Assembly (NCBI GenBank): GCA_963666425.2
Contig: OY762825.2
Coordinates: 1,702,143-1,766,142, forward strand
Direction of reading: 5' to 3'
Source: Bacillota bacterium
GTDB taxonomy: Bacteria > Bacillota > JAAYKD01
Length of the DNA stretch: 64,000 nt
Shown: positions 1 through 64,000 of the stretch, piece after piece
Layout of the letters: each line of letters opens with the position of its first letter
Position numbering within the stretch: position 1 is the stretch's first letter
Notes under the pieces: model-generated
The model's database searches: none
Told to the model about the DNA's origin: nothing
The model's input: only the letters and a program-made list of their open reading frames with translations
Made by a program: the position numbers and the translations under genes

Positions 1-389
1 GACAGGTAGCTCCCCTGGCAAGGCTCTTCCCCGAAAGTGTTTTACGGAATAGTATGGCGAAATCGGTTGCCAAGACAAAATACGCCTATGATAAGATGGT
101 GGAAATGCTCAAACCCTTAACCAAAACACAAATTATCGAGCAAATGGATATTGCCTATGGGGTTTTCACCAAGGAAAATAAGAATGTCAATTTCCTGTTC
201 CCGGTGTTGATTTTATTGGGCGAATTTGATACGACCGGAAAAGTCAAACAATATTGTCAGGAATGGTCCAAAAAAACAGGTTACCCGCTGCACATCATCA
301 AGAATGCCGCACATTTTTCCAATGGCGACAATCCGGAGCAGGTCAATGCTGAAATACAAGGATTTATTAAAACATCACTCGGTGACTGA
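1..389 (+). CDS. alpha/beta hydrolase, C-terminal part (5' end cut by window edge)
   Basis: The reading frame is open from position 3. The C-terminal sequence ...FPVLILLGEFDTTG...IKNAAHFSNGDNPEQV is typical of an alpha/beta-fold hydrolase with the catalytic His near the end. Stop codon is TGA. Confidence 0.6.
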   Translation, partial: QVAPLARLFPESVLRNSMAKSVAKTKYAYDKMVEMLKPLTKTQIIEQMDIAYGVFTKENKNVNFLFPVLILLGEFDTTGKVKQYCQEWSKKTGYPLHIIKNAAHFSNGDNPEQVNAEIQGFIKTSLGD

Positions 390-483
390 GGTGGCAAAGA
401 AGCAAAAGCGGTGAAGGCAGCTCTGCGCGGTTTGAAAGCGCGCAATAGGAATTTTTAGTGCAAGAAAAAGAGGAGTGGATTGG

Positions 484-978
484 ATGAAAACCCTGAATCA
501 ACAGATAGCCGATTATACCGAATTGCTGCGACAGGGAGAATTGCAGATTGCGTATCGCAGCATCCTCAATTACATGGGCAAATTGCGCAGTGATTTTGCT
601 GCGCTGCACCCGGAATATGAGATCAGCGGCAGCATCTATCAGGGCTATCTGGACATGACTTATTTTTCGGTAATACCTGCCGCTCTGAAAGCGAAAGGGC
701 TGAAAATTGCGGTTGTTTATCTGCACGAGAAGGGTTCTTTTGAAGTGTGGCTTTCCGCCAGGAACAGAGCGACGCTCAGAAAATACAAGCCAACAGGCGA
801 CAGCAAGCTTTGGCACGGGTTCTCTGTTTTCCATGATCCGGAGAATGGAGATGCCGCCTTCGAATCTACGCTGACGTCTGAGCCGGATTTTGATGAGCAG
901 AATTCACTGACGCAGCTCATCGTGAGCGGGACGGAAAAATTCATCTCTGCTGTCACAACGAACCTTTTGATGGAATGA
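484..978 (+). CDS. hypothetical protein (conserved DUF-type, function unknown)
   Basis: 164-codon ORF. An AGAGGAG RBS lies 9 nt upstream of the ATG at 484; the track start at 475 is an in-frame GTG. I recognise no catalytic motif. Confidence 0.5.
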   Translation: MKTLNQQIADYTELLRQGELQIAYRSILNYMGKLRSDFAALHPEYEISGSIYQGYLDMTYFSVIPAALKAKGLKIAVVYLHEKGSFEVWLSARNRATLRKYKPTGDSKLWHGFSVFHDPENGDAAFESTLTSEPDFDEQNSLTQLIVSGTEKFISAVTTNLLME

Positions 979-1003
979 GGCTTGCCGAGAGATTGACAAA
1001 CGC

Positions 1004-1055
1004 AAAAAAACAGCATCATAAATCGACAGCCAAGCCACTGCCGATTTATGATGCT
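1004..1055 (-). terminator. intrinsic terminator for the 1071..1907 gene
   Basis: Perfect 14-bp stem AGCATCATAAATCG (1012-1025) / CGATTTATGATGCT (1042-1055). On the minus strand it is followed by a run of 7 U (A-run 1004-1010). Confidence 0.65.
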
Positions 1056-1070
1056 ATAGTATGGAGAATT

Positions 1071-1907
1071 TTACTGGTTGATTGAAATTGTCTTTACTGT
1101 AAATCCATGGTATCCTTCGTCAAAGATTTTCTTTAATGCTGTATTGCCTCCGGTTTCCCATTGTTCGGCGAGATAGAGCATACCGCTCATACAAGCGTAT
1201 TTTTCATAATACTGACCGCAAAACGCCTCGTATAAATACTTTTGCTGAATTTCCGGAGTTGATTCGGCAAGAGCTGCACTCATTTTATGATTACTTCGTT
1301 CTTTTATTTTTTCCAAGTCAGTCGTATGCCAATCAATTGTATGGATTTCTTTGGCTTTATAAGATACCAAATGTGCAAATGCTTCATGAAACGTATTTGC
1401 ATCGAAACGCGTAAGATAATTTTTGCTTTCAGTGTCATCATCGATATTCGGAACAGAACATCCTATCAAAATATGGCATAGTTCATGGGTTAGAAGATTT
1501 TGCACGATTTCCGTAATGTCACGCTGCCCAACGTATTGTGCCCAGCACAGCATGTCAAAAATGACATGTTGTTTTCCGGTGGCATCTCGTTCTACAATCG
1601 CATCGTACGGTTGCGGCAAGCCGACAATCAAATCGACTGTTACATCAGCCAGAATTGCAGGCCAGCTGGGAAACAACGTATTCCAAATAAGTAGATTCGA
1701 TGGTATAAATTCGGCTGCTGTTTTTTCGATTGCTTTACAAGCAATTTCCACTTTTCTTGTATGATCTTTGTCATAAATAGGTTCTTGGAAAATATTGCTT
1801 CCTTGGCTTCTGGCAATCGATGAATTCGAGAAATACCACTCTTGAGAATAATCACTTACTTTTCCACCGGATAAATAGGCGCTGACTATTTTGTTGTTTA
1901 TTCTCAT
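1071..1907 (-). CDS. putative zinc metallopeptidase (HExxH), DUF2268-like
   Basis: 278-aa ORF with an HELCH (HExxH) motif in ...LLTHELCHILIG.... The gene is visibly AT-rich compared with its neighbours. Confidence 0.5.
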   Translation of the reverse strand: MRINNKIVSAYLSGGKVSDYSQEWYFSNSSIARSQGSNIFQEPIYDKDHTRKVEIACKAIEKTAAEFIPSNLLIWNTLFPSWPAILADVTVDLIVGLPQPYDAIVERDATGKQHVIFDMLCWAQYVGQRDITEIVQNLLTHELCHILIGCSVPNIDDDTESKNYLTRFDANTFHEAFAHLVSYKAKEIHTIDWHTTDLEKIKERSNHKMSAALAESTPEIQQKYLYEAFCGQYYEKYACMSGMLYLAEQWETGGNTALKKIFDEGYHGFTVKTISINQ

Positions 1908-2168
1908 CGATAGACTACCTCCACTAAAATTGAAATAATCATATCACATTACCAGCCTGCATTCAATAAAGATGTTATAAATCGTTGCTAATAGTTAATT
2001 TTTACCCTTATGCTGAATTCATTGCCGAAACAGAAAAAGTACATTGCATATTTGTGAGTAATATTACAAATATCTGCCGCATTTTTTCTGTTGCAGCGAA
2101 TGGTCTGCAGATTTGACAATCAGACTGGTGAATCATTACAGAGGCGCATCAATAAGGAGAAACACGAA

Positions 2169-2648
2169 ATGTCTAAACTCGAAATTACCAACATGGTGAT
2201 GGTCCAAGACAAACTAAGCGGCCAGGTTATCGTTCAGGAGAGAATCAAAAACTGGTGCGGCTGTGCTTTTCCCGGCGGTCACGTCGAAAACGGAGAAAGT
2301 ATTTACGACAGCGCTGTGCGTGAAATCAAAGAAGAAACCGGGCTAACTATCCAAAACCTCAAATCTTGTGGTTTGATCTACTGGTTCAATAATAAAACCG
2401 AGGATCGCTATTTTGTTCATTTATATCGTACGACCGATTATACCGGTGAACTGATCGAGAGGAGCGAGGAAGGCAGCGTATTCTGGATGAGTCTTGACGA
2501 ACTTGTTGCAAGGAAGCTTGCTCCCAATTTCAAAGAGTATCTGCCGATTTTTCTGGAAAACAAGTTTTCGGAAGCGTATTGCTCCTGGAATGACGATATG
2601 CAGGCTGATCTGACAAAGGATAATCCCTGGGGGATCATCTACAGGTAG
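2169..2648 (+). CDS. NUDIX hydrolase (MutT/8-oxo-dGTPase-like)
   Basis: Nudix box GGHVENGESIYDSAVREIKEETGL. An AAGGAG RBS at 2154-2159 precedes the ATG at 2169, so the track start at 2091 is probably too long. Confidence 0.85.
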   Translation: MSKLEITNMVMVQDKLSGQVIVQERIKNWCGCAFPGGHVENGESIYDSAVREIKEETGLTIQNLKSCGLIYWFNNKTEDRYFVHLYRTTDYTGELIERSEEGSVFWMSLDELVARKLAPNFKEYLPIFLENKFSEAYCSWNDDMQADLTKDNPWGIIYR

Positions 2649-2719
2649 GAGCAGTAAACAAGGTAAATTTTACCAAAAAACGTGCAGCATTTTAGATTGA
2701 TGGAGGATGAGAACGAGAC

Positions 2720-3706
2720 ATGAAATATCAAACCCCAGCCAATTTTTCTGGTTGTCTGCTTGCGACACAAAAAGGGGAAACACTGGCAGCGGCAAGCTTT
2801 GGCTATATGGATTTGGCGAATAAAATGCCAAATCGGATTGATACCCGCTTTGCTACCGCTTCAGCAGGTAAGATATTTGTCGCCGTCGCAATTTTACAGC
2901 TGATAGAAGCCGGTAAGCTGCGATTCGACAGTCCAATTGGAGAGTATCTTCATTTTGATCTGCACGCGATTGACCGCGTAATCACAGTAGAGCAGCTGCT
3001 TACGCACACATCCGGTATTCCCGATTACTTCGACGAAAGCGTCATGCAGGATTATGACGAGTTGTGGCGTGACTACCCAAATTATAAAATTCGTAAGTCG
3101 TCCGATTTGATTCCTTTGTTTATTGATAAACCGATGATCTATCCCCGCGGTGAGAAATTTCAATATAATAACACCGGCTTTGTAGTTCTTGGCTTAATCA
3201 TAGAGGAGCTTACAGGTGTTTTATTTGATGAATACCTGCAAAAAGCAGTTTTTCAACCGTGTGAAATGCTGGATACCGGTTATTTTGCACTGGATCGGCT
3301 TCCGGAGCGCTGTGCAAATTCTTACATCTGTGACGAGCAAAATGGTAATTATCATACCAACATTTATAGTGTTGATGTCAAAGGGACCGGTGCGGGCGGA
3401 GCATTCACCACGGTTTGGGATATCAATCGCTTTTGGAGTGCCTTGTTGACTTTTCGATTACTTTCTGCACCAATGACCAAAAAAATGCTCGTTCCTCACG
3501 CGGGCAGCGGTAAAGCACAGTATGGCTTGGGTGTTTGGCTGGATCAAACGGCAGCAGGCAGCTTTACACCGCATATAGAAGGCAGTGATCCGGGTGTCAG
3601 TTTCATTTCGAGTTATGATCTTGATAGGGAACTCTGCGTAACGGTTGTCAGCAATTTTGGACATAATGTATGGCGGCTGCAAAAAGAAATATTCAATTCT
3701 ATTTAA
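2720..3706 (+). CDS. serine hydrolase, beta-lactamase/PBP4*-type (class C related)
   Basis: SxxK motif (ASAGK) near the N-terminus and a length of 328 aa. A GGAGG RBS lies upstream. Confidence 0.8.
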   Translation: MKYQTPANFSGCLLATQKGETLAAASFGYMDLANKMPNRIDTRFATASAGKIFVAVAILQLIEAGKLRFDSPIGEYLHFDLHAIDRVITVEQLLTHTSGIPDYFDESVMQDYDELWRDYPNYKIRKSSDLIPLFIDKPMIYPRGEKFQYNNTGFVVLGLIIEELTGVLFDEYLQKAVFQPCEMLDTGYFALDRLPERCANSYICDEQNGNYHTNIYSVDVKGTGAGGAFTTVWDINRFWSALLTFRLLSAPMTKKMLVPHAGSGKAQYGLGVWLDQTAAGSFTPHIEGSDPGVSFISSYDLDRELCVTVVSNFGHNVWRLQKEIFNSI

Positions 3707-3814
3707 AGCTGAGTAACCGAATGCGCGGCGGTTTTGGATGCGCCTAGATGGATAGATGATAACCCATTCAGTATTATTCTTTGCTCCCTTGAGACTCGCT
3801 CAAACGGTGTACTC

Positions 3815-3863
3815 GATCTTTGCCAGGCAGGCTGACACAAGCTGCCTGGCAAAGATCTTTTTT
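3815..3863 (+). terminator. intrinsic terminator
   Basis: 16-bp perfect stem GATCTTTGCCAGGCAG (3815-3830) / CTGCCTGGCAAAGATC (3842-3857), followed by TTTTTT (3858-3863). Confidence 0.75.
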
Positions 3864-4020
3864 GTGGAATTTCAGAAAACCACCGTGATATGCGGCCAAT
3901 CGGCTTTTTTGCTACTATTTCCTGAAAATAGGCCAAAATAACCCTTGTAAATGATTTTAAATGGATATATGCTGGTTTTGAGGATATCCTTTAGAATAAA
4001 ACAGAGGAGATGGATGGAGT

Positions 4021-5010
4021 ATGAATCGGGAAAAAATCGCAGAATTGGAGCAGATAATCAGGAACGACTACAGCAATATTGCGGGTATGCTTGTACAGAA
4101 AAACAACAAAACGGTATATGAGCAGTATTTCAACGGATACACTGCAGAGCGTGCTCTTCATGTGTTTTCGGTGACGAAGAGTGTTGTCAATCTGCTGATC
4201 GGTATTGCCATCGATCAGGGATATCTCAAAAGCGTTGACCAAAAAGTGTTGGACTTTTTTCCGGATTACACGCTGAAACGCGGCGAAAAAACTGCGCAGC
4301 GCGTCACGATCCGGGATATTCTGACGATGAGCGCACCCTATAAATATAAATCGGCGCCCTACACAAAGTATTTTACGAGCGAAAGCTGGGTCAAAGCAGC
4401 GCTGGACTTATTGGGCGGTAAGGGAGAGATCGGTAAATTCCGTTACACGCCTCTGATCGGACCGGATATCCTGACGGGTATTCTGGCAAAAGCAACCGGT
4501 CGCTCCACGCTTGATTTTGCCCGTGAAAATGTGTTCGCACCGCTTGGCATTCAGGCTGACCGCAATATCGTCTTTCAAAGCAAGGAAGAACAGCTGGCCC
4601 TGATGACGAAGGAAAATCATCTTTGCGGCTGGGTCGCTGATCCGCAGGGAATCAATACAGCGGGTTGGGGCCTTTTTCTCAAAGCAGCGGAGATGGCGAA
4701 GATCGGCCAGTTGTACCTAAATCGCGGAGCATGGCAGGGCAGACAGCTGGTATCCGCCGAATGGATCAACGAGAGCACACAAGAACACAGCCGTTGGGAA
4801 GAGTTGGGGCTCAAATACGGCTATTTGTGGTGGATCATTGATGAAGAAGAACACAGCTTTGCGGCTTTGGGGGATGGCGGCAACGTGATTTATGTCAATC
4901 CGGCCAAGAATTTGGTTGTTGCCATCGCAGCTTTATTCGTGCCGCGTCCAAAGGACAGCGTAATGCTGATCAGAAAAATAGTGGAACCGATGTTTGAAAA
5001 TCAGGACTGA
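4021..5010 (+). CDS. serine hydrolase, beta-lactamase family
   Basis: SxxK motif (FSVTKS), 329 aa, GAGGAG RBS. It is a distant paralog of the 2720..3706 gene. Confidence 0.8.
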   Translation: MNREKIAELEQIIRNDYSNIAGMLVQKNNKTVYEQYFNGYTAERALHVFSVTKSVVNLLIGIAIDQGYLKSVDQKVLDFFPDYTLKRGEKTAQRVTIRDILTMSAPYKYKSAPYTKYFTSESWVKAALDLLGGKGEIGKFRYTPLIGPDILTGILAKATGRSTLDFARENVFAPLGIQADRNIVFQSKEEQLALMTKENHLCGWVADPQGINTAGWGLFLKAAEMAKIGQLYLNRGAWQGRQLVSAEWINESTQEHSRWEELGLKYGYLWWIIDEEEHSFAALGDGGNVIYVNPAKNLVVAIAALFVPRPKDSVMLIRKIVEPMFENQD

Positions 5011-5201
5011 AGCAGACTGAGTTACCGTGGCACACTTTGGGGATCCGTTCAGCTACGCGACGATAATTCTTTTTAATTTTGGGACAAAAGGAAGGCAAAG
5101 AAAATATTCGTCGTATATTTGCAAGTGATTCAACAAATATTCGTTGCATTTTTTGTTGCTGCGTGCCATGATAGAATCAGATCAATTACGGAGGTGTATT
5201 T

Positions 5202-6506
5202 ATGTATCGGTACGCATTGGATGAACTCTATCGATGGAAAGAAAGCAAATATCGCAAACCGCTCGTTCTTGAAGGAGCGAGGTAGGTGGGTAAGACTTGG
5301 CTCATGAAAGAATTCGGAGCAAAGGCTTATACCGATACCATTTACATCAACTTTGATTCGAACAGCCAGATGGCCGATCTTTTCTCAGCGGATCTCAAAG
5401 CAGAACGGCTTATGCTCGGCCTGGAACTTTTTGCGGGCAGAAAAATCAATCCCGGCAATACACTGATCATTTTTGATGAAGTCCAAGAGGTTCCCAAGGC
5501 GCTAACCAGTTTAAAATACTTCTACGAAGACGCTCCGCAATATCATATTGTCTGTGCAGGCTCACTTTTAGGAATTGCCTTGCATGGCGGTACCTCTTTC
5601 CCGGTTGGGAAAGTAGATTTTTTAAAATTATATCCATTATCCTTTAAAGAGTTTTTGATTGCGACCGGCAATAAGCGTTTTGTCGAGTTGCTTGAAAAAC
5701 AAGATTATCCAATGATTACAAGCTTCAGGCAGGTATTCATCGATGCGCTCAAGCAGTATTATTTTATCGGTGGAATGCCGGAGGCTGTGCTGCATTTTAG
5801 CGAGAACAAAGATTTCAATGAGGTTCGCAGGATTCAAATGCGAATTTTGGCAGCTTACGAGCAGGATTTTTCCAAGCATGCTCCGAATGAAATCGTGCCA
5901 AAAATCCGCATGCTTTGGAACAGTATCCCCTCACAACTAGCAAAAGAAAACAAGAAATTTATTTATGGGCTTGTTCGTGACGGTGCTCGGGCAAAGGAAT
6001 ACGAAACTGCCATGCTGTGGTTGATAGATTGTGGACTTATTCACAAAGTCTGCCGTGTCAATACCCCTCATCTGCCCTTAAAAGCTTATGAGGATTTAAA
6101 AGCATTTAAACTGTTTGTGGTCGATGTCGGGTTGCTCTCCTGTATGACTGGGCTGCATCAACGAATCCTGCTTGACGGGAATGACCTTTTCGTGGAATTC
6201 AAAGAGGCATTGAGCGAGCAATATGTGCTGCAGCAGCTTGTTGCGATGCTGAATATTTCCATCTATTATTATACGAATGATAGAAATTCCTCTGAGATTG
6301 ATTTTATGATTGACGATGGTGAACACATCATACCGATTGAAGTAAAAGCAGAAGTCAACCTCATGGCAAAGAGCCTCAAAACATATAAAGAGAAATTCAA
6401 CCCAGAGCTTTCCGTGAGGACTTCAATGGCGGATTATAAAAAGCGAGAGTGGCTGGTTAATTTGCCACTCTATGCTGTCTTTGAGGTTGGAAAGCTCTAT
6501 GACTGA
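5202..6506 (+). pseudogene. AAA-family ATPase (AAA_14/DUF4143 type) interrupted by an in-frame TAG inside the Walker A loop
   Basis: A GGAGGTG RBS precedes the ATG at 5202. Translation gives MYRYALDELYRWKESKYRKPLVLEGAR-TAG(5283-5285)-VGKTWLMKEFG, and G-A-R-*-V-G-K-T is the P-loop GxxxxGKT. The remaining 406 codons are open and match the ATPase/DUF4143 family. Confidence 0.7.
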
Positions 6507-6526
6507 GGTGTCTGAGACGGACGATT

Positions 6527-7020
6527 AAGGAGAAACACGCACGCCAAAACTCGAAATTACCAACATGGATATGGTGCAAGATAAGACAACAGGTAAAGTA
6601 AATCGTTCAGGATAGGATCAAAAACTGGTGCGTTTGGCTTCCCCCGGTGGTCACGCTGAAAACGGAGAAAGTATTTACGACAGCGCTGTGCGTGAAATCA
6701 AAGAAGAAACCGGGTTAACCATCCAAAATTTTAAATCCTGTGGTTTGATCTACTGGTTCAACAATAAAACCGAGGATCGCTATTTTGTTCATTTATATCG
6801 TACGACCGATTATATTGGTGAACTGATCGAGGTCACCGAGGAAGGCAGAGTGTTCTGGTTGAGTCTCGATGATCTTGTTAAGAGGAAGCTTGCTCCTAAT
6901 TTCAAAGAGTATCTGACGATTATTCTGGAAAACAAGAATTCGGAAGCGTATTGTTCCTGGAATGACGATATGCTGGTTAATCTGATAGAGGACAATCCCT
7001 GGGGGATTATTTACAGATAA
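6527..7020 (+). pseudogene. decayed second copy of the NUDIX hydrolase gene
   Basis: It aligns by eye with 2154..2648, including the same AAGGAGAAACACG RBS. The ATG TCT of copy 1 is ACG CCA here. A +1/-1 indel pair creates an in-frame TAG at 6613-6615. Only the C-terminal 130 codons (from a GTG at 6628) stay open. Confidence 0.7.
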
Positions 7021-7251
7021 TAGCCAAGGGAATTCGGATGGTGGATTTCGCAGCGAGTGATGTGTCTTTGGTTTGCTTACAACTTAGTGCGGGAAATACA
7101 GGTAGGTTCGAAAAAATCAAATAACCGGATCCGAATGTTTTACCAACAGACCAACAGCGCAGCGATTGATTACGATGCCGGTACCTTCAAAATCAATCGG
7201 AATATGAGATGATTTTTCTGTCACAGTATTTTTTTCACAATTCAACGATAT

Positions 7252-7301
7252 AAAAACAGAGTCTGGTATCTGCTTTTTGCAGTTATCGGACTCTGTTTTT
7301 T
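7252..7301. terminator. bidirectional terminator-like hairpin
   Basis: AAAAACAGAGTC (7252-7263) pairs with GACTCTGTTTTT (7289-7300), so A and T runs sit on either side. Confidence 0.5.
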
Positions 7302-7417
7302 AAGCTGTTTTGTTACAGTCGTATGAAGCGGTATTTACGGAATAAATGATTCAAAAAGCCTTTATCAATCGATGCGTTAGCGTGACAAAACCAAACCTGC
7401 CTAATTTACAGAACCTT

Positions 7418-8038
7418 CTATTTGATAATTGACTCAGTGCGGTATCTTGCTAAGAAGGTTGCAATAATTTCATCCAACATTGGTTTCACCCTTTCTTTAT
7501 CAATACCATTGGAAAAAAGAGCTGGATAAGTGATCGCTCCTTCCACCAGGGCATAGAATACTCGGGCTGTGAGGATTAAATTATCTGTTTTAATTTTATG
7601 ATCTTTTTCTGCTTCCTTAAGCCAATCAAGCAGCATATCATAAACCGGAGGGTATTTTGTTACGGTTTCTCTGGCATAATTAATGTCCTTGAGAAAAACG
7701 CCGGTCAAAAATCGAGATAGTCCTAATCGCTCAGGTGAATCAATCAGGAAGATTTCCGCATTCGCAAATGCCAATAATTGTTCTTCCAATGAATTTTTTG
7801 AATTGTATGTGATAGTTTTCAAACTTTGGCGTTGAGCTAAGAAATCATTCACAATTGCCTGGAATAGATTCTCCTTGCTGCCAAAATGATTATAGACAGT
7901 ACGTTTAGAGACTCCGGCTGTTTCTGCAATTTTATCCATGCTTGCCAGTTCATAACCCATACTGATAAAGACATCGACGGCACCTTCCAGAATCGTTGCC
8001 CGTTTTTTGCTTTTGTCCCGACTTTTCGGTTGTATCAT
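7418..8038 (-). CDS. TetR/AcrR family transcriptional regulator
   Basis: N-terminal HTH ...ILEGAVDVFISMGYELASMDKIAETAGVSKRTVYNHFGSKENLF. It is transcribed divergently from the oxidoreductase gene. Confidence 0.85.
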   Translation of the reverse strand: MIQPKSRDKSKKRATILEGAVDVFISMGYELASMDKIAETAGVSKRTVYNHFGSKENLFQAIVNDFLAQRQSLKTITYNSKNSLEEQLLAFANAEIFLIDSPERLGLSRFLTGVFLKDINYARETVTKYPPVYDMLLDWLKEAEKDHKIKTDNLILTARVFYALVEGAITYPALFSNGIDKERVKPMLDEIIATFLARYRTESIIK

Positions 8039-8065
8039 TTCAATAACTCCTTGTAACTTTTTGTA

Positions 8066-8127
8066 AATTACACCAATAAGTGTAATTAGGTGTTGACTCC
8101 CAATTAATTATACTATATAGTGTAATT
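8066..8127. promoter_or_regulatory. candidate TetR operator sites flanking a TTGACT-17-TATAGT promoter
   Basis: Inverted repeat AATTACAC-N6-GTGTAATT (8066-8087), a third GTGTAATT at 8120-8127, and TTGACT at 8093-8098. Confidence 0.4.
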
Positions 8128-8172
8128 AAAGGCAAGCGAAAATACAGCAGAGAAAATTTAGGAGGGATTGGT

Positions 8173-9093
8173 ATCAAAGCAGTTGTATGCACCAAATATG
8201 GACCACCGGAAGTTCTTCAACTCAAAGAGGTTGAAAAACCGATGCCCGGTGAAAATGAGATTTGTATCAAGGTTTTTGCGACAGCAGTTACTGCCAGTGA
8301 CTGCATCATTCGTGGATTTAAAGTTGCCATCCAGTTCTGGTTACCGATGGCGGCAGCAATTGGTTTTCATAAACCAAGAAAATCCATACTTGGAATGGTA
8401 TTTGCCGGAGAAATCGAATCTGTCGGTGATAATATCAAATCATTTCAAAAAGGGGATCAGGTTTACGGCTTCGATCGGTTCGGCTTTGGTGCATATGCAG
8501 AGTATAAGTGTATCGCAGAAGAAGGTTTGTTGGTAAAAAAACCGGTTACTGTTTCGTATGAAGAAGCCGCAGCGGTTCCTTTTGGTGGCTTGTTGGCACT
8601 ATTTTACCTGAAAATAGCAAAGATAGAAAGTGGTCAAAAGGTTCTTATTTACGGTGCTTCGGGTGCAATTGGTACTTCTGCCGTACAGCTTGCCAAATAT
8701 TTCGGGGCGGAAGTTACAGGAGTATGCAGCACGACGAATTTGGAACTGGTAAAATCCTTAGGTGCAGATAAAGTCATTGACTACACCAAAGAAGACTTTA
8801 CAGCCGGAAAAGAGCGGTTTGATCTGATCTTCAATTCTGTTGGCAAAAAGAAAGTCAAATTACAATGCAAAAAATCACTGACTCAAAATGGCAAGCACAT
8901 CACCGTCGATGATGGTTCGCCGACACTTCAGATGGCAGATTTAGTCTTTCTCAATGAACTCCTTGGTGAAGGAAAGCTGAAACCGGTGATCGATCGATGC
9001 TATTCGCTGGAGCAAATTGTGGAAGCTCATCGCTACGTAGAAAAAGGGCATAAAAAGGGCAATGTCATTATCACGATGTGTCATAACAATTAG
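8173..9093 (+). CDS. NAD(P)-dependent MDR-family alcohol dehydrogenase / quinone oxidoreductase
   Basis: Family-typical N-terminus KAVVCTKYGPPEVLQLKEVEKPMPGENEICIKV and a Rossmann motif LIYGASGAIGTSAVQLAK. The conserved N-terminus lies upstream of the first ATG (8242), and the codon at the expected start position is ATC (see findings). Confidence 0.75.
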   Translation: MKAVVCTKYGPPEVLQLKEVEKPMPGENEICIKVFATAVTASDCIIRGFKVAIQFWLPMAAAIGFHKPRKSILGMVFAGEIESVGDNIKSFQKGDQVYGFDRFGFGAYAEYKCIAEEGLLVKKPVTVSYEEAAAVPFGGLLALFYLKIAKIESGQKVLIYGASGAIGTSAVQLAKYFGAEVTGVCSTTNLELVKSLGADKVIDYTKEDFTAGKERFDLIFNSVGKKKVKLQCKKSLTQNGKHITVDDGSPTLQMADLVFLNELLGEGKLKPVIDRCYSLEQIVEAHRYVEKGHKKGNVIITMCHNN

Positions 9094-9143
9094 ACAATAA
9101 GAATGAATCAATTAAAAAAATTATTTGGAGGTATTTAGGTATT

Positions 9144-9809
9144 ATGGATACAACAACAAAAAGAGGTTTGTTTCAATTATTAGGCATTACTTTTCTCGTT
9201 CAGGCAATAACACCATTAATCGGCGGGTTATTATTCAAGAATTTAGAATCCAGCAGCGGTATTGCAGCTACCATGAACAATATAACCCAGAATATTTTCA
9301 CTGTGCAGGCGAGTGTGTTCTTGCAATTTATCGCAGCCATTGTCGTCATCATGCTGGGTGTGGCAATCTATCAAACATCAGGTCACATCAATAAAACAAT
9401 GAGTGCAATTGCAGCTCTTCTCTATACATTTGAGGCAATCCTGCTTGCTGTCGGTCAAGTCTTCATTGTTGGATTGATGAAGGTCAGTGAAGTTTATTCG
9501 GCAGGCGGAGATGCTGGACTTCTGAGTCTGGGAAATGTATTATTATCCTGCAGGCATTTCGCCGGTGAGATTGCGATGTTGCCGTTTGGGATTGGGGCGA
9601 TCATTTTTTATTATCAATTAGGCAAAGCAAACGTGATACCAAAGTGGTTAATGGTCTGGGGCTTGGTGACAGCACCTTGTATTTTGATGTATTTCACTTT
9701 GGGTTTTTTTGGCATCGTACTGCCGTTTGCACTTTGCCTGCCCTATGTGCCGTTTGAATTCTTTACGGGTATCTATATCATCATAAAGTATCGAAAGAAA
9801 ATGGTCTAG
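9144..9809 (+). CDS. integral membrane protein (DUF4386-like)
   Basis: 221 aa with several hydrophobic helices and a GGAGG RBS. The family assignment is from memory only. Confidence 0.5.
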   Translation: MDTTTKRGLFQLLGITFLVQAITPLIGGLLFKNLESSSGIAATMNNITQNIFTVQASVFLQFIAAIVVIMLGVAIYQTSGHINKTMSAIAALLYTFEAILLAVGQVFIVGLMKVSEVYSAGGDAGLLSLGNVLLSCRHFAGEIAMLPFGIGAIIFYYQLGKANVIPKWLMVWGLVTAPCILMYFTLGFFGIVLPFALCLPYVPFEFFTGIYIIIKYRKKMV

Positions 9810-9852
9810 AGATATTAGGAATCATCATTTAGCCGCTAGACTGTACGATTGA

Positions 9853-9889
9853 AAGCAACCACCTGATCTGATTGATGGGGTGGTTGCTT
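9853..9889 (+). terminator. terminator hairpin
   Basis: 11-bp stem AAGCAACCACC (9853-9863) / GGTGGTTGCTT (9879-9889), followed by GATTTTA. Confidence 0.55.
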
Positions 9890-9893
9890 GATT

Positions 9894-12800
9894 TTATCCC
9901 ACTACCAATTGATTCGTCTTCTTGAGATACTTTGCCGGGATTGGACGCTCCAGCTGCCAGGTGATATTCATTGGCCGGCTGCCATTGTGCTGCACGTAAT
10001 TGGCAAGGCCGAGCAAGCTATAGGGTGCCGTGCCGGCGAGATCTGTCTTGGATTCGCGAACGAACAGCAACACTTTACTGCCGCGCTCGCGGTGATGGAT
10101 ATAACGCTGACCGGTGGGAGAACTCTCTGAGGTCGTGCTCTGGCTTTGCCAATGAAATAAACTTTCATTAATAGAATAATCGTTGTACATCGTCGAGGGA
10201 GAATAATGCTTATCTGATTTGTTCAGGGTTACGAGCAGTATATCTATTTGTTTTTCCGGCAGCCATTTCACTCCTTCACGAATCGTTTTGGGCAGCATAA
10301 AATCCAGGGCAACCAACAGCTGATCACGGGTATACACGCAGTGCAGATCCAGTGGGCAGGCAAAACCCAAATTTAAAGGTTCATCGAGAAAATCGATGCG
10401 GTCGTAGTTATACTGCAGCAGTTTCATCAGCTCCGCAAGCATCACAGGGCTATCGGCAAGTGAGTAAAGATTCTTCAGCACCTCAGCATTGTCCCAATCT
10501 TCCACCGCTTCTTGCCAGATGGTAATGTAGAACATTTGCAGCATGCGTTGTTCCCGCTCCGGCAGTTTGGCAAAATTCACGTCATTCAACCGCGGCAATA
10601 GGTCTAGCAGGAAGGTAATCCACCTGCGGGAATCAATGGATACAATCCGGCTGAACGCTTTTGTCAGCGTCTCCTCGATCGCCTCATCAAAGTTTTCTTT
10701 GGCTCCGGCCAGAACGCAAAGGCGGGCGAAGCTGTATTTTACGTAGATTGTGCGGCTGTCCAGATGGTAATAACCCAGAAAATTTGCTAAATTCAGAGGC
10801 AGACCGCTGTCCTCAACAAAATTGGTAAGTTTGCTGATCAACCCCAACTTTGTACTGAAGGAGCTCTTTATATTTTCTAAAATATAGGCTACGGCTATTT
10901 TCTCCAACTGGATGTAACAGCCTTTCGGTGCGGAGAGAAAACCATTTTTCAACTCGTACTGCACGCTGTGGTTTGAGTTTGCCAGCAATGCTGCAAATTT
11001 CTCTTCAAAGTTATACTTTTTGTTTGCCTGACCGATGAAATCCAGCACGGTCAGGCATTCTTTATTTTCTGTAAGGCGCAGGCCGCGGCCAAGCTGCTGC
11101 AAAAAGATGGTCAGCGACTCGGTTGGCCGCAAGAACAAGACGGTATTGACTTCCGGGATATCTACGCCTTCGTTATAGATGTCCACTACAAAGATGAAAC
11201 GGATCTCCCCGGCTACCAAGCGTTTTTTCGCCGTATTACGTTCTTCATCTGCAGACTCACTCACCAGTGAAATGGACGGCATGCTGTTTTTATTGAAGAA
11301 CTCCGCCATGAATTTGGCGTGCTCTACCGACACACAGAAGCCCAAGCCTTTCAGGTCATGCATGTCTGTTACATACCGTTCCAGAGATTGCAGGATGTTG
11401 CCCGCACGGCGTTCCGCCACGAGGCGATTGAGGGAATAAAGGTTGCTCAGTTCAGACTTATCGTAACCACCGCGCATCCAGCGCAGTTCACTCAGGTCTA
11501 CGGTGTCTGTTACACCAAAATATTGGAAGGGACACAAGAGTTTACGGTCAATGGCTTCCGGCAAACGAATTTCCGCCGCAATACGGCCATCGAAATAGTC
11601 CAGAATACTCTTACCGTCCATGCGCTCCGGAGTTGCAGTCAAGCCTAATAATATTTTCGGTTGAAAGTGGCTCAGCAACTTCTGATAGGTTGGTGCAGCG
11701 GCGTGGTGGAACTCATCAACAATGATGAAGTCGTAGTAATCCGCAGGCAATTTTTCGCAGAATTCCTGAGAATTCAGCGTCTGGATGGAGATGAACAGGT
11801 GATCGAGACCCTCCGGCTGATAGCTGCCGACAAACAATTCACCGAAATTCGGATCCTTCAGCACGCCTTGGAAGGTATCCCGGCTCTGGATTAAAATTTC
11901 TTCCCGGTGAGCTACAAAGAGCAGCCGATTCGCTTGACCGATGTGATCACGATAGAAACGGCGATAATCAAAAGCGGAGATCACTGTTTTGCCCGTGCCC
12001 ATCGCTGACACCACGAGATTGCGATAAAGATGGCGCACTTCGCGTTCCGCACGGAGTTTATCCAGAATTTCCTGCTGAAAAGGATAAGGACGAATGTCAA
12101 AAAAGAAACGTCGACTTTCTTCAGAACCGAAGCGTTCGGCCTTCAATGCTCCGAGCAGGCGCTCGCGTTCTTCTTCTTTATATAATTCAAACTCGGTGGA
12201 ATGCCAATAGTTCTCGAAGGTGGCCGTAATCTTCTCAAGGGTTTCCGGTAAGTCTTTGGCCGTTAGTTTGATGTTCCACTCCAGGCCACTGGAAATAGCG
12301 CTGTTGGAAAGGTTCGATGAACCCACATAAGCTGTGCTGAAGCCGGTGTTACGGTAAAACACATAGGTTTTCGCATGCAGTCGGGTCCGTTTGGTGTCAT
12401 AGGAGATCTTGATCTCCGTATGAGGCAGCTTGCTCAGCTCCTCTACGGCTTTCATGTCGGTTGCGCCCATGTAAGAAGTAGTGATGATGCGGAGCTCACC
12501 GCTACTTCGAGTAAATTCGCGCAGTTCTTCTATAATCAACCGCAGACCACTCCACTTGATGAAAGATACCAACAGATCAATCCGATCGGCGGAAAGGATC
12601 TCTTTTTTCAATTCGGAGAACATTTGCGGTTCATGCACCGCGCCGGTGAACAGGCTGCTTTGAGCAATGGATGTTGTTGGCCGATTCAGATCACTTGCTG
12701 TTTTGCCCAGTATCAGACGGGGATCATTCTCACCCAATAGCGCAAAAAGCTGCTCTGCACGTCCGTCCACAGAGAAAACGGCAAAGTCAGCTTCTTGGGT

Positions 12801-13040
12801 TTCCTGTTCAATCAGTTTGACAATTCGGTTAGAAAGAGCAACCTGTGAGGCTAGATTTCCGCCATTGTCCAGCAAATTGTCCATGCCCTTCTGCACTACA
12901 TCAGAGAGATACTGGGCCAGTATCTTGGATGCTTCCGCTTTATCAATGGGTGCAATTGCCTTACGGGCTTCCTGAACAACAGAAAGCTCGCTGCTGATCA
13001 CTGTATTGATGACTTGTTCATAAAGGCCTGGTTTCAACAT
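9894..13040 (-). CDS. PLD-like nuclease / SF2 (ResIII-type) helicase / DUF3427 fusion protein
   Basis: HKD-type motif RLHAKTYVFY...GSSNLS near the N-terminus. Helicase motif I is AMGTGKT and motif II is IIVDEFHH, with Helicase_C-like motifs following. The C-terminal ~130 aa (...LFHWQSQS...VLLFVRE...YSLLGLANYV...PMNITWQLERPIP) match my recollection of DUF3427. Confidence 0.8.
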   Translation of the reverse strand: MLKPGLYEQVINTVISSELSVVQEARKAIAPIDKAEASKILAQYLSDVVQKGMDNLLDNGGNLASQVALSNRIVKLIEQETQEADFAVFSVDGRAEQLFALLGENDPRLILGKTASDLNRPTTSIAQSSLFTGAVHEPQMFSELKKEILSADRIDLLVSFIKWSGLRLIIEELREFTRSSGELRIITTSYMGATDMKAVEELSKLPHTEIKISYDTKRTRLHAKTYVFYRNTGFSTAYVGSSNLSNSAISSGLEWNIKLTAKDLPETLEKITATFENYWHSTEFELYKEEERERLLGALKAERFGSEESRRFFFDIRPYPFQQEILDKLRAEREVRHLYRNLVVSAMGTGKTVISAFDYRRFYRDHIGQANRLLFVAHREEILIQSRDTFQGVLKDPNFGELFVGSYQPEGLDHLFISIQTLNSQEFCEKLPADYYDFIIVDEFHHAAAPTYQKLLSHFQPKILLGLTATPERMDGKSILDYFDGRIAAEIRLPEAIDRKLLCPFQYFGVTDTVDLSELRWMRGGYDKSELSNLYSLNRLVAERRAGNILQSLERYVTDMHDLKGLGFCVSVEHAKFMAEFFNKNSMPSISLVSESADEERNTAKKRLVAGEIRFIFVVDIYNEGVDIPEVNTVLFLRPTESLTIFLQQLGRGLRLTENKECLTVLDFIGQANKKYNFEEKFAALLANSNHSVQYELKNGFLSAPKGCYIQLEKIAVAYILENIKSSFSTKLGLISKLTNFVEDSGLPLNLANFLGYYHLDSRTIYVKYSFARLCVLAGAKENFDEAIEETLTKAFSRIVSIDSRRWITFLLDLLPRLNDVNFAKLPEREQRMLQMFYITIWQEAVEDWDNAEVLKNLYSLADSPVMLAELMKLLQYNYDRIDFLDEPLNLGFACPLDLHCVYTRDQLLVALDFMLPKTIREGVKWLPEKQIDILLVTLNKSDKHYSPSTMYNDYSINESLFHWQSQSTTSESSPTGQRYIHHRERGSKVLLFVRESKTDLAGTAPYSLLGLANYVQHNGSRPMNITWQLERPIPAKYLKKTNQLVVG

Positions 13041-13222
13041 GCTTGTTCACCTCAAATGGAAATATCTGTAATTTGATGATTGCTGTTGTTCTGCCAAAAA
13101 GTATAGCTTGAATTTCAAACCGATTCAAGTTCTTCTCGGTTCTTTCAGAGATCAATGCAAACATGATATCGCTGCAATACCGATTGATCGGTTCGTAGAA
13201 AGCCTAGGATCAGCCGCAAAAT

Positions 13223-13855
13223 TCAGACAAGAATGTTGTGACCGGAGTTCTTCAGCAATTCAATCTGTTTTTTGGCCTTTTTATCAAGCAAGCTGCCTGA
13301 CAACGCCTTTTCAAGATAACTTTCTATCTCATTGGATGCCTGATACCGATTGATGAAGATGAGCATTGACAGGATGTCAAGAAGGATGGATTTCTGCATC
13401 GTCTCTTTGAAGGAGGCGAGCGGAATCGCGCATAAAGCAGAGCTGATTTTTGCACAAAGCTTCTGTTTATAGGGTATTATCTCACACAAAGACTGAATAC
13501 ACTGCCGCACGGTAATCGGTTTCTCGTCCTGCAGCAGTAATAAATAATCATCGATCGCGGCATCCAGCAAGTCCAGATTATCCCATCTTGTATTGGCAGC
13601 AAGCAGCATTGCCCCGAGGCTCCTTTGATAAGAATTGCTGTTTTTGGTTTTTTGATGGAAAACAGTAAAAAAAGGATAAACATCAGCTGCCTTTTGGGAG
13701 CGAAACTGCAGCAGTAAGAATGCTTGATATCTTAACTTATCATCTTTTTCGGACAGCCATTCTACCAGTTGCGGTAGATCATCTGTTTCTAATTCCATTG
13801 CCGCCTGCGCGATCTGTTCTTTTTCAAGGGAACTTATTTCCTCTTTGGTAATCAT
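13223..13855 (-). CDS. hypothetical protein (helical, HEAT-like repeats?)
   Basis: 210-aa ORF with no recognisable catalytic motif. Confidence 0.4.
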   Translation of the reverse strand: MITKEEISSLEKEQIAQAAMELETDDLPQLVEWLSEKDDKLRYQAFLLLQFRSQKAADVYPFFTVFHQKTKNSNSYQRSLGAMLLAANTRWDNLDLLDAAIDDYLLLLQDEKPITVRQCIQSLCEIIPYKQKLCAKISSALCAIPLASFKETMQKSILLDILSMLIFINRYQASNEIESYLEKALSGSLLDKKAKKQIELLKNSGHNILV

Positions 13856-13936
13856 TAAAAACCCTCCTGAGCAAATAATTAGCTTATTTTGTTTGTTGAT
13901 TCAGGAATGAACGCAAGGAAACCCGGCGAATCAGCC

Positions 13937-14731
13937 TTAGCCCAAGGCGACATCTAAAACCATCATGATCAAGAAACCGAGCATCACGCCTAAAGTGCCG
14001 ATATTGGAATGTTCTCCAAGATGAGCCTCCGGTATCAGTTCCTCCACAACCACATACATCATGGCACCCGCCGCAAACGATAAAAGCCAGGGCATATACG
14101 GTATAATTACGCCGGCGAGCAGCACTGTCAGAATACCAAAAATAGGTTCCACAATTCCGGACATACTGCCAAGGAAAAAGGCCCTTGGCGGACTGACACC
14201 TTCCTGCCGAAGCGGCAGCGAGATGGCGGCTCCCTCCGGGAAGTTTTGTATACCAATGCCGAGCGCCAAAGCCAGGGCGGAAGCATAAACTGCCGACTCA
14301 CCGCCATGTTGCGCAGCCAAAGCGAAGGAAAGACCAACTGCCATCCCTTCGGGGATATTATGCAAGGTGACTGCCATAACCAGCAAAGAGGTTCGTTTCA
14401 TCGAGGAAGACAAACCTTCTCTTGTGTTTTCCTGCGGATGCAAATGTGGAATCAGTTGATCCAACAGGTACAAAAAAGCGATCCCCAGAATAAACCCACC
14501 GGCGGCCGGCAGCCAGCCAATCTGTCCGTTTGCTTCAGCCTCCTCAATCGCAGGGATTAACAGACTCCAAACGGAAGCTGCAATCATGACACCGGCGGCA
14601 AAACCAAGAAATATCTTCTGTATACTGCCGCTCATGGTTTTACGGAATAAAAAAACCATGGCAGCGCCGAGTGTCGTCATGAGAAACGTAAAACCGGTAC
14701 CGGCGCTGGCCCATAATAATGCTTTAATCAT
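13937..14731 (-). CDS. ZIP family metal (zinc) transporter
   Basis: Signature HNIPEGMAVG and IQNFPEGAA motifs, and about 8 TM helices. Confidence 0.85.
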   Translation of the reverse strand: MIKALLWASAGTGFTFLMTTLGAAMVFLFRKTMSGSIQKIFLGFAAGVMIAASVWSLLIPAIEEAEANGQIGWLPAAGGFILGIAFLYLLDQLIPHLHPQENTREGLSSSMKRTSLLVMAVTLHNIPEGMAVGLSFALAAQHGGESAVYASALALALGIGIQNFPEGAAISLPLRQEGVSPPRAFFLGSMSGIVEPIFGILTVLLAGVIIPYMPWLLSFAAGAMMYVVVEELIPEAHLGEHSNIGTLGVMLGFLIMMVLDVALG

Positions 14732-15206
14732 CTCTTCACCTCACTGCCAACTTATTTCCTTTTTCCTTCTATCTATTCCGCATCATAGAATAGAACCCCT
14801 TTTAGCTCTATCGGAAATAACCCGTATTTTGTTTCTATAGAGAATAATTCCATCTGAATCACCGAGTGACGAAGGAACGCGAGAAAATCTTCTCCGGTAT
14901 CGGGAGAGAGTTCCAGGGCTTTTTAAAAAAATGTTGTGGATTTAATGATAGTGTAAGTCGAATTGCCCTACTAGCGTAAGAACGCTTTCAATAAGCTAAA
15001 GATAACGGAGTCCCTTTCTCAACCAGATCTTTTTTCGTTAATTGGGGGATCCTTTGATGAATCCTTGATTGAGCAACAAGCGGATTTTCAGTAGTATTAC
15101 CGGAACGAAGGAGAGAAAATTGCTAGCTATAACCTGCAGTTTGAACGGAATAAGAACGCTCAAACAGCAGGTTATTTTTTGATGTAAATAAGGCTGAAAA
15201 TAATTA

Positions 15207-15234
15207 TTGACATATGTCATAAACCGTGTATAAT
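15207..15234 (+). promoter_or_regulatory. sigma-70-type promoter with overlapping 12-bp palindrome
   Basis: TTGACA (15207-15212), a 16-nt spacer, then TATAAT (15229-15234). The palindrome TGACATATGTCA (15208-15219) overlaps the -35 element, and the half-site ATATGTCA recurs at 15251-15258. Confidence 0.5.
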
Positions 15235-15280
15235 AAGAATTGAAAGCGGCATATGTCAAAAACAAAAGGAGGTGAATGAC

Positions 15281-15553
15281 ATGCCAAGCAGAGATGGGAC
15301 TGGTCCAATGGGTGCGGGAGCAATGACCGGAAGAGGGTTAGGTACATGCGGAGCTCATGCAGTAAAGTATGGTGCCGGCTTGGGATTAGCCTTAGGCTTA
15401 GGTTATGCTTGCAGGCGTGGTTTTGGATGTGGCTTTAGAAATGTTTTTTTTAATCAGAGCTCTACTAAAACACCAAAAGCAGTACTCCAAGAACAAAAAG
15501 AGGCATTGCAAAGACGACTAGAAGTCATCAATCAGCAACTAGAAAATTCATGA
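15281..15553 (+). CDS. DUF5320 domain protein
   Basis: N-terminus MPSRDGTGPMGAGAMTGRGLGTCG plus a C-terminal coiled coil. An AGGAGG RBS lies 8 nt upstream of the ATG at 15281. Confidence 0.7.
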   Translation: MPSRDGTGPMGAGAMTGRGLGTCGAHAVKYGAGLGLALGLGYACRRGFGCGFRNVFFNQSSTKTPKAVLQEQKEALQRRLEVINQQLENS

Positions 15554-15566
15554 GAAATGGCAGGAG

Positions 15567-15593
15567 TAACCAGACTTAGGTCTGGTTATTTCT
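15567..15593 (+). terminator. short hairpin plus U-rich tail (possible partial terminator)
   Basis: TAACCAGAC-TTAG-GTCTGGTTA followed by TTTCT. Confidence 0.35.
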
Positions 15594-15757
15594 GTGCCTG
15601 TTAAGTGAATGCGATTTCGCTTTCTTTGCTTCCCAAAACGAAAACAAAGTGGGAGTTCAATCGGGACTGCGACGCGTGAGACATAGACAATGCAGAAGAG
15701 TTTAGAGAAAGTTACGCAATTAACAACCGAAACAAGGAAATAGAATGGAGGGTTACA

Positions 15758-16123
15758 ATGAAAATAGCAATACCAGTGGAAAGTAAAGGGATCGAATCGG
15801 ATGTATGCCCGTCCTATGGGCGAGCACCATTTTTCCTCTTCTATGATACGGTCACCAAAGAAAGCTATTATTTGGATAACAGTGCCGTCGCCAGCCAAGG
15901 TGGAGCGGGGATCAGAGCGGCTCAGGTTCTGGCAGATCATGGTGTTAAGGCACTGCTAACACCGCGCTGTGGCGAAAATGCCAAAGAGGTTCTGCACAAA
16001 GCGGAGATTTTTATCTATAAATCAATTCCCGGAACAGCCAAACAAAATATAGAGGCCTACTTAGCTGAACAACTCCTCTCTCTCAGTGATTTTCATCCGG
16101 GCTTTCATGGTCATGAAAAATAA
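15758..16123 (+). CDS. NifB/NifX-family (dinitrogenase Fe-Mo cofactor-binding fold) protein
   Basis: MKIAIPVES...VCPSYGRAPFFLFYD... is typical of the NifX/NifB C-terminal domain family. Confidence 0.8.
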   Translation: MKIAIPVESKGIESDVCPSYGRAPFFLFYDTVTKESYYLDNSAVASQGGAGIRAAQVLADHGVKALLTPRCGENAKEVLHKAEIFIYKSIPGTAKQNIEAYLAEQLLSLSDFHPGFHGHEK

Positions 16124-16994
16124 GAGCGTCAAAATTGCCGTGTTGAGTGGTAAAGGGGGTACCGGTAAAACGCTGATTGCCGTTAATTTGGCTGCAGCAG
16201 CCGGGGAATCTGTCTATATTGATTGTGATGTGGAAGAACCAAATGGTTATCTATTTTTCAAACCCGAAGCGGTTGCTGAAGAAGACATCACAGTAAAAAT
16301 ACCTGTTATCACTACAGCGCTATGCAATGGTTGCCGGCAATGTGTGGATTTTTGCAAATTTAACGCGCTTGCTTTCATTAAGAATAAGCCGTATGTCTTT
16401 GAAGAAGTCTGCCACTCCTGCGGTGGTTGTCTGTTGCTTTGCCCAGAAAAAGCAATTACTGAGAAAGAAAAGAAAATTGGAAAAATCAAAAAAGGTGTAT
16501 CCGGTCGCGTCGCTGTCAATACCGGAGTGATGAACACCGGTGAGACTTCCGGTATTCCGATCATAAAAAAACTTTTGCATGAAAATAACAGCCATAACGA
16601 AGTTCCTGTCTTGATCGATTGCCCTCCGGGGAGTGCCTGCATTGTTATGGAAAGTATTAAGGATGCGGATTATTGCATATTGGTCGCTGAACCAACTGTG
16701 TTTGGAGTGCAAAACCTCAATATGGTCTATGATTTGGTCAGGTTATTCGGTAAACCATATGGAGTTGTGCTCAACAAATGCTTGAATGGTGAGAATCCTG
16801 CGGAAAAGTTCTGTATGGAAAAAAGTATTCCAATTTTGGGTCGGATCCCGTTTGATCATGAGCTTGGAACGTTGAATTCAGATGCCAAAATAGTTGTAAG
16901 AGAAAGCGAGCGATTTCGGATATTATTCTCTACCCTGCTTGAAAGCGTGATGAAGGAGGTGCGACATGAAACAATTGTTGATCCTCAGCGGTAA
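16113..16994 (+). CDS. MinD/ParA-type P-loop ATPase with inserted 2x[4Fe-4S] ferredoxin domain
   Basis: Deviant Walker A SGKGGTGKT and two Cys clusters, CNGCRQCVDFC and CHSCGGCLLLCP. The start could be 16107 or 16113, and it overlaps the stop of the upstream gene. Confidence 0.8.
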   Translation: MKNKSVKIAVLSGKGGTGKTLIAVNLAAAAGESVYIDCDVEEPNGYLFFKPEAVAEEDITVKIPVITTALCNGCRQCVDFCKFNALAFIKNKPYVFEEVCHSCGGCLLLCPEKAITEKEKKIGKIKKGVSGRVAVNTGVMNTGETSGIPIIKKLLHENNSHNEVPVLIDCPPGSACIVMESIKDADYCILVAEPTVFGVQNLNMVYDLVRLFGKPYGVVLNKCLNGENPAEKFCMEKSIPILGRIPFDHELGTLNSDAKIVVRESERFRILFSTLLESVMKEVRHETIVDPQR

Positions 16995-17853
16995 AGGCGG
17001 CACTGGCAAGACGACAATCGCCAGTGCTTTCATCAAAATTGCTAACGCTGCAGCTTTTGCCGATTGTGATGTTGATGCGCCAAACCTTCATTTAGTCATG
17101 TTGCTAACCTGCGAGCCAAAGCAGACAGATTATTATGGCATGCCAAAAGCCAGGATAGAGATCAAAAAGTGTACCGCTTGCGGAAAATGTGAAGAGTTTT
17201 GCCGGTTTCAGGCAATTTCCTCCCTTGGAGGGTATAAAGTAGATCCATTTGCCTGTGAAGGCTGTGGTGTTTGTGCAGTAATTTGTCCAGCGGAAGCTAT
17301 TCTATTAAGACCCACGATAGCGGGGAAGATGATGTTGTATACGGATAACGGTAAAGTTTTCTCGACAGCACAATTAAAAATGGGCAGCGGTACTTCGGGA
17401 ATGCTTGTCACCAAGGTGAAAAATCAAATGAAATCAGCCTCGGCGCCAGCTACCGAGTTAGCGATCATCGACGGTTCACCGGGAATTGGCTGTCCGGTCA
17501 TTGCTTCCCTCAGTGGTATTGATATGGTCTTGATTGTTGCGGAACCATCCATCTCCGGGATCAGCGACATGGAACGCATTATAAAAACTGCCGAGACATT
17601 CCAGACCAAGATCGGGGTCTGTGTCAATAAACAGGATACCAATCTCGCGAATACGGAAAAGATCGAAGAATTCTGCCGGGTGAAAGGTCTTGTGTTTACA
17701 GGAAAGATCCCCTTCGATCCGGCAGCGGTTCAGGCTATCAACCAGGGGATGACGATCGTCGACGTTGACTGTCCGTCTGGATCTGCTGTAAAAGAAGTTT
17801 TCAGCAGCAGCCTGAAATTGCTTTACAAGGAAGGCAATCAGCCAAGGGCATGA
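16966..17853 (+). CDS. MinD/ParA-type P-loop ATPase with 2x[4Fe-4S] ferredoxin domain (paralog)
   Basis: SGKGGTGKT, CTACGKCEEFC and CEGCGVCAVICP. It overlaps the previous gene by 29 nt. Confidence 0.8.
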   Translation: MKQLLILSGKGGTGKTTIASAFIKIANAAAFADCDVDAPNLHLVMLLTCEPKQTDYYGMPKARIEIKKCTACGKCEEFCRFQAISSLGGYKVDPFACEGCGVCAVICPAEAILLRPTIAGKMMLYTDNGKVFSTAQLKMGSGTSGMLVTKVKNQMKSASAPATELAIIDGSPGIGCPVIASLSGIDMVLIVAEPSISGISDMERIIKTAETFQTKIGVCVNKQDTNLANTEKIEEFCRVKGLVFTGKIPFDPAAVQAINQGMTIVDVDCPSGSAVKEVFSSSLKLLYKEGNQPRA

Positions 17854-17962
17854 ATAAAAAAGGGTTGGCGTCCACAAAAAACTGGAAACTGTTATGGTCA
17901 TAAAGATCGATATTTTCGTCTGGAAAAGCAGGGAACAATTTTTAAGTAAGGAGATATTGACA

Positions 17963-19162
17963 ATGAGTGAAAAATGTGATCAAAATTATGGCAGCTGCGG
18001 TGAAGTCAGCGAAGATAGAAAAGCAGCGAAAACGGATTTCCGGGTAGATCCGCATGAACTGAGTCATATCAAAAAGGTCATCGGAATTGTCAGCGGAAAA
18101 GGTGGAGTCGGAAAATCTTCGGTAACTTCTCTGCTTGCAGCAGCAATGCAAAGAAAGGGATATCATGTCGCGATACTGGATGCCGATGTCACGGGGCCTT
18201 CTATTCCAAAAGCGTTCGGGATCAATGGGAAGGTATCCGGTGGTGAATTCGGTTGGTTCCCATTGAAGAGTAAAACGGGAATTGACATTATGTCTATCAA
18301 TTTACTCTTGGAAAACGATACCGATCCGGTGATTTGGAGAGGTCCGATTCTGGGTAATACGGTTAAGCAGTTTTGGACCGATGTTATTTGGGGTGATGTG
18401 GACTTTATGTTTATCGATATGCCGCCGGGCACCGGAGACGTACCGCTCACCATTTTTCAGTCGGTAGCGATAGATGGTATTATTATCGTAACCTCTCCGC
18501 AGGAACTTGTTTCGATGATTGTATCAAAAGCGGTTAAAATGGCGGAAATGATGGCGATACCGGTTTTGGGTTTGGTGGAAAATATGTCCTATTTCATCTG
18601 TCCAGATAACGGTAAGAAATATAAAATATTCGGCGAAAGCCATATTGATGAAATTGCTGATCAACACCATCTAAAGATTCTTGCCAAAATTCCGATTGAA
18701 CCAAAAATCTCAGCAGCCTGTGATCAGGGTACGATTGAGTTCCTTCAGGAGGATTGGTTGGATTCTATTGCTCAAATATTAGACAAAACGGAGGAGAAAG
18801 AAATGATGAGAATTGCTATTGCCGGCGAAGGTAACAACGTGACGGAACATTTTGGCCATTGCGTTAATTTCCTGATTTACGATGTGGAAAACGGTAAAAT
18901 TATCAAGGAAGAATCCATTCCGAATCCTGGTCATAAACCGGGTTTTTTGCCAAATTTCCTTGCCGACCGCGGTGTTAAGGTGATAATCAGTGGTGGCATG
19001 GGTGGCGGTGCAGTTGATATTTTTAACGAAAGAAATGTTGAAGTTGTCGTCGGTGCTGCGGGTGATGCCAAAGCAGCTGTTGAAAAGTATCTGAGAGGCG
19101 AACTGAAGACAACGGGATCTGTTTGCCACGAACATCAGCATCAGGATGAATGCGGCAAATAG
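17963..19162 (+). CDS. Mrp/NBP35 Fe-S cluster carrier ATPase fused to a C-terminal NifX-like domain
   Basis: An AAGGAG RBS precedes the ATG at 17963. Motifs: SGKGGVGKSS and the Mrp signature DMPPGTGD. The C-terminal ~110 aa (MMRIAIAGEGNNVTEHFGHC...) resemble the 15758 gene product. Confidence 0.8.
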   Translation: MSEKCDQNYGSCGEVSEDRKAAKTDFRVDPHELSHIKKVIGIVSGKGGVGKSSVTSLLAAAMQRKGYHVAILDADVTGPSIPKAFGINGKVSGGEFGWFPLKSKTGIDIMSINLLLENDTDPVIWRGPILGNTVKQFWTDVIWGDVDFMFIDMPPGTGDVPLTIFQSVAIDGIIIVTSPQELVSMIVSKAVKMAEMMAIPVLGLVENMSYFICPDNGKKYKIFGESHIDEIADQHHLKILAKIPIEPKISAACDQGTIEFLQEDWLDSIAQILDKTEEKEMMRIAIAGEGNNVTEHFGHCVNFLIYDVENGKIIKEESIPNPGHKPGFLPNFLADRGVKVIISGGMGGGAVDIFNERNVEVVVGAAGDAKAAVEKYLRGELKTTGSVCHEHQHQDECGK

Positions 19163-19386
19163 GAGACGGTTTGCGCCCTTCGAGTTTTAAACGGATGAAG
19201 TGATAAATTGATTTCTTACATCCACACCATAAAAAAGTGAGTTGCAAGGAGCGAACCTGGAAGCGCTTAAGATGACAAATAGCAATTTTCACAAGCACGA
19301 GGCGAGTTGCTTGATAAAAAGATTCACTTGTTCTGCACTCAGAGAAGAAACTAGTAGAAACGCCGTTGCGGAATTCAGATGAACGA

Positions 19387-19432
19387 AGAGCAGAGCCGAG
19401 TGGCTGTAAAGGCAGGCACTCGGCTCTGCTCT
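19387..19432 (+). other. 16-bp perfect stem-loop without U tract
   Basis: AGAGCAGAGCCGAGTG (19387-19402) pairs with CACTCGGCTCTGCTCT (19417-19432). Confidence 0.4.
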
Positions 19433-19842
19433 GTTATCGTTGAAATATGAAAATATCAATCCACTGGATGATTACATCATGAAAAAAAGGAATGTGTTAT
19501 GGCTGCTTGACGAATACTTCCTCTGTTTTTAAATATTTCACCTATCATGATTGACACAGGATCAAATTCAGTTATGATAATGATGGATGTCCGTCAAGAA
19601 GTGATCAGAATTTTTCACCAAAATTATGAGAAGCAAAAGCAGATCCTGATGCGGCTACTCGTTGCTGAGTGGTTTCTGGTTCCGTTTAAGACATGACAGA
19701 TGGAATTGCAGCTTAAGTCAGCCGGGAATAGAGAAATTGACCTAATCTGATAGGATGGATTTTGCATAGACAAGACGGCTGTTGATTCAGCCAATAACCA
19801 CAATTTTAAGCCAAAAAATACTCGATATCGTGAGGGAATTCT

Positions 19843-20535
19843 ATGAAGATACAAGGATTACAAAGAATGACATTACTTGATTATCCAGGGAAAATTGCAG
19901 CAACGGTATTTACCGGCGGCTGCAATTTTCGATGCCCTTTTTGTCATAATGCCTCTTTGGTTTTGAATCCGGAACAAGAGCGAGGCATATTAGAACAAGA
20001 CTTCTTTGGCTTTTTGGCCAAACGGCGCGGATTATTGGATGGTATTTGCATATCAGGGGGCGAGCCACTTTTGCAGGAAGACCTGAAAAAATTTATTTCT
20101 GAAATCAAATCGCTTGGTTTCTTAGTAAAGCTCGATACCAATGGAAGTTTTCCCGCAAAACTCAAAGAGCTGGTCGGCGCTGGTCTGATTGATTATGTGG
20201 CAATGGATATTAAAAATTCGCCTGCCAATTATGCTAAAACAGCAGGAATCATTGATAATATGCTGCCACGGATTAACGAAAGCGTATCTTTTTTACTTTC
20301 AGGTGCCGTTGATTACGAGTTTCGGACAACGGTAGTAAAAGATTTTCATACAAAAGAGGATTTTATTGAAATCGGGAAATGGATCCGGGGAGCCCAACGG
20401 TATTTTCTGCAAAATTTTGCGGATTCGGGAGATCTGATACAGCCCGGGCTTCAAGGTATGGTTAAAACAGAACTGACAGCATTTGCGGACATCTTACGTG
20501 ACTTTGTCCCTTCTGTGCAAATCAGAGGTGTATAA
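19843..20535 (+). CDS. nrdG: anaerobic ribonucleoside-triphosphate reductase activating protein (radical SAM)
   Basis: LLDYPGKIAATVFTGGCNFRCPFCHN (CxxxCxxC) and 230 aa. Confidence 0.9.
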   Translation: MKIQGLQRMTLLDYPGKIAATVFTGGCNFRCPFCHNASLVLNPEQERGILEQDFFGFLAKRRGLLDGICISGGEPLLQEDLKKFISEIKSLGFLVKLDTNGSFPAKLKELVGAGLIDYVAMDIKNSPANYAKTAGIIDNMLPRINESVSFLLSGAVDYEFRTTVVKDFHTKEDFIEIGKWIRGAQRYFLQNFADSGDLIQPGLQGMVKTELTAFADILRDFVPSVQIRGV

Positions 20536-20564
20536 CCTGTATCTTGTATCAGTAGAAAAGTAAA

Positions 20565-20580
20565 ACACAATATATTGTGC
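20565..20580. promoter_or_regulatory. NrdR box
   Basis: ACACAATATATTGTGC contains the 14-bp perfect palindrome CACAATATATTGTG and matches the known NrdR operator consensus. It abuts the nrdD promoter. Confidence 0.65.
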
Positions 20581-20586
20581 TTTGTC

Positions 20587-20615
20587 TTGACAAGTTGATA
20601 TAATCATATTACAAT
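20587..20615 (+). promoter_or_regulatory. nrdD promoter candidate
   Basis: TTGACA (20587-20592), a 17-nt spacer, then TACAAT (20610-20615). An alternative is TTGTGC-18-TATAAT, with its -10 at 20599-20604. Confidence 0.5.
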
Positions 20616-20708
20616 GAACTTGCTCTCGCAATGTTTGTGAGAGCAAGTTGCTTTATTAAATCCAATCGTAATAAAAACGATTTTTAAGCCAAAGGAGAGG
20701 ACTGCACA

Positions 20709-23048
20709 ATGTATCAGGTAAAAAAGAGAGATGGTAAAATCACTGATTTCAGTATCAGCAAAATCTCAAATGCGATAACCAAAGCATTCGATGCGCAGAA
20801 CAAACAATATAATTCTGATATTATCGATTTTCTTGCGCTTAAGGTGACATCGGATTATCAGAATTCGATAATGAACGGACTCATCAGCGTCGAGAAAATT
20901 CAAGACAGTGTTGAACGAGTTTTAGTGCAGGCGGATTATGCGGATGTGGCGAAGGCGTACATTTTATACCGCAAACAGCGTGAAAAAGTACGCAACACAA
21001 AAGCGACTCTTCTCGATTATAAGGATTTAGTCAATAGTTATGTCAACCTAGAGGACTGGCGTGTTAAGGAAAATTCTACCGTTACCTATTCCGTAGGCGG
21101 ATTGATCTTGAGCAACTCCGGAGCGATTACAGCAAACTACTGGCTCTCGGAGGTCTATGACGAGAATGTTGCTAACGCGCATAGAAATGCCGATCTGCAT
21201 ATCCACGACCTCTCCATGCTGACAGGTTACTGTGCAGGATGGTCCCTGAAGCAGCTTACACTGGAAGGTTTGGGAGGCATTGAAGGCAAAATTACTTCTT
21301 CACCGGCAAGCCATCTATCCACTCTGTGCAATCAGATGGTTAATTTTCTTGGAATTATGCAAAATGAATGGGCCGGCGCGCAGGCTTTTTCGTCCTTTGA
21401 TACTTATCTCGCGCCTTTTGTAAAGGTTGATGCTTTAAGTTATAAGGAAGTGAAGCAGTGTATTCAGTCATTCATTTACGGCGTCAACACGCCGAGCCGT
21501 TGGGGTACACAGGCCCCGTTTACGAATGTAACGCTTGATTGGACTGTTCCGAATGATCTCGCGGAGCTTCCCGCCATCGTTGGCGGTAAAGAAATGGATT
21601 TTTGCTACAAAGAATGTAAAAATGAGATGGATATGATCAATAAAGCGTTTATTGATATTATGATTGAAGGCGATGCCAATGGCAGAGGCTTCCAATATCC
21701 AATCCCGACTTATTCCATAACCAGAGATTTCGACTGGAGTGATACGGAGAATAACCGTTTGTTGTTTGAAATGACCTCAAAGTATGGCACACCCTATTTC
21801 TCCAATTATATAAATAGTGACATGCAGCCAAACGATGTTCGCAGCATGTGTTGTCGACTGCGGCTTGACCTCCGGGAACTGCGCAAAAAAGGTGGCGGTT
21901 TTTTCGGCAGTGGTGAGAGTACAGGTTCTGTTGGGGTCGTCACGATCAATTTACCACGGATTGCCTATCAGGCTGCGAACGAAATTGATTTTTACAATCG
22001 ACTAGACAAAATAATGGATCTTGCTGCTCGTTCATTGGATACCAAGCGTACCGTTATTACAAAATTGATGAACGCCGGACTTTATCCTTATACGAAGCGG
22101 TATCTTGGTAGCTTTGATAATCATTTTTCTACCATCGGTCTGATCGGAATGAATGAAGCCGGTCTGAATGCGAATTGGCTCAGAACAGATTTAATGCATA
22201 AATCTACCCAACTGTTTGCGAAAAATGTGTTGAATCATATGCGGGAAAGGCTTGTAAAATATCAGGAACAATATGGCGCGCTCTTTAACCTGGAAGCGAC
22301 GCCTGCCGAATCCACAACTTATCGGCTCGCTAAGCATGATAGGAAGCAATATCCCAAGATCATAACCGCAGCAGAACCAGGCGATCCTCCCTATTATACG
22401 AACAGCTCTCATCTTCCGGTCGGTGCTACGGAAGATCTGTTTGAAGCATTGGAATTGCAGGATGAATTACAGGTCCTGTATACATCCGGGACGGTATTCC
22501 ATGCATTCCTGGGCGAAAAGCTACCCGACTGGCATTCGGCGGCTGCGCTTGTTCGCAAGATAGCTGAGCACAGCAAATTACCGTATTATACGGTATCGCC
22601 AACCTATTCCGTATGTAAAACGCACGGTTACATCAGCGGTGAGCACTTCAACTGTCCGGAATGCGGCATTGAAACCGAGGTTTATAGCCGCATAACGGGT
22701 TATTATCGTCCTGTTAAAAATTGGAATGAAGGAAAATCACAAGAGTATAAGGATCGTAAAGTATACAGTGCCGGGAAACCTGTTTTAGGACAGGCGAATC
22801 TAACACTGCCGCAGAAAGAGGAATTATTTCTATTTACAACTTCCACTTGCGTGAACTGCCAAATGGCTAAAAAAGTTTTGGCTGCTGCTAATATTACTTA
22901 CAGTATGATGGATGCGAGTGAACATCAGGATTTGATTGAAAAATATAATGTCTTTCAAGCACCGACTCTTGTGGCCATTGCGGAGGGGAGTGTAGAAAAT
23001 TTTTCCGGATTGGCCAGCATACAAGAGTACATTAAGAATCGAAGTTGA
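20709..23048 (+). CDS. nrdD: anaerobic (class III) ribonucleoside-triphosphate reductase with C-terminal thioredoxin/glutaredoxin-fold extension
   Basis: N-terminal ATP-cone (VKKRDGKITDFSISKI), a Zn site CKTHGY...CPECG and a glycyl-radical motif SRITGYYRPV. A further 93 aa follow, carrying CVNC (22848-22859). Confidence 0.9.
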   Translation: MYQVKKRDGKITDFSISKISNAITKAFDAQNKQYNSDIIDFLALKVTSDYQNSIMNGLISVEKIQDSVERVLVQADYADVAKAYILYRKQREKVRNTKATLLDYKDLVNSYVNLEDWRVKENSTVTYSVGGLILSNSGAITANYWLSEVYDENVANAHRNADLHIHDLSMLTGYCAGWSLKQLTLEGLGGIEGKITSSPASHLSTLCNQMVNFLGIMQNEWAGAQAFSSFDTYLAPFVKVDALSYKEVKQCIQSFIYGVNTPSRWGTQAPFTNVTLDWTVPNDLAELPAIVGGKEMDFCYKECKNEMDMINKAFIDIMIEGDANGRGFQYPIPTYSITRDFDWSDTENNRLLFEMTSKYGTPYFSNYINSDMQPNDVRSMCCRLRLDLRELRKKGGGFFGSGESTGSVGVVTINLPRIAYQAANEIDFYNRLDKIMDLAARSLDTKRTVITKLMNAGLYPYTKRYLGSFDNHFSTIGLIGMNEAGLNANWLRTDLMHKSTQLFAKNVLNHMRERLVKYQEQYGALFNLEATPAESTTYRLAKHDRKQYPKIITAAEPGDPPYYTNSSHLPVGATEDLFEALELQDELQVLYTSGTVFHAFLGEKLPDWHSAAALVRKIAEHSKLPYYTVSPTYSVCKTHGYISGEHFNCPECGIETEVYSRITGYYRPVKNWNEGKSQEYKDRKVYSAGKPVLGQANLTLPQKEELFLFTTSTCVNCQMAKKVLAAANITYSMMDASEHQDLIEKYNVFQAPTLVAIAEGSVENFSGLASIQEYIKNRS

Positions 23049-23195
23049 TCAGCAGGTGCGTTTTGTGAGAGTATCTCTTGATTTTCCGGTAGATCAAACT
23101 GCAGGTTCAGAATAATTTATATCCATCTTCTCAGACGCGTAGGTGTTACTGCAATACATGCCAGAAAACAAATTTAAGTATCTAAAAAATAAACA

Positions 23196-23250
23196 AACAC
23201 CCCAATGGTCAGGCAGTAGGTTATACTGAATGATCAATGGGGTGTTGTTT
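23196..23250 (+). terminator. terminator after nrdD
   Basis: AACACCCCA (23196-23204) pairs with TGGGGTGTT (23238-23246), with an inner TGGTCA/TGATCA pairing. GTTTTAT follows. Confidence 0.55.
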
Positions 23251-23417
23251 TATAAAGAAAATCTGAAGAATTGGAACCCGGAAATACACTGGCGAATTCC
23301 AAATGGATAAAGGCAGTCAAAGATTCAAAAAGCATTTCTCCCGGGGTTAAAAGCTTCTGCTCAGAAAAACATTGCTCGAAAAGCTGCTAAATTCACAGCA
23401 ATAATAGCCAGGTTTGC

Positions 23418-24257
23418 CTAGGTGGATGTATTTTTAATTCCGTTTGGCATTTTAAAAATAACGGAGGAAGGCAGCAATTTCTCTGCAAAACCGTATTCCC
23501 TTAAGGTTTGATTGATGATCAGAAGAATGCTCTCATCGATGCCTTCCCATCTTAGCATTTCCCGTCCGCTGAAGCGATTCAGCCAGGCGAGTGTTGTAAT
23601 CTGGCGTTCACGAAAAGCCTGGCCTGCTGCAGGGGTCAGCCTGTCCAGCAGCAGCGTGATCGGAAGCATCTTGGCAGGTTCTTTGAAAGGGAAATCACGA
23701 TTGAAGGCTTCGGCTTGCCCGGCGTCCAGCTGAAAAACCGGATCTTCGTAAAATGCGCCGGTGATCCCGTCCAGGGCACCTTCGTATAACGGCATCGCCA
23801 TCAGTGCGTCAAAGTTTTTGCCGTTGGGTGTTGTTATTTGAAAGGCTTGCGCCGTCTGAAAACCAAAGCGCGGGTAATAGTCGGGATGTCCGTAAAAGAG
23901 GATGGCGCGGTAAGCCAAGCGCTTTGCTTTTGCTATGGTCTGCCGCATTAAAGCCGAGCCAATCCCGCAATGCCAATATTCCGGCAAGACGCTTAAGGGG
24001 CCAAAGGTCAAGACCTCGTGGTCGACACCCTGCGTATCGATTACTTTGGCTTTGGAATACATGATATTTCCGATTAGTTTACCATCTATTTCTGCAACAT
24101 AATCCAGTTCTGCAACGAAGGCTGGAATTTTGCGTAAGAGATGGGCCAGATAATGTTCATCACAGGTTGGATGTGAAAATCCCCAGAAAGCTTCCCGTGT
24201 CAGTTCTTCCACGGCGCGATAATCACCGGGAAATTCCAGCCGTAAGGTAAAATCCAT
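23418..24257 (-). CDS. GNAT family N-acetyltransferase with C-terminal extra domain
   Basis: Acetyl-CoA-binding core ...LSVLPEYWHCGIGSALMRQ.... Confidence 0.75.
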   Translation of the reverse strand: MDFTLRLEFPGDYRAVEELTREAFWGFSHPTCDEHYLAHLLRKIPAFVAELDYVAEIDGKLIGNIMYSKAKVIDTQGVDHEVLTFGPLSVLPEYWHCGIGSALMRQTIAKAKRLAYRAILFYGHPDYYPRFGFQTAQAFQITTPNGKNFDALMAMPLYEGALDGITGAFYEDPVFQLDAGQAEAFNRDFPFKEPAKMLPITLLLDRLTPAAGQAFRERQITTLAWLNRFSGREMLRWEGIDESILLIINQTLREYGFAEKLLPSSVIFKMPNGIKNTST

Positions 24258-24275
24258 GTTTCATTCTCCGTTCTG

Positions 24276-25553
24276 TCAGCGAGGAGCGTTTTTCACGGCT
24301 GCCTCGATCAGTTGTGTTGCCGCATCGCGGTTCAGCGGCGAGACTCGGCCGTGATATTGATAATAGATCAGCATCGACCAATATACTTCATAACCGCCTT
24401 TGTCAAATTCTTCTTCTGTTGGGAAATAGCCTGTGCAGCCGTTGGTATAACCACCCAGATAGAACTGCTCATTTTTCAATTGATCTCGCGCACGCAGGGC
24501 AAAATCGCACATAATTTCATTGGCTACACCACAGAAACAGCCCTCATTGATGGAAAAATACTGCAGTTCCACCTGGTCTGTTTGTTTTTCCACTTTATTT
24601 TCAATCAGTTGCTGCACTTCGCTGCGCCAAGCTGTACCGTCAATACCGGCTTCGCTTTTGGCTTCGGCAGCAATGGCCATGGCCCGCTGCATGGTTGGAA
24701 CGTCGGCGTGCAGCTGCTGAAAAACCGAATACATCTTCAGCTCTTTGACAGCAGACGGCAGCAGTCCGGTCAGAACAGGTTCCACTTGCCGGGCAACCTC
24801 CCCGGCCATATCCGAGAGTGCCGCAGCGGATTCTATTTTGCCGTAATAAGCGGGGAGCGGGTTTGCTGCCGTTCCGACGCGGTCAGTCGTATAGTATTTG
24901 GGTGCGATGTCACCGGATGCTCCTTGCGTCAGCTGGATCGGGCAGCCGTATTTTTTTGTCAATAAATCTCTGACTGAGCCAAAATAGTCCGAGGAAATCA
25001 GGAAATTATCCGCTTTCAAGACATTGGCATGCGCCGTCAAGCGCAGCAGCAACAGCCGCAGCGCTCCGCTGACGGCATCGGCAACCTTGAGAATGCCGAT
25101 CCGTCGATCCAAAACTTCCTGCTCCGGGCGCCGATTGACGCCGATCTCTCCGTAAGCGGTAGCCCAGGCGATTTTCACCGGTGACATCGCAGCAGCAGCA
25201 TCCCGAACCGCCGCTTTGACTCGATCGTCAACCATATCGGAATAGGCAAGCTCGATGCTATCGTTGGGAGCTGAGTGCGTATGGGAAAAGCATAGCATTA
25301 CTTTCTCTCTGGGGATGGATAATAGCAGACCAATTTCGTCTCTGAGCCGATTTGCATGCTGCTTGGCAAAACCGATATGATCAATCGTCACAAGACAGCA
25401 TTTTTCGGCGGATAATTGCCAAACCGCAGCTTGCGCCGACAGGTTATCCAGAACACCGCGCGAGAATTCATCCACGCGGCCAAAACCAATCGTCTGCATC
25501 GGCGAGCTGGGTGTAATATCTACTTGGCAGAAGCCCATATCAGCAGTTTCCAT
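24276..25553 (-). CDS. neutral/alkaline ceramidase-like hydrolase family protein (function uncertain)
   Basis: N-terminus ...CQVDITPSSP...GFG...CFSHTHSAPN resembles the ceramidase N-terminal-domain family. An AGAGAGG RBS is present. Confidence 0.45.
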   Translation of the reverse strand: METADMGFCQVDITPSSPMQTIGFGRVDEFSRGVLDNLSAQAAVWQLSAEKCCLVTIDHIGFAKQHANRLRDEIGLLLSIPREKVMLCFSHTHSAPNDSIELAYSDMVDDRVKAAVRDAAAAMSPVKIAWATAYGEIGVNRRPEQEVLDRRIGILKVADAVSGALRLLLLRLTAHANVLKADNFLISSDYFGSVRDLLTKKYGCPIQLTQGASGDIAPKYYTTDRVGTAANPLPAYYGKIESAAALSDMAGEVARQVEPVLTGLLPSAVKELKMYSVFQQLHADVPTMQRAMAIAAEAKSEAGIDGTAWRSEVQQLIENKVEKQTDQVELQYFSINEGCFCGVANEIMCDFALRARDQLKNEQFYLGGYTNGCTGYFPTEEEFDKGGYEVYWSMLIYYQYHGRVSPLNRDAATQLIEAAVKNAPR

Positions 25554-25668
25554 TGTCAGTACCTCTCTATTCTGATGAAGGGAACCCTATCCCATCACTT
25601 GGTTTCTTTTGTTAAAACCATTCCCGACTATGATATCGCGATTTTCGGATTTATGCAAGACCCTGCTT

Positions 25669-26904
25669 TCAATCATCCTGTGCTTGCTTTGGTTTTGCTG
25701 GTTCTCTTGCATAAAAACGCTGATCCAGCCGTAAAATCAAAGCTAAGAGCAGCAGAGCACCGCCGGTGACGATCATCAGAAAGCGCAGGGAAATATGATC
25801 TGCCAAAGGTCCGAAAAGCAACATGCCGATCGGCAGACAGCCGCTATAAACGGCACTGAAAAAACCGAAGATGCGTCCCTGCATGTTCGCTTCGGATCTT
25901 TCCTGTAAGAGCGTCATCACGGCAGTTTGAACCATGGTCAGCGCAATCCCGTAAATCAGCATCAGCATAAGATAAACGGTGAAATTGCGGATCGCCCCCA
26001 TTGCGACGCTCAGTGCACCAAAAGCGGCATAACCCGTCAGCAAGGTTTTCTTCCGGTTGACGAAACCTCCCCAGCTGCCAATCAAGATGCCACCGGCAGC
26101 CATCCCTGCAAACCCAATCAGCTCCACGGCGGTCAGATAGAAGTAGCTGTCGCCATAGGTCCGGCTGACAAACAGTGCCGCTAGAAATCCAGCCGGCACA
26201 CTCAAAATGATAAAGATCCCATAAATCAACAACAGTTTGGCGAGGAAACCTTCGGCAAAGGCATAATTCATTGCCTGTTTCATTTCCGATAAAACAGAAA
26301 ACGCTGCGCTGTCAGCTTTCTTTTCCGGCTTTGCTATCACAAGACAGGCAAGCAGCGCAATACCGACAACGGCAGTGGCTACATCAATTAACAGCGTGCT
26401 GCGCAGGGTGTTCCAGGTCAAAATAGCACCGGCAGCGGCCGGCGCTGCAAATTGTACGACCGACTGCAGTGCGGCATTGACGCCATGAAAGCGCATCAAC
26501 TGTTCTTCCGGAACCAGTTGCGGAATCATAGCGCCAACCGCCGGTATTTGTACACCTGCGCCAAGAGAACGGATACAGGAGATGAATAACAACAGCAAAA
26601 AAAGTCCGGAACCGTCACCGAGCAACGGCATCAAAAGAGCAAGCAGCAGTGTCGCTGTGGCAATGACGCTGTCGGATAGGATAATCAGCAGTTTGCGCGG
26701 ATAACGATCCGCCCAAACACCGGAAAAAAGTGAAATCACAAATTGCGGCAGAAAAGAACAAATAGTCAGCGCCGAGACCAGAAATCCGGATGAGGTTTTC
26801 AGTGTTACATACCAGACAATCGCAAATTGAACCAAGGAGGAACCGAATAGTGTGATACCCTGGCTAATTAAAAAGAGGATCGCTTGCTTTTTCCATCGCT
26901 GCAT
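25669..26904 (-). CDS. MFS transporter (efflux type)
   Basis: About 12 TM helices and the MFS motif ...GVWADRYPRK.... A GGAGG RBS is present. Confidence 0.8.
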   Translation of the reverse strand: MQRWKKQAILFLISQGITLFGSSLVQFAIVWYVTLKTSSGFLVSALTICSFLPQFVISLFSGVWADRYPRKLLIILSDSVIATATLLLALLMPLLGDGSGLFLLLLFISCIRSLGAGVQIPAVGAMIPQLVPEEQLMRFHGVNAALQSVVQFAAPAAAGAILTWNTLRSTLLIDVATAVVGIALLACLVIAKPEKKADSAAFSVLSEMKQAMNYAFAEGFLAKLLLIYGIFIILSVPAGFLAALFVSRTYGDSYFYLTAVELIGFAGMAAGGILIGSWGGFVNRKKTLLTGYAAFGALSVAMGAIRNFTVYLMLMLIYGIALTMVQTAVMTLLQERSEANMQGRIFGFFSAVYSGCLPIGMLLFGPLADHISLRFLMIVTGGALLLLALILRLDQRFYAREPAKPKQAQDD

Positions 26905-26963
26905 AAAAAAACCTCCGTTTCTTTGTTAACGGAGATCATAGCATAGAAAGGAAGCTTGGTGTT

Positions 26964-27716
26964 TTACTGGAGGGTTGGCAATTTCAACTGCAGCGCAAGC
27001 AGTAAGCTTTGCATTTTCCTCGCGTCATGGCGTGTGTTTTGCAGAGATACGATCAGTTGGTCGCAAGCGGACACGATATCTTCACCGGCTGTAGGTGTAT
27101 TCAATATTTGCTCTACCAAAGGGTGCTGCTCCCGGTTCAGCTGAAGCATCAGACGCAAGATTGACGCCAGGGAGTAGTTGGCACAGCGGAGGGTGCGGAT
27201 GATATTCAGGCGTGCAAGATCCGCCGCACTGTAAACCCGATCACCATTTTGCTGCCGTTTTATCGTGATCAAGCCGTTCAGCTCCCAGTTGCGCAGTGTA
27301 TCAACGCTCACATCCAACTTGGCTGCAGCCTCGCGCCGCCGGAGCGGCTTACCTTGGGCTGCTTCTTTGCTGCCGAGTTGGGTCTCGACAGCGACAACGG
27401 CAGCTTTGGCATTTTGTATCTCGCGGCTGAGCATGTCTTCATACACCTGCGCCGCTTGGATCGCGGCCGGCAAATCCAGCCAGGCACAGAGCCGGATGAC
27501 TTCGATGGCTTTTTTGCGCAAGCCGTTTTGCAAGACCTCAGCCTGTAAAGCGAGCCGTACCAGCTCCATTTGGCGCAGGTGCAGTTCCGTATACACCCGA
27601 TAATGGTTAGCCAGACGCTGCGGGGCCGTGATCAAACCCAGCTCCTCATAGAAACGTACGGTATTGGGATGAACGCCAATCAGTTTTGCTATTTCGCTTG
27701 TTTTGTATGTCTGCAT
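26964..27716 (-). CDS. MerR family transcriptional regulator with two MerR-type HTH modules
   Basis: HTH 1 is YKTSEIAKLIGVHPNTVRFYEELGLI. HTH 2 is RREAAAKLDVSVDTLRNWELNGLI...RVYSAADLARL. Confidence 0.8.
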   Translation of the reverse strand: MQTYKTSEIAKLIGVHPNTVRFYEELGLITAPQRLANHYRVYTELHLRQMELVRLALQAEVLQNGLRKKAIEVIRLCAWLDLPAAIQAAQVYEDMLSREIQNAKAAVVAVETQLGSKEAAQGKPLRRREAAAKLDVSVDTLRNWELNGLITIKRQQNGDRVYSAADLARLNIIRTLRCANYSLASILRLMLQLNREQHPLVEQILNTPTAGEDIVSACDQLIVSLQNTRHDARKMQSLLLALQLKLPTLQ

Positions 27717-27780
27717 CGTTCACCATCATTTCTCCTAAATTTTGCGTGATTGTGCTTGCCGGAGCGATTTGATACGCTAT

Positions 27781-28359
27781 TCAGCGTGTGATCAGAGCGG
27801 TGGATAATTCTTTGGAAATTTTGACCAGCATTTCCGCCATAAAACGGGCGGATTTTTTCATATCTTCATCCAGCCATTTTTGGATGACACCGACGCAGCC
27901 GGTGATCGTAAAAGAATAGATATAATCGGCGTCTTCTTTACTGGTCGCACCATCTCGGGTCAATTCGCTGATGTTTTTTTCATAGACAAGCATCATAATT
28001 CGTTTTTGTATGTCCAAATCGCCGCGTTCGCTGAGCAATAATTTGCACAGCGGCGCATTTTCTTTGATATAGTCAAAGATTTTCTCGATCATTCCCACCA
28101 GGTTACTGTCGGCTTTGCTTTGCGTGTACTCCGCCAGATAAGAGTCCACATTTTCAAGCAATTCATTTTCAATTGACCGCATCAGGTCGTACTGATCACT
28201 ATAGTGCGCATAGAAAGTGGCTCGATTGATATCGGCATCTTCGCAGATTTCTTTAATGGAAATCTTGGCAATTTCTTTTTCTCCAAGCAATTTGATGAAG
28301 CTTTCTTTTAATACCATCTTGGTGTATTTTACCCTGCGGTCGTCTTTTGCTTTTTCCAT
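27781..28359 (-). CDS. TetR family transcriptional regulator
   Basis: HTH ...ISIKEICEDADINRATFYAHYSDQYDL. A GGGAGA RBS lies upstream of the ATG at 28359, so the track start at 28401 is unlikely. Confidence 0.8.
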   Translation of the reverse strand: MEKAKDDRRVKYTKMVLKESFIKLLGEKEIAKISIKEICEDADINRATFYAHYSDQYDLMRSIENELLENVDSYLAEYTQSKADSNLVGMIEKIFDYIKENAPLCKLLLSERGDLDIQKRIMMLVYEKNISELTRDGATSKEDADYIYSFTITGCVGVIQKWLDEDMKKSARFMAEMLVKISKELSTALITR

Positions 28360-28422
28360 CTGCTTTTTTCTCCCGTTTCCATAAAAATTGTTAGTTACCA
28401 AACACTTTTAAGGTTTTTATCG

Positions 28423-28503
28423 GACAACAGACAAGTTTAAAAGATCTGTTTGTTGACTTATTATCATAGTGTTATTATATTATTCACATAGTTGTTTGTC
28501 AAC
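28423..28503. promoter_or_regulatory. three copies of a TGT(C/T)TGT(T/C)... motif; candidate TetR operators around the MMPL promoter
   Basis: GACAACAGACA (28423-28433, inverted), TGTTTGTTGAC (28447-28457) and TGTTTGTCAAC (28493-28503). A TTGACT-17-TATATT promoter lies at 28453-28481. Confidence 0.35.
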
Positions 28504-28535
28504 AAGATGTTCAATATAATGAGGGGAGAGCAATA

Positions 28536-30605
28536 ATGAACCAATGGTCTCAATTTGTAATCCGGCATAAAAAAAGCGTACTTATCACTTTTTTAGCGCT
28601 GGCTGTTTTCAGTGGTGTATTTTCTGCAATGGTAACGGTGAATTATAATATGGTGGATTATCTGCCGCAGGACGCGCAGTCCACCACGGCAATTCGTGTC
28701 ATGACAGCAGAGTTTGGCGGTGAAATGCCCAATGCCAGGATTTTGATCAACAAGATCAGCATACAGGAAGCCCTGGAGTATAAAGCAAGAATTGCGGCTA
28801 TCGAGGGGATCGATTCGGTCAGTTGGCTGGATGATGCCGTGGGTTTGGACCAATTGACTACCACACCGATTGAGTTTCTGGATGCTGCGATTCTACAAAA
28901 TTATTACCAAGATCAAAACGCTCTTCTGTCTGTATCCATCGCAAGCGGCAGGGAAAAAGAGACAGTAGCGGCGATTCGCACTCTGATTGGTCCGCAAAAT
29001 GCAGTGGCAGGTGATGCGGTCAATACAGCAGCATCCCAGGAGATGTCTTTTTCGGAAGTGCTGAAAGCTCTGGCGATTTTGCTGCCGATTATTGTGATCA
29101 TCCTGATCGTCTCGACCAGCTCTTGGATTGAGCCACTGCTGTTCCTTCTTTCGATCGGGATTGCTGTCATGATCAATATGGGCACGAATATTTTCTTTGG
29201 GGAAATCTCTTTTATTACATATGCGATCAGTCCCATCCTGCAGCTGGCGGTTTCCCTGGATTATGCCATCTTCCTGCTGCACAGTTTCAATGAGTATCGC
29301 TTGCAGTATGAACCGAAGGAAGCAATGAAGCTGGCCATGAAAAAATCCGTAGCCGCTGTTGCCGCCAGTGCGGCTACCACGGTGATCGGTTTCTTAGCCT
29401 TAATTTTCATGCGATTCGGCATTGGTGTTGATTTAGGACTCAATTTAGTCAAAGGCGTTTTACTGAGTTTTCTTTCTGTGATGACCTTTCTGCCTGCCTT
29501 GACGCTGCTGGTTTACCCTTGGATCGATCGGACCAGACATCGCAAACTCGTTGCCGGCTCACAGAACGTGCAGAAATGGCTGATGAAAATCTGCATCCCG
29601 TTTTTAATTCTGGCGGTGCTGGTGGTTGTACCTTGTTTTCTGGCTCAGTCCAATACGGAATTTACCTACGGCATGGGCGGTGTCTCAAAAGCAACGCGCG
29701 CCGGCCAGGACGCAGCCATGATTGAGGCGAGCTTTGGTCAAGAAAATCTGCTTGTCCTCTTGGTTCCGAACGGAACGGCCGGCAAAGAAGCGGAGCTCTG
29801 CACCGACTTAGCTGTCCTTCCCCATATTACCGCTGTCGTTTCTTATGTCACGGCGGTTGGGGCTGAAATTCCCAGTGAATATTTGGCGAAAGAAGTAACC
29901 GCGCAATTCTATTCCAAGAATTTCGCCCGGATTATTCTCTATACCGATATGGCCGAAGAAGGCAGGGAAACTTTTCAGACGGTAAAGTCTGTTTTGGCTG
30001 CGGCGGCGCAGCATTACGATGTCTATTACTTGGCAGGTCAGGCTGCTACTTTGTCTGATATGAAAGATATCATTTCAGTCGATACCAAACTGGTCAATTT
30101 GGTTGCTATTATCGGGATTTTTATCGTGCTGCTGATCACTTTCAAATCGATCAGTCTACCCTTCTTTTTATTGTTTACCATTGAAACGGCAATTTGGATC
30201 AATCTTTCTTTTGCTTATTTTACGGGACAGTCTTTTAATTTTATCGGTTATTTGGTGATCAGCACGGTGCAGCTTGGCGCCACCGTTGATTACGCGATCC
30301 TCTTGACTGACCGTTATCTGGGCAATCGCCAAGAGCTTGCCAAAAAAGCAGCGATGGAGAAAACAATTGGGGATAACCTGGCTGCCGTGCTGATTTCAGC
30401 AACCGTACTGTCCACCACGGGCTTTACCTTGGCACTGACTTCGTCCAATCCAATTGTTGCCGAACTGGGCACGCTGCTCGGCAGAGGCACGCTGCTTTCC
30501 TTCCTGATGGTGGTCTGTGTGCTGCCGGCTTTGCTGGTGTTGTTTGATCGATTGATTGAGAAAACCACTTGGCGCAGCGGATTTCATCCCAACCAGCGCG
30601 AGTAA
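28536..30605 (+). CDS. MMPL/RND-superfamily transporter
   Basis: 689 aa with two blocks of about 6 TM helices, each preceded by a large extracytoplasmic loop. This is the typical MMPL (YdfJ-like) layout. Confidence 0.8.
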   Translation: MNQWSQFVIRHKKSVLITFLALAVFSGVFSAMVTVNYNMVDYLPQDAQSTTAIRVMTAEFGGEMPNARILINKISIQEALEYKARIAAIEGIDSVSWLDDAVGLDQLTTTPIEFLDAAILQNYYQDQNALLSVSIASGREKETVAAIRTLIGPQNAVAGDAVNTAASQEMSFSEVLKALAILLPIIVIILIVSTSSWIEPLLFLLSIGIAVMINMGTNIFFGEISFITYAISPILQLAVSLDYAIFLLHSFNEYRLQYEPKEAMKLAMKKSVAAVAASAATTVIGFLALIFMRFGIGVDLGLNLVKGVLLSFLSVMTFLPALTLLVYPWIDRTRHRKLVAGSQNVQKWLMKICIPFLILAVLVVVPCFLAQSNTEFTYGMGGVSKATRAGQDAAMIEASFGQENLLVLLVPNGTAGKEAELCTDLAVLPHITAVVSYVTAVGAEIPSEYLAKEVTAQFYSKNFARIILYTDMAEEGRETFQTVKSVLAAAAQHYDVYYLAGQAATLSDMKDIISVDTKLVNLVAIIGIFIVLLITFKSISLPFFLLFTIETAIWINLSFAYFTGQSFNFIGYLVISTVQLGATVDYAILLTDRYLGNRQELAKKAAMEKTIGDNLAAVLISATVLSTTGFTLALTSSNPIVAELGTLLGRGTLLSFLMVVCVLPALLVLFDRLIEKTTWRSGFHPNQRE

Positions 30606-30667
30606 TGGGCGATAGCTGCCCGGTTAAAAAGCCAAACGAAACGATGATAGAACAAGGAGAAGATAAG

Positions 30668-32206
30668 ATGAGAAAAATAATCGCAGCGATGATAACCATT
30701 GCGGTCCTGTTTACCTTCATGCTGCCAACCTACGCCGCAGCGACTCCTTCACCCAAAGAAGAGGTTGTTTACGGTATCCTTGCTTTGGATGGGAGCGTTA
30801 CTTCTGTCTACGTCGTCAATATCTTTGATGGCGGAGAAATTGTCGACTATGGAGATTATCGTGAAATCCGTAATTTAACCACTTCCGAAAAATTAAGCAA
30901 TCAAAACGGGCAAATCACGGCTACGACGACAGCGGAAAAATTGTATTATAAGGGAACACTGAAATCGCAGGAATTACCATGGAAGATTGTTGTCAAATAT
31001 TTCTTGAATGGCATAGAGCTTGCGGGATCCGAACTGGCCGGACAGGATGGAGCTCTGCAAATCGTCGTGGCAGTCAGCCGCAATCCCCTGGTGAACAGTA
31101 CTTTTTTTGAGCATTATGCCTTGCAGATCACACTCGCGTTGGATACGAAACGCTGCAGTAATATTCAGGCAGAGCAGGCTACCATTGCCGAAGCAGGCAG
31201 TAAAAAGCAATTGAATTATACACTGCTGCCAGGTAAAGAGGCAGAGATTCGGGTATCGGCGGATGTGCACGATTTTGTTATGGATGCGATTACGATCAAC
31301 GGCATCAAATTGTCTCTCAACATTGCCTTCGACCAAACGGAATTGACCGGTCAGTTCAGCCAGCTCAGCGAGGCAATCAAAGGCTTGGATGACGGCTCGC
31401 TGCAGCTGTTAGCCGGCGTAAATCAATTATCGCTTGGTTTGGAACAGTATTTTACCGGTATGAAAAGCTACAAGGACGGCTTAGCGGAACTTGATAACGG
31501 GATGGCTGGTCTGAATGCCGGAGCCGGCGCTCTGCAAAAGGGTCTATCCGAATTGTCAATGCAAAACGATAGCCTGGTGCAGGGGGCACTTGCCATCCAA
31601 CAAGCGGCTTTTGATACGGTCAATCAGCAACTTGCCGGCATGGGATTGGCGCTTCCGCTGTTGACAGCGCAGAATTACAAGGCAGTCCTCGCTAATTTAC
31701 CGGATCTTGCCCTGATTCAGGCTCAACTGGATGCTGCGGTGCAGTTTGCGGCGGGTTTGAAGAACTACACGGATGGAGTCGCCCAATTGGCGGTTGGCGC
31801 GGGGAATTTAGCAAGCGGCACGTCCCAATTGAAAACCGCTGCGGCAAAAGCTGCTTCCGGAGCCGATCAGCTTTATCAGGCAGGTGTTCAGCTGAATGCG
31901 GCAGTTAAACAGCTGCAGGAGGGTCTGGCTGCCTATCAGAACGGCACCAGTCAGTTAAAGAACCAAACCTCCAATATGGCGGCTGAGACAAGCAGCCGGA
32001 TCAATGCCATGATTGCAGCGCTGACCGGCAGCGGAGGAGAAACCGTCTCTTTTGTCTCGGAGCAGAATACCAATATCTCTGCGGTTCAGTTTGTCTTAAA
32101 AACAGAAGCGATCAAATTGAAGGATACCGCTCCGGCCGTGATCCAGCAGCCTGCCGTATTGACGTTTTGGCAGAAGCTATTGAAATTATTCGGTCTGTAT
32201 CCATAA
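30668..32206 (+). CDS. secreted heptad-repeat (LxxG) protein, YhgE/Pip N-terminal-domain-like
   Basis: A GGAGA RBS precedes the ATG at 30668. Signal peptide MRKIIAAMITIAVLFTFMLPTYAA. Repeated ...GLxxLxxG... heptads occur (IKGLDDGSLQLLAGVNQLSLGLEQ...). Confidence 0.55.
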   Translation: MRKIIAAMITIAVLFTFMLPTYAAATPSPKEEVVYGILALDGSVTSVYVVNIFDGGEIVDYGDYREIRNLTTSEKLSNQNGQITATTTAEKLYYKGTLKSQELPWKIVVKYFLNGIELAGSELAGQDGALQIVVAVSRNPLVNSTFFEHYALQITLALDTKRCSNIQAEQATIAEAGSKKQLNYTLLPGKEAEIRVSADVHDFVMDAITINGIKLSLNIAFDQTELTGQFSQLSEAIKGLDDGSLQLLAGVNQLSLGLEQYFTGMKSYKDGLAELDNGMAGLNAGAGALQKGLSELSMQNDSLVQGALAIQQAAFDTVNQQLAGMGLALPLLTAQNYKAVLANLPDLALIQAQLDAAVQFAAGLKNYTDGVAQLAVGAGNLASGTSQLKTAAAKAASGADQLYQAGVQLNAAVKQLQEGLAAYQNGTSQLKNQTSNMAAETSSRINAMIAALTGSGGETVSFVSEQNTNISAVQFVLKTEAIKLKDTAPAVIQQPAVLTFWQKLLKLFGLYP

Positions 32207-32239
32207 AAAGCTGAACAAAGCCTGAACTCCTGCAAAATG

Positions 32240-32286
32240 AATACGCCTGTCACCACCGATCAACAACCGGCAGTGACAGGCGTATT
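32240..32286. terminator. bidirectional terminator between convergent genes
   Basis: 14-bp stem AATACGCCTGTCAC (32240-32253) / GTGACAGGCGTATT (32273-32286). Confidence 0.6.
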
Positions 32287-32317
32287 TTACGAAGAATCCA
32301 AAATTCAGTGGCTTTAC

Positions 32318-33370
32318 TTACTTTGCAAACTGAGTCAGCGCAGCAAATTGGCTTTGGGTTAAATCGCATCCATAGAAGAGTTGATAATATTCGGCTGTTT
32401 TTGCATAGAGATCATAATTCGTGGTTTCGGGATAAAGTAAGTCGGTCAGCCAGAGCATTCCCATGAAAATATTGACAGACGGAGGATCGCCCAACCAATT
32501 ATAAGGACCGCTGGGTACCTGATAAATATGACCGGCCGCAACGGCTTGCAGCTGCTGCCAGGCGGCATCCTGACCGACGGATGGATAGATACTGCCCGGT
32601 GCAAAGAGTATGACCTCTGGATCCCATAACAGCAGTTGTTCCAGATCCACTTCGTTGCCGCTGCCTTTGAAGGAAGGGGAAGCAACCACTGCCAGGTTAT
32701 TGCCTACCAGATCGATGACTTCGGCATGAAAAGAAGTCTTTGCAATCACATTGAGTCCGGTATCACCCAAACAATAGAGCAGGGAGGCTTTTTGTTGCTT
32801 GGCCAAAATCCCATTGACGGTGGACAGCGTTTCTTCACAGAAAGCCGCCAGTTTTTCCGCTTGTTCTTCCCGACCAAGCAGTTTTCCTAAGCTGCGGTAC
32901 GCTGCAGCCATGGTTTCTGTGGTGGCTTCAATATGGATGGTCGGGATGCCAATCTGCTGTTGGATGCCATCCATGTCTTCCACGATCGTTTTTTTGGATT
33001 CGCCAATATCAATGATCACCTGAGGATCCGCAGCGGCAACTGCTTCCGGATCTAAGGTGTTCACACCATAGAACTGGCCGAGCACCGGCAGTTGATCGTA
33101 TTTTATGTCGATGAATTGCTTGGCTTCGGGTGCCCATTCATCGGCTAAACCAACCAACAGATCGGGGCAAATGGCAAAGAGGACAATTTGAGCCATCAGA
33201 CCGGAAGCGGCGACACGGGTGATATTAGCAGGCAGTTCTACAGACCGTTTGCTGGAATCGATGAAATTGACGAGTTTCTCAGGGCTTTTTGCAGCCGGCG
33301 CAAAAGGATTACAGCCGGTCAGCAACAAGCAAATCACTAAGAGCAGAACGAACAATTTTTTTCTGTGCAA
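32318..33370 (-). CDS. ABC transporter substrate-binding lipoprotein, FecB/BtuF (iron-siderophore/cobalamin) class
   Basis: Lipobox LLLTGC. The sequence is typical of class III periplasmic binding proteins. Confidence 0.75.
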   Translation of the reverse strand: MHRKKLFVLLLVICLLLTGCNPFAPAAKSPEKLVNFIDSSKRSVELPANITRVAASGLMAQIVLFAICPDLLVGLADEWAPEAKQFIDIKYDQLPVLGQFYGVNTLDPEAVAAADPQVIIDIGESKKTIVEDMDGIQQQIGIPTIHIEATTETMAAAYRSLGKLLGREEQAEKLAAFCEETLSTVNGILAKQQKASLLYCLGDTGLNVIAKTSFHAEVIDLVGNNLAVVASPSFKGSGNEVDLEQLLLWDPEVILFAPGSIYPSVGQDAAWQQLQAVAAGHIYQVPSGPYNWLGDPPSVNIFMGMLWLTDLLYPETTNYDLYAKTAEYYQLFYGCDLTQSQFAALTQFAK

Positions 33371-33385
33371 GATGGATCTTCTCCT

Positions 33386-34156
33386 TTAATTGAATTTTGG
33401 GATGCAAACACGGACCTTATCATTTTGAAAACTTTCCACGGAAGCTTGGACGCCGTAGAGTTGCTCCAGCAAGTCTGCCGTGATCACTGCTCGGGCAGCT
33501 CCCTGTGCAACAATTTTGCCATTCTGCAGCGCCAGTACCTGGTTGGCATAACAAAGAGCGTGATCGGGATTGTGTGTTGAAAACAGAACGGTATAACCAT
33601 CCTGTGTTAAGCTTTGGATTTGACGCAGGACGTGCAGCGCATTGCCGTAATCCAGGCTGGCAGTGGGTTCATCCATGATCAGTATTTTCGCCCCCTGCGC
33701 CAGCGCACGGGCGATCAAGACCAGTTGAGCTTCGCCGCCGCTGATCTGTTCAAAGCCGCGTTCTGCCAAAGGTAGGATATTCAGTTTTTGTAAAGCGGCT
33801 TCCGCCTGATGATACTGTTTGCTCCCCGGCGCCTGCAGCATGCCAACCTGTGCCGTCGTACCCATCAAGACCATATCAAAGACACTGAAATTGAACGTCT
33901 GGCTGTGCGATTGTGGGATATAAGCAATTTCCGCAGCCAGTTCCCGGGCGGTCAAAGCAGATGCCTCCCTCCCGTTGATCTGAATGGAGCCATGATAGCG
34001 GAGCAGCCCCAGCATGCAGCGGAATAAGGTGCTCTTGCCGGCGCCATTGGGGCCCAACACCGCCAGTAATTCACCTGCCGCTGCGGTGAAACCAATTTGC
34101 TGCAGCACCGGTGTTTGGCCGTAATGGCAGTTTAAATCCCGGACGAGAATACTCAT
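33386..34156 (-). CDS. ABC transporter ATP-binding protein (FecE/BtuD class)
   Basis: Walker A GPNGAGKST, signature ISGGEAQ and Walker B ILIMDEP. Confidence 0.85.
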   Translation of the reverse strand: MSILVRDLNCHYGQTPVLQQIGFTAAAGELLAVLGPNGAGKSTLFRCMLGLLRYHGSIQINGREASALTARELAAEIAYIPQSHSQTFNFSVFDMVLMGTTAQVGMLQAPGSKQYHQAEAALQKLNILPLAERGFEQISGGEAQLVLIARALAQGAKILIMDEPTASLDYGNALHVLRQIQSLTQDGYTVLFSTHNPDHALCYANQVLALQNGKIVAQGAARAVITADLLEQLYGVQASVESFQNDKVRVCIPKFN

Positions 34157-35175
34157 AGCTGTTCTCCCTTTCCGGTGATCAGGTAGAGGAAGAAGGGAGC
34201 ACCGATCAGAGCCGTGAGAATGCCGATGGGAATCTCAATGGCCAGTAAATTACGGGAAACATTATCCACCAAGAGCAGAAACAAAGCGCCAAACAGCATG
34301 GCAACCGGCATCAGGGATTGATAATTGCTGCCAACCAGACGCCGGGAGAGATGGGGGATGACCAGGCCGACCCAACCGATCATACCGCTGACAGAGACCG
34401 CCGCGGCCGTGAGCAAGGTGGAAGCAAGAATCACCAGCAAACGCAGCATTTTGGCATTGATCCCCATGGTGCGGGCTTGATCATCGCCCAAGGTCAGCAG
34501 ATTGATCCGCCAGCGCAGCATCAGCAAAATCACAAGACCGACCAGCATCGGGAGGGTCACAAAGAGCAAGTCATTGGCTTTGATCCCAGCCAGACTGCCC
34601 ATCAGCCAGTAAGTGATGGCAGGCAGCTGATCGGTGGGATCCGCCACCAGCTTGAGAAAGGAAGTTCCGGCGGAAAAGAGGGAACTGATCATCATGCCGG
34701 ATAAAATGAAACCCAAAACACGGCTGCCTCTGGCGCGCAGGCTGATCAGCCAAACCAGCAAGACGGTGAGCAGGCTGAAACAGAAGGCGCTCAGCATAAT
34801 CAGCTGACTGCTGCCGCCCAAAAGAATGGCCAGGGCGGCGCCGAAGGCGGCTCCGGCCGTAGCGCCCAGAATATCCGGCGAAGCCATGGGGTTTTGGAAG
34901 ACACCCTGATAGGCGGCTCCGGCAGCGGAAAGAGAGCAGCCCACGAGGCAGGCGGCTAAGATCCGGGGCAGCCGAACATTGAAGACAATCGATTGCATCC
35001 GTTCCGTCCAGAAAGGCGTGATCGAAAAAAACCTGCCTGCCAAAATCCCAAGCAGCTCAGGCAGCGGCACCGGGTAGCGTCCCAGCAGAAAAGAAAGGCA
35101 GATCAGCAAAAACAGCAGCAGGCTGAGCATCAAAATAATCCGATTGGGATGTTTGACTTTGCTTTGTGGTTTCAT
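34153..35175 (-). CDS. ABC transporter permease, FecCD/BtuC family
   Basis: 340 aa with about 9-10 TM helices and a FecCD-type sequence. It has 4-nt overlaps with both neighbouring genes. Confidence 0.85.
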   Translation of the reverse strand: MKPQSKVKHPNRIILMLSLLLFLLICLSFLLGRYPVPLPELLGILAGRFFSITPFWTERMQSIVFNVRLPRILAACLVGCSLSAAGAAYQGVFQNPMASPDILGATAGAAFGAALAILLGGSSQLIMLSAFCFSLLTVLLVWLISLRARGSRVLGFILSGMMISSLFSAGTSFLKLVADPTDQLPAITYWLMGSLAGIKANDLLFVTLPMLVGLVILLMLRWRINLLTLGDDQARTMGINAKMLRLLVILASTLLTAAAVSVSGMIGWVGLVIPHLSRRLVGSNYQSLMPVAMLFGALFLLLVDNVSRNLLAIEIPIGILTALIGAPFFLYLITGKGEQL

Positions 35176-35795
35176 ACCGTTGCAACCTCGGCTGGATTCG
35201 CTCGTTGGCAGCTTGGCGGCACGGCCAGCTTGCCATTCCGCGCCAGGAAGTCATGCATTTCCTGCGCGCCGGGCAGGTAATCAACCAACTGCGTGCCAGG
35301 CATTGCACAGAACAGCGCTTCCAGTTCGTCGTGATAAAGCAGAAGATCAGGGCTGAGACGAGCTTGTTCGATCATTTGTGCCAGATTCGCCCGGCTTTTC
35401 CAAACGCCTAGAATAACACGGTCGGAGCAGAACAATTCCCGTAGTCGCTGCCGTACCGGAGGTAACTGCAGTTCGGCACCGCCGATTTCATCCAAAACCA
35501 GAAAGGGCTGGCACTCGGTCAGGGTGATGAATTGCCGCAGAAAGGCATCCGCTGCAAACTGAGCACCATCGGCCGTGAGATTCAAGAAAATACCAGCTTG
35601 CTTTGGGTCGTATGGCAGACAGGCTGTTTGAGCCTCTGCCGCCGGGGTCAGGCAGTAGGCTCTGATACCGCTCGGCAGCAGCAGACGCTGCACAATAAAA
35701 CCTCCGGCCGGCCGTTTTGCTTGACGTAGGGTTTGCAGCAGCAGGCTCGTCTTTCCGCTACCGGAAGGACCTTGCAATAGCAGCTTGGAGATCAT
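35172..35795 (-). CDS. P-loop NTPase (THEP1/DUF2478-like)
   Basis: Walker A GPSGSGKT and Walker B FLVLDEIG. It overlaps both neighbouring genes by 4 nt. Confidence 0.6.
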   Translation of the reverse strand: MISKLLLQGPSGSGKTSLLLQTLRQAKRPAGGFIVQRLLLPSGIRAYCLTPAAEAQTACLPYDPKQAGIFLNLTADGAQFAADAFLRQFITLTECQPFLVLDEIGGAELQLPPVRQRLRELFCSDRVILGVWKSRANLAQMIEQARLSPDLLLYHDELEALFCAMPGTQLVDYLPGAQEMHDFLARNGKLAVPPSCQRANPAEVATV

Positions 35796-36757
35796 TGCGT
35801 GTCACCTCCGGGCAGATACTGCTGGAAGCTCTCCTGGAATAATTGTTCGGAATAGAGTTCCAGGTCACGCTGCATTTTCAGAAACATCGTTAAGAATTCC
35901 GTGCCCTGTACGGTGAGTTGTGAACTGCCGCCGCGATCACCGCCGGGATGGCTATCCAATAAATCAAAACCCAATTGGCTCTCGGCCATCTTGATCATCT
36001 TCCAACCGGTCGAGTAAGACATCGAGAGCAGTTTGCAGGCGGCACTCAAAGAGCCGGCCAAAGCGATTTTTTCCAATAAAACGGCGGTATCATCCTGAAA
36101 AAATACTTCCCGTCGGCTGAAAGAGAGCTGCACGCTGCAAGTGACCGGATTAGTCTGCGACATTGCCGCAGCATAGAGTTTCAGGCGCTGATAATCTTCC
36201 GGCCGATCGGCATCCAGGGTCATGCCCAAATCCGGCAACTCAATCGTTTCTTTGCTGCATTCAAGCGAGGCCAGGGCAGCCTGTAAACCACCGTCGCCTT
36301 TGAATTGCAACAGGTCATGGATGATGCCGTTCTGCAGCAGCACAGGGTGGCCGGAGCGGCCTTTGTGGCTGGGAAACAGAATGGCAGAATGTGAGTAATC
36401 CATCAAGCCCATCATTGTCAGTAAAGAGCGTTTGGAGAACAGCGGCACATCGGCGGGCAGGAAAAAAAAGCGTTCGCAGCGCTCTTGGATCCATTGCAGG
36501 CCAAGGCAGGCGGAAAAAAACATATCCGTCGTGCGGTAATCCGGATTATAGAGGCAGGTAACGTCCAACGGGGCAAGATGATGCTGCAGCCGTTCCGCTT
36601 CCCGCCCGGTTATGACCACGATGGGATCGGCACCGGCGGCTTTCAGCGTTTCTATGGCGGTCTTAATGACGGTGGAACCACCCAGCTGCAGCATGGGTTT
36701 GAATGATTTCATGCGGGAAGATAAGCCTGCTGCGACAATGACTGCTCCGGTCTTCAT
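35792..36757 (-). CDS. MobA/MocA-like NTP transferase (probable Moco cytidylyltransferase) fused to ModE-type winged HTH
   Basis: An AGGAGG RBS precedes the ATG at 36757. The N-terminus MKTGAVIVAAGLSSRMKSFKPML is a MobA-like signature. The C-terminus ...IALAGSLSAACKLLSMSYSTGWKMIKMAE...GGDRGGSSQLT resembles the ModE N-terminal HTH. Confidence 0.7.
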   Translation of the reverse strand: MKTGAVIVAAGLSSRMKSFKPMLQLGGSTVIKTAIETLKAAGADPIVVITGREAERLQHHLAPLDVTCLYNPDYRTTDMFFSACLGLQWIQERCERFFFLPADVPLFSKRSLLTMMGLMDYSHSAILFPSHKGRSGHPVLLQNGIIHDLLQFKGDGGLQAALASLECSKETIELPDLGMTLDADRPEDYQRLKLYAAAMSQTNPVTCSVQLSFSRREVFFQDDTAVLLEKIALAGSLSAACKLLSMSYSTGWKMIKMAESQLGFDLLDSHPGGDRGGSSQLTVQGTEFLTMFLKMQRDLELYSEQLFQESFQQYLPGGDTQ

Positions 36758-36848
36758 AAGTAACCTCCTATCGAGTGATATCGTAAAACATAACGATGGC
36801 AGAAAGGGTCCCGGCAGGCGTTTCTGCCGGGAAGAGATCAGCTTTAGT

Positions 36849-37277
36849 TTATAACAGCTGCGGCAGCGTGTCAATTACAAAAGCCATGATCGCGGGACAA
36901 ATTTCCTGGGCTTGACCAGACTCCGACAGCCGCGCTTTTTGCTGTGGATCGGAAAGGTTGCTTTTTAGAATTTCCCGGCAGGTAAGACCGGGATACTCTT
37001 CCAGGAAATATTCCTGCAGGCGGCTGACTTTTGCTTTCAGCATGGCTTTTTGCTCTGTTGGCGCGCTGGTGCTGTTGCCGTAGCGTAAACCTAAAACCAT
37101 CACGGCAGCGGCATAGGCGCCGCAAACCTCACCGCAGTAGAGACCGCCGCCAAATCCAGCCGCCAGGCGGCGAGCCATGTCGGCAGAGAGGCCAAGTTGT
37201 TCAGCGAAGGCGGCCAACACGATTTGGGCACAGTTGAAACCGAGGGCATGCTGCTGATTCACGTAGGTGAGACTCAT
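36849..37277 (-). CDS. C-GCAxxG-C-C family redox protein
   Basis: Diagnostic Cys pattern: FNCAQ, CGEVCGAYAAA, LTCREIL and EICPAIM. Confidence 0.75.
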   Translation of the reverse strand: MSLTYVNQQHALGFNCAQIVLAAFAEQLGLSADMARRLAAGFGGGLYCGEVCGAYAAAVMVLGLRYGNSTSAPTEQKAMLKAKVSRLQEYFLEEYPGLTCREILKSNLSDPQQKARLSESGQAQEICPAIMAFVIDTLPQLL

Positions 37278-37280
37278 GGC

Positions 37281-37592
37281 TTACTCCCGATAAGAACAGC
37301 AGTAATCGGTGACGGTTTGCACTTTCAATTGAAAACGGGAATTGGCGGCAACGGTAAACTGACTGTCTGCTTCATAACGCCGGTATTCTGTTTCTCCGGG
37401 TAAGCGTACATCGACCGTGCCGGCTAAAATCTGCATCAGTTCTTCGGCTGCAGTGGCAAATTCGTATTCACCCGGCAAAAAAATACCTAGAGTTTTGCGT
37501 TCGCCCTGGGCGGTAAAGAAGGTGCGGCTGCTGACTTTGCCATCAAAATAGATATTGGCTTTGGCAATTAGGGTGACATTTTTAAATTCCAT
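37281..37592 (-). CDS. ppnP: PpnP-like (DUF1255 cupin) pyrimidine/purine nucleoside phosphorylase homolog
   Basis: ANIYFDGKVSSRTF...LPGEYEFATAAEELMQILAG...LPGE...FTVAANSRFQLKV...DYCCSY aligns well with E. coli YaiE/PpnP as I remember it. An AAGGAGGAAAG RBS precedes the ATG at 37592. Confidence 0.7.
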   Translation of the reverse strand: MEFKNVTLIAKANIYFDGKVSSRTFFTAQGERKTLGIFLPGEYEFATAAEELMQILAGTVDVRLPGETEYRRYEADSQFTVAANSRFQLKVQTVTDYCCSYRE

Positions 37593-37605
37593 AATTCTTT
37601 CCTCC

Positions 37606-38751
37606 TTAAAAAATCTTTCGTTTTCCGGCATCGCAATCGAGCTTACCGATGGTAATCTGAATCGGAAATTCCCGCTGCAGAGCAGTAAAAATACGGTCTT
37701 GTATTTGCTGCGGGCTGAGTAAGGTATCGAGTATGAGGTGTAAGTGATCCTGCTGCCGTTCTGCCCGGTAATTCTTTACCTCGGGTAGAGAAAAGACGGC
37801 TTGGTCCAGCTCATGCACCATCAGCCAGCCCCAAAGTTTTTCCTGCCGCAGCCGCGTTTGTTCTTCATCCAGGCGATAAGGATAGATGTCTGGCAGCAGG
37901 CGGCCGCGATCTCCGGTGCGGTAGCGCAGCAGCGGCATGGCTTCCCGCTGCAGTGTGGTCAGCACGATTTCACCCCAGTCACCCGGCCGTAAAAGCGTAT
38001 CGCTGTTGGGATCGGCAATTTCCAGCTTGATGTACGGGTGGCAGATTTGCAGGCCGGGTCCGTTTTGACAGCGCACCGCGCAGCCAAAGCCGCTTTCGGT
38101 CAGACCATAATGCGGATGTGTGCGGCAATGCCAGGTTTGCTCCAATTCACGCAGCAGCCAGGTAGGTGTATTATCGCCGGTCACCAGCAACGATTTAGGC
38201 CGCAGCTGCGGTGCGGCGCGGCTGAGAACCAGCAGGGGAATGGGATAACCGGCCAGACAATCCGCGTTTTGGGCAGCAAGCGCTGCTGCTGCCGGATTGG
38301 TGATAAAGCCATAGGCTTTGGCCTTTCCGCCAAAACTTGTAATCGCCTGCTCCAGTAAATCGCCCACGCTGTGCTCCGTGGCGCCGGGGAGAAAGAGAAC
38401 AGCCGTTTCACCGGGCTGCATCAACTCCCGCATACCTGCCGAAAAATATTCGATGGTGTGCAGCAAATCTCTTTTAGAAAAAAAGAGGCGTTTGGCTTGG
38501 CCGGTGGTACCGGAAGTGGGCAGCGTGGTGATGCGCGCCACCTGCCGCGGCGGGATGCAGAGAAAGCGCTGCGGATCCGCAATCAATTGGGCGGCGGTGG
38601 TGAAGGATGGAATATCTTGCGCGTAAAAATTCGAACGCTGCGCCTGCTTTATCTGCCGCTGCAGTGCCTGTTGCTGCCAGGCTTCGAGTGCTTGGAAGTC
38701 TGCAATTTGGCAATGCTGCAGCGTCCAATTTTCCACAAAAGATAGGCTCAT
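37606..38751 (-). CDS. adenylate-forming (ANL) ligase, PaaK/F390-synthetase-like
   Basis: AMP-binding P-loop TSGTTGQAKR. A GGAGGGAG RBS precedes the ATG at 38751, and an ATGA start/stop overlap links it to the methyltransferase gene. Confidence 0.7.
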   Translation of the reverse strand: MSLSFVENWTLQHCQIADFQALEAWQQQALQRQIKQAQRSNFYAQDIPSFTTAAQLIADPQRFLCIPPRQVARITTLPTSGTTGQAKRLFFSKRDLLHTIEYFSAGMRELMQPGETAVLFLPGATEHSVGDLLEQAITSFGGKAKAYGFITNPAAAALAAQNADCLAGYPIPLLVLSRAAPQLRPKSLLVTGDNTPTWLLRELEQTWHCRTHPHYGLTESGFGCAVRCQNGPGLQICHPYIKLEIADPNSDTLLRPGDWGEIVLTTLQREAMPLLRYRTGDRGRLLPDIYPYRLDEEQTRLRQEKLWGWLMVHELDQAVFSLPEVKNYRAERQQDHLHLILDTLLSPQQIQDRIFTALQREFPIQITIGKLDCDAGKRKIF

Positions 38752-39341
38752 GACACTCCCTCCAAGATTGCCAAAAAATAGCCGCATTTAGCCTGATGTA
38801 AAGCCGTTCGGTCCAGTTCGGTGTAGATTTGCTGACTGCCCCGCTCCAGAATCCATTGTCCCCAGAACTGCGGCAGCTCTGCGGAATGATCCTGCCAGCT
38901 GAGAAGTCTAAAACCGGCGGCTTGGAAGCGCTGCAGCAGGGTGGAGTGGCTTTCCATTCGGCCCAGCACACCGGAAAAGTCGGCGGGCTGGCCACGGGCG
39001 TAAAAATCAGAGATCAGCAATTTCCCGTCTGCTTTTAAGACACGGTGGGCTTCGCTCAAAGCAAGCTCCGGAGCAGTGATTTTAGAAAAGCTGCATTCGA
39101 ACAGCAGACCATCAAAGCTGCTCTGCGCAAAAGGCAGAGCGGCGGCATCCGCCTGCATCACACCGGCAGCAGGCAGCAAATCTACCCCAATCGCCTGATA
39201 GCCTAAATCCGTCAGCAAGGCAACGGTAGCGCCTGTACCGCAGCCGATATCCAAAAGACGGGCTGCCGGAGGAAATTGACTGGTTGCCAAACCCTGGCGG
39301 GTCAAAGCCAAGCCACCCGGACGGCAGACGCTCAGTTCCAT
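38748..39341 (-). CDS. class I SAM-dependent methyltransferase
   Basis: Motif I LLDIGCGTGATV. It overlaps the radical SAM gene by 10 nt. Confidence 0.8.
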   Translation of the reverse strand: MELSVCRPGGLALTRQGLATSQFPPAARLLDIGCGTGATVALLTDLGYQAIGVDLLPAAGVMQADAAALPFAQSSFDGLLFECSFSKITAPELALSEAHRVLKADGKLLISDFYARGQPADFSGVLGRMESHSTLLQRFQAAGFRLLSWQDHSAELPQFWGQWILERGSQQIYTELDRTALHQAKCGYFLAILEGVS

Positions 39342-40687
39342 GGCGTTAAGTAGTGGGCGCAGAAGGGGATCAATTTGCCTTGAGCGTAAACATGCAGGCT
39401 GCAGCGCTGCAGGCGTTCCAGATCGATCGTACCGGCATCCTGAAAGGCCATGGCGGTGATCGTGAAGCCATGCGAACGCACGCGTTGGGCGAAATAATCC
39501 AAATCCTGCAGATCTCCGGGCTTGCCGTCTGGCGGACGCGCTGCCGGGCTATGTTGCCGCAGTAAGTTCGTTTTCTTGCTCTGCGGTGCTTCGCTGTTTG
39601 GGAAAACCGATTTTTCCCGCAGCCAGCGTCGGGCAACGAAATTGCGATTCTGTGCCGCTGTCGCCGGTTTGGCGCCAGCGCAGCTGCAGTTGGGGGCTGC
39701 CTGAGAAAGAGCTCTTGGCTGCTGGTTTTCGTCGATCACGAAGTCACCGTGGAAACCACAGAGCGGATGGTCGCAGCGGGAAGGAAGCAAATTCTTCACT
39801 TTTACCTGACCAGTCGTCTGCCGTTCGATTTCCACGAGCAAGCTATCCAGAGTCAGGCGGTCTTCGTCTTGCGGCGGCTGCGGAATGCGGCCGAAATAGC
39901 TGACAGGCTGAAAGTGCACGCCGCGGATGGCCGGGGAGTTGGCAAAAGCAAACTGCAGCATGCTGCCGATGGCATCGACGTTCACCCCCGGTACCAGAGT
40001 CGGCACCAGTGTGACACCAATCTGTTCCGCAGCACAATTTTTGATGGCCTGCAGTTTTCGTTCCAGCAGCGGCTTACCGCGCAATTGCTGATAAATGCTG
40101 TCCTGCAGACCGTCGAATTGCAAAAAAACAAAAGATAAACCCGCTTCGGCAAGCGCATGAACATAAGCGGGGGATTCAGCCAAACGAATGCCGTTGCTAT
40201 TCAGTTGGATATAACGAATACCGGCGCTTTTAGCTGCGGCAATGATTTGCGGCAAGTCGTCGCGCAGGGTTGGCTCTCCGCCGGACAGTTGCAGCAGCAT
40301 CTGACCCGGTTCAGCGATTTTTTGCATGGCGTCCAGCAATTCCGCAAAGGCAACATCGCTGCCACCGCCGCCCGCAGCGAAGCAAAAAGGGCAGAGCAGA
40401 TTACAGCGTCCGGTCACTTCCAAAACCACACAGCAGGTTCCCTGCCGATGTTCGCCACAAAGGCCGCAGGCAGTGGGGCAGGGAGGCGCTTGCTCCAGTT
40501 CCGGCAAATTACCGCGCCATTTGTCGATATCAAGTTGGTTGCGCCAAATCGGCGCCGAAAAAAACCCGTGTTGGGGGCACGTTTTTTGCAAGGTAATTTC
40601 TCCGTGTTCATCCTGCACCTGTTCGGCCGGCAGCTGCCGCAGACAGACGGGACAGAGACTGTAGGTATGGCGGATCACTCTGCCCAT
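39332..40687 (-). CDS. radical SAM protein with N-terminal zinc-ribbon (TrsS-like as far as I can recall)
   Basis: N-terminal CPVC...CPQHG, a radical SAM triad CNLLCPFC, and a long C-terminal extension ending ...RCSLHVY...PFCAHY. Confidence 0.8.
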   Translation of the reverse strand: MGRVIRHTYSLCPVCLRQLPAEQVQDEHGEITLQKTCPQHGFFSAPIWRNQLDIDKWRGNLPELEQAPPCPTACGLCGEHRQGTCCVVLEVTGRCNLLCPFCFAAGGGGSDVAFAELLDAMQKIAEPGQMLLQLSGGEPTLRDDLPQIIAAAKSAGIRYIQLNSNGIRLAESPAYVHALAEAGLSFVFLQFDGLQDSIYQQLRGKPLLERKLQAIKNCAAEQIGVTLVPTLVPGVNVDAIGSMLQFAFANSPAIRGVHFQPVSYFGRIPQPPQDEDRLTLDSLLVEIERQTTGQVKVKNLLPSRCDHPLCGFHGDFVIDENQQPRALSQAAPNCSCAGAKPATAAQNRNFVARRWLREKSVFPNSEAPQSKKTNLLRQHSPAARPPDGKPGDLQDLDYFAQRVRSHGFTITAMAFQDAGTIDLERLQRCSLHVYAQGKLIPFCAHYLTPWN

Positions 40688-40887
40688 TATTTATCCTCCA
40701 GTTCCTGCTCTACTTCCGCCATGCGTCCGCGCGCCAGTTCTTCCGGAATGTAAACCAGACCGCAGACGGGGCAGGTGGGAATATCGGTAAAAAAGCTGTG
40801 ACCCAGATAATGAAAGAACGTTTTTTTCGGCTGCAGCGCTACCTTGCAGCGGTAACAGATCAATTTCTTGGCGGTTGGTTCTGGCAT
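40687..40887 (-). CDS. 66-aa Cys4 zinc-ribbon / rubredoxin-like small redox protein
   Basis: CYRC...(27 aa)...CPVC. An AGGAGA RBS is present, and its TAA stop overlaps the ATG of the radical SAM gene (TAATG). Confidence 0.6.
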   Translation of the reverse strand: MPEPTAKKLICYRCKVALQPKKTFFHYLGHSFFTDIPTCPVCGLVYIPEELARGRMAEVEQELEDK

Positions 40888-40888
40888 T

Positions 40889-43105
40889 TTATGATTCTCC
40901 TAAGCTCATGCGGTGGCAGTAAGCATTTTCTAAGCAGCAGCCGTCGGCTGTCAATCGGTATTCGACCCAAAATGTCATTTGTCCGATTTGCAGGTGGCCA
41001 AAGCAAAGACCGCTTTCATCCATCGCTTTTTCGCCGCTTGTTTCGCAGTGACGGATCACAGCTTCGACATCCTCCAGCAAAATCAAATCACGGTGCAATT
41101 TTTCCGTCGTTTCCGGTGTAAGCCGGAGCTGCAGTCGGTTTTCTGACATGGGTGTTTCCTCCCCGAAAAATTCGTGTAAGAGTGTTTGCTTCAGCAGCCG
41201 ACGATTCTGGCGGCTCTCGCTGGCTGTGGGTGCCCTGCGATAGGCGGCTTCTTGGTCGGTGTGCCGGTTGAGAGCAAAGAGCAGATCGAGCAGATGATAG
41301 GCCGGTTTGCCCGCTCCGGCAAAAACATCGCGGCAGTTTGCACAGTAGGTGAGATACGGCAGTTCGCTCCTGGCAGCGCGATCGCGCACGACCGAAGCAA
41401 AATAAGCTGGATTGGCAATGGAAACCTGTCCGCCCCAACCACAGCAGAGCGGTAATTCCGCCTCATCTTCGATTTGGTAACCGGCTCTTTTTACCAAAGC
41501 GCGGACGCTCCCGTGTAATTCCGGATCTCCTTCCGATTGACAGGGGTCAAAGACCGCCAGCCGGGCTGCTTCTGCGGCGGTGATCGGCGGTTGAAAATCG
41601 TGCTGTTCCATCACCTGATAGAGCATGCGGCTTTCGATTTCCGGCAGAAATTGCCGGAAGATACTGCGGCAGCTGACGCAGGCAAAGATGGCAATCGGCC
41701 GACCGAAAGCCAGCCATTGCCGTCGGATCTGTTCTACCGTGCTCTGCAGGAGGGCCTGATCACCGGCCCAGAGCGCTGGCGCTCCGCAGCAGCCGGTGAA
41801 GATTGCCGTATCGGGTTCCACACTTAAAAGATAGCGATAACTCTCCGTGACATAACGCGGATCCGAACCGCCCAGACGGCAGCCGGGAAAGAAGAAGTAG
41901 CTGGTTTTTTTGCTCTGCGCGGCCGGACGAACCAGAGCAGAGTCCGCTCCGTTGGAAAACTCCAGATCCCGCAGCCAGAAAGCATGGAAAGGCCAGGGCA
42001 TGGCGCCTTTTTCCTGCATGCTGCGATGACTTTGTAAGAGAAAAGCGCCGGTATCAATGCCTTGCGGACAGACGGTTTTACAGACGTCGCAATGATTGCA
42101 GGTTGCGATCAGCCGAGTAGCCACCGTGCCGTTGCCATCCAGCGTACCGGGGTGAATCGTGACCTCCACCTCTTCCTCGATACGGCCGGGCGATTTGCCG
42201 TAATAACGCATCAGGTCACAGTGCTGCAGACAGGCATCGCATTGACATTTCAGACAGCGCTTGGCTTCTTGGACTGCCTGGTCTCGTGTAAAATCGCCGT
42301 CGGTAACAGCGGGCAGCGCCAGGGGAATGGATCTGGCATCCATGACCAGTTTGGTCTCCTGCCTGGCTTCCGGTGAGCGCATCAGCCCGGTTTTCAGGTA
42401 AGCTTCGATCACACCGGCCATCCTCAAGCCGGTGGCAATGGCGTCGGCCGGCTGTTCACCGCCGCCCAGAAAAACACCGTCTTGCCCGCTGACTCCAGCC
42501 GGGCCGCCAAAACCAAAACGATTGCCCTGTGGACCGATTGCGATATAAATCGCGTCGGCTGTGATCGTCGCAAGATCAGTAATTTCGCAATTCAGCTTCA
42601 GCTCATAATGTTCATAGCTAAATTGCAGCTCGAGATCGGGTAAAAATTGTTCCGGCGGCAGCAGATCCCAGAGGCAGCCACCGATGCGATTGCTCTTTTC
42701 ATAGAGGACAACCTCGTACTTGCGGGCGGTCAGCCGCAGCGCACAGGCAAGACCATCCGGTCCTGCGCCAATGATAGCAATTTTTTTATTTTTCGCCGGC
42801 AGCTGATACTGATTTGGTTGGCGATTGGCAGCGTAGGCAACCGCCGCTTGTTCCAATTTGCCCAGCAGCACAGCTTCGTCTTTTTCTTGGCGGATACAGG
42901 CAGCTGCGCAAGGCCGATGGCAGATCTGGGCAACAATCGCCGGAAAGCCGACCGTATTCTGGAACAGTCGATAAGCACTATTGAAGCTGCCGCGCTGCAG
43001 GCGGCTGATCAAGTCGCGCACATCCAGCCCGAAAGGACAGACAGATGAGCAAAACGGTGGTTCTTCCCGCAGACAATTTTTCAGTGTTTCTTTGAAATCA
43101 CGCAT
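40889..43105 (-). CDS. multidomain flavo-Fe-S oxidoreductase: GltD-like pyridine-nucleotide module, 2x[4Fe-4S] ferredoxin, two CCG (HdrD/HdrB-type) domains
   Basis: Dinucleotide fold KIAIIGAGPDGLACA. Cys clusters CLKCQCDACLQHC and CNHCDVCKTVCP. CCG motifs FFFPGC...TGCCGAP and FDPC...LCCGWGG. Confidence 0.75.
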   Translation of the reverse strand: MRDFKETLKNCLREEPPFCSSVCPFGLDVRDLISRLQRGSFNSAYRLFQNTVGFPAIVAQICHRPCAAACIRQEKDEAVLLGKLEQAAVAYAANRQPNQYQLPAKNKKIAIIGAGPDGLACALRLTARKYEVVLYEKSNRIGGCLWDLLPPEQFLPDLELQFSYEHYELKLNCEITDLATITADAIYIAIGPQGNRFGFGGPAGVSGQDGVFLGGGEQPADAIATGLRMAGVIEAYLKTGLMRSPEARQETKLVMDARSIPLALPAVTDGDFTRDQAVQEAKRCLKCQCDACLQHCDLMRYYGKSPGRIEEEVEVTIHPGTLDGNGTVATRLIATCNHCDVCKTVCPQGIDTGAFLLQSHRSMQEKGAMPWPFHAFWLRDLEFSNGADSALVRPAAQSKKTSYFFFPGCRLGGSDPRYVTESYRYLLSVEPDTAIFTGCCGAPALWAGDQALLQSTVEQIRRQWLAFGRPIAIFACVSCRSIFRQFLPEIESRMLYQVMEQHDFQPPITAAEAARLAVFDPCQSEGDPELHGSVRALVKRAGYQIEDEAELPLCCGWGGQVSIANPAYFASVVRDRAARSELPYLTYCANCRDVFAGAGKPAYHLLDLLFALNRHTDQEAAYRRAPTASESRQNRRLLKQTLLHEFFGEETPMSENRLQLRLTPETTEKLHRDLILLEDVEAVIRHCETSGEKAMDESGLCFGHLQIGQMTFWVEYRLTADGCCLENAYCHRMSLGES

Positions 43106-43125
43106 TTTTGCTCCTTTGGCTTGCT

Positions 43126-43169
43126 AAAAAAAGGAGAGGATCATTCACTTTTGTGAATCATCCTCTCCT
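43126..43169 (-). terminator. intrinsic terminator between mop and the accessory operon
   Basis: On the minus-strand RNA, AGGAGAGGAUGAUUCAC-AAAA-GUGAAUGAUCCUCUCCU forms a stem of 16 bp plus one G.G mismatch, followed by U7. The next RBS and ATG (43105) start about 10 nt after the U run. Confidence 0.7.
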
Positions 43170-43291
43170 CGTATTTTGAGAAGCGATGAAACGGAAGTGA
43201 GTTACACAACCGTTTACAAACGCAGCGGCATAGGGCCTGGCGGCGTCGATTTTTAAGATCAACCATTCAGAAGGGGATCAATCTCACCCGT

Positions 43292-46207
43292 TTAGAAGAA
43301 TTTTTCAGCGCCTTCACCCAGTGCTACAAAGTGGTCGATTTTACCCACTTTGACAGGATTGGCTTTGATGTTGTCCAGTTCTTCATAAAGATCGGAGCCG
43401 AGGAAGTATTTTTTAGGTGTGATCTGGCCGCCGGCGGCTAAGAGATCGAGACCGGCCTTGACTTTGGCCGGCAAAGCGGGCATTTCATAAATGCGCACCC
43501 CACAGGCGTTATAGATGGCGTTCAGGACGGCAACATGGCCGGCAGATTGATAAGCCTCGGATGCGCCGGAAGAGCCGAACGGTCCGACTTCATCGGGACG
43601 TTCGTAATGGATGACATTGATCTCATCCGGAATGTCTTTGATATATGGCACGCCGCTGGTCAGGTGGTTGGTGTGCTTTTTCACATCATCGTAATTTTCG
43701 CTTAAGGCAAAACCGATCGAATGAGAAATGCCGCCGTAAGCCTGGCCGTTGACTGCATCGATATTACCGATTTTACCAACGTCATCGACGACTGTGAAAC
43801 GCAGAACGGTCGTCTTGCCGGTGGCGGTATCCACTTCTACTTCCGCCAGGTTCAAGCAGTAAGTATAGGCTGGATTGGGATCACCGATGCCGGTATTGGG
43901 ATCGAGACGGCAGAGACCGGCAACGCTTGTATTGGAATAAGTGCCTTCATATTTGGTGGGAATGCCTTCCGCAATCATTTCTTCGTAGGTGCGGTAAGTG
44001 CCGTCCGGTTTGGTCATGGCTTTGATCAGTTTTTCTGCCGCGATCCGGGTCGCATTGCCGCTCATGAAGTGCGTGCGGCTGGCGCCGGACATGCCGCTGT
44101 CGGGGCACTCTTTGGTATCATTCTGAATCAAACGGATTTGATCCGGTTTGACGCCCAGCGGTTTCAGAGATTCCAGGGTCAGCATCAGGGAGCCGATATC
44201 GCCGCCCTGACCCAATTCCTGATAGGTATCATATTTATAGAACATTTGATTCGGCGCGATTTCAATGGCAGCGGAGGCTTTGTCGGTACCGCCTTCGGTC
44301 ACATTGAAACCACCCCAGGCCAAACCAACGCCGCGGCGTTTGGCCGCCGTGCTGGCAGCTTTGGCTTGCGCCACCGCTGTATCGTAGTAAGGCTTCATCA
44401 TTTTCATAATGGCTTCCATCGGATATTGCCGATAGGGATAACTGTTGGTATTGGTCTGACCTTCCCGGGCAATGTTGCGCCAGCGGAATTCAAAAGGATC
44501 AATCCCGGCTTTGGCAGCCAGCATATCCATCATCGCTTCGGAATGCGTGTAGGCCTGGGGAGAACCATAACCGCGGTAAGCGGTGCCAAAATTATGATTG
44601 GTGTTGGCAATCCGCGCCAATCCGGCCACATTGGGCACATAGTAGGGGAAATAAGCGAAACGTGGCAGTTTGGTCATCAAATCATCGCCGCCCCAGGAGT
44701 AAGCGCCATGATCGATGCCGTAATCGAATTCGGCAGCCGTGATTTTACCGTTGCTGTCGCAGGCAAGACGGCCGTTGGAGTAAGCCGGGCAACGTTTGCC
44801 GCTGAAATGCTGATGTTCTTCATAAGTCATGGAGAGTGCAACCGGCATTTTCGTCACCACAGCGGCAGCGCCGGCTAGGACCAGATCACCCGCATTGGTG
44901 GACCAGCCAAAAGAAGCGCCGGTCGGGTTCATAATCACCCGCATTTTCGCCTTCGGCACGCCTAGAGAATTACCGATGCGGCCGAGAGAAGAATAAACAC
45001 CCTGGGATTTGCACTGGAAAGTCAGGTTGTCTTCTTCATCAAAGTAGGCTTGAATGGTATCGCCTTCCACGGAAAGATGAGGTTCGCGGGTGGAATAGTA
45101 ACTGCCTTCTACGCTGTAGGCCGCATGATCAATCAGGTCGGCTACTTTGCCGGCATCTTCCAGGCCAACCCCTTTGAGTACGGGCTGCATGGCGAATATA
45201 TTCGGTGTGTCCTGATGAATCCGCATGGCATCCGGCATGACGGCATCGAGATAGCTTAAATACTCCGGTAATTTTTCCAATTCAACCTTTACTTTGGCAG
45301 CGGCGGCACGGGCATGATCTTTGGTATCGGCTACAACCAACGCTACAACATCGCCATAGCGATAAATTTTATCTTCACACAAAACTTTGCGGCTGGGTAC
45401 CATAACGGTGGTGCGCTCATGGAACTGACCTTCCGCCATGATATTGGAACCGCCGGCGGCTTTTAACTCTTTGGCTGTGATGACTTTAACGACGCCGGGC
45501 ATTTGCTCAGCTGCATCAAAATCTATTTTTAAGATTTTAGCGTGATGCGCCAAACGCGGTTGGACCATCACGGCATGCAGACTTTCTGCCGGCATCTTTA
45601 ACTCCTGATCATCGCCGTAATCAGCCAGACCACAGACTTTTGCCAAGGCAGTGGGGCGTACCAGGGGTTTGCCGTAATATTCATTATCGGTAGGCAATTG
45701 GAAGGTAATCTCTTCGATGGTAGCCTCACCGCGCATCACTGTGGCAGCCGCGATAACGGCATCCACCAGTTGCTTATAACCGGTGCAGCGGCAGACGTTG
45801 CGATGTTGTTGGAACCAATCGCGCACCTCTTCCCGGCTGGGATTGCAGTTTTTCAATAATAAAGCATAAGAGGAGACAATAAAGCCCGGGGTGCAGAAAC
45901 CGCATTGTACCGCGCCGCAATTCATCCAGGCAACCTGCAGGGGATGCAGATGCGTGGGGGTACCGATTCCTTCAATGGTGATGACTTTGCTGTATTCTTT
46001 GATCGTCTTGATTTTGCGGACACAGGAACGAATCAGTTCACCGTCCAGAACAACCGAGCAGGAACCGCAGACACCGGTACCACAGCCGACTTTTACGCCG
46101 GTGAGACCAATTCTGCGCAGAATATCAGCAAGAGAATCTTTTTCCGGATCGCAAAGGAACATCCGATTTGCGCCGTTGATATTCAGCCACATCTTACGTA
46201 ACTTCAT
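43292..46207 (-). CDS. molybdopterin-dependent aldehyde oxidoreductase (Mop type: 2x[2Fe-2S] + Moco domains, no FAD domain)
   Basis: N-terminal plant-type and second [2Fe-2S] motifs GCGTGVCGSCSV and CGFCTPGF...CRCTGY. A large xanthine-oxidase-family Moco domain (971 aa total) follows directly, with no FAD domain between. A GGAGG RBS is present. Confidence 0.85.
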   Translation of the reverse strand: MKLRKMWLNINGANRMFLCDPEKDSLADILRRIGLTGVKVGCGTGVCGSCSVVLDGELIRSCVRKIKTIKEYSKVITIEGIGTPTHLHPLQVAWMNCGAVQCGFCTPGFIVSSYALLLKNCNPSREEVRDWFQQHRNVCRCTGYKQLVDAVIAAATVMRGEATIEEITFQLPTDNEYYGKPLVRPTALAKVCGLADYGDDQELKMPAESLHAVMVQPRLAHHAKILKIDFDAAEQMPGVVKVITAKELKAAGGSNIMAEGQFHERTTVMVPSRKVLCEDKIYRYGDVVALVVADTKDHARAAAAKVKVELEKLPEYLSYLDAVMPDAMRIHQDTPNIFAMQPVLKGVGLEDAGKVADLIDHAAYSVEGSYYSTREPHLSVEGDTIQAYFDEEDNLTFQCKSQGVYSSLGRIGNSLGVPKAKMRVIMNPTGASFGWSTNAGDLVLAGAAAVVTKMPVALSMTYEEHQHFSGKRCPAYSNGRLACDSNGKITAAEFDYGIDHGAYSWGGDDLMTKLPRFAYFPYYVPNVAGLARIANTNHNFGTAYRGYGSPQAYTHSEAMMDMLAAKAGIDPFEFRWRNIAREGQTNTNSYPYRQYPMEAIMKMMKPYYDTAVAQAKAASTAAKRRGVGLAWGGFNVTEGGTDKASAAIEIAPNQMFYKYDTYQELGQGGDIGSLMLTLESLKPLGVKPDQIRLIQNDTKECPDSGMSGASRTHFMSGNATRIAAEKLIKAMTKPDGTYRTYEEMIAEGIPTKYEGTYSNTSVAGLCRLDPNTGIGDPNPAYTYCLNLAEVEVDTATGKTTVLRFTVVDDVGKIGNIDAVNGQAYGGISHSIGFALSENYDDVKKHTNHLTSGVPYIKDIPDEINVIHYERPDEVGPFGSSGASEAYQSAGHVAVLNAIYNACGVRIYEMPALPAKVKAGLDLLAAGGQITPKKYFLGSDLYEELDNIKANPVKVGKIDHFVALGEGAEKFF

Positions 46208-46349
46208 TTTTTTACCTCCATAATTTGATTTTTAAAAGAAGAACCCAAGTTAATTTCATTCTATTTCGGCAGGATGTTTGTGTCTACCGTAAAAATCGTT
46301 AAAGGCTTGACTGAAAATTGGGTCTTAGGGGGAAAATGTGATGAATCTG

Positions 46350-47060
46350 TTATTCTCTGCTGCCAGGCGGCTGGAGCGTGCCCGGTAGGTGTGATGGCTG
46401 TGAATTGCTGAGGTTGTCATCGATGACAATGCCTAAGAAACGCGCCAGTTCGACTGCCTGGAAAGAAGTCACAATGGCTCCCTGTAACTCCGGACCAGCC
46501 AGTTTTACGCCGGACAATTGACAGCTGCGCAAATCGAGCCCTTTTAATGAAGTGTGCAGCAGCTCACAGCTCGTGAGATTGCAATGCTGAAACTGCAGTG
46601 ATTTCCAGGAGCAATCACTGATGGAGGCGTTTGCCAATTCACAATGGCTGAACAGCAGCGTTTGGATGCCGCCTTCTGTGAAATTGGCATATTCCCCATT
46701 GACTTCCTGCATCAAAACGTGCCGCCAAAGGCTGGCGGTCAAATCGGTGCCCAGCAATTTGCAATTGCGGAATTCCACCCGTTCAAAACGGCATTCCGGC
46801 CAACGCGCATTGGAAAAATCACAATTTTCAAAAATGACATTCAGGAAAGATGCTTTTCGTAACGAGGCAGCAGAAAAATTACATTTTTTAAAATGACAGC
46901 CTTGCACATTCACATGCTGAAAGAGGTTTTTCGGCCAGTCTTCCTGAATGAAGAAAGAATCCGTCAGAGCTTCTTCACTGAGACAAGCTTTAGTCAGAGC
47001 TTCTGTCAAAGGCAGCAGCGCAGGCAGCTCCGGCAGCAGAATCGGCTTCAGCAAACGCAT
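46350..47060 (-). CDS. pentapeptide repeat protein
   Basis: Tandem A(D/N)LxX-type pentapeptides (...CNFSAASLRKASFLNVIFENCDFSNARWPECRF...). An AGGAGG RBS precedes the ATG at 47060. Confidence 0.75.
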   Translation of the reverse strand: MRLLKPILLPELPALLPLTEALTKACLSEEALTDSFFIQEDWPKNLFQHVNVQGCHFKKCNFSAASLRKASFLNVIFENCDFSNARWPECRFERVEFRNCKLLGTDLTASLWRHVLMQEVNGEYANFTEGGIQTLLFSHCELANASISDCSWKSLQFQHCNLTSCELLHTSLKGLDLRSCQLSGVKLAGPELQGAIVTSFQAVELARFLGIVIDDNLSNSQPSHLPGTLQPPGSRE

Positions 47061-47107
47061 AGAATGACCTCCTGGTGTATTAGAATGATGAGAGAGGATG
47101 AATCGGT

Positions 47108-47602
47108 TTGGAAATAAGGAAAGTGACAGAACGCACAGAAAAAATGGAGATTGCAGCCAAGATCCTTCAGCAACTGCCGGATTGGTTTGGTATTCCGGAA
47201 GCGACGGCAAATTATGTCAAGCAATGTGCTGTTTTGGATTTCTGGGTTGCGCGGGACGAAGAGAAACCGGTTGGTTTCATTGCCTTAAAACGACATTTCC
47301 CTGCCGCTGCCGAGCTTACGGTGCTGGGAATTCTGCCGGAATATCATCGGCAGGGACTGGGACGTCAGTTGCTGGCAGCCGTGGAAAACCACTGCCGTAG
47401 AGAAGGGATCTGTTTTTTACAGGTGAAAACGCTGGATCCGCTGAAAGAAAATGCCTGTTACGACAAAACGCGCAGCTTTTATTTGGCGATGGGTTTCACT
47501 CCATTGGAAACCTTTCCGACTCTTTGGGATGCAGCAAATCCTTGTCTGCAAATGATCAAAGTACTGGATCAGACAAAGCCTGCAGCTGAAAGGGAAAGAT
47601 AA
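47108..47602 (+). CDS. GNAT family N-acetyltransferase
   Basis: ...LGILPEYHRQGLGRQLL... acetyl-CoA motif. The apparent start codon is TTG. Confidence 0.7.
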   Translation: MEIRKVTERTEKMEIAAKILQQLPDWFGIPEATANYVKQCAVLDFWVARDEEKPVGFIALKRHFPAAAELTVLGILPEYHRQGLGRQLLAAVENHCRREGICFLQVKTLDPLKENACYDKTRSFYLAMGFTPLETFPTLWDAANPCLQMIKVLDQTKPAAERER

Positions 47603-47738
47603 TACCTTCTCTTAATTATACGTTGGATGGCTGCGCTGAAGACAGATCAATTATAGCATAGATCATCATGAAAACAAGGAATTTGCTTTTTTGGCAGACT
47701 TACGATTCGGTTAAAAAGAACCTGAAAGGGATGGCTAT

Positions 47739-48518
47739 ATGAAAATCAACAAAATCAATTTGATTTATTTCAGTCCGACTCAGACCACAAAAAAAGTCCT
47801 GCAGGCGTTTGCCCAGTCGTTCTCCGCAAATATCTCTGTTTATGATCTGACACTCTCACTGCAAACAGCCCAGTTGCCTTGTTTTGCAGCAGACGAGTTG
47901 CTTGTGGTCGGCACGCCTGTCTATGGCGGACGGATTCCTGCCGTGGCAGAAGCATGTTATCAGAAGATCAGGAGTCTCGGTGCTCCGGCAGTGGCGATTG
48001 CCGTTTACGGTAATCGCGCTTATGACGATGCCTTATTGGAATTGACGGATGCTTTGATCTTGGGAGGCTGCCAAGTGATCGGCGCTGCCGCTTTCGTTGG
48101 CGAGCATTCTTTCAGTGCTGCCTTGGCTGCGGGACGTCCGAACGCAGAAGATTTGAACTTGGCAAGGCAATTCGGTCGGTTGATTTCGGCAAAGTTGGCA
48201 GCCGATAGTCTGGTATCGGTCGCAGTTCCCGGCAATCGTCCTTACAAGGCGCGCGGCAGTGCCGCTGCGGTTTGGGGGCCCTCTACCAAAGCGACTTGTA
48301 CGCATTGCAACTTATGTGTTGAGCATTGTCCGATGGCAATCATCAATCCAGAAGATGCTGCATCAATCAGGGAGCCGACCCGTTGTCTGCATTGCGGCAG
48401 CTGCGTGAAAATCTGTCCGGTGCAGGCTAAATTTTTCGAGGGAGAACCATTCGAAAAGTCCATGGCATTTTTACAAAAGGTTTGTGCTGAGCGTAAAGAG
48501 CCGGAGCTTTTTGTTTAA
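47739..48518 (+). CDS. flavodoxin-like domain fused to 2x[4Fe-4S] ferredoxin (EFR1-type)
   Basis: An N-terminal flavodoxin-like fold (INLIYFSPTQTTKKV) and C-terminal CTHCNLCVEHCP and CLHCGSCVKICP. Confidence 0.7.
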   Translation: MKINKINLIYFSPTQTTKKVLQAFAQSFSANISVYDLTLSLQTAQLPCFAADELLVVGTPVYGGRIPAVAEACYQKIRSLGAPAVAIAVYGNRAYDDALLELTDALILGGCQVIGAAAFVGEHSFSAALAAGRPNAEDLNLARQFGRLISAKLAADSLVSVAVPGNRPYKARGSAAAVWGPSTKATCTHCNLCVEHCPMAIINPEDAASIREPTRCLHCGSCVKICPVQAKFFEGEPFEKSMAFLQKVCAERKEPELFV

Positions 48519-48536
48519 TAGTCAAACGAAAAATAG

Positions 48537-48575
48537 AAAATCCTCCTTACAAGGTTCACTTGTGCGGGGGATTTT
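48537..48575. terminator. hairpin between convergent genes
   Basis: AAAATCCTCC (48537-48546) pairs with GGGGGATTTT (48566-75), with one G.U pair. Confidence 0.45.
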
Positions 48576-48606
48576 TTGTAGTGATGTAAAATGGGTGTTC
48601 AGACGG

Positions 48607-49590
48607 TCAGCGGTTCGAATCCTGCGATTTTTGCTGCGTGCAGGTTTGACCAATCCACTTTTGTAATTCGGAAAAAATGAAAGGTAAAATCTGCGGATAG
48701 GTCATGATCTCAGGTAAGGTTGAAAACGATTTGACCTCAGCCATCTCGAATTCCGAAGGCAGTTCTCCAAGCGTTTCCACGTTGGCATAAAATACCTGAC
48801 CATAGGAAAACTCGGTTGACCGATGAACAGCATAGTCAAATGCGGGGTAAATGGAGAATTTTTCTGCGCCTGTTTCTTCTTGAAGTTCGCGCTTGGCGCA
48901 GTCTATTGGCGTTTCGTCTTTTTCAATATGACCACCGGCAGTCTCCCAGGAATCACGGTTTTTGTGACGGGCAAACAGCCACATGCCTCTGTATCGAGCA
49001 AATATAACAGTGAAGCGGTAGGTTTTTAGTTCGCCAAGCGGATAGGTGACGATCCGCCAAGGCTGATCAGGTTTTGTGTAAAAGCGTTCAGCAACACCGA
49101 CTGCCGTCGCATGGGGATCGTTTGTGCCATCGATAGGAATAAGAGGACACGGATACGCGAATGCCCGTTGTTTGAGTTGAGCAATATCGCGAGCGGCAGC
49201 AAATTCTCTAAATTTCCGCTGTTGTTCATACAGATCACCTCCCTCGTGTACTCTGTTGCCCCAGCGCTGATCCTCCCGATTTTCTATACGCTTCAGGCGA
49301 AGGTCAGTAGGTGCTGTAAGAAATAGCGCGAGATCGAACATCGTTAGAAATTCTTTACCCCAACCAGAAAGATCACCGGATACCACGAAGGAACCGTGCC
49401 TGTTCATATCAGCGAGCAGCATTCTAGAACGCTCTTCCCGTGGACGGACAGCGGCATATGGTGGATCGGATTGATAGAACCAATAATCCTCTACATCGAG
49501 ATGGGCAAAATGAAGCACACGGGCAAGCTCACGTCCCAGTGTAGACTTTCCGCTGCCATTTGCGCCAAGTAAAATTATTCCATGTGGCAT
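48607..49590 (-). CDS. P-loop kinase-like (AAA) domain fused to a NUDIX hydrolase domain
   Basis: A GGAGG RBS precedes the ATG at 49590. The N-terminal Walker A is GANGSGKST. The C-terminal Nudix box is GGHIEKDETPIDCAKRELQEETG. Confidence 0.7.
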   Translation of the reverse strand: MPHGIILLGANGSGKSTLGRELARVLHFAHLDVEDYWFYQSDPPYAAVRPREERSRMLLADMNRHGSFVVSGDLSGWGKEFLTMFDLALFLTAPTDLRLKRIENREDQRWGNRVHEGGDLYEQQRKFREFAAARDIAQLKQRAFAYPCPLIPIDGTNDPHATAVGVAERFYTKPDQPWRIVTYPLGELKTYRFTVIFARYRGMWLFARHKNRDSWETAGGHIEKDETPIDCAKRELQEETGAEKFSIYPAFDYAVHRSTEFSYGQVFYANVETLGELPSEFEMAEVKSFSTLPEIMTYPQILPFIFSELQKWIGQTCTQQKSQDSNR

Positions 49591-49610
49591 ACGAAACCTC
49601 CATTTTATTT

Positions 49611-50375
49611 TTATAGTAGGTTTTTCTCGAGCCATTGCGCTACGCCGTCTTCATCGCAGTCACCGCAGATGTCATTAGCTGCGGCTTTCACTTCGTCGAT
49701 GGCGTTCGACATCGCAATACGATGCCCACAGTACGATAGCATCTCAATATCACTGTAATCATCACCAAACGCAGCGAATTCACTGCTTGTCAGATGGAGA
49801 GCGCGTTGCACTGCCTTGAGTGCGTTCAGTTTGCTTGCTTCGCGGTGAACCATTGTCACTGAATTCGTATCGGAATAACTTACCGCCCTAATTTCGGGGT
49901 AATCTTCGGTAATTATGCTTGCGATTTTGCCGAGATTACCATCGAGATACAGTACATCATCCGGCACACCATTTTGAAAATCAGTGATCCTGGTGGATTG
50001 CTTGCCAAGACTCCAATGACCATCGGCGTATGCGCTGGAGAGATAGTAGGCATTTTCGGTTGAAACGCATCTGACTAAGCTGAATTGCGGCAGCAAGGCA
50101 TTGGCTGTATGCATCGGAATTAGTTGCTTGTAGATATCCTCGCCATCGAGCCGAGCCAAGGCGCCATTGTCGGAGATGATCACGTCCGGTGTAATGGCAA
50201 ACAAAGGCGTTAGGTGCTCTGTCACAAAACGATAATCCCGCGCTGTGGCAAACGCCAGCAAGATGCCGCGCCTGCGGACGCGCCGCAATACATCCACAGT
50301 GTAGTCACTGATTGTTTTATCACGCCGCAGCAGTGTATTGTCAAGGTCGGTGACGATGAGTTTGATCTTGTTCAT
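49611..50375 (-). CDS. Cof-type HAD-IIB family hydrolase
   Basis: Motif I LIVTDLDNTLL and a C-terminal GDDYSDIEML motif. Confidence 0.85.
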   Translation of the reverse strand: MNKIKLIVTDLDNTLLRRDKTISDYTVDVLRRVRRRGILLAFATARDYRFVTEHLTPLFAITPDVIISDNGALARLDGEDIYKQLIPMHTANALLPQFSLVRCVSTENAYYLSSAYADGHWSLGKQSTRITDFQNGVPDDVLYLDGNLGKIASIITEDYPEIRAVSYSDTNSVTMVHREASKLNALKAVQRALHLTSSEFAAFGDDYSDIEMLSYCGHRIAMSNAIDEVKAAANDICGDCDEDGVAQWLEKNLL

Positions 50376-50740
50376 GCTGACATCTCCTGTTTACAAAAAA
50401 TCTATTACCTTCCATGTTCCGTGGCGTATCAGTACTCCATCCGTCAGGTGACTACACAGAATACAACCCTGTGGGTTCTCTGCATGGGTATGATCAAACA
50501 GTGTGCCGTATACTGCCATGTGTCCATGACACACCAGGTTTAGCGCTTAACCCACCGAGCAGGACATCTGCATCATACAATAAGCTTTTTCATAAAACGT
50601 ATCTTTGAACGTTAGCAGAAAACTATAAAGTGTTTACAATTAAAATAAAATATGATAAAATAGAACAAAATAAAATATTAAACCATTATAACAGAAGCCA
50701 GCGGATTTAAATATTAATCTTGTAAGGAGGAATTGACGGA

Positions 50741-51634
50741 ATGAAAGAAATCGGCAAAAAGATCGGCTCTGCCATCTGGGGTTATTTTTTTATCATCATT
50801 CTTGTTGAGGGAGTTTTCTCGTGGTTCGCCAAGATCTGGAATATACCATTTTTGGCAGAACTGGCATATCTCCTACCGCAGTTGGCAGCAAGTTTCTGGT
50901 TATATCGCAAAATGAAGCAAGAAAAAATAATAATTTCCGTAAGCAACGATTCCCGTATTACGATCAAGCTGTTTTATGGATTTCTTTTGCTTTTTTTAAG
51001 CAATGTATTTTTCAGTTCGCTTGCCGCAACCATCATTCAGAACATATTGGGTCGTTTCAATTATACTTTCAATTTTGATCTCATAGATTACAGTGCTGCA
51101 ACAAACTCGCCTCTGCAGATGCTCACGATTATTTTTTTGGCGCCGATCACAGAAGAATTACTTTTCCGCGGCATCATCCTGCAGAAGTTGAAGCAGTTTG
51201 GCCCGCTGTATGCTGTTGCCATAACCACACTCCTCTTCGCTCTGGTTCACGGCAATATTGTTTCTTTCTTTGGGGTTTTTTTCTCCAGCTTGCTTTATGG
51301 CTGGGCGGCTCTGAAATATTCAATCGTGTGGCCGATTCTGCTTCATATGGCCAATAACGCTTTTGCTTTATTATTTCAAGCTCTGCCGGATACCCATATT
51401 TTCCACCAAATCGAATATTTTGTGGCCTTTTTAGGCTTGTTGTTGATTCTAATCTTATCTTATCTCATGATCAAAAATCGCAATACCATCCGACATTTTT
51501 TCAGGAGTAATCAAGTGGAACGCAGCATGTATTGGCAATTGTTTGCCAGTAAGCGCATGATTGGTTTGATTGTGCTTTTTATTATGACAAATCTATTGTT
51601 TATTCAGGCAATCCTACCGGGAGCTCCCTCCTGA
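50741..51634 (+). CDS. CPBP family intramembrane glutamic endopeptidase (CAAX protease-like)
   Basis: Motifs EELLFRG, FALVHG and HMANN in a polytopic membrane protein. Confidence 0.8.
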   Translation: MKEIGKKIGSAIWGYFFIIILVEGVFSWFAKIWNIPFLAELAYLLPQLAASFWLYRKMKQEKIIISVSNDSRITIKLFYGFLLLFLSNVFFSSLAATIIQNILGRFNYTFNFDLIDYSAATNSPLQMLTIIFLAPITEELLFRGIILQKLKQFGPLYAVAITTLLFALVHGNIVSFFGVFFSSLLYGWAALKYSIVWPILLHMANNAFALLFQALPDTHIFHQIEYFVAFLGLLLILILSYLMIKNRNTIRHFFRSNQVERSMYWQLFASKRMIGLIVLFIMTNLLFIQAILPGAPS

Positions 51635-51722
51635 TTGTCAAAAACAAGATCACCCTATGTGCAGCAAAATCTCAGCTTCGAAGTAACTTTACTGGAAGTC
51701 TAGTCCTCGTTTGAGACAAAAC

Positions 51723-51777
51723 AACAGCGCTGTGTTACGATGAAAATTCCTTCATCCGCATCCAGCGCTGTTTTTTT
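51723..51777 (+). terminator. intrinsic terminator
   Basis: AACAGCGCTG (51723-32) pairs with CAGCGCTGTT (51763-72), followed by a T-run to 51777. Confidence 0.65.
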
Positions 51778-51790
51778 GACATAGAATGAT

Positions 51791-53128
51791 TTAAAAGGTC
51801 GTGTTGCCGGTAAATGTGAAGCCATTCACCTTCATCGCCGGCAGCAGAGAGATGAAGCTGCTCCACCAGTCGCGCGTCAGGCGAACTTCACGGCCCAAAG
51901 CTTCCACATTGGAGAAAGTACGAATCATACTTTCGGTATAACGCAGATTTTTTAAGCGAGCGACAATTTCACCGTTTTCTATCAGGAAGGTACCATCCCG
52001 TGTGGTTCCGGTACCGACAACCTGCATCGGTTCCGGGCAATGGGTATAGTGAAAACGAGTCATGTAGACGCCGTGTTTGGTGCTGCGGATCATTTCTTCC
52101 TCGCTGGAATTGCCCGGCAGCAGGATCATGTGGCTGGGTGCATCGCCGCGTTCTCCGGCATGACCGCTGCTGCCGCAGCCGGCGCGGCCACCGGAAGTGT
52201 TGTCGTAGACGACGCCTTTAGCGATTCCCTTTTCGATGATGCTGACCCGTGTTTTCGGCATGCCTTCTGCATCGAAGGGCATAGGCAGCGCCATGGGATG
52301 AAAAGCATCATCGTAAACGGTAATATTATCGCCAAAAACTTTCTCGCCAATCCGGCCGGTCATAAAAGAGCGTCCGTCCAGAAAAGCGGTGCCGCCCCAG
52401 GCAATCATGGCCGGGAAGCGAATCAGATCCGCTACCGCTGTAGCGGCAAAGACGGTGTCGTATTCACCCGGAGTCAGCACCAGACTGGCCTGACCGGTGC
52501 GCAGCAACGCTTTATGGGCCGCTTCCTCTGCCAGCTTCTTGTGATCGAGAGCGGATGCATTCAGAACGATCTGATCGGCATAACCGGTCATCAGTCCGTT
52601 GTTCATGATGATGCGCAGTAGGATATAATTGCCGCTGTGATAGACCATCACCCCGTTGGAATTGGCGACTGCCAGGGTACTCAGCGTGTTGTAATAGGAA
52701 CCGCAGGCGGTCAAGCTGCGTTGTTTTGCAATGTCGATGATTTCTGCAGCAATGGCGGCACGGTCGGCAGGCGTTTGTTTCAGGGTATCGGCATAGATGG
52801 CTGCCATTTCCCGGACCGGCTGAGCTGCCGGCATGGGAGTGAGAGCGGGATTGGCCTGCACAAAATGAGCATTATGCAGGGCTTGCTTGACGCCTGCCTG
52901 CAGGGAAGCATCGTCCAGCGCACTGACAATGGCGGTACCGATTCGTTTTTGCTGCACGACCTTGATGGTAACCGAGTGCGTCAGGCGCTGCAGGTTTTGA
53001 TGGATCCAGTTTTCATTAAAACGGGTGAGATTCAAATCTTCGCTTTTCAGGGTGACTTGAGTTTCGTCCGCCGTTGAGGCAGCTAAGACAGTCTTCAGGA
53101 TGTGCTCGGCATCTTCACGGTAAATCAT
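51791..53128 (-). CDS. pmbA: TldE/PmbA family protein (no HExxxH)
   Basis: 445-aa TldD/PmbA-fold sequence without the metal motif. Its ATG overlaps the tldD stop (ATGA). Confidence 0.75.
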   Translation of the reverse strand: MIYREDAEHILKTVLAASTADETQVTLKSEDLNLTRFNENWIHQNLQRLTHSVTIKVVQQKRIGTAIVSALDDASLQAGVKQALHNAHFVQANPALTPMPAAQPVREMAAIYADTLKQTPADRAAIAAEIIDIAKQRSLTACGSYYNTLSTLAVANSNGVMVYHSGNYILLRIIMNNGLMTGYADQIVLNASALDHKKLAEEAAHKALLRTGQASLVLTPGEYDTVFAATAVADLIRFPAMIAWGGTAFLDGRSFMTGRIGEKVFGDNITVYDDAFHPMALPMPFDAEGMPKTRVSIIEKGIAKGVVYDNTSGGRAGCGSSGHAGERGDAPSHMILLPGNSSEEEMIRSTKHGVYMTRFHYTHCPEPMQVVGTGTTRDGTFLIENGEIVARLKNLRYTESMIRTFSNVEALGREVRLTRDWWSSFISLLPAMKVNGFTFTGNTTF

Positions 53129-54561
53129 TCGCCAACACCTACCTTTACTTTGCGAAAGCGTGCCGGTGCGGCACCGTGTCCGACATTGATAACTTGGATG
53201 GGTTCACCTTTGGCACAGCCCGGCATACCCCAAACACGCCACTCGTCATCACCTTTACCGGCAACCGCATCGCAGGAGCCCCAAAATTCGGGAGTCAGTG
53301 CGGTGTAAGCCGGATTTTTCAGCAGGCGGCCGATCTCGCCATCGACAATTTCATAAGCCATTTCGGAACCGAAGTGAAAGTTCATGCGCTTATCATCCAA
53401 AGACCAGCTCTTGGGTTCAAAAACAAAAACACCTTTTTTGGTGTCCCGGATGATTTCGTCTGTCGTCCAATCGCCCGGTTCCAGGTTGATATTGGTCATC
53501 CGAACCAGCGGCAGATTCATCCAACCAACCGCCCGCATGGTGCCGTTGGAAGTCAGGCCAAAGTTGCCGGCGGTTTCCCGTGAAGTGAGGTAGTTGGTAA
53601 AAATGCCATGATCGATAATTGGGGTGCGCTGAGCCGGCACGCCTTCGTCGTCATAAAAGAAGGAGCCCATGGCATCTGGAATGGTGGCATCCGCTACAAT
53701 ATTGACTGCGTCTGAACCATAGCGGAAGTGTTTGCCATACAAATCGGGAGTCAGAAAGCTAGTACCGGCATAGGTCGATTCGCTGCCCAGCACACGGTCG
53801 AGTTCCACGGGGTGACCGCAGGATTCGTGCACCTGCAGGGCGGCCATCGCACCATTCATGATCAGATCGGTGCAGCCCTTGGGACAAACCTCCGCCTTCA
53901 GCAAAGCAGAGGCATCGGCGGCAAGCTGCGCGGCTGTCTCGACCAAATGCATGGCTTCCACTGCTTCAAAACCGGCATTCTTGTAGTCCGACCAGGAGCG
54001 GCGCTGCATGTCATGATTGCCGCGGGCGTAGGCTTCGATGCCGGCGCCGCATTGGGTAATCTCTTGTTCAATCCAGGCGCCTTCCGTACTGGCGAAAATC
54101 TGTTGATTGCGGCTGGTCAGGATATGGCCGGTCGTTACAGCGATCTCCGGTAGCTGGATCATCGCCGCATGACAATCCTGCAGCAGCGCGGTCATTTCAT
54201 CCAAAGGAACCTGGAAGGGATCCTTTTCTACCTTAACGGCAAACTTGCCGTCTGCCGGCTCAAGCGGGGTAAGGGAAATATCCTTTAACTTGCTGCTGGC
54301 GCTGGCTTTGGCGATGGCGATGGCCTGCCTGACGGTGTTTTCCCAGTCCTGCATCTCCAGAGAGGGAGTGGAAGCAAAGCCCCAGCCGCCATCTACAATC
54401 ACCCGGATACCGATGCCCTGATCGCTGCTGCTGGTCAGGCTTTGCACCATACCGTTGCGCAAAATCAGCGGTTGGCTTTGCCGTTCACCTAAGCGCAGAT
54501 CGGCATAGGAGGCACCGCTGCGGCTGGCCAGAGCCAGCAATTCCTGAAGTTGATCTCTCAT
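53125..54561 (-). CDS. tldD: TldD family metalloprotease
   Basis: HESCGH (HExxxH) motif and 478 aa. Confidence 0.85.
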   Translation of the reverse strand: MRDQLQELLALASRSGASYADLRLGERQSQPLILRNGMVQSLTSSSDQGIGIRVIVDGGWGFASTPSLEMQDWENTVRQAIAIAKASASSKLKDISLTPLEPADGKFAVKVEKDPFQVPLDEMTALLQDCHAAMIQLPEIAVTTGHILTSRNQQIFASTEGAWIEQEITQCGAGIEAYARGNHDMQRRSWSDYKNAGFEAVEAMHLVETAAQLAADASALLKAEVCPKGCTDLIMNGAMAALQVHESCGHPVELDRVLGSESTYAGTSFLTPDLYGKHFRYGSDAVNIVADATIPDAMGSFFYDDEGVPAQRTPIIDHGIFTNYLTSRETAGNFGLTSNGTMRAVGWMNLPLVRMTNINLEPGDWTTDEIIRDTKKGVFVFEPKSWSLDDKRMNFHFGSEMAYEIVDGEIGRLLKNPAYTALTPEFWGSCDAVAGKGDDEWRVWGMPGCAKGEPIQVINVGHGAAPARFRKVKVGVGE

Positions 54562-55286
54562 TTTTCTTTTCCTTTCGCGGCCGGATATTCAGTACAGAGT
54601 AAACGTAAGGGCGCTTCATCCTCCTCAATGGTGGGAAAACGTCCGACCGGCTCGTAGAAATGATTGTCTGTGGTATCATCATTACACTGCGAAACCTCGC
54701 CGATCAGAACCGGTCCGTACCCTTTTTCCGCCCAAAAGGCGTGATAAACCCGCGGCAGCAGGGTAATGCTTTCTCCCGGCGCCAAGCGGACAATGCCGCC
54801 AGCCGGGATGGAATAGTGTCTGCCGTCCTGCTGCAGCAAAACCGGTGTATCCAGTAAATCATCCTGCTCGCCGGCTTGATAAAGCTGCATCATTAAAAAG
54901 CCGCCGCCCCGGTTGATAATATCCTCCATTTTAAACCAATGAAAATGCAGGGGACAGACTTGGTTCTCTTCGCTGATCAGTATTTTTTCGGCATAAGGTT
55001 TTTGATACTGTTCAAGATGGCGATTGCCGTTGCGGATGGTTACCAGGGTCAAACCAATTTCGCTGAACCTTCCCAACCCATAATCGGTAATATCCCAGCC
55101 CAGCATATTATCGCGCACCTCATCATATTCGGCGCCTTTGTTCAGCCACTCGGCCGGTGTAAAGGCGGCGAAGGGAGGCAGAGCAAAATTATACTGCCGG
55201 CAGAGATCCAAAGCCCGACGGATCTGATAGTTGATTTCGGAACGCTGCATACAATCAAACTCCTTTATTATGAAATCATCAGACAA
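54558..55286 (-). CDS. D-lyxose/D-mannose family sugar isomerase (cupin)
   Basis: The motif ...CPLHFHWFKMEDIINRGGG... is characteristic of D-lyxose ketol-isomerases. Confidence 0.7.
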   Translation of the reverse strand: MSDDFIIKEFDCMQRSEINYQIRRALDLCRQYNFALPPFAAFTPAEWLNKGAEYDEVRDNMLGWDITDYGLGRFSEIGLTLVTIRNGNRHLEQYQKPYAEKILISEENQVCPLHFHWFKMEDIINRGGGFLMMQLYQAGEQDDLLDTPVLLQQDGRHYSIPAGGIVRLAPGESITLLPRVYHAFWAEKGYGPVLIGEVSQCNDDTTDNHFYEPVGRFPTIEEDEAPLRLLCTEYPAAKGKEK

Positions 55287-55297
55287 ATCCCGTAAAG

Positions 55298-56269
55298 CTA
55301 GAACAGCTGGTCAGGGAAAATCAATTTTGCTGTCTGGGTGCGGCAAGCTTCGATCTCTGCCAGGGTTGGCATGGCGGACATGCTGCCTTTTTTGCCGGCA
55401 CAGAGGGCTCCGGCACAATTGGCATAATCCGCAATCTCAGCAATCCGGCTGAGCGGGATCTCCGCCAACGGTTTCTTTTCATCCAACAATAAACTTAAGG
55501 CGCAGCCGAAGAAAGCATCCCCGCAGCCGGTGGTATCGATGATGCAGGTATCATAAGTTGGCAAATAACCAAAGCCAGCGGCAGTCCGATAGACGCAGCC
55601 GCGCGCGCCCAACGTCACAAAAACAAGTTCAGGACCTTGGCTAAGAATTGCCGCGCTGCCTTGGGTCAGGTCGTTCGTGCCGGTGAGGAATTCAAGCTCT
55701 TCCCAGCTGAGCTTGACAATATTCGCCAATTGCAAACCGCTCTTCAGTTGCTCAGCAGCCTCTTCCAGATTAGGCCAGAGCGACGGCCTAAAATTCGGAT
55801 CGTATGAGACGGGAATCGCCATACAGCGGGCAAATTGAACCGCTGCCAAGGTAGCGTCCCGTGCCGGCTGATGCGTGAGCGAAACAGAGCCGAAATGCAG
55901 CAAACGGGCCAGACCGATGCGTTGGTAATCCAATCGATCGGCAGTCAGTAAGGTATCAGCACCGGGATTGCGGATAAAAGAGAAAGAACGGTTACCGTCT
56001 TCTGCCAAGTGAATGAAAGCCAAAGTGGTGGGGGATTCCTCTGTACGCTGCAAACCGCTTGTATCAACCGCATAACTCTTCAGATCTGCTTCCAGCAGAT
56101 CTCCGAAAAAATCCGCGCCAACCATACCAAGGAAGGCTGTTTTTTTACCGAGCCGCTCGGCAGCGACCAGCAGATTGGCCGGCGCACCGCCCGGATTGGC
56201 GCGATAACTGCGATCTCCCAGCGGCGTAAAGTCGATCAATAATTCACCTATGGCCGTTATATCAAACAA
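55298..56269 (-). CDS. PfkB-family carbohydrate kinase
   Basis: N-terminal GGAPANL and C-terminal DTTGCGDAF motifs. Confidence 0.8.
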   Translation of the reverse strand: MFDITAIGELLIDFTPLGDRSYRANPGGAPANLLVAAERLGKKTAFLGMVGADFFGDLLEADLKSYAVDTSGLQRTEESPTTLAFIHLAEDGNRSFSFIRNPGADTLLTADRLDYQRIGLARLLHFGSVSLTHQPARDATLAAVQFARCMAIPVSYDPNFRPSLWPNLEEAAEQLKSGLQLANIVKLSWEELEFLTGTNDLTQGSAAILSQGPELVFVTLGARGCVYRTAAGFGYLPTYDTCIIDTTGCGDAFFGCALSLLLDEKKPLAEIPLSRIAEIADYANCAGALCAGKKGSMSAMPTLAEIEACRTQTAKLIFPDQLF

Positions 56270-56630
56270 AACATCACCTCATCCATCTCATTGTATTCGT
56301 TGATCATTGCATTCGAGAAGGCGGCAGGTTTTTCCTTTTGAGGAATTTGCATGCCGCTGCGGATTTGTTCCGCTTATTCTTTTTAACTGTTGCATGGCAG
56401 TAAAATATTCTATGGAAAATCGTCCTATTTTGTCTGAATGATCGTCTTTTATAAATTACTTCTAGGCAATCAAGGCGGCTAAGCCGCTTATGGATAGTTT
56501 TGCATAATCAGTACAAGGATTGCGAGCCATTGACGGCGAATTTAAAGAATAGTTCGAGTGGATGAAACTCGCGTTTGTTTCATTGAGATTATTGCCGGTA
56601 CCCGTGTCTTTGGGGTAGAAAGGATTGTCT

Positions 56631-57296
56631 ATGAGCGATTACGGTAGGTTGTCCAGGGTGGTGCGTCAAATTGTCCGCGCTCTTATTCCAACTTACAGGG
56701 TAAAAAGCGATTTTGATGTCCCGTCACCGGCAGTATTTTTATGTCGTCATAATAACTTGTTGGGACCGCAGACTGTGATCGCCTGGTACCCTAACTATCT
56801 GCGCACCTGGGTGCTGCACGTGTTTATGGAAAAAGAAGCTTGTTATCGACAATATGTCGACTTTACTTTTACCAAGCGTTTTGGTTGGCCAAAGTGGGTC
56901 GCGCAGTCTGTAGCTAGAGTTGTCAGCCCCTTTGTCGTGAATTTGATGGCTTCTTTGGGAGCGATTCCGGTTTATCGCGATTCGATGAAGTCGATCCGAA
57001 CCATTAAAGAAACATTGAAAGCGCTGATTGCCGGTGATACCGTACTGATTTTCCCGGATGTTGATTATACAGCGACGCATGCCGAAGTGCGAAAGGTGTA
57101 TGAAGGTTTTCTTTATCTGGAACGTTATTATTATAACAAGACAGGCAAACATTTACCCTTTGTACCGCTGCGCCTGGATCAGGAACATCAGGAAATTGTG
57201 GTAGAAGAAGCGGTATGTTTTGCCGATGGTATTGATTTTTTCGATCAGAAAGAATCAATCCTGGATAAGATCCAGGCAAGAATCAGCGGTGGATAG
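56631..57296 (+). CDS. acyltransferase (PlsC/lysophospholipid acyltransferase-like), tentative
   Basis: About 220 aa with a CRHNNLLGP region (HX4-type block) and FPDVDYT. The family call is weak. The ATG at 56631 is preferred over the TTG at 56625. Confidence 0.45.
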   Translation: MSDYGRLSRVVRQIVRALIPTYRVKSDFDVPSPAVFLCRHNNLLGPQTVIAWYPNYLRTWVLHVFMEKEACYRQYVDFTFTKRFGWPKWVAQSVARVVSPFVVNLMASLGAIPVYRDSMKSIRTIKETLKALIAGDTVLIFPDVDYTATHAEVRKVYEGFLYLERYYYNKTGKHLPFVPLRLDQEHQEIVVEEAVCFADGIDFFDQKESILDKIQARISGG

Positions 57297-57335
57297 TGAG
57301 ACATGAACCGATTTCCATAACAGAGAATGTATTTG

Positions 57336-57381
57336 AAGGTGTCTGATGCGTTGCGTGAAGCAACGCATCAGACACCTTTTT
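57336..57381 (+). terminator. strong intrinsic terminator
   Basis: AAGGTGTCTGATGCGTTGC-GTGA-AGCAACGCATCAGACACCTT followed by TTT. Confidence 0.8.
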
Positions 57382-57934
57382 GCATTCCGGATTTATTCCA
57401 CGGCATTTGATGCTTTTTGTCGGATAATTGATGTTGATAAAAAACAAAATGAAAGTGAGAAATGAAATTCAATCTATATTTCGATAGATTAAATATTTAA
57501 TGTGTCGAAATATTAGTGAATGCAAGATTATGAGATATCGGATAGTATCAATTATGGATTAATATGGGAAATTATGACGAATAAAAAAATAAATAATTAA
57601 GTAAATAATATAGAAGGGATAGAAAATGAAGTTACAGAATAGAAAATTATATGGTTTATGTATATATACCATTATATGTAATCCGTGTACTCTTGGTGAG
57701 CAATGTTGGAAATTCCTTATTATTACATGTAAATATCGTTCGGACAATTGCTCAATTCTCTTTGGAAGGAGGAGTGACTGAAAAAAGAACCCTATCAATC
57801 GATTTATGCCGGAAGGAAGTGAGGATATTCGGAAGAGTTTGCCGTTGATGAAACGACAGGAGCTTGAGCTAAGAGATTAAGCGGACTTTCTGAATCAAAG
57901 CAATTCTTGCAATGAGAAAATAGGAGGAAAATAA

Positions 57935-60900
57935 ATGAGGAGACGAATAGTACCCGTTTTACTGACCCTGTTGATGGTAATCGCCATGTTTTCAACGACA
58001 GTGCTGGCAGCGGAATTCTCTGATATGCCAAATGATTGGTCAACGGCAGCTTTGGAAAAAGCAGTTGAAAATGGGCTGATCGTAGGTGATAATGGTCATA
58101 TACGAGCCGGAGATCATTTGACAAGAGCTCAGATGGCCGCAATTGTAAATAGAGCATTCGGTACGACGGAAATGGTCGCTATTGATCAATTTACTGATGT
58201 GGAAATCGGAGCCTGGTATTATGATGATATGGCAAAAGCCGTTCAAATGAAAACTTTCGTTGGGGATGGCAATAAGCTTTATCCAGAAAATCCAATTACA
58301 AGGGAAGAAGCGTTTGCTGTTCTTGCGAGAGCCCTGAAGTTAACGGGAGCAAGCAGCGACAAATTGGATGTTTTTTCGGATAAAACTTCAATAAGTGAAT
58401 GGGCACTTGATGAAGTAGCTTCGTTGGCTTCTGCGGGATATGTGAATGGATCCAATGGCAGAATCTTAGCGAAAGACTTTATTACAAGAGCAGAATTTGC
58501 GCAGTTAATGGATAATTTAGTCAGCCACTATATTACAAAAGCTGCTACTTACACAGAGAATTACAGTGGAAATGTTATGGTCAATGTACCTGGCGTTATT
58601 TTAAAGAATTTAACCATTACAGGTGATTTGATCATTGGTGATGGCGTTGGTAATGGAGAAGTAACTCTGGATGGGGTTACGGTAACCGGACGCACTCTGG
58701 TTCGCGGCGGCGGAGAAAATTCAGTGAAACTGCTTAATAATTCTAATTTGCAGAATATTATTATCGCACGTGTCGACGGTGTGGTCAGAATCTATGCGGA
58801 AGATGGAACCGAAATTGGCGAAACTACGATCGATGGATCTGATAATGTAACCTTGGAAGGCAATTTTGGCACGATCACGTTATTAGCGAATGATGTAACT
58901 GTTACCGCAACCAATGCCAATATTGAAGCCGCGACAATTGACGGTGATAATTCTCAAATTATCGTTGGAGCTACCTCAAACATCGGAACCGTAACCATGA
59001 ATTCAAATGATGCTACTCTTGAAGTTATGGGTGCAGTGACTACTGTTTTATCTACAGAGACTGCTCAAAATTCGACGATTATTGCATCAGAAAATGCGAC
59101 AATCGAATCGATTACAGCGAACAGTGAGAGTTCAGTCCAAGGGAATGGCACAGTTACGAACGTTACCGCAAATGCAGCAGTAACGGTTGAAACTCAAAAT
59201 ACCACTGTGACAGTTGGCGAGAATTTATCCGGAATTCTGATTAATGGTGAAGAAGTTGCTGCAGGGGAAGCAATAGTGACACCTGGAGAATTACCGCCTG
59301 TAATTGTACCTACAACTCCTATTGAAGAACCGGAACAAATCGTTTATATTCATGCAAGTATGGTGCCAACCGGCTTAACAGGGATTCATAATAATAAGAT
59401 ATACCAGGAATTCCAATTAAAGGTTGGTACAACAGTTATTGATCTGAGTGCGACCAGTGTTGCAAGCATTAGAGTTATTAAGCCTGGTACAATTGTCGCT
59501 GCAACATTGACACCGGATACAGACAGCACCTTATGGTTCAATGTACAGAATGTGACCGGCGAATATTCTTACCTTGTTACTGATCGAACCGGTAAAAATT
59601 ACGAAGCCACCTTAGCCTGGACAGCACCGCTTACAGTAAACGCAGCGGCAACCGGTTTATCCGGAGAGCACGAAAGCATATTCTATGCAGAATATAGCTT
59701 AGGAGCTCTGAATCTCTCCAGCTTTGATGCGATGTATGAAATCAAAGCGGATGGAAGCGTTGTTGCTCTGACAGCCAACACGGACACGAACCTCTGGTTT
59801 AATGTAGGAAGCCCATTGGGATCTTACAGCTTCCTCATAAAACAAGGCAATGTCTGGAGCCAGGCAGTGATTGAACAGACACCGATCGCAGCGAATCTGG
59901 TAACAACCAACTTAACCGGAATTCACAATAATAAGGTATATCAGGAATTCCAATTAAAGGTTGGTACCACCGTTATTGATCTGAGCGCAGCCAACATAAC
60001 AAGCCTTACTGTATTAAAACCGGGTGAAACCACAGTCACCACCCTCACACCGGACACAGACAGCACTTTATGGTTCAATGTGCAGAACGCAGCCGGTAAT
60101 CATGTATTCACCGTTGTTGACACGCTAGGCAGAACCTATACAGCAACCTTAGTCTGGACAGTACCTGCAGCGGTCAACGCAGTAGCAACCGGTTTATCCG
60201 GAGAGCACGAAGGCGTATTCTATGCAGAATATAGCTTAGGAGCTCTGAATCTCTCCAGCTTTGATGCGATGTATGAAATCAAACCGGATGGCAGTATTGT
60301 AGCTCTGACGGCCAACACAGACACGAACCTCTGGTTTAATGTAGGAAGCCCATTGGGATCTTATACCTTCCTCGTAAAACAAGGCAATGTCTGGAGCCAG
60401 GCAGTGATTGAACAGGCCCCGATCGCAGCGAATCTGGTAACAACCAACTTAACCGGAATTCATAGCAATAAGGTATATCAGGAATTCCAATTAAAGGTTG
60501 GTACCACCGTTATTGATCTGAGCGCGGCCAACGTGGCAAGTCTGACCGTATTAAAACCGGGTGAAACCACAGCCACCACCCTGACACCGGATACGGACAG
60601 CACCTTATGGTTCAATGTGCAGAATGCAGCCGGTAATCATGTATTCACCGTTGTTGACACGCTAGGCAGAACCTATACAGCAACCTTAGTCTGGACAGTA
60701 CCTGCAGTGGTTAACGCGGCGGCAACCGGTTTATCCGGAGAACACGAAGGCGTATTCTATGCGGAATATAGCTTAGGAGCTCTGAATCTCTCCAGCTTTG
60801 ACGCGATGTATGAAATCAAAGCGGATGGAAGCGTTGTAGCTCTGACAGCCAACACAGACACCAACCTCTGGTTTAATGTAGGAAGTCCATTGGGATCTTA

Positions 60901-62572
60901 CACCTTCCTCGTAAAACAAGGCAATGTCTGGAGCCAGGCAGTGATCGAACAGACACCGATCGCAGCGAATCTGGTAACAACCAACTTAACAGGAATTCAC
61001 AATAATAAGGTATATCAGGAATTCCAATTAAAGGTTGGTACCACCGTTATTGATCTGAGCGCAGCCAACATAACAAGCCTTACTGTATTAAAACCGGGTG
61101 AAACCACAGTCACCACCCTCACACCGGACACAGACAGCACTTTATGGTTCAATGTGCAGAACGCAGCCGGTAATCATGTATTCACCGTTGTTGACACGCT
61201 AGGCAGAACCTATACGGCCACTTTAGCCTGGACAGCACCGCTTACAGTAAACGCAGCGGCAACCGGTTTATCCGGAGAGCACGAAAGCATATTCTATGCA
61301 GAATATAGCTTAGGAGCTCTGAATCTCTCCAGCTTTGATGCGATGTATGAAATCAAAGCGGATGGAAGCGTTGTTGCTCTGACAGCCAACACGGACACGA
61401 ACCTCTGGTTTAATGTAGGAAGCCCATTGGGATCTTACAGCTTCCTCGTAAAACAAGGCAATGTCTGGAGCCAGGCAGTGATTGAACAGACACCGATCGC
61501 AGCGAATCTGGTAACAACCAACTTAACCGGAATTCACAATAATAAGGTATATCAGGAATTCCAATTAAAGGTTGGTACCACCGTTATTGATCTGAGCGCA
61601 GCCAACATAACAAGCCTTACTGTATTAAAACCGGGTGAAACCACAGTCACCACCCTCACACCGGACACAGACAGCACTTTATGGTTCAATGTGCAGAACG
61701 CAGCCGGTAATCATGTATTCACCGTTGTTGACACGCTAGGCAGAACCTATACAGCAACCTTAGTCTGGACAGTACCTGCAGCGGTCAACGCAGTAGCAAC
61801 CGGTTTATCCGGAGAGCACGAAGGCGTATTCTATGCAGAATATAGCTTAGGAGCTCTGAATCTCTCCAGCTTTGATGCGATGTATGAAATCAAACCGGAT
61901 GGCAGTATTGTAGCTCTGACGGCCAACACAGACACGAACCTCTGGTTTAATGTAGGAAGCCCATTGGGATCTTATACCTTCCTCGTAAAACAAGGCAATG
62001 TCTGGAGCCAGGCAGTGATTGAACAGGCCCCGATCGCAGCGAATCTGGTAACAACCAACTTAACCGGAATTCATAGCAATAAGGTATATCAGGAATTCCA
62101 ATTAAAGGTTGGTACCACCGTTATTGATCTGAGCGCGGCCAACGTGGCAAGTCTGACCGTATTAAAGCCGGGTGAAACCACAGCCACCACCCTCATACCG
62201 GATACGGACAGCACCTTATGGTTCAATGTGCAGAATGCAGCCGGTAATCATGTATTCACTGTCGTTGACAATTACGGCAAAACCTACGAAGCCACCTTGG
62301 TCTGGACAGCGCCGGTAATGGTAACCGTAGAGGAAACTGGTCGGTCAGGAGAACACGAAGGCATATTATATGCAGAATGTACCTTGGGCACTCTGGATCT
62401 CTCCAGCTTTGATGCGATGTATGAAATCAAACCGGATGGAAGCGTTGTTGCTCTGACAGCCAACACAGATACCAACCTCTGGTTTAATCAAAGTAGTCCT
62501 GTGGGAGTCTACATCTTCCTTGTAAAACAAGGCAGTGTATGGAGCGAGGCAGTAATAGATCTTAATAACTAG
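57935..62572 (+). CDS. SLH-domain cell-surface protein with six tandem ~179-aa repeats
   Basis: A signal peptide is followed by three SLH modules (FSDMPNDWSTAALEKAVENGLIVG..., FTDVEIGAWYYDDMAKAV..., FSDKTSISEWALDEVASLASAGYVNG...). Then come a T/V/N-rich beta-helix-like region and the repeats. Confidence 0.85.
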   Translation: MRRRIVPVLLTLLMVIAMFSTTVLAAEFSDMPNDWSTAALEKAVENGLIVGDNGHIRAGDHLTRAQMAAIVNRAFGTTEMVAIDQFTDVEIGAWYYDDMAKAVQMKTFVGDGNKLYPENPITREEAFAVLARALKLTGASSDKLDVFSDKTSISEWALDEVASLASAGYVNGSNGRILAKDFITRAEFAQLMDNLVSHYITKAATYTENYSGNVMVNVPGVILKNLTITGDLIIGDGVGNGEVTLDGVTVTGRTLVRGGGENSVKLLNNSNLQNIIIARVDGVVRIYAEDGTEIGETTIDGSDNVTLEGNFGTITLLANDVTVTATNANIEAATIDGDNSQIIVGATSNIGTVTMNSNDATLEVMGAVTTVLSTETAQNSTIIASENATIESITANSESSVQGNGTVTNVTANAAVTVETQNTTVTVGENLSGILINGEEVAAGEAIVTPGELPPVIVPTTPIEEPEQIVYIHASMVPTGLTGIHNNKIYQEFQLKVGTTVIDLSATSVASIRVIKPGTIVAATLTPDTDSTLWFNVQNVTGEYSYLVTDRTGKNYEATLAWTAPLTVNAAATGLSGEHESIFYAEYSLGALNLSSFDAMYEIKADGSVVALTANTDTNLWFNVGSPLGSYSFLIKQGNVWSQAVIEQTPIAANLVTTNLTGIHNNKVYQEFQLKVGTTVIDLSAANITSLTVLKPGETTVTTLTPDTDSTLWFNVQNAAGNHVFTVVDTLGRTYTATLVWTVPAAVNAVATGLSGEHEGVFYAEYSLGALNLSSFDAMYEIKPDGSIVALTANTDTNLWFNVGSPLGSYTFLVKQGNVWSQAVIEQAPIAANLVTTNLTGIHSNKVYQEFQLKVGTTVIDLSAANVASLTVLKPGETTATTLTPDTDSTLWFNVQNAAGNHVFTVVDTLGRTYTATLVWTVPAVVNAAATGLSGEHEGVFYAEYSLGALNLSSFDAMYEIKADGSVVALTANTDTNLWFNVGSPLGSYTFLVKQGNVWSQAVIEQTPIAANLVTTNLTGIHNNKVYQEFQLKVGTTVIDLSAANITSLTVLKPGETTVTTLTPDTDSTLWFNVQNAAGNHVFTVVDTLGRTYTATLAWTAPLTVNAAATGLSGEHESIFYAEYSLGALNLSSFDAMYEIKADGSVVALTANTDTNLWFNVGSPLGSYSFLVKQGNVWSQAVIEQTPIAANLVTTNLTGIHNNKVYQEFQLKVGTTVIDLSAANITSLTVLKPGETTVTTLTPDTDSTLWFNVQNAAGNHVFTVVDTLGRTYTATLVWTVPAAVNAVATGLSGEHEGVFYAEYSLGALNLSSFDAMYEIKPDGSIVALTANTDTNLWFNVGSPLGSYTFLVKQGNVWSQAVIEQAPIAANLVTTNLTGIHSNKVYQEFQLKVGTTVIDLSAANVASLTVLKPGETTATTLIPDTDSTLWFNVQNAAGNHVFTVVDNYGKTYEATLVWTAPVMVTVEETGRSGEHEGILYAECTLGTLDLSSFDAMYEIKPDGSVVALTANTDTNLWFNQSSPVGVYIFLVKQGSVWSEAVIDLNN
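59347..62569 (+). repeat. 6 x 537-bp in-frame tandem repeat
   Basis: The marker GATCGCAGCG recurs at 59884, 60421, 60958, 61495 and 62032, an exact period of 537 bp. The array ends at the stop codon. Confidence 0.9.
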
Positions 62573-62705
62573 TTTAAACAAGATAAAGTTTCTATTTCGC
62601 GAACCGTCCTTTTCCGATGTAATAGAAAAACGGATAAGCAAGAGACTGTTCAAGCGGAAATCTTCTCTTGTTCGCTTTTGAATCATGGAGAATGAACTAG
62701 ATATG

Positions 62706-62742
62706 AAAAAATCGCCTTTCAGAAAATGAAAGGCGATTTTTT
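62706..62742. terminator. bidirectional intrinsic terminator
   Basis: AAAAAATCGCCTTTC-AGAAAAT-GAAAGGCGATTTTTT. Confidence 0.8.
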
Positions 62743-62779
62743 AATTCCAGTATTTGAAATGAGATAGTTGAATGATCAA

Positions 62780-63955
62780 TCAATTATCAATACTCGTGAT
62801 GTATGCTCTGATTTTTTGCACGATTTCTGCCATGTAAGTTTTACCGATGGAAGCAAAACCAGAATTGGGATAATCCTCACATAAACTAGATTCCAGTCCG
62901 TTCAGGAAATCAGCGCATTCCTTGAGGAAGCCGGCTGGCATATTTTCGCGATTGGTTTTTCTGGCAGTTAGGACGAGCAACTTCCAGAAATTCATCTCGT
63001 TCTCACCCCATTGATTGACATAGTCATAGGTATGCTTACGCAGGGTGCTTGCTTGGGCGATTTCTTTAGCGGCATGATAACCATCCAAGCCGATTTCAAT
63101 CTGACAATCTTTCATGGCGGTATCAAGCAATCTGGCACGCTCGGTTGAATTGCAGCTGCATTTTTCAAAAAATGTAGTAAGCAAGCCTACGCCAAAATAA
63201 TCAAAGGTTGAGCAGAGATCTTTCTCATCCAACAAGCATTTGTCGGTAGCGGATGTAAGGATCTTTCTCATTCGTTGATAGTGTTCCGGATAAGTGATTT
63301 CCCCCAACAATTCTATATTGAAGTGCGGTAAGGTTCGGCATTTCTCAGCTTGGCTTTTGACAGCCAGAAGGAAATCATCACAGAGGGTCGTGGCGGTTCC
63401 GCAGCTTAATTCACCCAAAACAGAAAATCGCATCGTGATCGCCGCAAACTCATTCATAAGTTCAGCTAAAGTGGCCTCTTCTTCTGCTTTGGCTTGGATA
63501 TTCTGCAAGAAATTCTGCCAGAATGAACCGCTGGAATGATCTATGATGCCGACCAGGTTTTCAATTTGTTTTCTTGTTGGATTATCTGAACCAGCTGCTG
63601 CAACGAAATCATATTTACTGAAACCCAGGCAGCCTGCTTCCCTGAAATAAATGTCAATTGCCTTCTCCTGCTCTGCTGTAGGTGGGGTGCCTTGGGTCTG
63701 GAGCACTTTTAAAAAGGCATAGGCCGGCAGCAGTTTTCTGCCCTGCGAAATCTCAGCCGGAATATAGGCAGTATTTATTTGTTCGGCAGTGTCAAGGATC
63801 TGGTTGCTGATATCTTTGCTCTCGTCTGAGATTTCCGCTATCGTTTTCAAGATAAAGCATGAAGCTTTCTTTTTTGCCCGGTTTTCGTTTTTATAAAAAT
63901 CCCGAATTCTTGAGGATGTGCTGATGGTTAATTCATCCCAAAATTGATTTTCCAT
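62780..63955 (-). CDS. hypothetical protein
   Basis: 391-aa ORF that appears helical. I recognise no motif. Confidence 0.45.
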   Translation of the reverse strand: MENQFWDELTISTSSRIRDFYKNENRAKKKASCFILKTIAEISDESKDISNQILDTAEQINTAYIPAEISQGRKLLPAYAFLKVLQTQGTPPTAEQEKAIDIYFREAGCLGFSKYDFVAAAGSDNPTRKQIENLVGIIDHSSGSFWQNFLQNIQAKAEEEATLAELMNEFAAITMRFSVLGELSCGTATTLCDDFLLAVKSQAEKCRTLPHFNIELLGEITYPEHYQRMRKILTSATDKCLLDEKDLCSTFDYFGVGLLTTFFEKCSCNSTERARLLDTAMKDCQIEIGLDGYHAAKEIAQASTLRKHTYDYVNQWGENEMNFWKLLVLTARKTNRENMPAGFLKECADFLNGLESSLCEDYPNSGFASIGKTYMAEIVQKIRAYITSIDN

Positions 63956-64000
63956 TTTTAGAGCCTCCTTAGCAGATCGGATTTGAAATTCACCTGCATA

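What the first reader, a model, noticed from the sequence alone, without database searches (positions are those of the whole stretch)
32318..46207. Mop-type molybdenum aldehyde oxidoreductase followed by a 12-gene, translationally coupled accessory operon of unknown function
Seen in the sequence: twelve minus-strand genes from 43105 down to 32318 are packed with start/stop overlaps or gaps of a few nt.
- 40889/40887: 1-nt gap.
- 40687: TAATG overlap.
- 39341/39332: 10-nt overlap.
- 38751/38748: ATGA overlap.
- 37281/37277: 3-nt gap.
- 35795/35792, 35175/35172 and 34156/34153: 4-nt overlaps.

In order, the products are:
- a GltD-like/2x4Fe4S/CCG-domain reductase;
- a 66-aa Cys4 protein;
- a radical SAM enzyme;
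- a SAM methyltransferase;
- an ANL adenylating ligase;
- a PpnP-like cupin;
- a C-GCAxxG-C-C protein;
- a MocA-like NTP transferase fused to a ModE-type HTH;
- a P-loop NTPase;
- a FecBCD/BtuFCD-type importer.

From memory: protein families named after the Desulfovibrio vulgaris DVU_1551-DVU_1557 neighbourhood (NTP transferase, AMP-dependent ligase, C-GCAxxG-C-C protein, methyltransferase, small redox protein) and a radical SAM '(seleno)protein TrsS' were defined purely by comparative genomics. In D. vulgaris that neighbourhood also sits beside mop. I know of no biochemical characterisation.

Inference: this is a dedicated maturation, cofactor-tailoring and/or electron-transfer module for the Mop enzyme. 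MocA would make the cytosine dinucleotide form of Moco. The rest could modify the pterin or Mo site, or a Cys-rich carrier.
Basis: partly seen in the sequence, partly recalled or inferred. Interest (0 to 1): 0.85.

Follow-up and report, generated by a model that had tools for sequence, protein, structure and literature searches.

The report
Mop aldehyde oxidoreductase with accessory operon
A 14-kb operon links the classic molybdenum aldehyde oxidoreductase Mop to a widely conserved set of partner genes of unknown chemistry, plus molybdate-uptake and cofactor genes; the set is real and specific to Mop, but comparative genomics has already named it.

Summary
Thirteen minus-strand genes (46207 to 32318) lie between a promoter-like site and a strong terminator, and eight junctions overlap or leave at most 3 nt.

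Curated NCBIfam models for Mop, diclust_near_Sec, DVU_1557, TrsS and MTase_DVU1556 all pass their cut-offs.

The link to Mop holds across phyla:
- Mop lies next to TrsS in 26 of 33 well-flanked TrsS loci.
- All 6 well-flanked Mop-clade metagenome loci carry the set.
- None of 68 distant xanthine-oxidase-family loci does.

What I add:
- The importer is MolBC-A-type, so probably a molybdate/tungstate importer.
- The 66-aa Cys4 protein is a subunit of the flavo-iron-sulfur/CCG protein, because fusions exist.
- The methyltransferase and ligase are fused in five genomes.
- TrsS has the GDGT-MAS/Tes fold and is fused to a C-GCAxxG-like domain in some genomes.
- Crystallised Desulfovibrio-type Mop sits in the same cluster, which argues against pterin tailoring.

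Best reading: Mop, a dedicated redox partner, Mo supply and cytosine-dinucleotide cofactor (MCD) synthesis, and an unresolved TrsS/methyltransferase/ligase maturation trio.

This is a new member of a known kind, and its biochemistry remains open.

The parts
46258..46286 (-). Promoter-like site upstream of mop (TAGACA-17-TAGAAT)
   Evidence: Best consensus match in the region, 10 of 12. This is a consensus match only.
43292..46207 (-). Mop: FAD-less molybdenum aldehyde oxidoreductase, 971 aa (2x[2Fe-2S] plus Mo-cofactor domains)
   Evidence: NF045668 scores 1145 bits, above the 1100 cut-off. Pfam finds Fer2, Fer2_2, Ald_Xan_dh_C and MoCoBD_1/2. It scores 805 and 796 bits to D. desulfuricans and D. 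gigas Mop, 1DGJ and 1VLB. A conserved C-terminal extension is absent from the Desulfovibrio enzymes.
43125..43169 (-). Terminator-like or attenuator-like hairpin (17-bp stem, 4-nt loop, U7) between mop and the accessory genes
   Evidence: at -29.5 kcal/mol. It is conserved in L162 and, with different stem letters, in L081. There is no Rfam match.
40889..43105 (-). 'Diclust': 738-aa flavo-iron-sulfur protein. It has a GltD/NfnB-like 4Fe-4S domain plus a FAD-type Rossmann fold, a ferredoxin-like dicluster domain and two CCG motifs like HdrD.
   Evidence: NF045663 scores 705 bits, above 530. Pfam finds Fer4_20, NAD_binding_8, Fer4_17 and CCG. The N-terminal 150-190 residues match GltD, NfnB and DPD in the PDB.
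40687..40887 (-). DVU_1557-family Cys4 protein (DUF7479), 66 aa; a subunit of Diclust
   Evidence: NF045645 scores 85 bits, above 60. In the loci checked it directly follows Diclust, even where TrsS sits elsewhere. It is fused to the C-terminus of Diclust-type proteins in seven database proteins.
39332..40687 (-). TrsS: radical SAM enzyme of the Tes/GDGT-MAS fold, Cys form, 451 aa
   Evidence: NF045646 scores 518 bits, above 490. The Tes model scores 296, below 450. 7TOL matches at E 1.5e-69. Foldseek gives TM 0.68 to 7TOM/7TOL. The TGA is a true stop and the conserved C-terminal residue is Cys.
38748..39341 (-). DVU_1556-family class I SAM methyltransferase, 197 aa
   Evidence: NF045667 scores 180 bits, above 155. 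It lies directly upstream of the ligase wherever both were detected, and is fused to it in L008, L013, L030, L032 and L036.
37606..38751 (-). PaaK-type adenylate-forming ligase, 381 aa from the ATG at 38751
   Evidence: NF045666 scores 287 bits, just below the 300 cut-off. PaaK, AjiA1 and NatL2-type ligases are the PDB matches.
37281..37592 (-). PpnP-like cupin, 103 aa from the ATG at 37592
   Evidence: Pfam PF06865 at E 7e-37. The NCBIfam equivalog scores 76, below 143. It is present in 8 of 80 loci and in L081.
36849..37277 (-). C-GCAxxG-C-C family protein, 142 aa
   Evidence: TIGR01909 scores 63 bits, above 47. The DVU_1555 sub-model scores 56, below 103. The family occurs in 33 of 80 loci, usually directly upstream of mop.
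35792..36757 (-). MocA-type NTP transferase fused to a ModE-type HTH, 321 aa from the ATG at 36757
   Evidence: PF12804 at E 4e-31 and HTH_1. TIGR03310 (MocA) scores 120, below 186. NF045665 scores 193, below 315, and matches only the N-terminal 209 of 359 positions. The ModE N-domain scores 50, below 98. The same fusion occurs in L015, L039 and L081.
35172..35795 (-). THEP1-type P-loop NTPase (PF03266), 207 aa
   Evidence: Pfam E 7e-8. It is fused to the FecCD-type permease in L081. NTPase_1 genes recur in 8 of 80 loci, next to DUF364 or fused to a methyltransferase.
34153..35175 (-). MolB-like type II ABC permease
   Evidence: It scores 262 bits (E 9e-77) to HI1471 (2NQ2), against 170 for FhuB and 127 for BtuC.
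33386..34156 (-). ABC ATPase of the importer
   Evidence: Matches heme, corrinoid and Fe-dicitrate type ATPases.
32318..33370 (-). Class III substrate-binding lipoprotein (MolA-like)
   Evidence: 4PAG at E 2e-41. MolA (HI_1472, 3PSA) matches partially at E 1.5e-9. A lipobox LLTGC is present. A 47%-identical copy lies beside a Desulfovibrio-type Mop cluster in L087.
32241..32285 (-). Intrinsic terminator-like hairpin (20-bp stem) ending the unit

Best explanation
This is one instance of the conserved Mop/TrsS neighbourhood, the DVU_1551-DVU_1559 type. It reads as four modules.

1. **Mop.** The FAD-less molybdenum aldehyde oxidoreductase. Shown by homology.
2. **A dedicated redox partner.** This is the 738-aa protein, which combines a GltD/NfnB-like Fe-S plus flavin domain, a ferredoxin-like domain and an HdrD-like CCG pair. 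The 66-aa Cys4 protein is its subunit. The C-GCAxxG-C-C protein is probably a further thiol/Fe-S carrier. Together they give Mop the flavin/Fe-S exit route it lacks. The subunit relation is shown by fusions; the electron path is inferred.
3. **Molybdenum supply and cofactor finishing.** A MolBC-A-type importer with its THEP1-type NTPase brings in molybdate or tungstate. A MocA-type cytidylyltransferase fused to a ModE-type HTH makes the cytosine dinucleotide cofactor and may regulate the unit. Inferred from homology.
4. **TrsS, a SAM methyltransferase and a PaaK-type ligase.** I think these act on one common molecule. The ligase activates a carboxylate, the methyltransferase methylates the same molecule, and TrsS performs a radical C-H activation with a C-C or C-S bond-forming step, as its relative Tes does. 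The likely result is to build or install a group or cofactor needed by the Mop redox system. The most likely target is the C-GCAxxG-C-C/DUF5714-type protein or the CCG flavoprotein, not Mop's pterin. This last module is inference.
For: **Family identity.** Five curated models pass their cut-offs.

**Specific, cross-phylum linkage**
- Among 33 TrsS loci with at least 8 kb on both sides, Mop occurs in 26, Diclust in 27, DVU_1557 in 26, the methyltransferase in 24 and the ligase in 25.
- A Mop-centred metagenome sample gave 6 of 6 Mop-clade loci with the set. It gave 0 of 68 among xanthine-oxidase-family loci at 25-33% identity.

**Module 2**
- In the loci checked, DVU_1557 directly follows Diclust even where TrsS sits elsewhere.
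- Seven Diclust-DUF7479 fusion proteins exist.
- The Mop-to-Diclust gap is only 2-26 nt in ten loci.
- The Mop/Diclust/Cys4/C-GCAxxG set was noted as a unit in C. ljungdahlii, where one of two tandem copies is up-regulated on syngas and H2/CO2.

**Module 3**
- The permease scores 262 bits to MolB, and the binding protein hits MolA.
- MolBCA is a Mo uptake system.
- The NTPase is fused to the permease in L081.
- DUF364, known from molybdate operons, and NTPase_1 recur in these clusters.
- XdhC occurs in 22 loci, MocA-type genes in 23 and NifS in 5.

**Module 4**
- The methyltransferase and ligase are fused in five loci, and DUF5714 is fused to TrsS in L028, L033 and P0020.
- DUF5714 carries a GG-CGA-G motif resembling C-GCAxxG.
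- No recurrent catabolic enzymes or substrate transporters appear in 80 neighbourhoods. What recurs is cofactor- and metal-handling proteins: XdhC, MocA, NifS, CobW-type GTPase, NifX-like, DUF364.
- A conserved hairpin plus U-tract after mop in this lineage suggests lower expression of the accessory genes.
Against: - There are no experimental data on any accessory gene.
- Characterised PaaK-type ligases act on free aromatic acids.
- NAD-type aldehyde dehydrogenases (10 loci) and family III CoA-transferases (3 loci) near the cluster hint at small-molecule metabolism.
- One metagenome-assembled genome (MAG) carries two complete clusters, each with its own TrsS and ligase (L034 and L035). That is unusual for a shared maturation service, though bin contamination is possible.
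- Seven of 33 well-flanked TrsS loci lack Mop within 10 kb.
- The hhalign link between C-GCAxxG and DUF5714 is weak, at probability 31% and E 5e-4.
- Whether Diclust binds NAD(P)H is unresolved. Only its first Rossmann motif matches GltD.
- The binding protein's match to MolA is partial.
Confidence: 0.45

Rival explanations
1. TrsS, the methyltransferase and the ligase are pathway enzymes. They act on a free small molecule that is the substrate or product of Mop. For example, an aldehyde is oxidised to an aromatic or acyl acid, which is then adenylated or CoA-activated and methylated. The cluster would then be a short catabolic or detoxification route rather than a maturation system.
For: - PaaK-type ligases of known function activate free aromatic acids.
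- The methyltransferase weakly resembles small-molecule enzymes such as UbiE, BioC and fatty-acid O-methyltransferases.
- Aldehyde dehydrogenases lie nearby in 10 loci.
- CoA-transferase III and enoyl-CoA hydratase are inserted between TrsS and the ligase in L003.
- Whole-cluster duplication in one MAG fits diverged substrate specificities (L034/L035).
Against: - No consistent downstream catabolic genes or substrate transporter appear across 80 loci.
- The recurrent extras are cofactor and metal handlers.
- TrsS is fused to a Cys-rich protein domain, DUF5714, not to a metabolic enzyme.
- From memory, Mop enzymes are broad-range aldehyde oxidisers that need no such partners in vitro.
Confidence: 0.25
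2. The trio tailors the molybdopterin, for example by methylating the pterin, or tailors the Mo coordination sphere of Mop itself. That could include delivery of a labile sulfido or selenido ligand.
For: - The genes are strictly linked to the Mop clade.
- XdhC, MocA and NifS lie in the same clusters.
- TrsS, C-GCAxxG-C-C and neighbours have selenoprotein variants according to their NCBIfam names and to the review table.
- Pfam names the N-terminal ribbon after a supposed pterin methylase.
Against: - That pterin-methylase protein, MJ0619, is now the solved tetraether synthase GDGT-MAS. The identity with MJ0619 is from my memory; the PDB match to GDGT-MAS is.
- A Mop scoring 1171 bits to D. desulfuricans Mop and 1157 to D. 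gigas Mop sits in a full TrsS cluster. From my memory, the high-resolution structures of those native enzymes show ordinary MCD and no covalent modification.
- XdhC plus NifS already account for standard sulfuration.
- No Sec forms were seen in 80 loci.
Confidence: 0.12
3. TrsS is a true lipid enzyme like Tes, coupling alkyl chains. The cluster (ligase, methyltransferase, aldehyde oxidoreductase) would then serve the synthesis of membrane-spanning or ether lipids.
For: - TrsS has the GDGT-MAS fold, at TM 0.68 and E 1.5e-69.
- Bacterial Tes homologues have been proposed as brGDGT synthases.
- The enzyme types present could in principle activate, methylate and reduce fatty acids.
Against: - TrsS scores 296 against the Tes model, below its 450 cut-off.
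- No lipid-biosynthesis genes appear in 80 neighbourhoods.
- From memory, Mop is a soluble enzyme acting on short and aromatic aldehydes.
- From memory, Desulfovibrio species that carry the cluster are not known to make tetraethers.
Confidence: 0.04
4. The genes are merely adjacent and have no functional link to Mop.
For: None beyond the 186-nt gap and the hairpin after mop.
Against: Gene order is conserved in several phyla. The accessory set is present in 6 of 6 well-flanked Mop-clade loci and in 0 of 68 distant xanthine-oxidase-family loci.
Confidence: 0.01

Closest known systems
TrsS / DVU_1551-DVU_1559 neighbourhood (NCBIfam NF045645, NF045646, NF045663, NF045665-NF045669; Haft & Tolstoy 2025, mSystems, which I could not read)
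   Same: It shares the same families in essentially the same order. Five models pass their curated cut-offs. D. vulgaris has Mop at DVU_1559 and a Cys-rich Fe-S protein at DVU1558.
   Different: - TrsS here is the Cys form, not the selenoprotein form.
- The NTP transferase carries a ModE-type HTH instead of the family's HD domain.
- The ligase, the C-GCAxxG protein and the NTP transferase fall below the specific cut-offs.
- Extra genes are present: a PpnP-like cupin, an NTPase_1 and a MolBC-A-type importer.
Mop/AOR of Desulfovibrio gigas and D. desulfuricans (PDB 1VLB, 1DGJ)
   Same: The domain order is the same and there is no FAD domain. The scores are 796-805 bits over the full length.
   Different: This Mop belongs to another clade. 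It has a conserved C-terminal extension of about 50 aa (KYFLGSDLYEEL..IKANPV...ERFF) that the crystallised enzymes lack.
Tetraether synthase Tes / GDGT-MAS (PDB 7TOL, 7TOM)
   Same: It shares the N-terminal rubredoxin-like ribbon, two CX3CX2C motifs, the radical SAM core and the C-terminal RC..H...PFC motif. It has the same overall fold.
   Different: - It scores below the Tes cut-off, 296 against 450.
- It is shorter.
- It has a conserved CDHPLCGFHGD motif just beyond the main stretch aligned to GDGT-MAS.
- Its genomic context is a molybdoenzyme, not lipid genes.
HdrD/HdrBC-type CCG proteins and GltD/NfnB-type flavo-iron-sulfur subunits
   Same: The N-terminal Fer4_20 plus Rossmann region matches GltD, NfnB and DPD. 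The C-terminal half has a ferredoxin-like dicluster domain and two CCG motifs, as in HdrD, GlcF and LdhH.
   Different: Both parts sit in one chain, with an extra Cys4 subunit. No second dinucleotide-binding domain was detected by homology. The substrate of the CCG site is unknown.
MolBC-A molybdate/tungstate importer of Haemophilus influenzae (HI1470-HI1472)
   Same: The permease is by far most similar to MolB. The binding protein belongs to the same class and hits MolA. The importer sits beside a Mo enzyme and a ModE-type HTH.
   Different: The match to MolA is only partial and the ligand is untested. An NTPase_1 gene is coupled or fused to the permease.
Accessory sets of other xanthine-oxidase-family enzymes (MocA plus XdhC/PaoD; CoxDEF of CO dehydrogenase)
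   Same: Cofactor-finishing genes are encoded next to the structural gene. MocA-type and, in other genomes, XdhC and NifS are present.
   Different: No other xanthine-oxidase-family locus sampled here has a radical SAM enzyme, methyltransferase or ligase (0 of 68). This window has no XdhC in the cluster.
Clostridium ljungdahlii tandem Mop gene sets (CLJU_RS11815-11870)
   Same: They contain the same four proteins: Mop, the FAD/CCG fusion protein, the Cys4 protein and the C-GCAxxG-C-C protein.
   Different: Only the four redox genes were described there. Whether TrsS, the methyltransferase and the ligase lie between the sets could not be checked.

Membership tests
NF045668 molybdopterin-dependent aldehyde oxidoreductase (Mop) | HMM score at or above the curated cut-off of 1100 bits | tested here: met
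   1145 bits over positions 2-904 of 905.
NF045668 molybdopterin-dependent aldehyde oxidoreductase (Mop) | Two [2Fe-2S] domains fused to the Mo-cofactor domains, with no FAD domain | tested here: met
   Pfam finds Fer2, Fer2_2, Ald_Xan_dh_C and MoCoBD_1/2 only.
NF045668 molybdopterin-dependent aldehyde oxidoreductase (Mop) | MCD cofactor and aldehyde oxidation | not testable with these tools
   Needs biochemistry.
NF045646 radical SAM (seleno)protein TrsS | HMM score at or above 490 bits | tested here: met
   518 bits.
NF045646 radical SAM (seleno)protein TrsS | CX3CX2C radical SAM motif plus auxiliary Cys motifs | tested here: met
   C95/C99/C102, C70/C74/C77 and the N-terminal C12/C15/C37/H40 are invariant in 16 sequences.
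NF045646 radical SAM (seleno)protein TrsS | Selenocysteine (optional in the family) | tested here: not met
   The TGA at 39332-39334 is the true stop. The conserved C-terminal residue is Cys443. No in-frame TGA aligned with Cys in 80 loci.
NF045702 tetraether lipid synthase Tes | HMM score at or above 450 bits | tested here: not met
   296 bits. TrsS has the same fold but is not a member.
NF045663 diclust_near_Sec | HMM score at or above 530 bits | tested here: met
   705 bits over the full length.
NF045645 DVU_1557 family redox protein | HMM score at or above 60 bits | tested here: met
   85 bits. Pfam DUF7479 at E 2e-26.
NF045667 DVU_1556 family methyltransferase | HMM score at or above 155 bits | tested here: met
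   180 bits.
NF045666 DVU_1553 family AMP-dependent ligase | HMM score at or above 300 bits | tested here: not met
   287 bits. It is a syntenic counterpart just below the cut-off, with a longer C-terminal domain.
NF045669 DVU_1555 family C-GCAxxG-C-C protein | HMM score at or above 103 bits | tested here: not met
   56 bits. The general family TIGR01909 is met, at 63 against 47.
NF045665 DVU_1551 family NTP transferase | HMM score at or above 315 bits over both domains (NTP transferase plus HD) | tested here: not met
   193 bits, matching profile positions 2-209 of 359 only. The C-terminus here is an HTH.
TIGR03310 MocA (Moco cytidylyltransferase) | HMM score at or above 186 bits | tested here: not met
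   120 bits at E 8e-35. It is a likely functional analogue but not a curated equivalog. The N-terminal VAAGLSSRM resembles the MocA-type TAAG motif (from memory).
MolBC-A type II Mo/W importer | Permease closest to MolB (HI1471) | tested here: met
   262 bits, against 170 for the next family.
MolBC-A type II Mo/W importer | Binding protein binds molybdate or tungstate | tested here: inconclusive
   Only a partial match to MolA, residues 229-334 at E 1.5e-9. Binding residues were not evaluated.
NF007875 PpnP nucleoside phosphorylase | HMM score at or above 143 bits | tested here: not met
   76 bits. The Pfam fold family PF06865 is met.

The most novel reading that the evidence does not exclude
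TrsS, the methyltransferase-ligase pair and the C-GCAxxG-C-C/DUF5714 protein make a previously unknown sulfur- or selenium-bearing redox cofactor or protein modification. This group would be the physiological electron acceptor that the HdrD-like CCG module reduces when Mop oxidises aldehydes. That would be a new cofactor pathway built around a Tes-fold radical SAM enzyme. It would also supply the missing physiological partner of a 30-year-old model molybdoenzyme.
Probability: 0.2. Interest if true: 0.85.

Novelty: new member of a known kind. Interest (0 to 1): 0.5.

Why it matters
- **An open question about a model enzyme.** Mop is a textbook molybdoenzyme whose physiological partners have never been settled. 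Here its whole clade proves tied to a flavo-iron-sulfur/CCG protein and to a radical SAM, methyltransferase and ligase trio that no other sampled xanthine-oxidase-family enzyme has. That turns 'what does Mop work with in the cell' into a concrete genetic experiment in tractable hosts such as D. vulgaris and C. ljungdahlii.
- **A caution for lipid biomarker work.** TrsS would probably pass the BLAST thresholds used to list bacterial 'Tes homologues' as candidate brGDGT synthases. Yet it sits in a molybdoenzyme cluster.
- **An annotation gain.** The MolBC-A-like importer coupled to an NTPase_1, together with the recurrent DUF364, adds a probable Mo-supply role to two poorly understood families.

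Tried and rejected
- **Selenoprotein forms.** Reading through the TGA stop of TrsS gives no conserved extension. No TGA aligned with Cys in 80 loci. The N-terminally short homologue P0084 is a mis-called start, not a Sec site.
- **Riboswitch or other known RNA.** The window gave no Rfam hit at gathering thresholds. The mop-Diclust spacer gave only noise at E up to 10. There are no tRNAs.
- **ModE-box-like inverted repeat upstream of mop.** None found.
- **Diclust-DVU_1557 fusion in L029 and L064.** The long ORFs were start-calling artefacts. Real fusions came from the representative search.
- **C-GCAxxG versus DUF5714 homology.** hhalign gave only 31% probability, so I use it as a motif-level lead only.
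- **TrsS loci without Mop as a separate paralogue family.** A tree shows most of them interspersed with Mop-linked ones. Only L065, L075 and L076 form a distinct branch.
- **Literature.** Haft & Tolstoy 2025 is not held. Searches for the DVU_155x locus tags, DUF7479 and DUF5714 found no functional study. The D. vulgaris RB-TnSeq paper does not mention these genes in its main text.
- **TrsS structure model.** The AlphaFold model has low confidence (pLDDT 64) in the cluster-binding loops. I used it only for the global fold match.
- **C. ljungdahlii locus.** It could not be fetched, so whether its two Mop sets share one TrsS remains a guess from locus-tag numbering.

Full report
**1. Observation**

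Eight junctions are overlaps or gaps of at most 3 nt:
- 40889/40887
- 40687
- 39341/39332
- 38751/38748
- 37281/37277
- 35795/35792
- 35175/35172
- 34156/34153

Four junctions are looser.
- Mop to the next gene is 186 nt. This gap holds a 17-bp hairpin followed by U7.
- Ligase to the PpnP-like gene is 13 nt, if the ATG at 37592 is used.
- The C-GCAxxG gene to the NTP transferase is 91 nt, if the ATG at 36757 is used. This gap holds a promoter-like TTGACA-17-TAAACT.
- ATPase to the binding protein is 15 nt.

The best promoter-like site lies just upstream of mop, at 46286-46258. A 20-bp-stem terminator follows the last gene, at 32285-32241.

The cluster is richer in G+C than its surroundings, 0.53-0.57 against 0.41-0.49 for most of the window. 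The flanking genes are unrelated to it. They encode an MMPL transporter, TetR and MerR regulators, a pentapeptide-repeat protein and a ferredoxin-like protein.

**2. Gene identities**

| Gene product | Result |
|---|---|
| Mop | NF045668, 1145 bits (cut-off 1100) |
| 738-aa protein ('Diclust') | NF045663 diclust_near_Sec, 705 (530) |
| 66-aa protein | NF045645 DVU_1557 family, 85 (60); Pfam DUF7479 |
| Radical SAM enzyme | NF045646 TrsS, 518 (490) |
| Methyltransferase | NF045667, 180 (155) |
| Ligase | NF045666, 287, just below 300 |
| C-GCAxxG protein | TIGR01909 met; DVU_1555 sub-model not met |
| NTP transferase | Matches only the N-terminal half of NF045665 and, below cut-off, MocA. C-terminus is a ModE-type HTH; the DVU_1551 family has an HD domain there |
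| PpnP-like protein | Meets the Pfam fold family only |
| NTPase | PF03266 (THEP1 type) |

TrsS ends at a TGA, but this is a true stop. The conserved C-terminal residue is Cys. The closest named TrsS relatives are from Negativicutes MAGs, at 84% identity.

**3. What the proteins resemble**

- **Mop.** It scores 805 and 796 bits to the crystallised D. desulfuricans and D. gigas enzymes. It also carries a conserved C-terminal extension that they lack.
- **TrsS.** It is a clear relative of the tetraether synthase GDGT-MAS, at E 1.5e-69 to 7TOL. A moderate-confidence model matches 7TOM over its full length, at TM 0.68. The next best match, MoaA, reaches only 0.38. TrsS fails the Tes cut-off, at 296 against 450. 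It also has its own invariant CDHPLCGFHGD motif.
- **The 738-aa protein.** It joins a GltD/NfnB/DPD-like Fe-S plus Rossmann region to a ferredoxin-like domain and two CCG motifs of the HdrD/GlcF/LdhH kind.
- **The ligase.** It is PaaK-like.
- **The importer.** The permease is far closer to MolB of the H. influenzae MolBC-A molybdate/tungstate importer than to FhuB or BtuC. The scores are 262 bits at E 9e-77, against 170 and 127. The binding protein hits MolA partially. MolBC-A is an established Mo uptake system.

**4. Comparative genomics from the TrsS side**

A pattern scan of one genome per species returned 597 TrsS-encoding stretches, of which I examined the best 80. They come from:
- Bacillota
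- Bacteroidota
- Synergistota
- Acidobacteriota
- Desulfobacterota
- a Vecturithrix MAG

Among the 33 loci with at least 8 kb on both sides of TrsS, the counts are as follows.

| Gene | Loci out of 33 |
|---|---|
| Mop | 26 |
| Diclust | 27 |
| DVU_1557 | 26 |
| Methyltransferase | 24 |
| Ligase | 25 |
| C-GCAxxG or DUF5714 | 20 |

The usual order is C-GCAxxG, Mop, Diclust, DVU_1557, TrsS, methyltransferase, ligase. This is often followed by MocA-type, XdhC, DUF364 and NTPase_1 genes.

Three sub-modules stay together when the order changes.
- Diclust with DVU_1557.
- The methyltransferase with the ligase. These two are fused in L008, L013, L030, L032 and L036.
- TrsS with DUF5714 where DUF5714 is present. 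These two are fused in L028, L033 and P0020.

A search of 1.8 billion representative proteins found seven proteins with DUF7479 fused to the C-terminus of a Diclust-type chain. The Cys4 protein is therefore a subunit of Diclust.

The other recurrent neighbours are listed below.

| Neighbour | Loci out of 80 |
|---|---|
| MocA-type | 23 |
| XdhC | 22 |
| NAD-type aldehyde dehydrogenase | 10 |
| DUF364 | 8 |
| NTPase_1 | 8 |
| CobW-type GTPase | 6 |
| NifS | 5 |
| NifX-like | 4-5 |

DUF364 is known from molybdate-uptake operons. No catabolic enzyme set or substrate transporter recurs.

**5. Comparative genomics from the Mop side**

A metagenome scan with generic xanthine-oxidase-family patterns gave an informative mixture.
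- Six Mop-clade loci with enough flank all carry Diclust, DVU_1557, the methyltransferase and TrsS. These are L082, L083, L084, L085, L087 and L093. All but L084, which is cut off at TrsS, also show the ligase.
- None of 68 loci encoding distant family members, at 25-33% identity, carries any of these genes.

One of the six, L087, encodes a Mop that scores 1171 bits to D. desulfuricans Mop and 1157 bits to D. gigas Mop. It also has XdhC, MocA-type, NTPase_1 and a binding protein 47% identical to the window's.

The crystallised kind of Mop therefore comes from organisms with this accessory set. From my memory, those structures show ordinary MCD without covalent changes. That argues against pterin tailoring.

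**6. Close relatives of this window**

L081 keeps the order, apart from the C-GCAxxG gene, through to the importer. There the NTPase_1 is fused to the permease. L162 keeps the order through to the NTP transferase, where the contig ends. The hairpin after mop is conserved in both. In L081 its stem letters differ. In ten other loci the Mop-to-Diclust gap is only 2-26 nt.

**7. Literature**

- TrsS and its NCBIfam model are listed in a 2026 review, which cites Haft & Tolstoy 2025. That paper is not held.
- In D. vulgaris, DVU_1559 is the aldehyde oxidoreductase. DVU1558 is a Cys-rich/iron-sulfur protein.
- In C. ljungdahlii, two tandem sets of Mop, the FAD/CCG fusion protein, the Cys4 protein and the C-GCAxxG-C-C protein were described. 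The first set is up-regulated on syngas and H2/CO2.
- I found no biochemical work on the accessory genes.

**8. Interpretation**

The locus is a self-contained Mop unit with four modules:
- the enzyme;
- a dedicated flavo-iron-sulfur/CCG redox partner, with its Cys4 subunit and probably the C-GCAxxG protein;
- Mo import and cytosine-dinucleotide cofactor synthesis, with a possible regulator;
- TrsS, the methyltransferase and the ligase.

For the last module I favour a maturation or cofactor-building role for the redox system, at confidence 0.45. The reasons are:
- the strict, clade-specific linkage;
- the fusions;
- the company of metal- and cofactor-handling genes;
- the absence of pathway genes.

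A small-molecule pathway role remains a serious rival, at 0.25. Pterin or Mo-site tailoring is less likely, at 0.12. A lipid role is unlikely, at 0.04.

**9. Verdict**

The system is already defined by comparative genomics, so this is a new member of a known kind with some variant parts. The variant parts are:
- the MocA-HTH fusion;
- the NTPase_1 plus MolBC-A-type importer;
- the PpnP-like cupin;
- the C-terminal extension on Mop.

Its chemistry is still unknown and worth testing.

Noticed in passing
window 43125-43169 (-): A 17-bp hairpin plus U7 lies between the mop stop and the next start, about 20 nt before the next RBS. It is conserved in L162 and, with different stem letters, in L081. 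It may set a high Mop to accessory-protein ratio, or it may be a regulated attenuator.
   Followed up: partly
window 36846-36874 (-): A promoter-like TTGACA-17-TAAACT lies just upstream of the MocA-HTH gene. It may be an internal promoter for the Mo-supply half of the cluster.
   Followed up: no
window 16086-19162 (+): Two MinD/CbiA-type ATPases with 4Fe-4S inserts lie next to an Mrp/NUBPL-type ParA fused to a NifX-like (Nitro_FeMo-Co) domain. NifX-like genes lie inside TrsS clusters in L045, L055, L061 and L078.
   Followed up: no
window 34000-46000 and 52000-56000: The Mop cluster (G+C 0.53-0.57) and the TldD/PmbA, D-lyxose isomerase and PfkB block (0.53-0.55) are richer in G+C than most of the window, at 0.41-0.49. 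PfkB and lyxose isomerase also flank the cluster in L081.
   Followed up: no
L034 and L035 (same MAG, CAZBYL01): Two complete Mop/Diclust/TrsS/ligase clusters lie in one Synergistaceae bin. Either they are paralogous systems or the bin is mixed.
   Followed up: no
L007, L011, L012, L017, L024, L028, L033, L049, L059, L067, L073 (DUF5714 genes): DUF5714 has an N-terminal Cys/His ribbon and a GG-x-CG-x3-CGA-x2-G-x-GIA motif plus RCC and C..CP motifs that recall C-GCAxxG-C-C. hhalign gives only 31% probability.
   Followed up: partly
alignment A2 (C-GCAxxG-C-C proteins): The profile weakly hits the N-terminal part of the split-Soret cytochrome c of D. desulfuricans (1H21), at E 0.003. From memory, that protein carries an unusual Fe-S centre, so this may hint that the family binds an Fe-S cluster.
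   Followed up: no
L065, L075, L076: A distinct long-branch TrsS clade has no Mop nearby. It is followed by an HD-domain gene, and by DUF364 in L076.
   Followed up: no
L012, L057, L067, L080: A second xanthine-oxidase-family gene of about 885-890 aa, 33-36% identical to Mop, sits beside the Mop/TrsS cluster. In L012, L057 and L067 it is accompanied by NifS.
   Followed up: no
window 9894-13040 (-), 57935-62572 (+), 20709-23048 (+): Three unrelated genes: a PLD-nuclease/ResIII-helicase/DUF3427 protein, a 1545-aa SLH-domain surface protein, and the anaerobic ribonucleotide reductase NrdD.
   Followed up: no
window 26964-27716 (-): A 250-aa protein with two MerR-type HTH domains in tandem lies next to an MFS transporter and a TetR regulator.
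   Followed up: no
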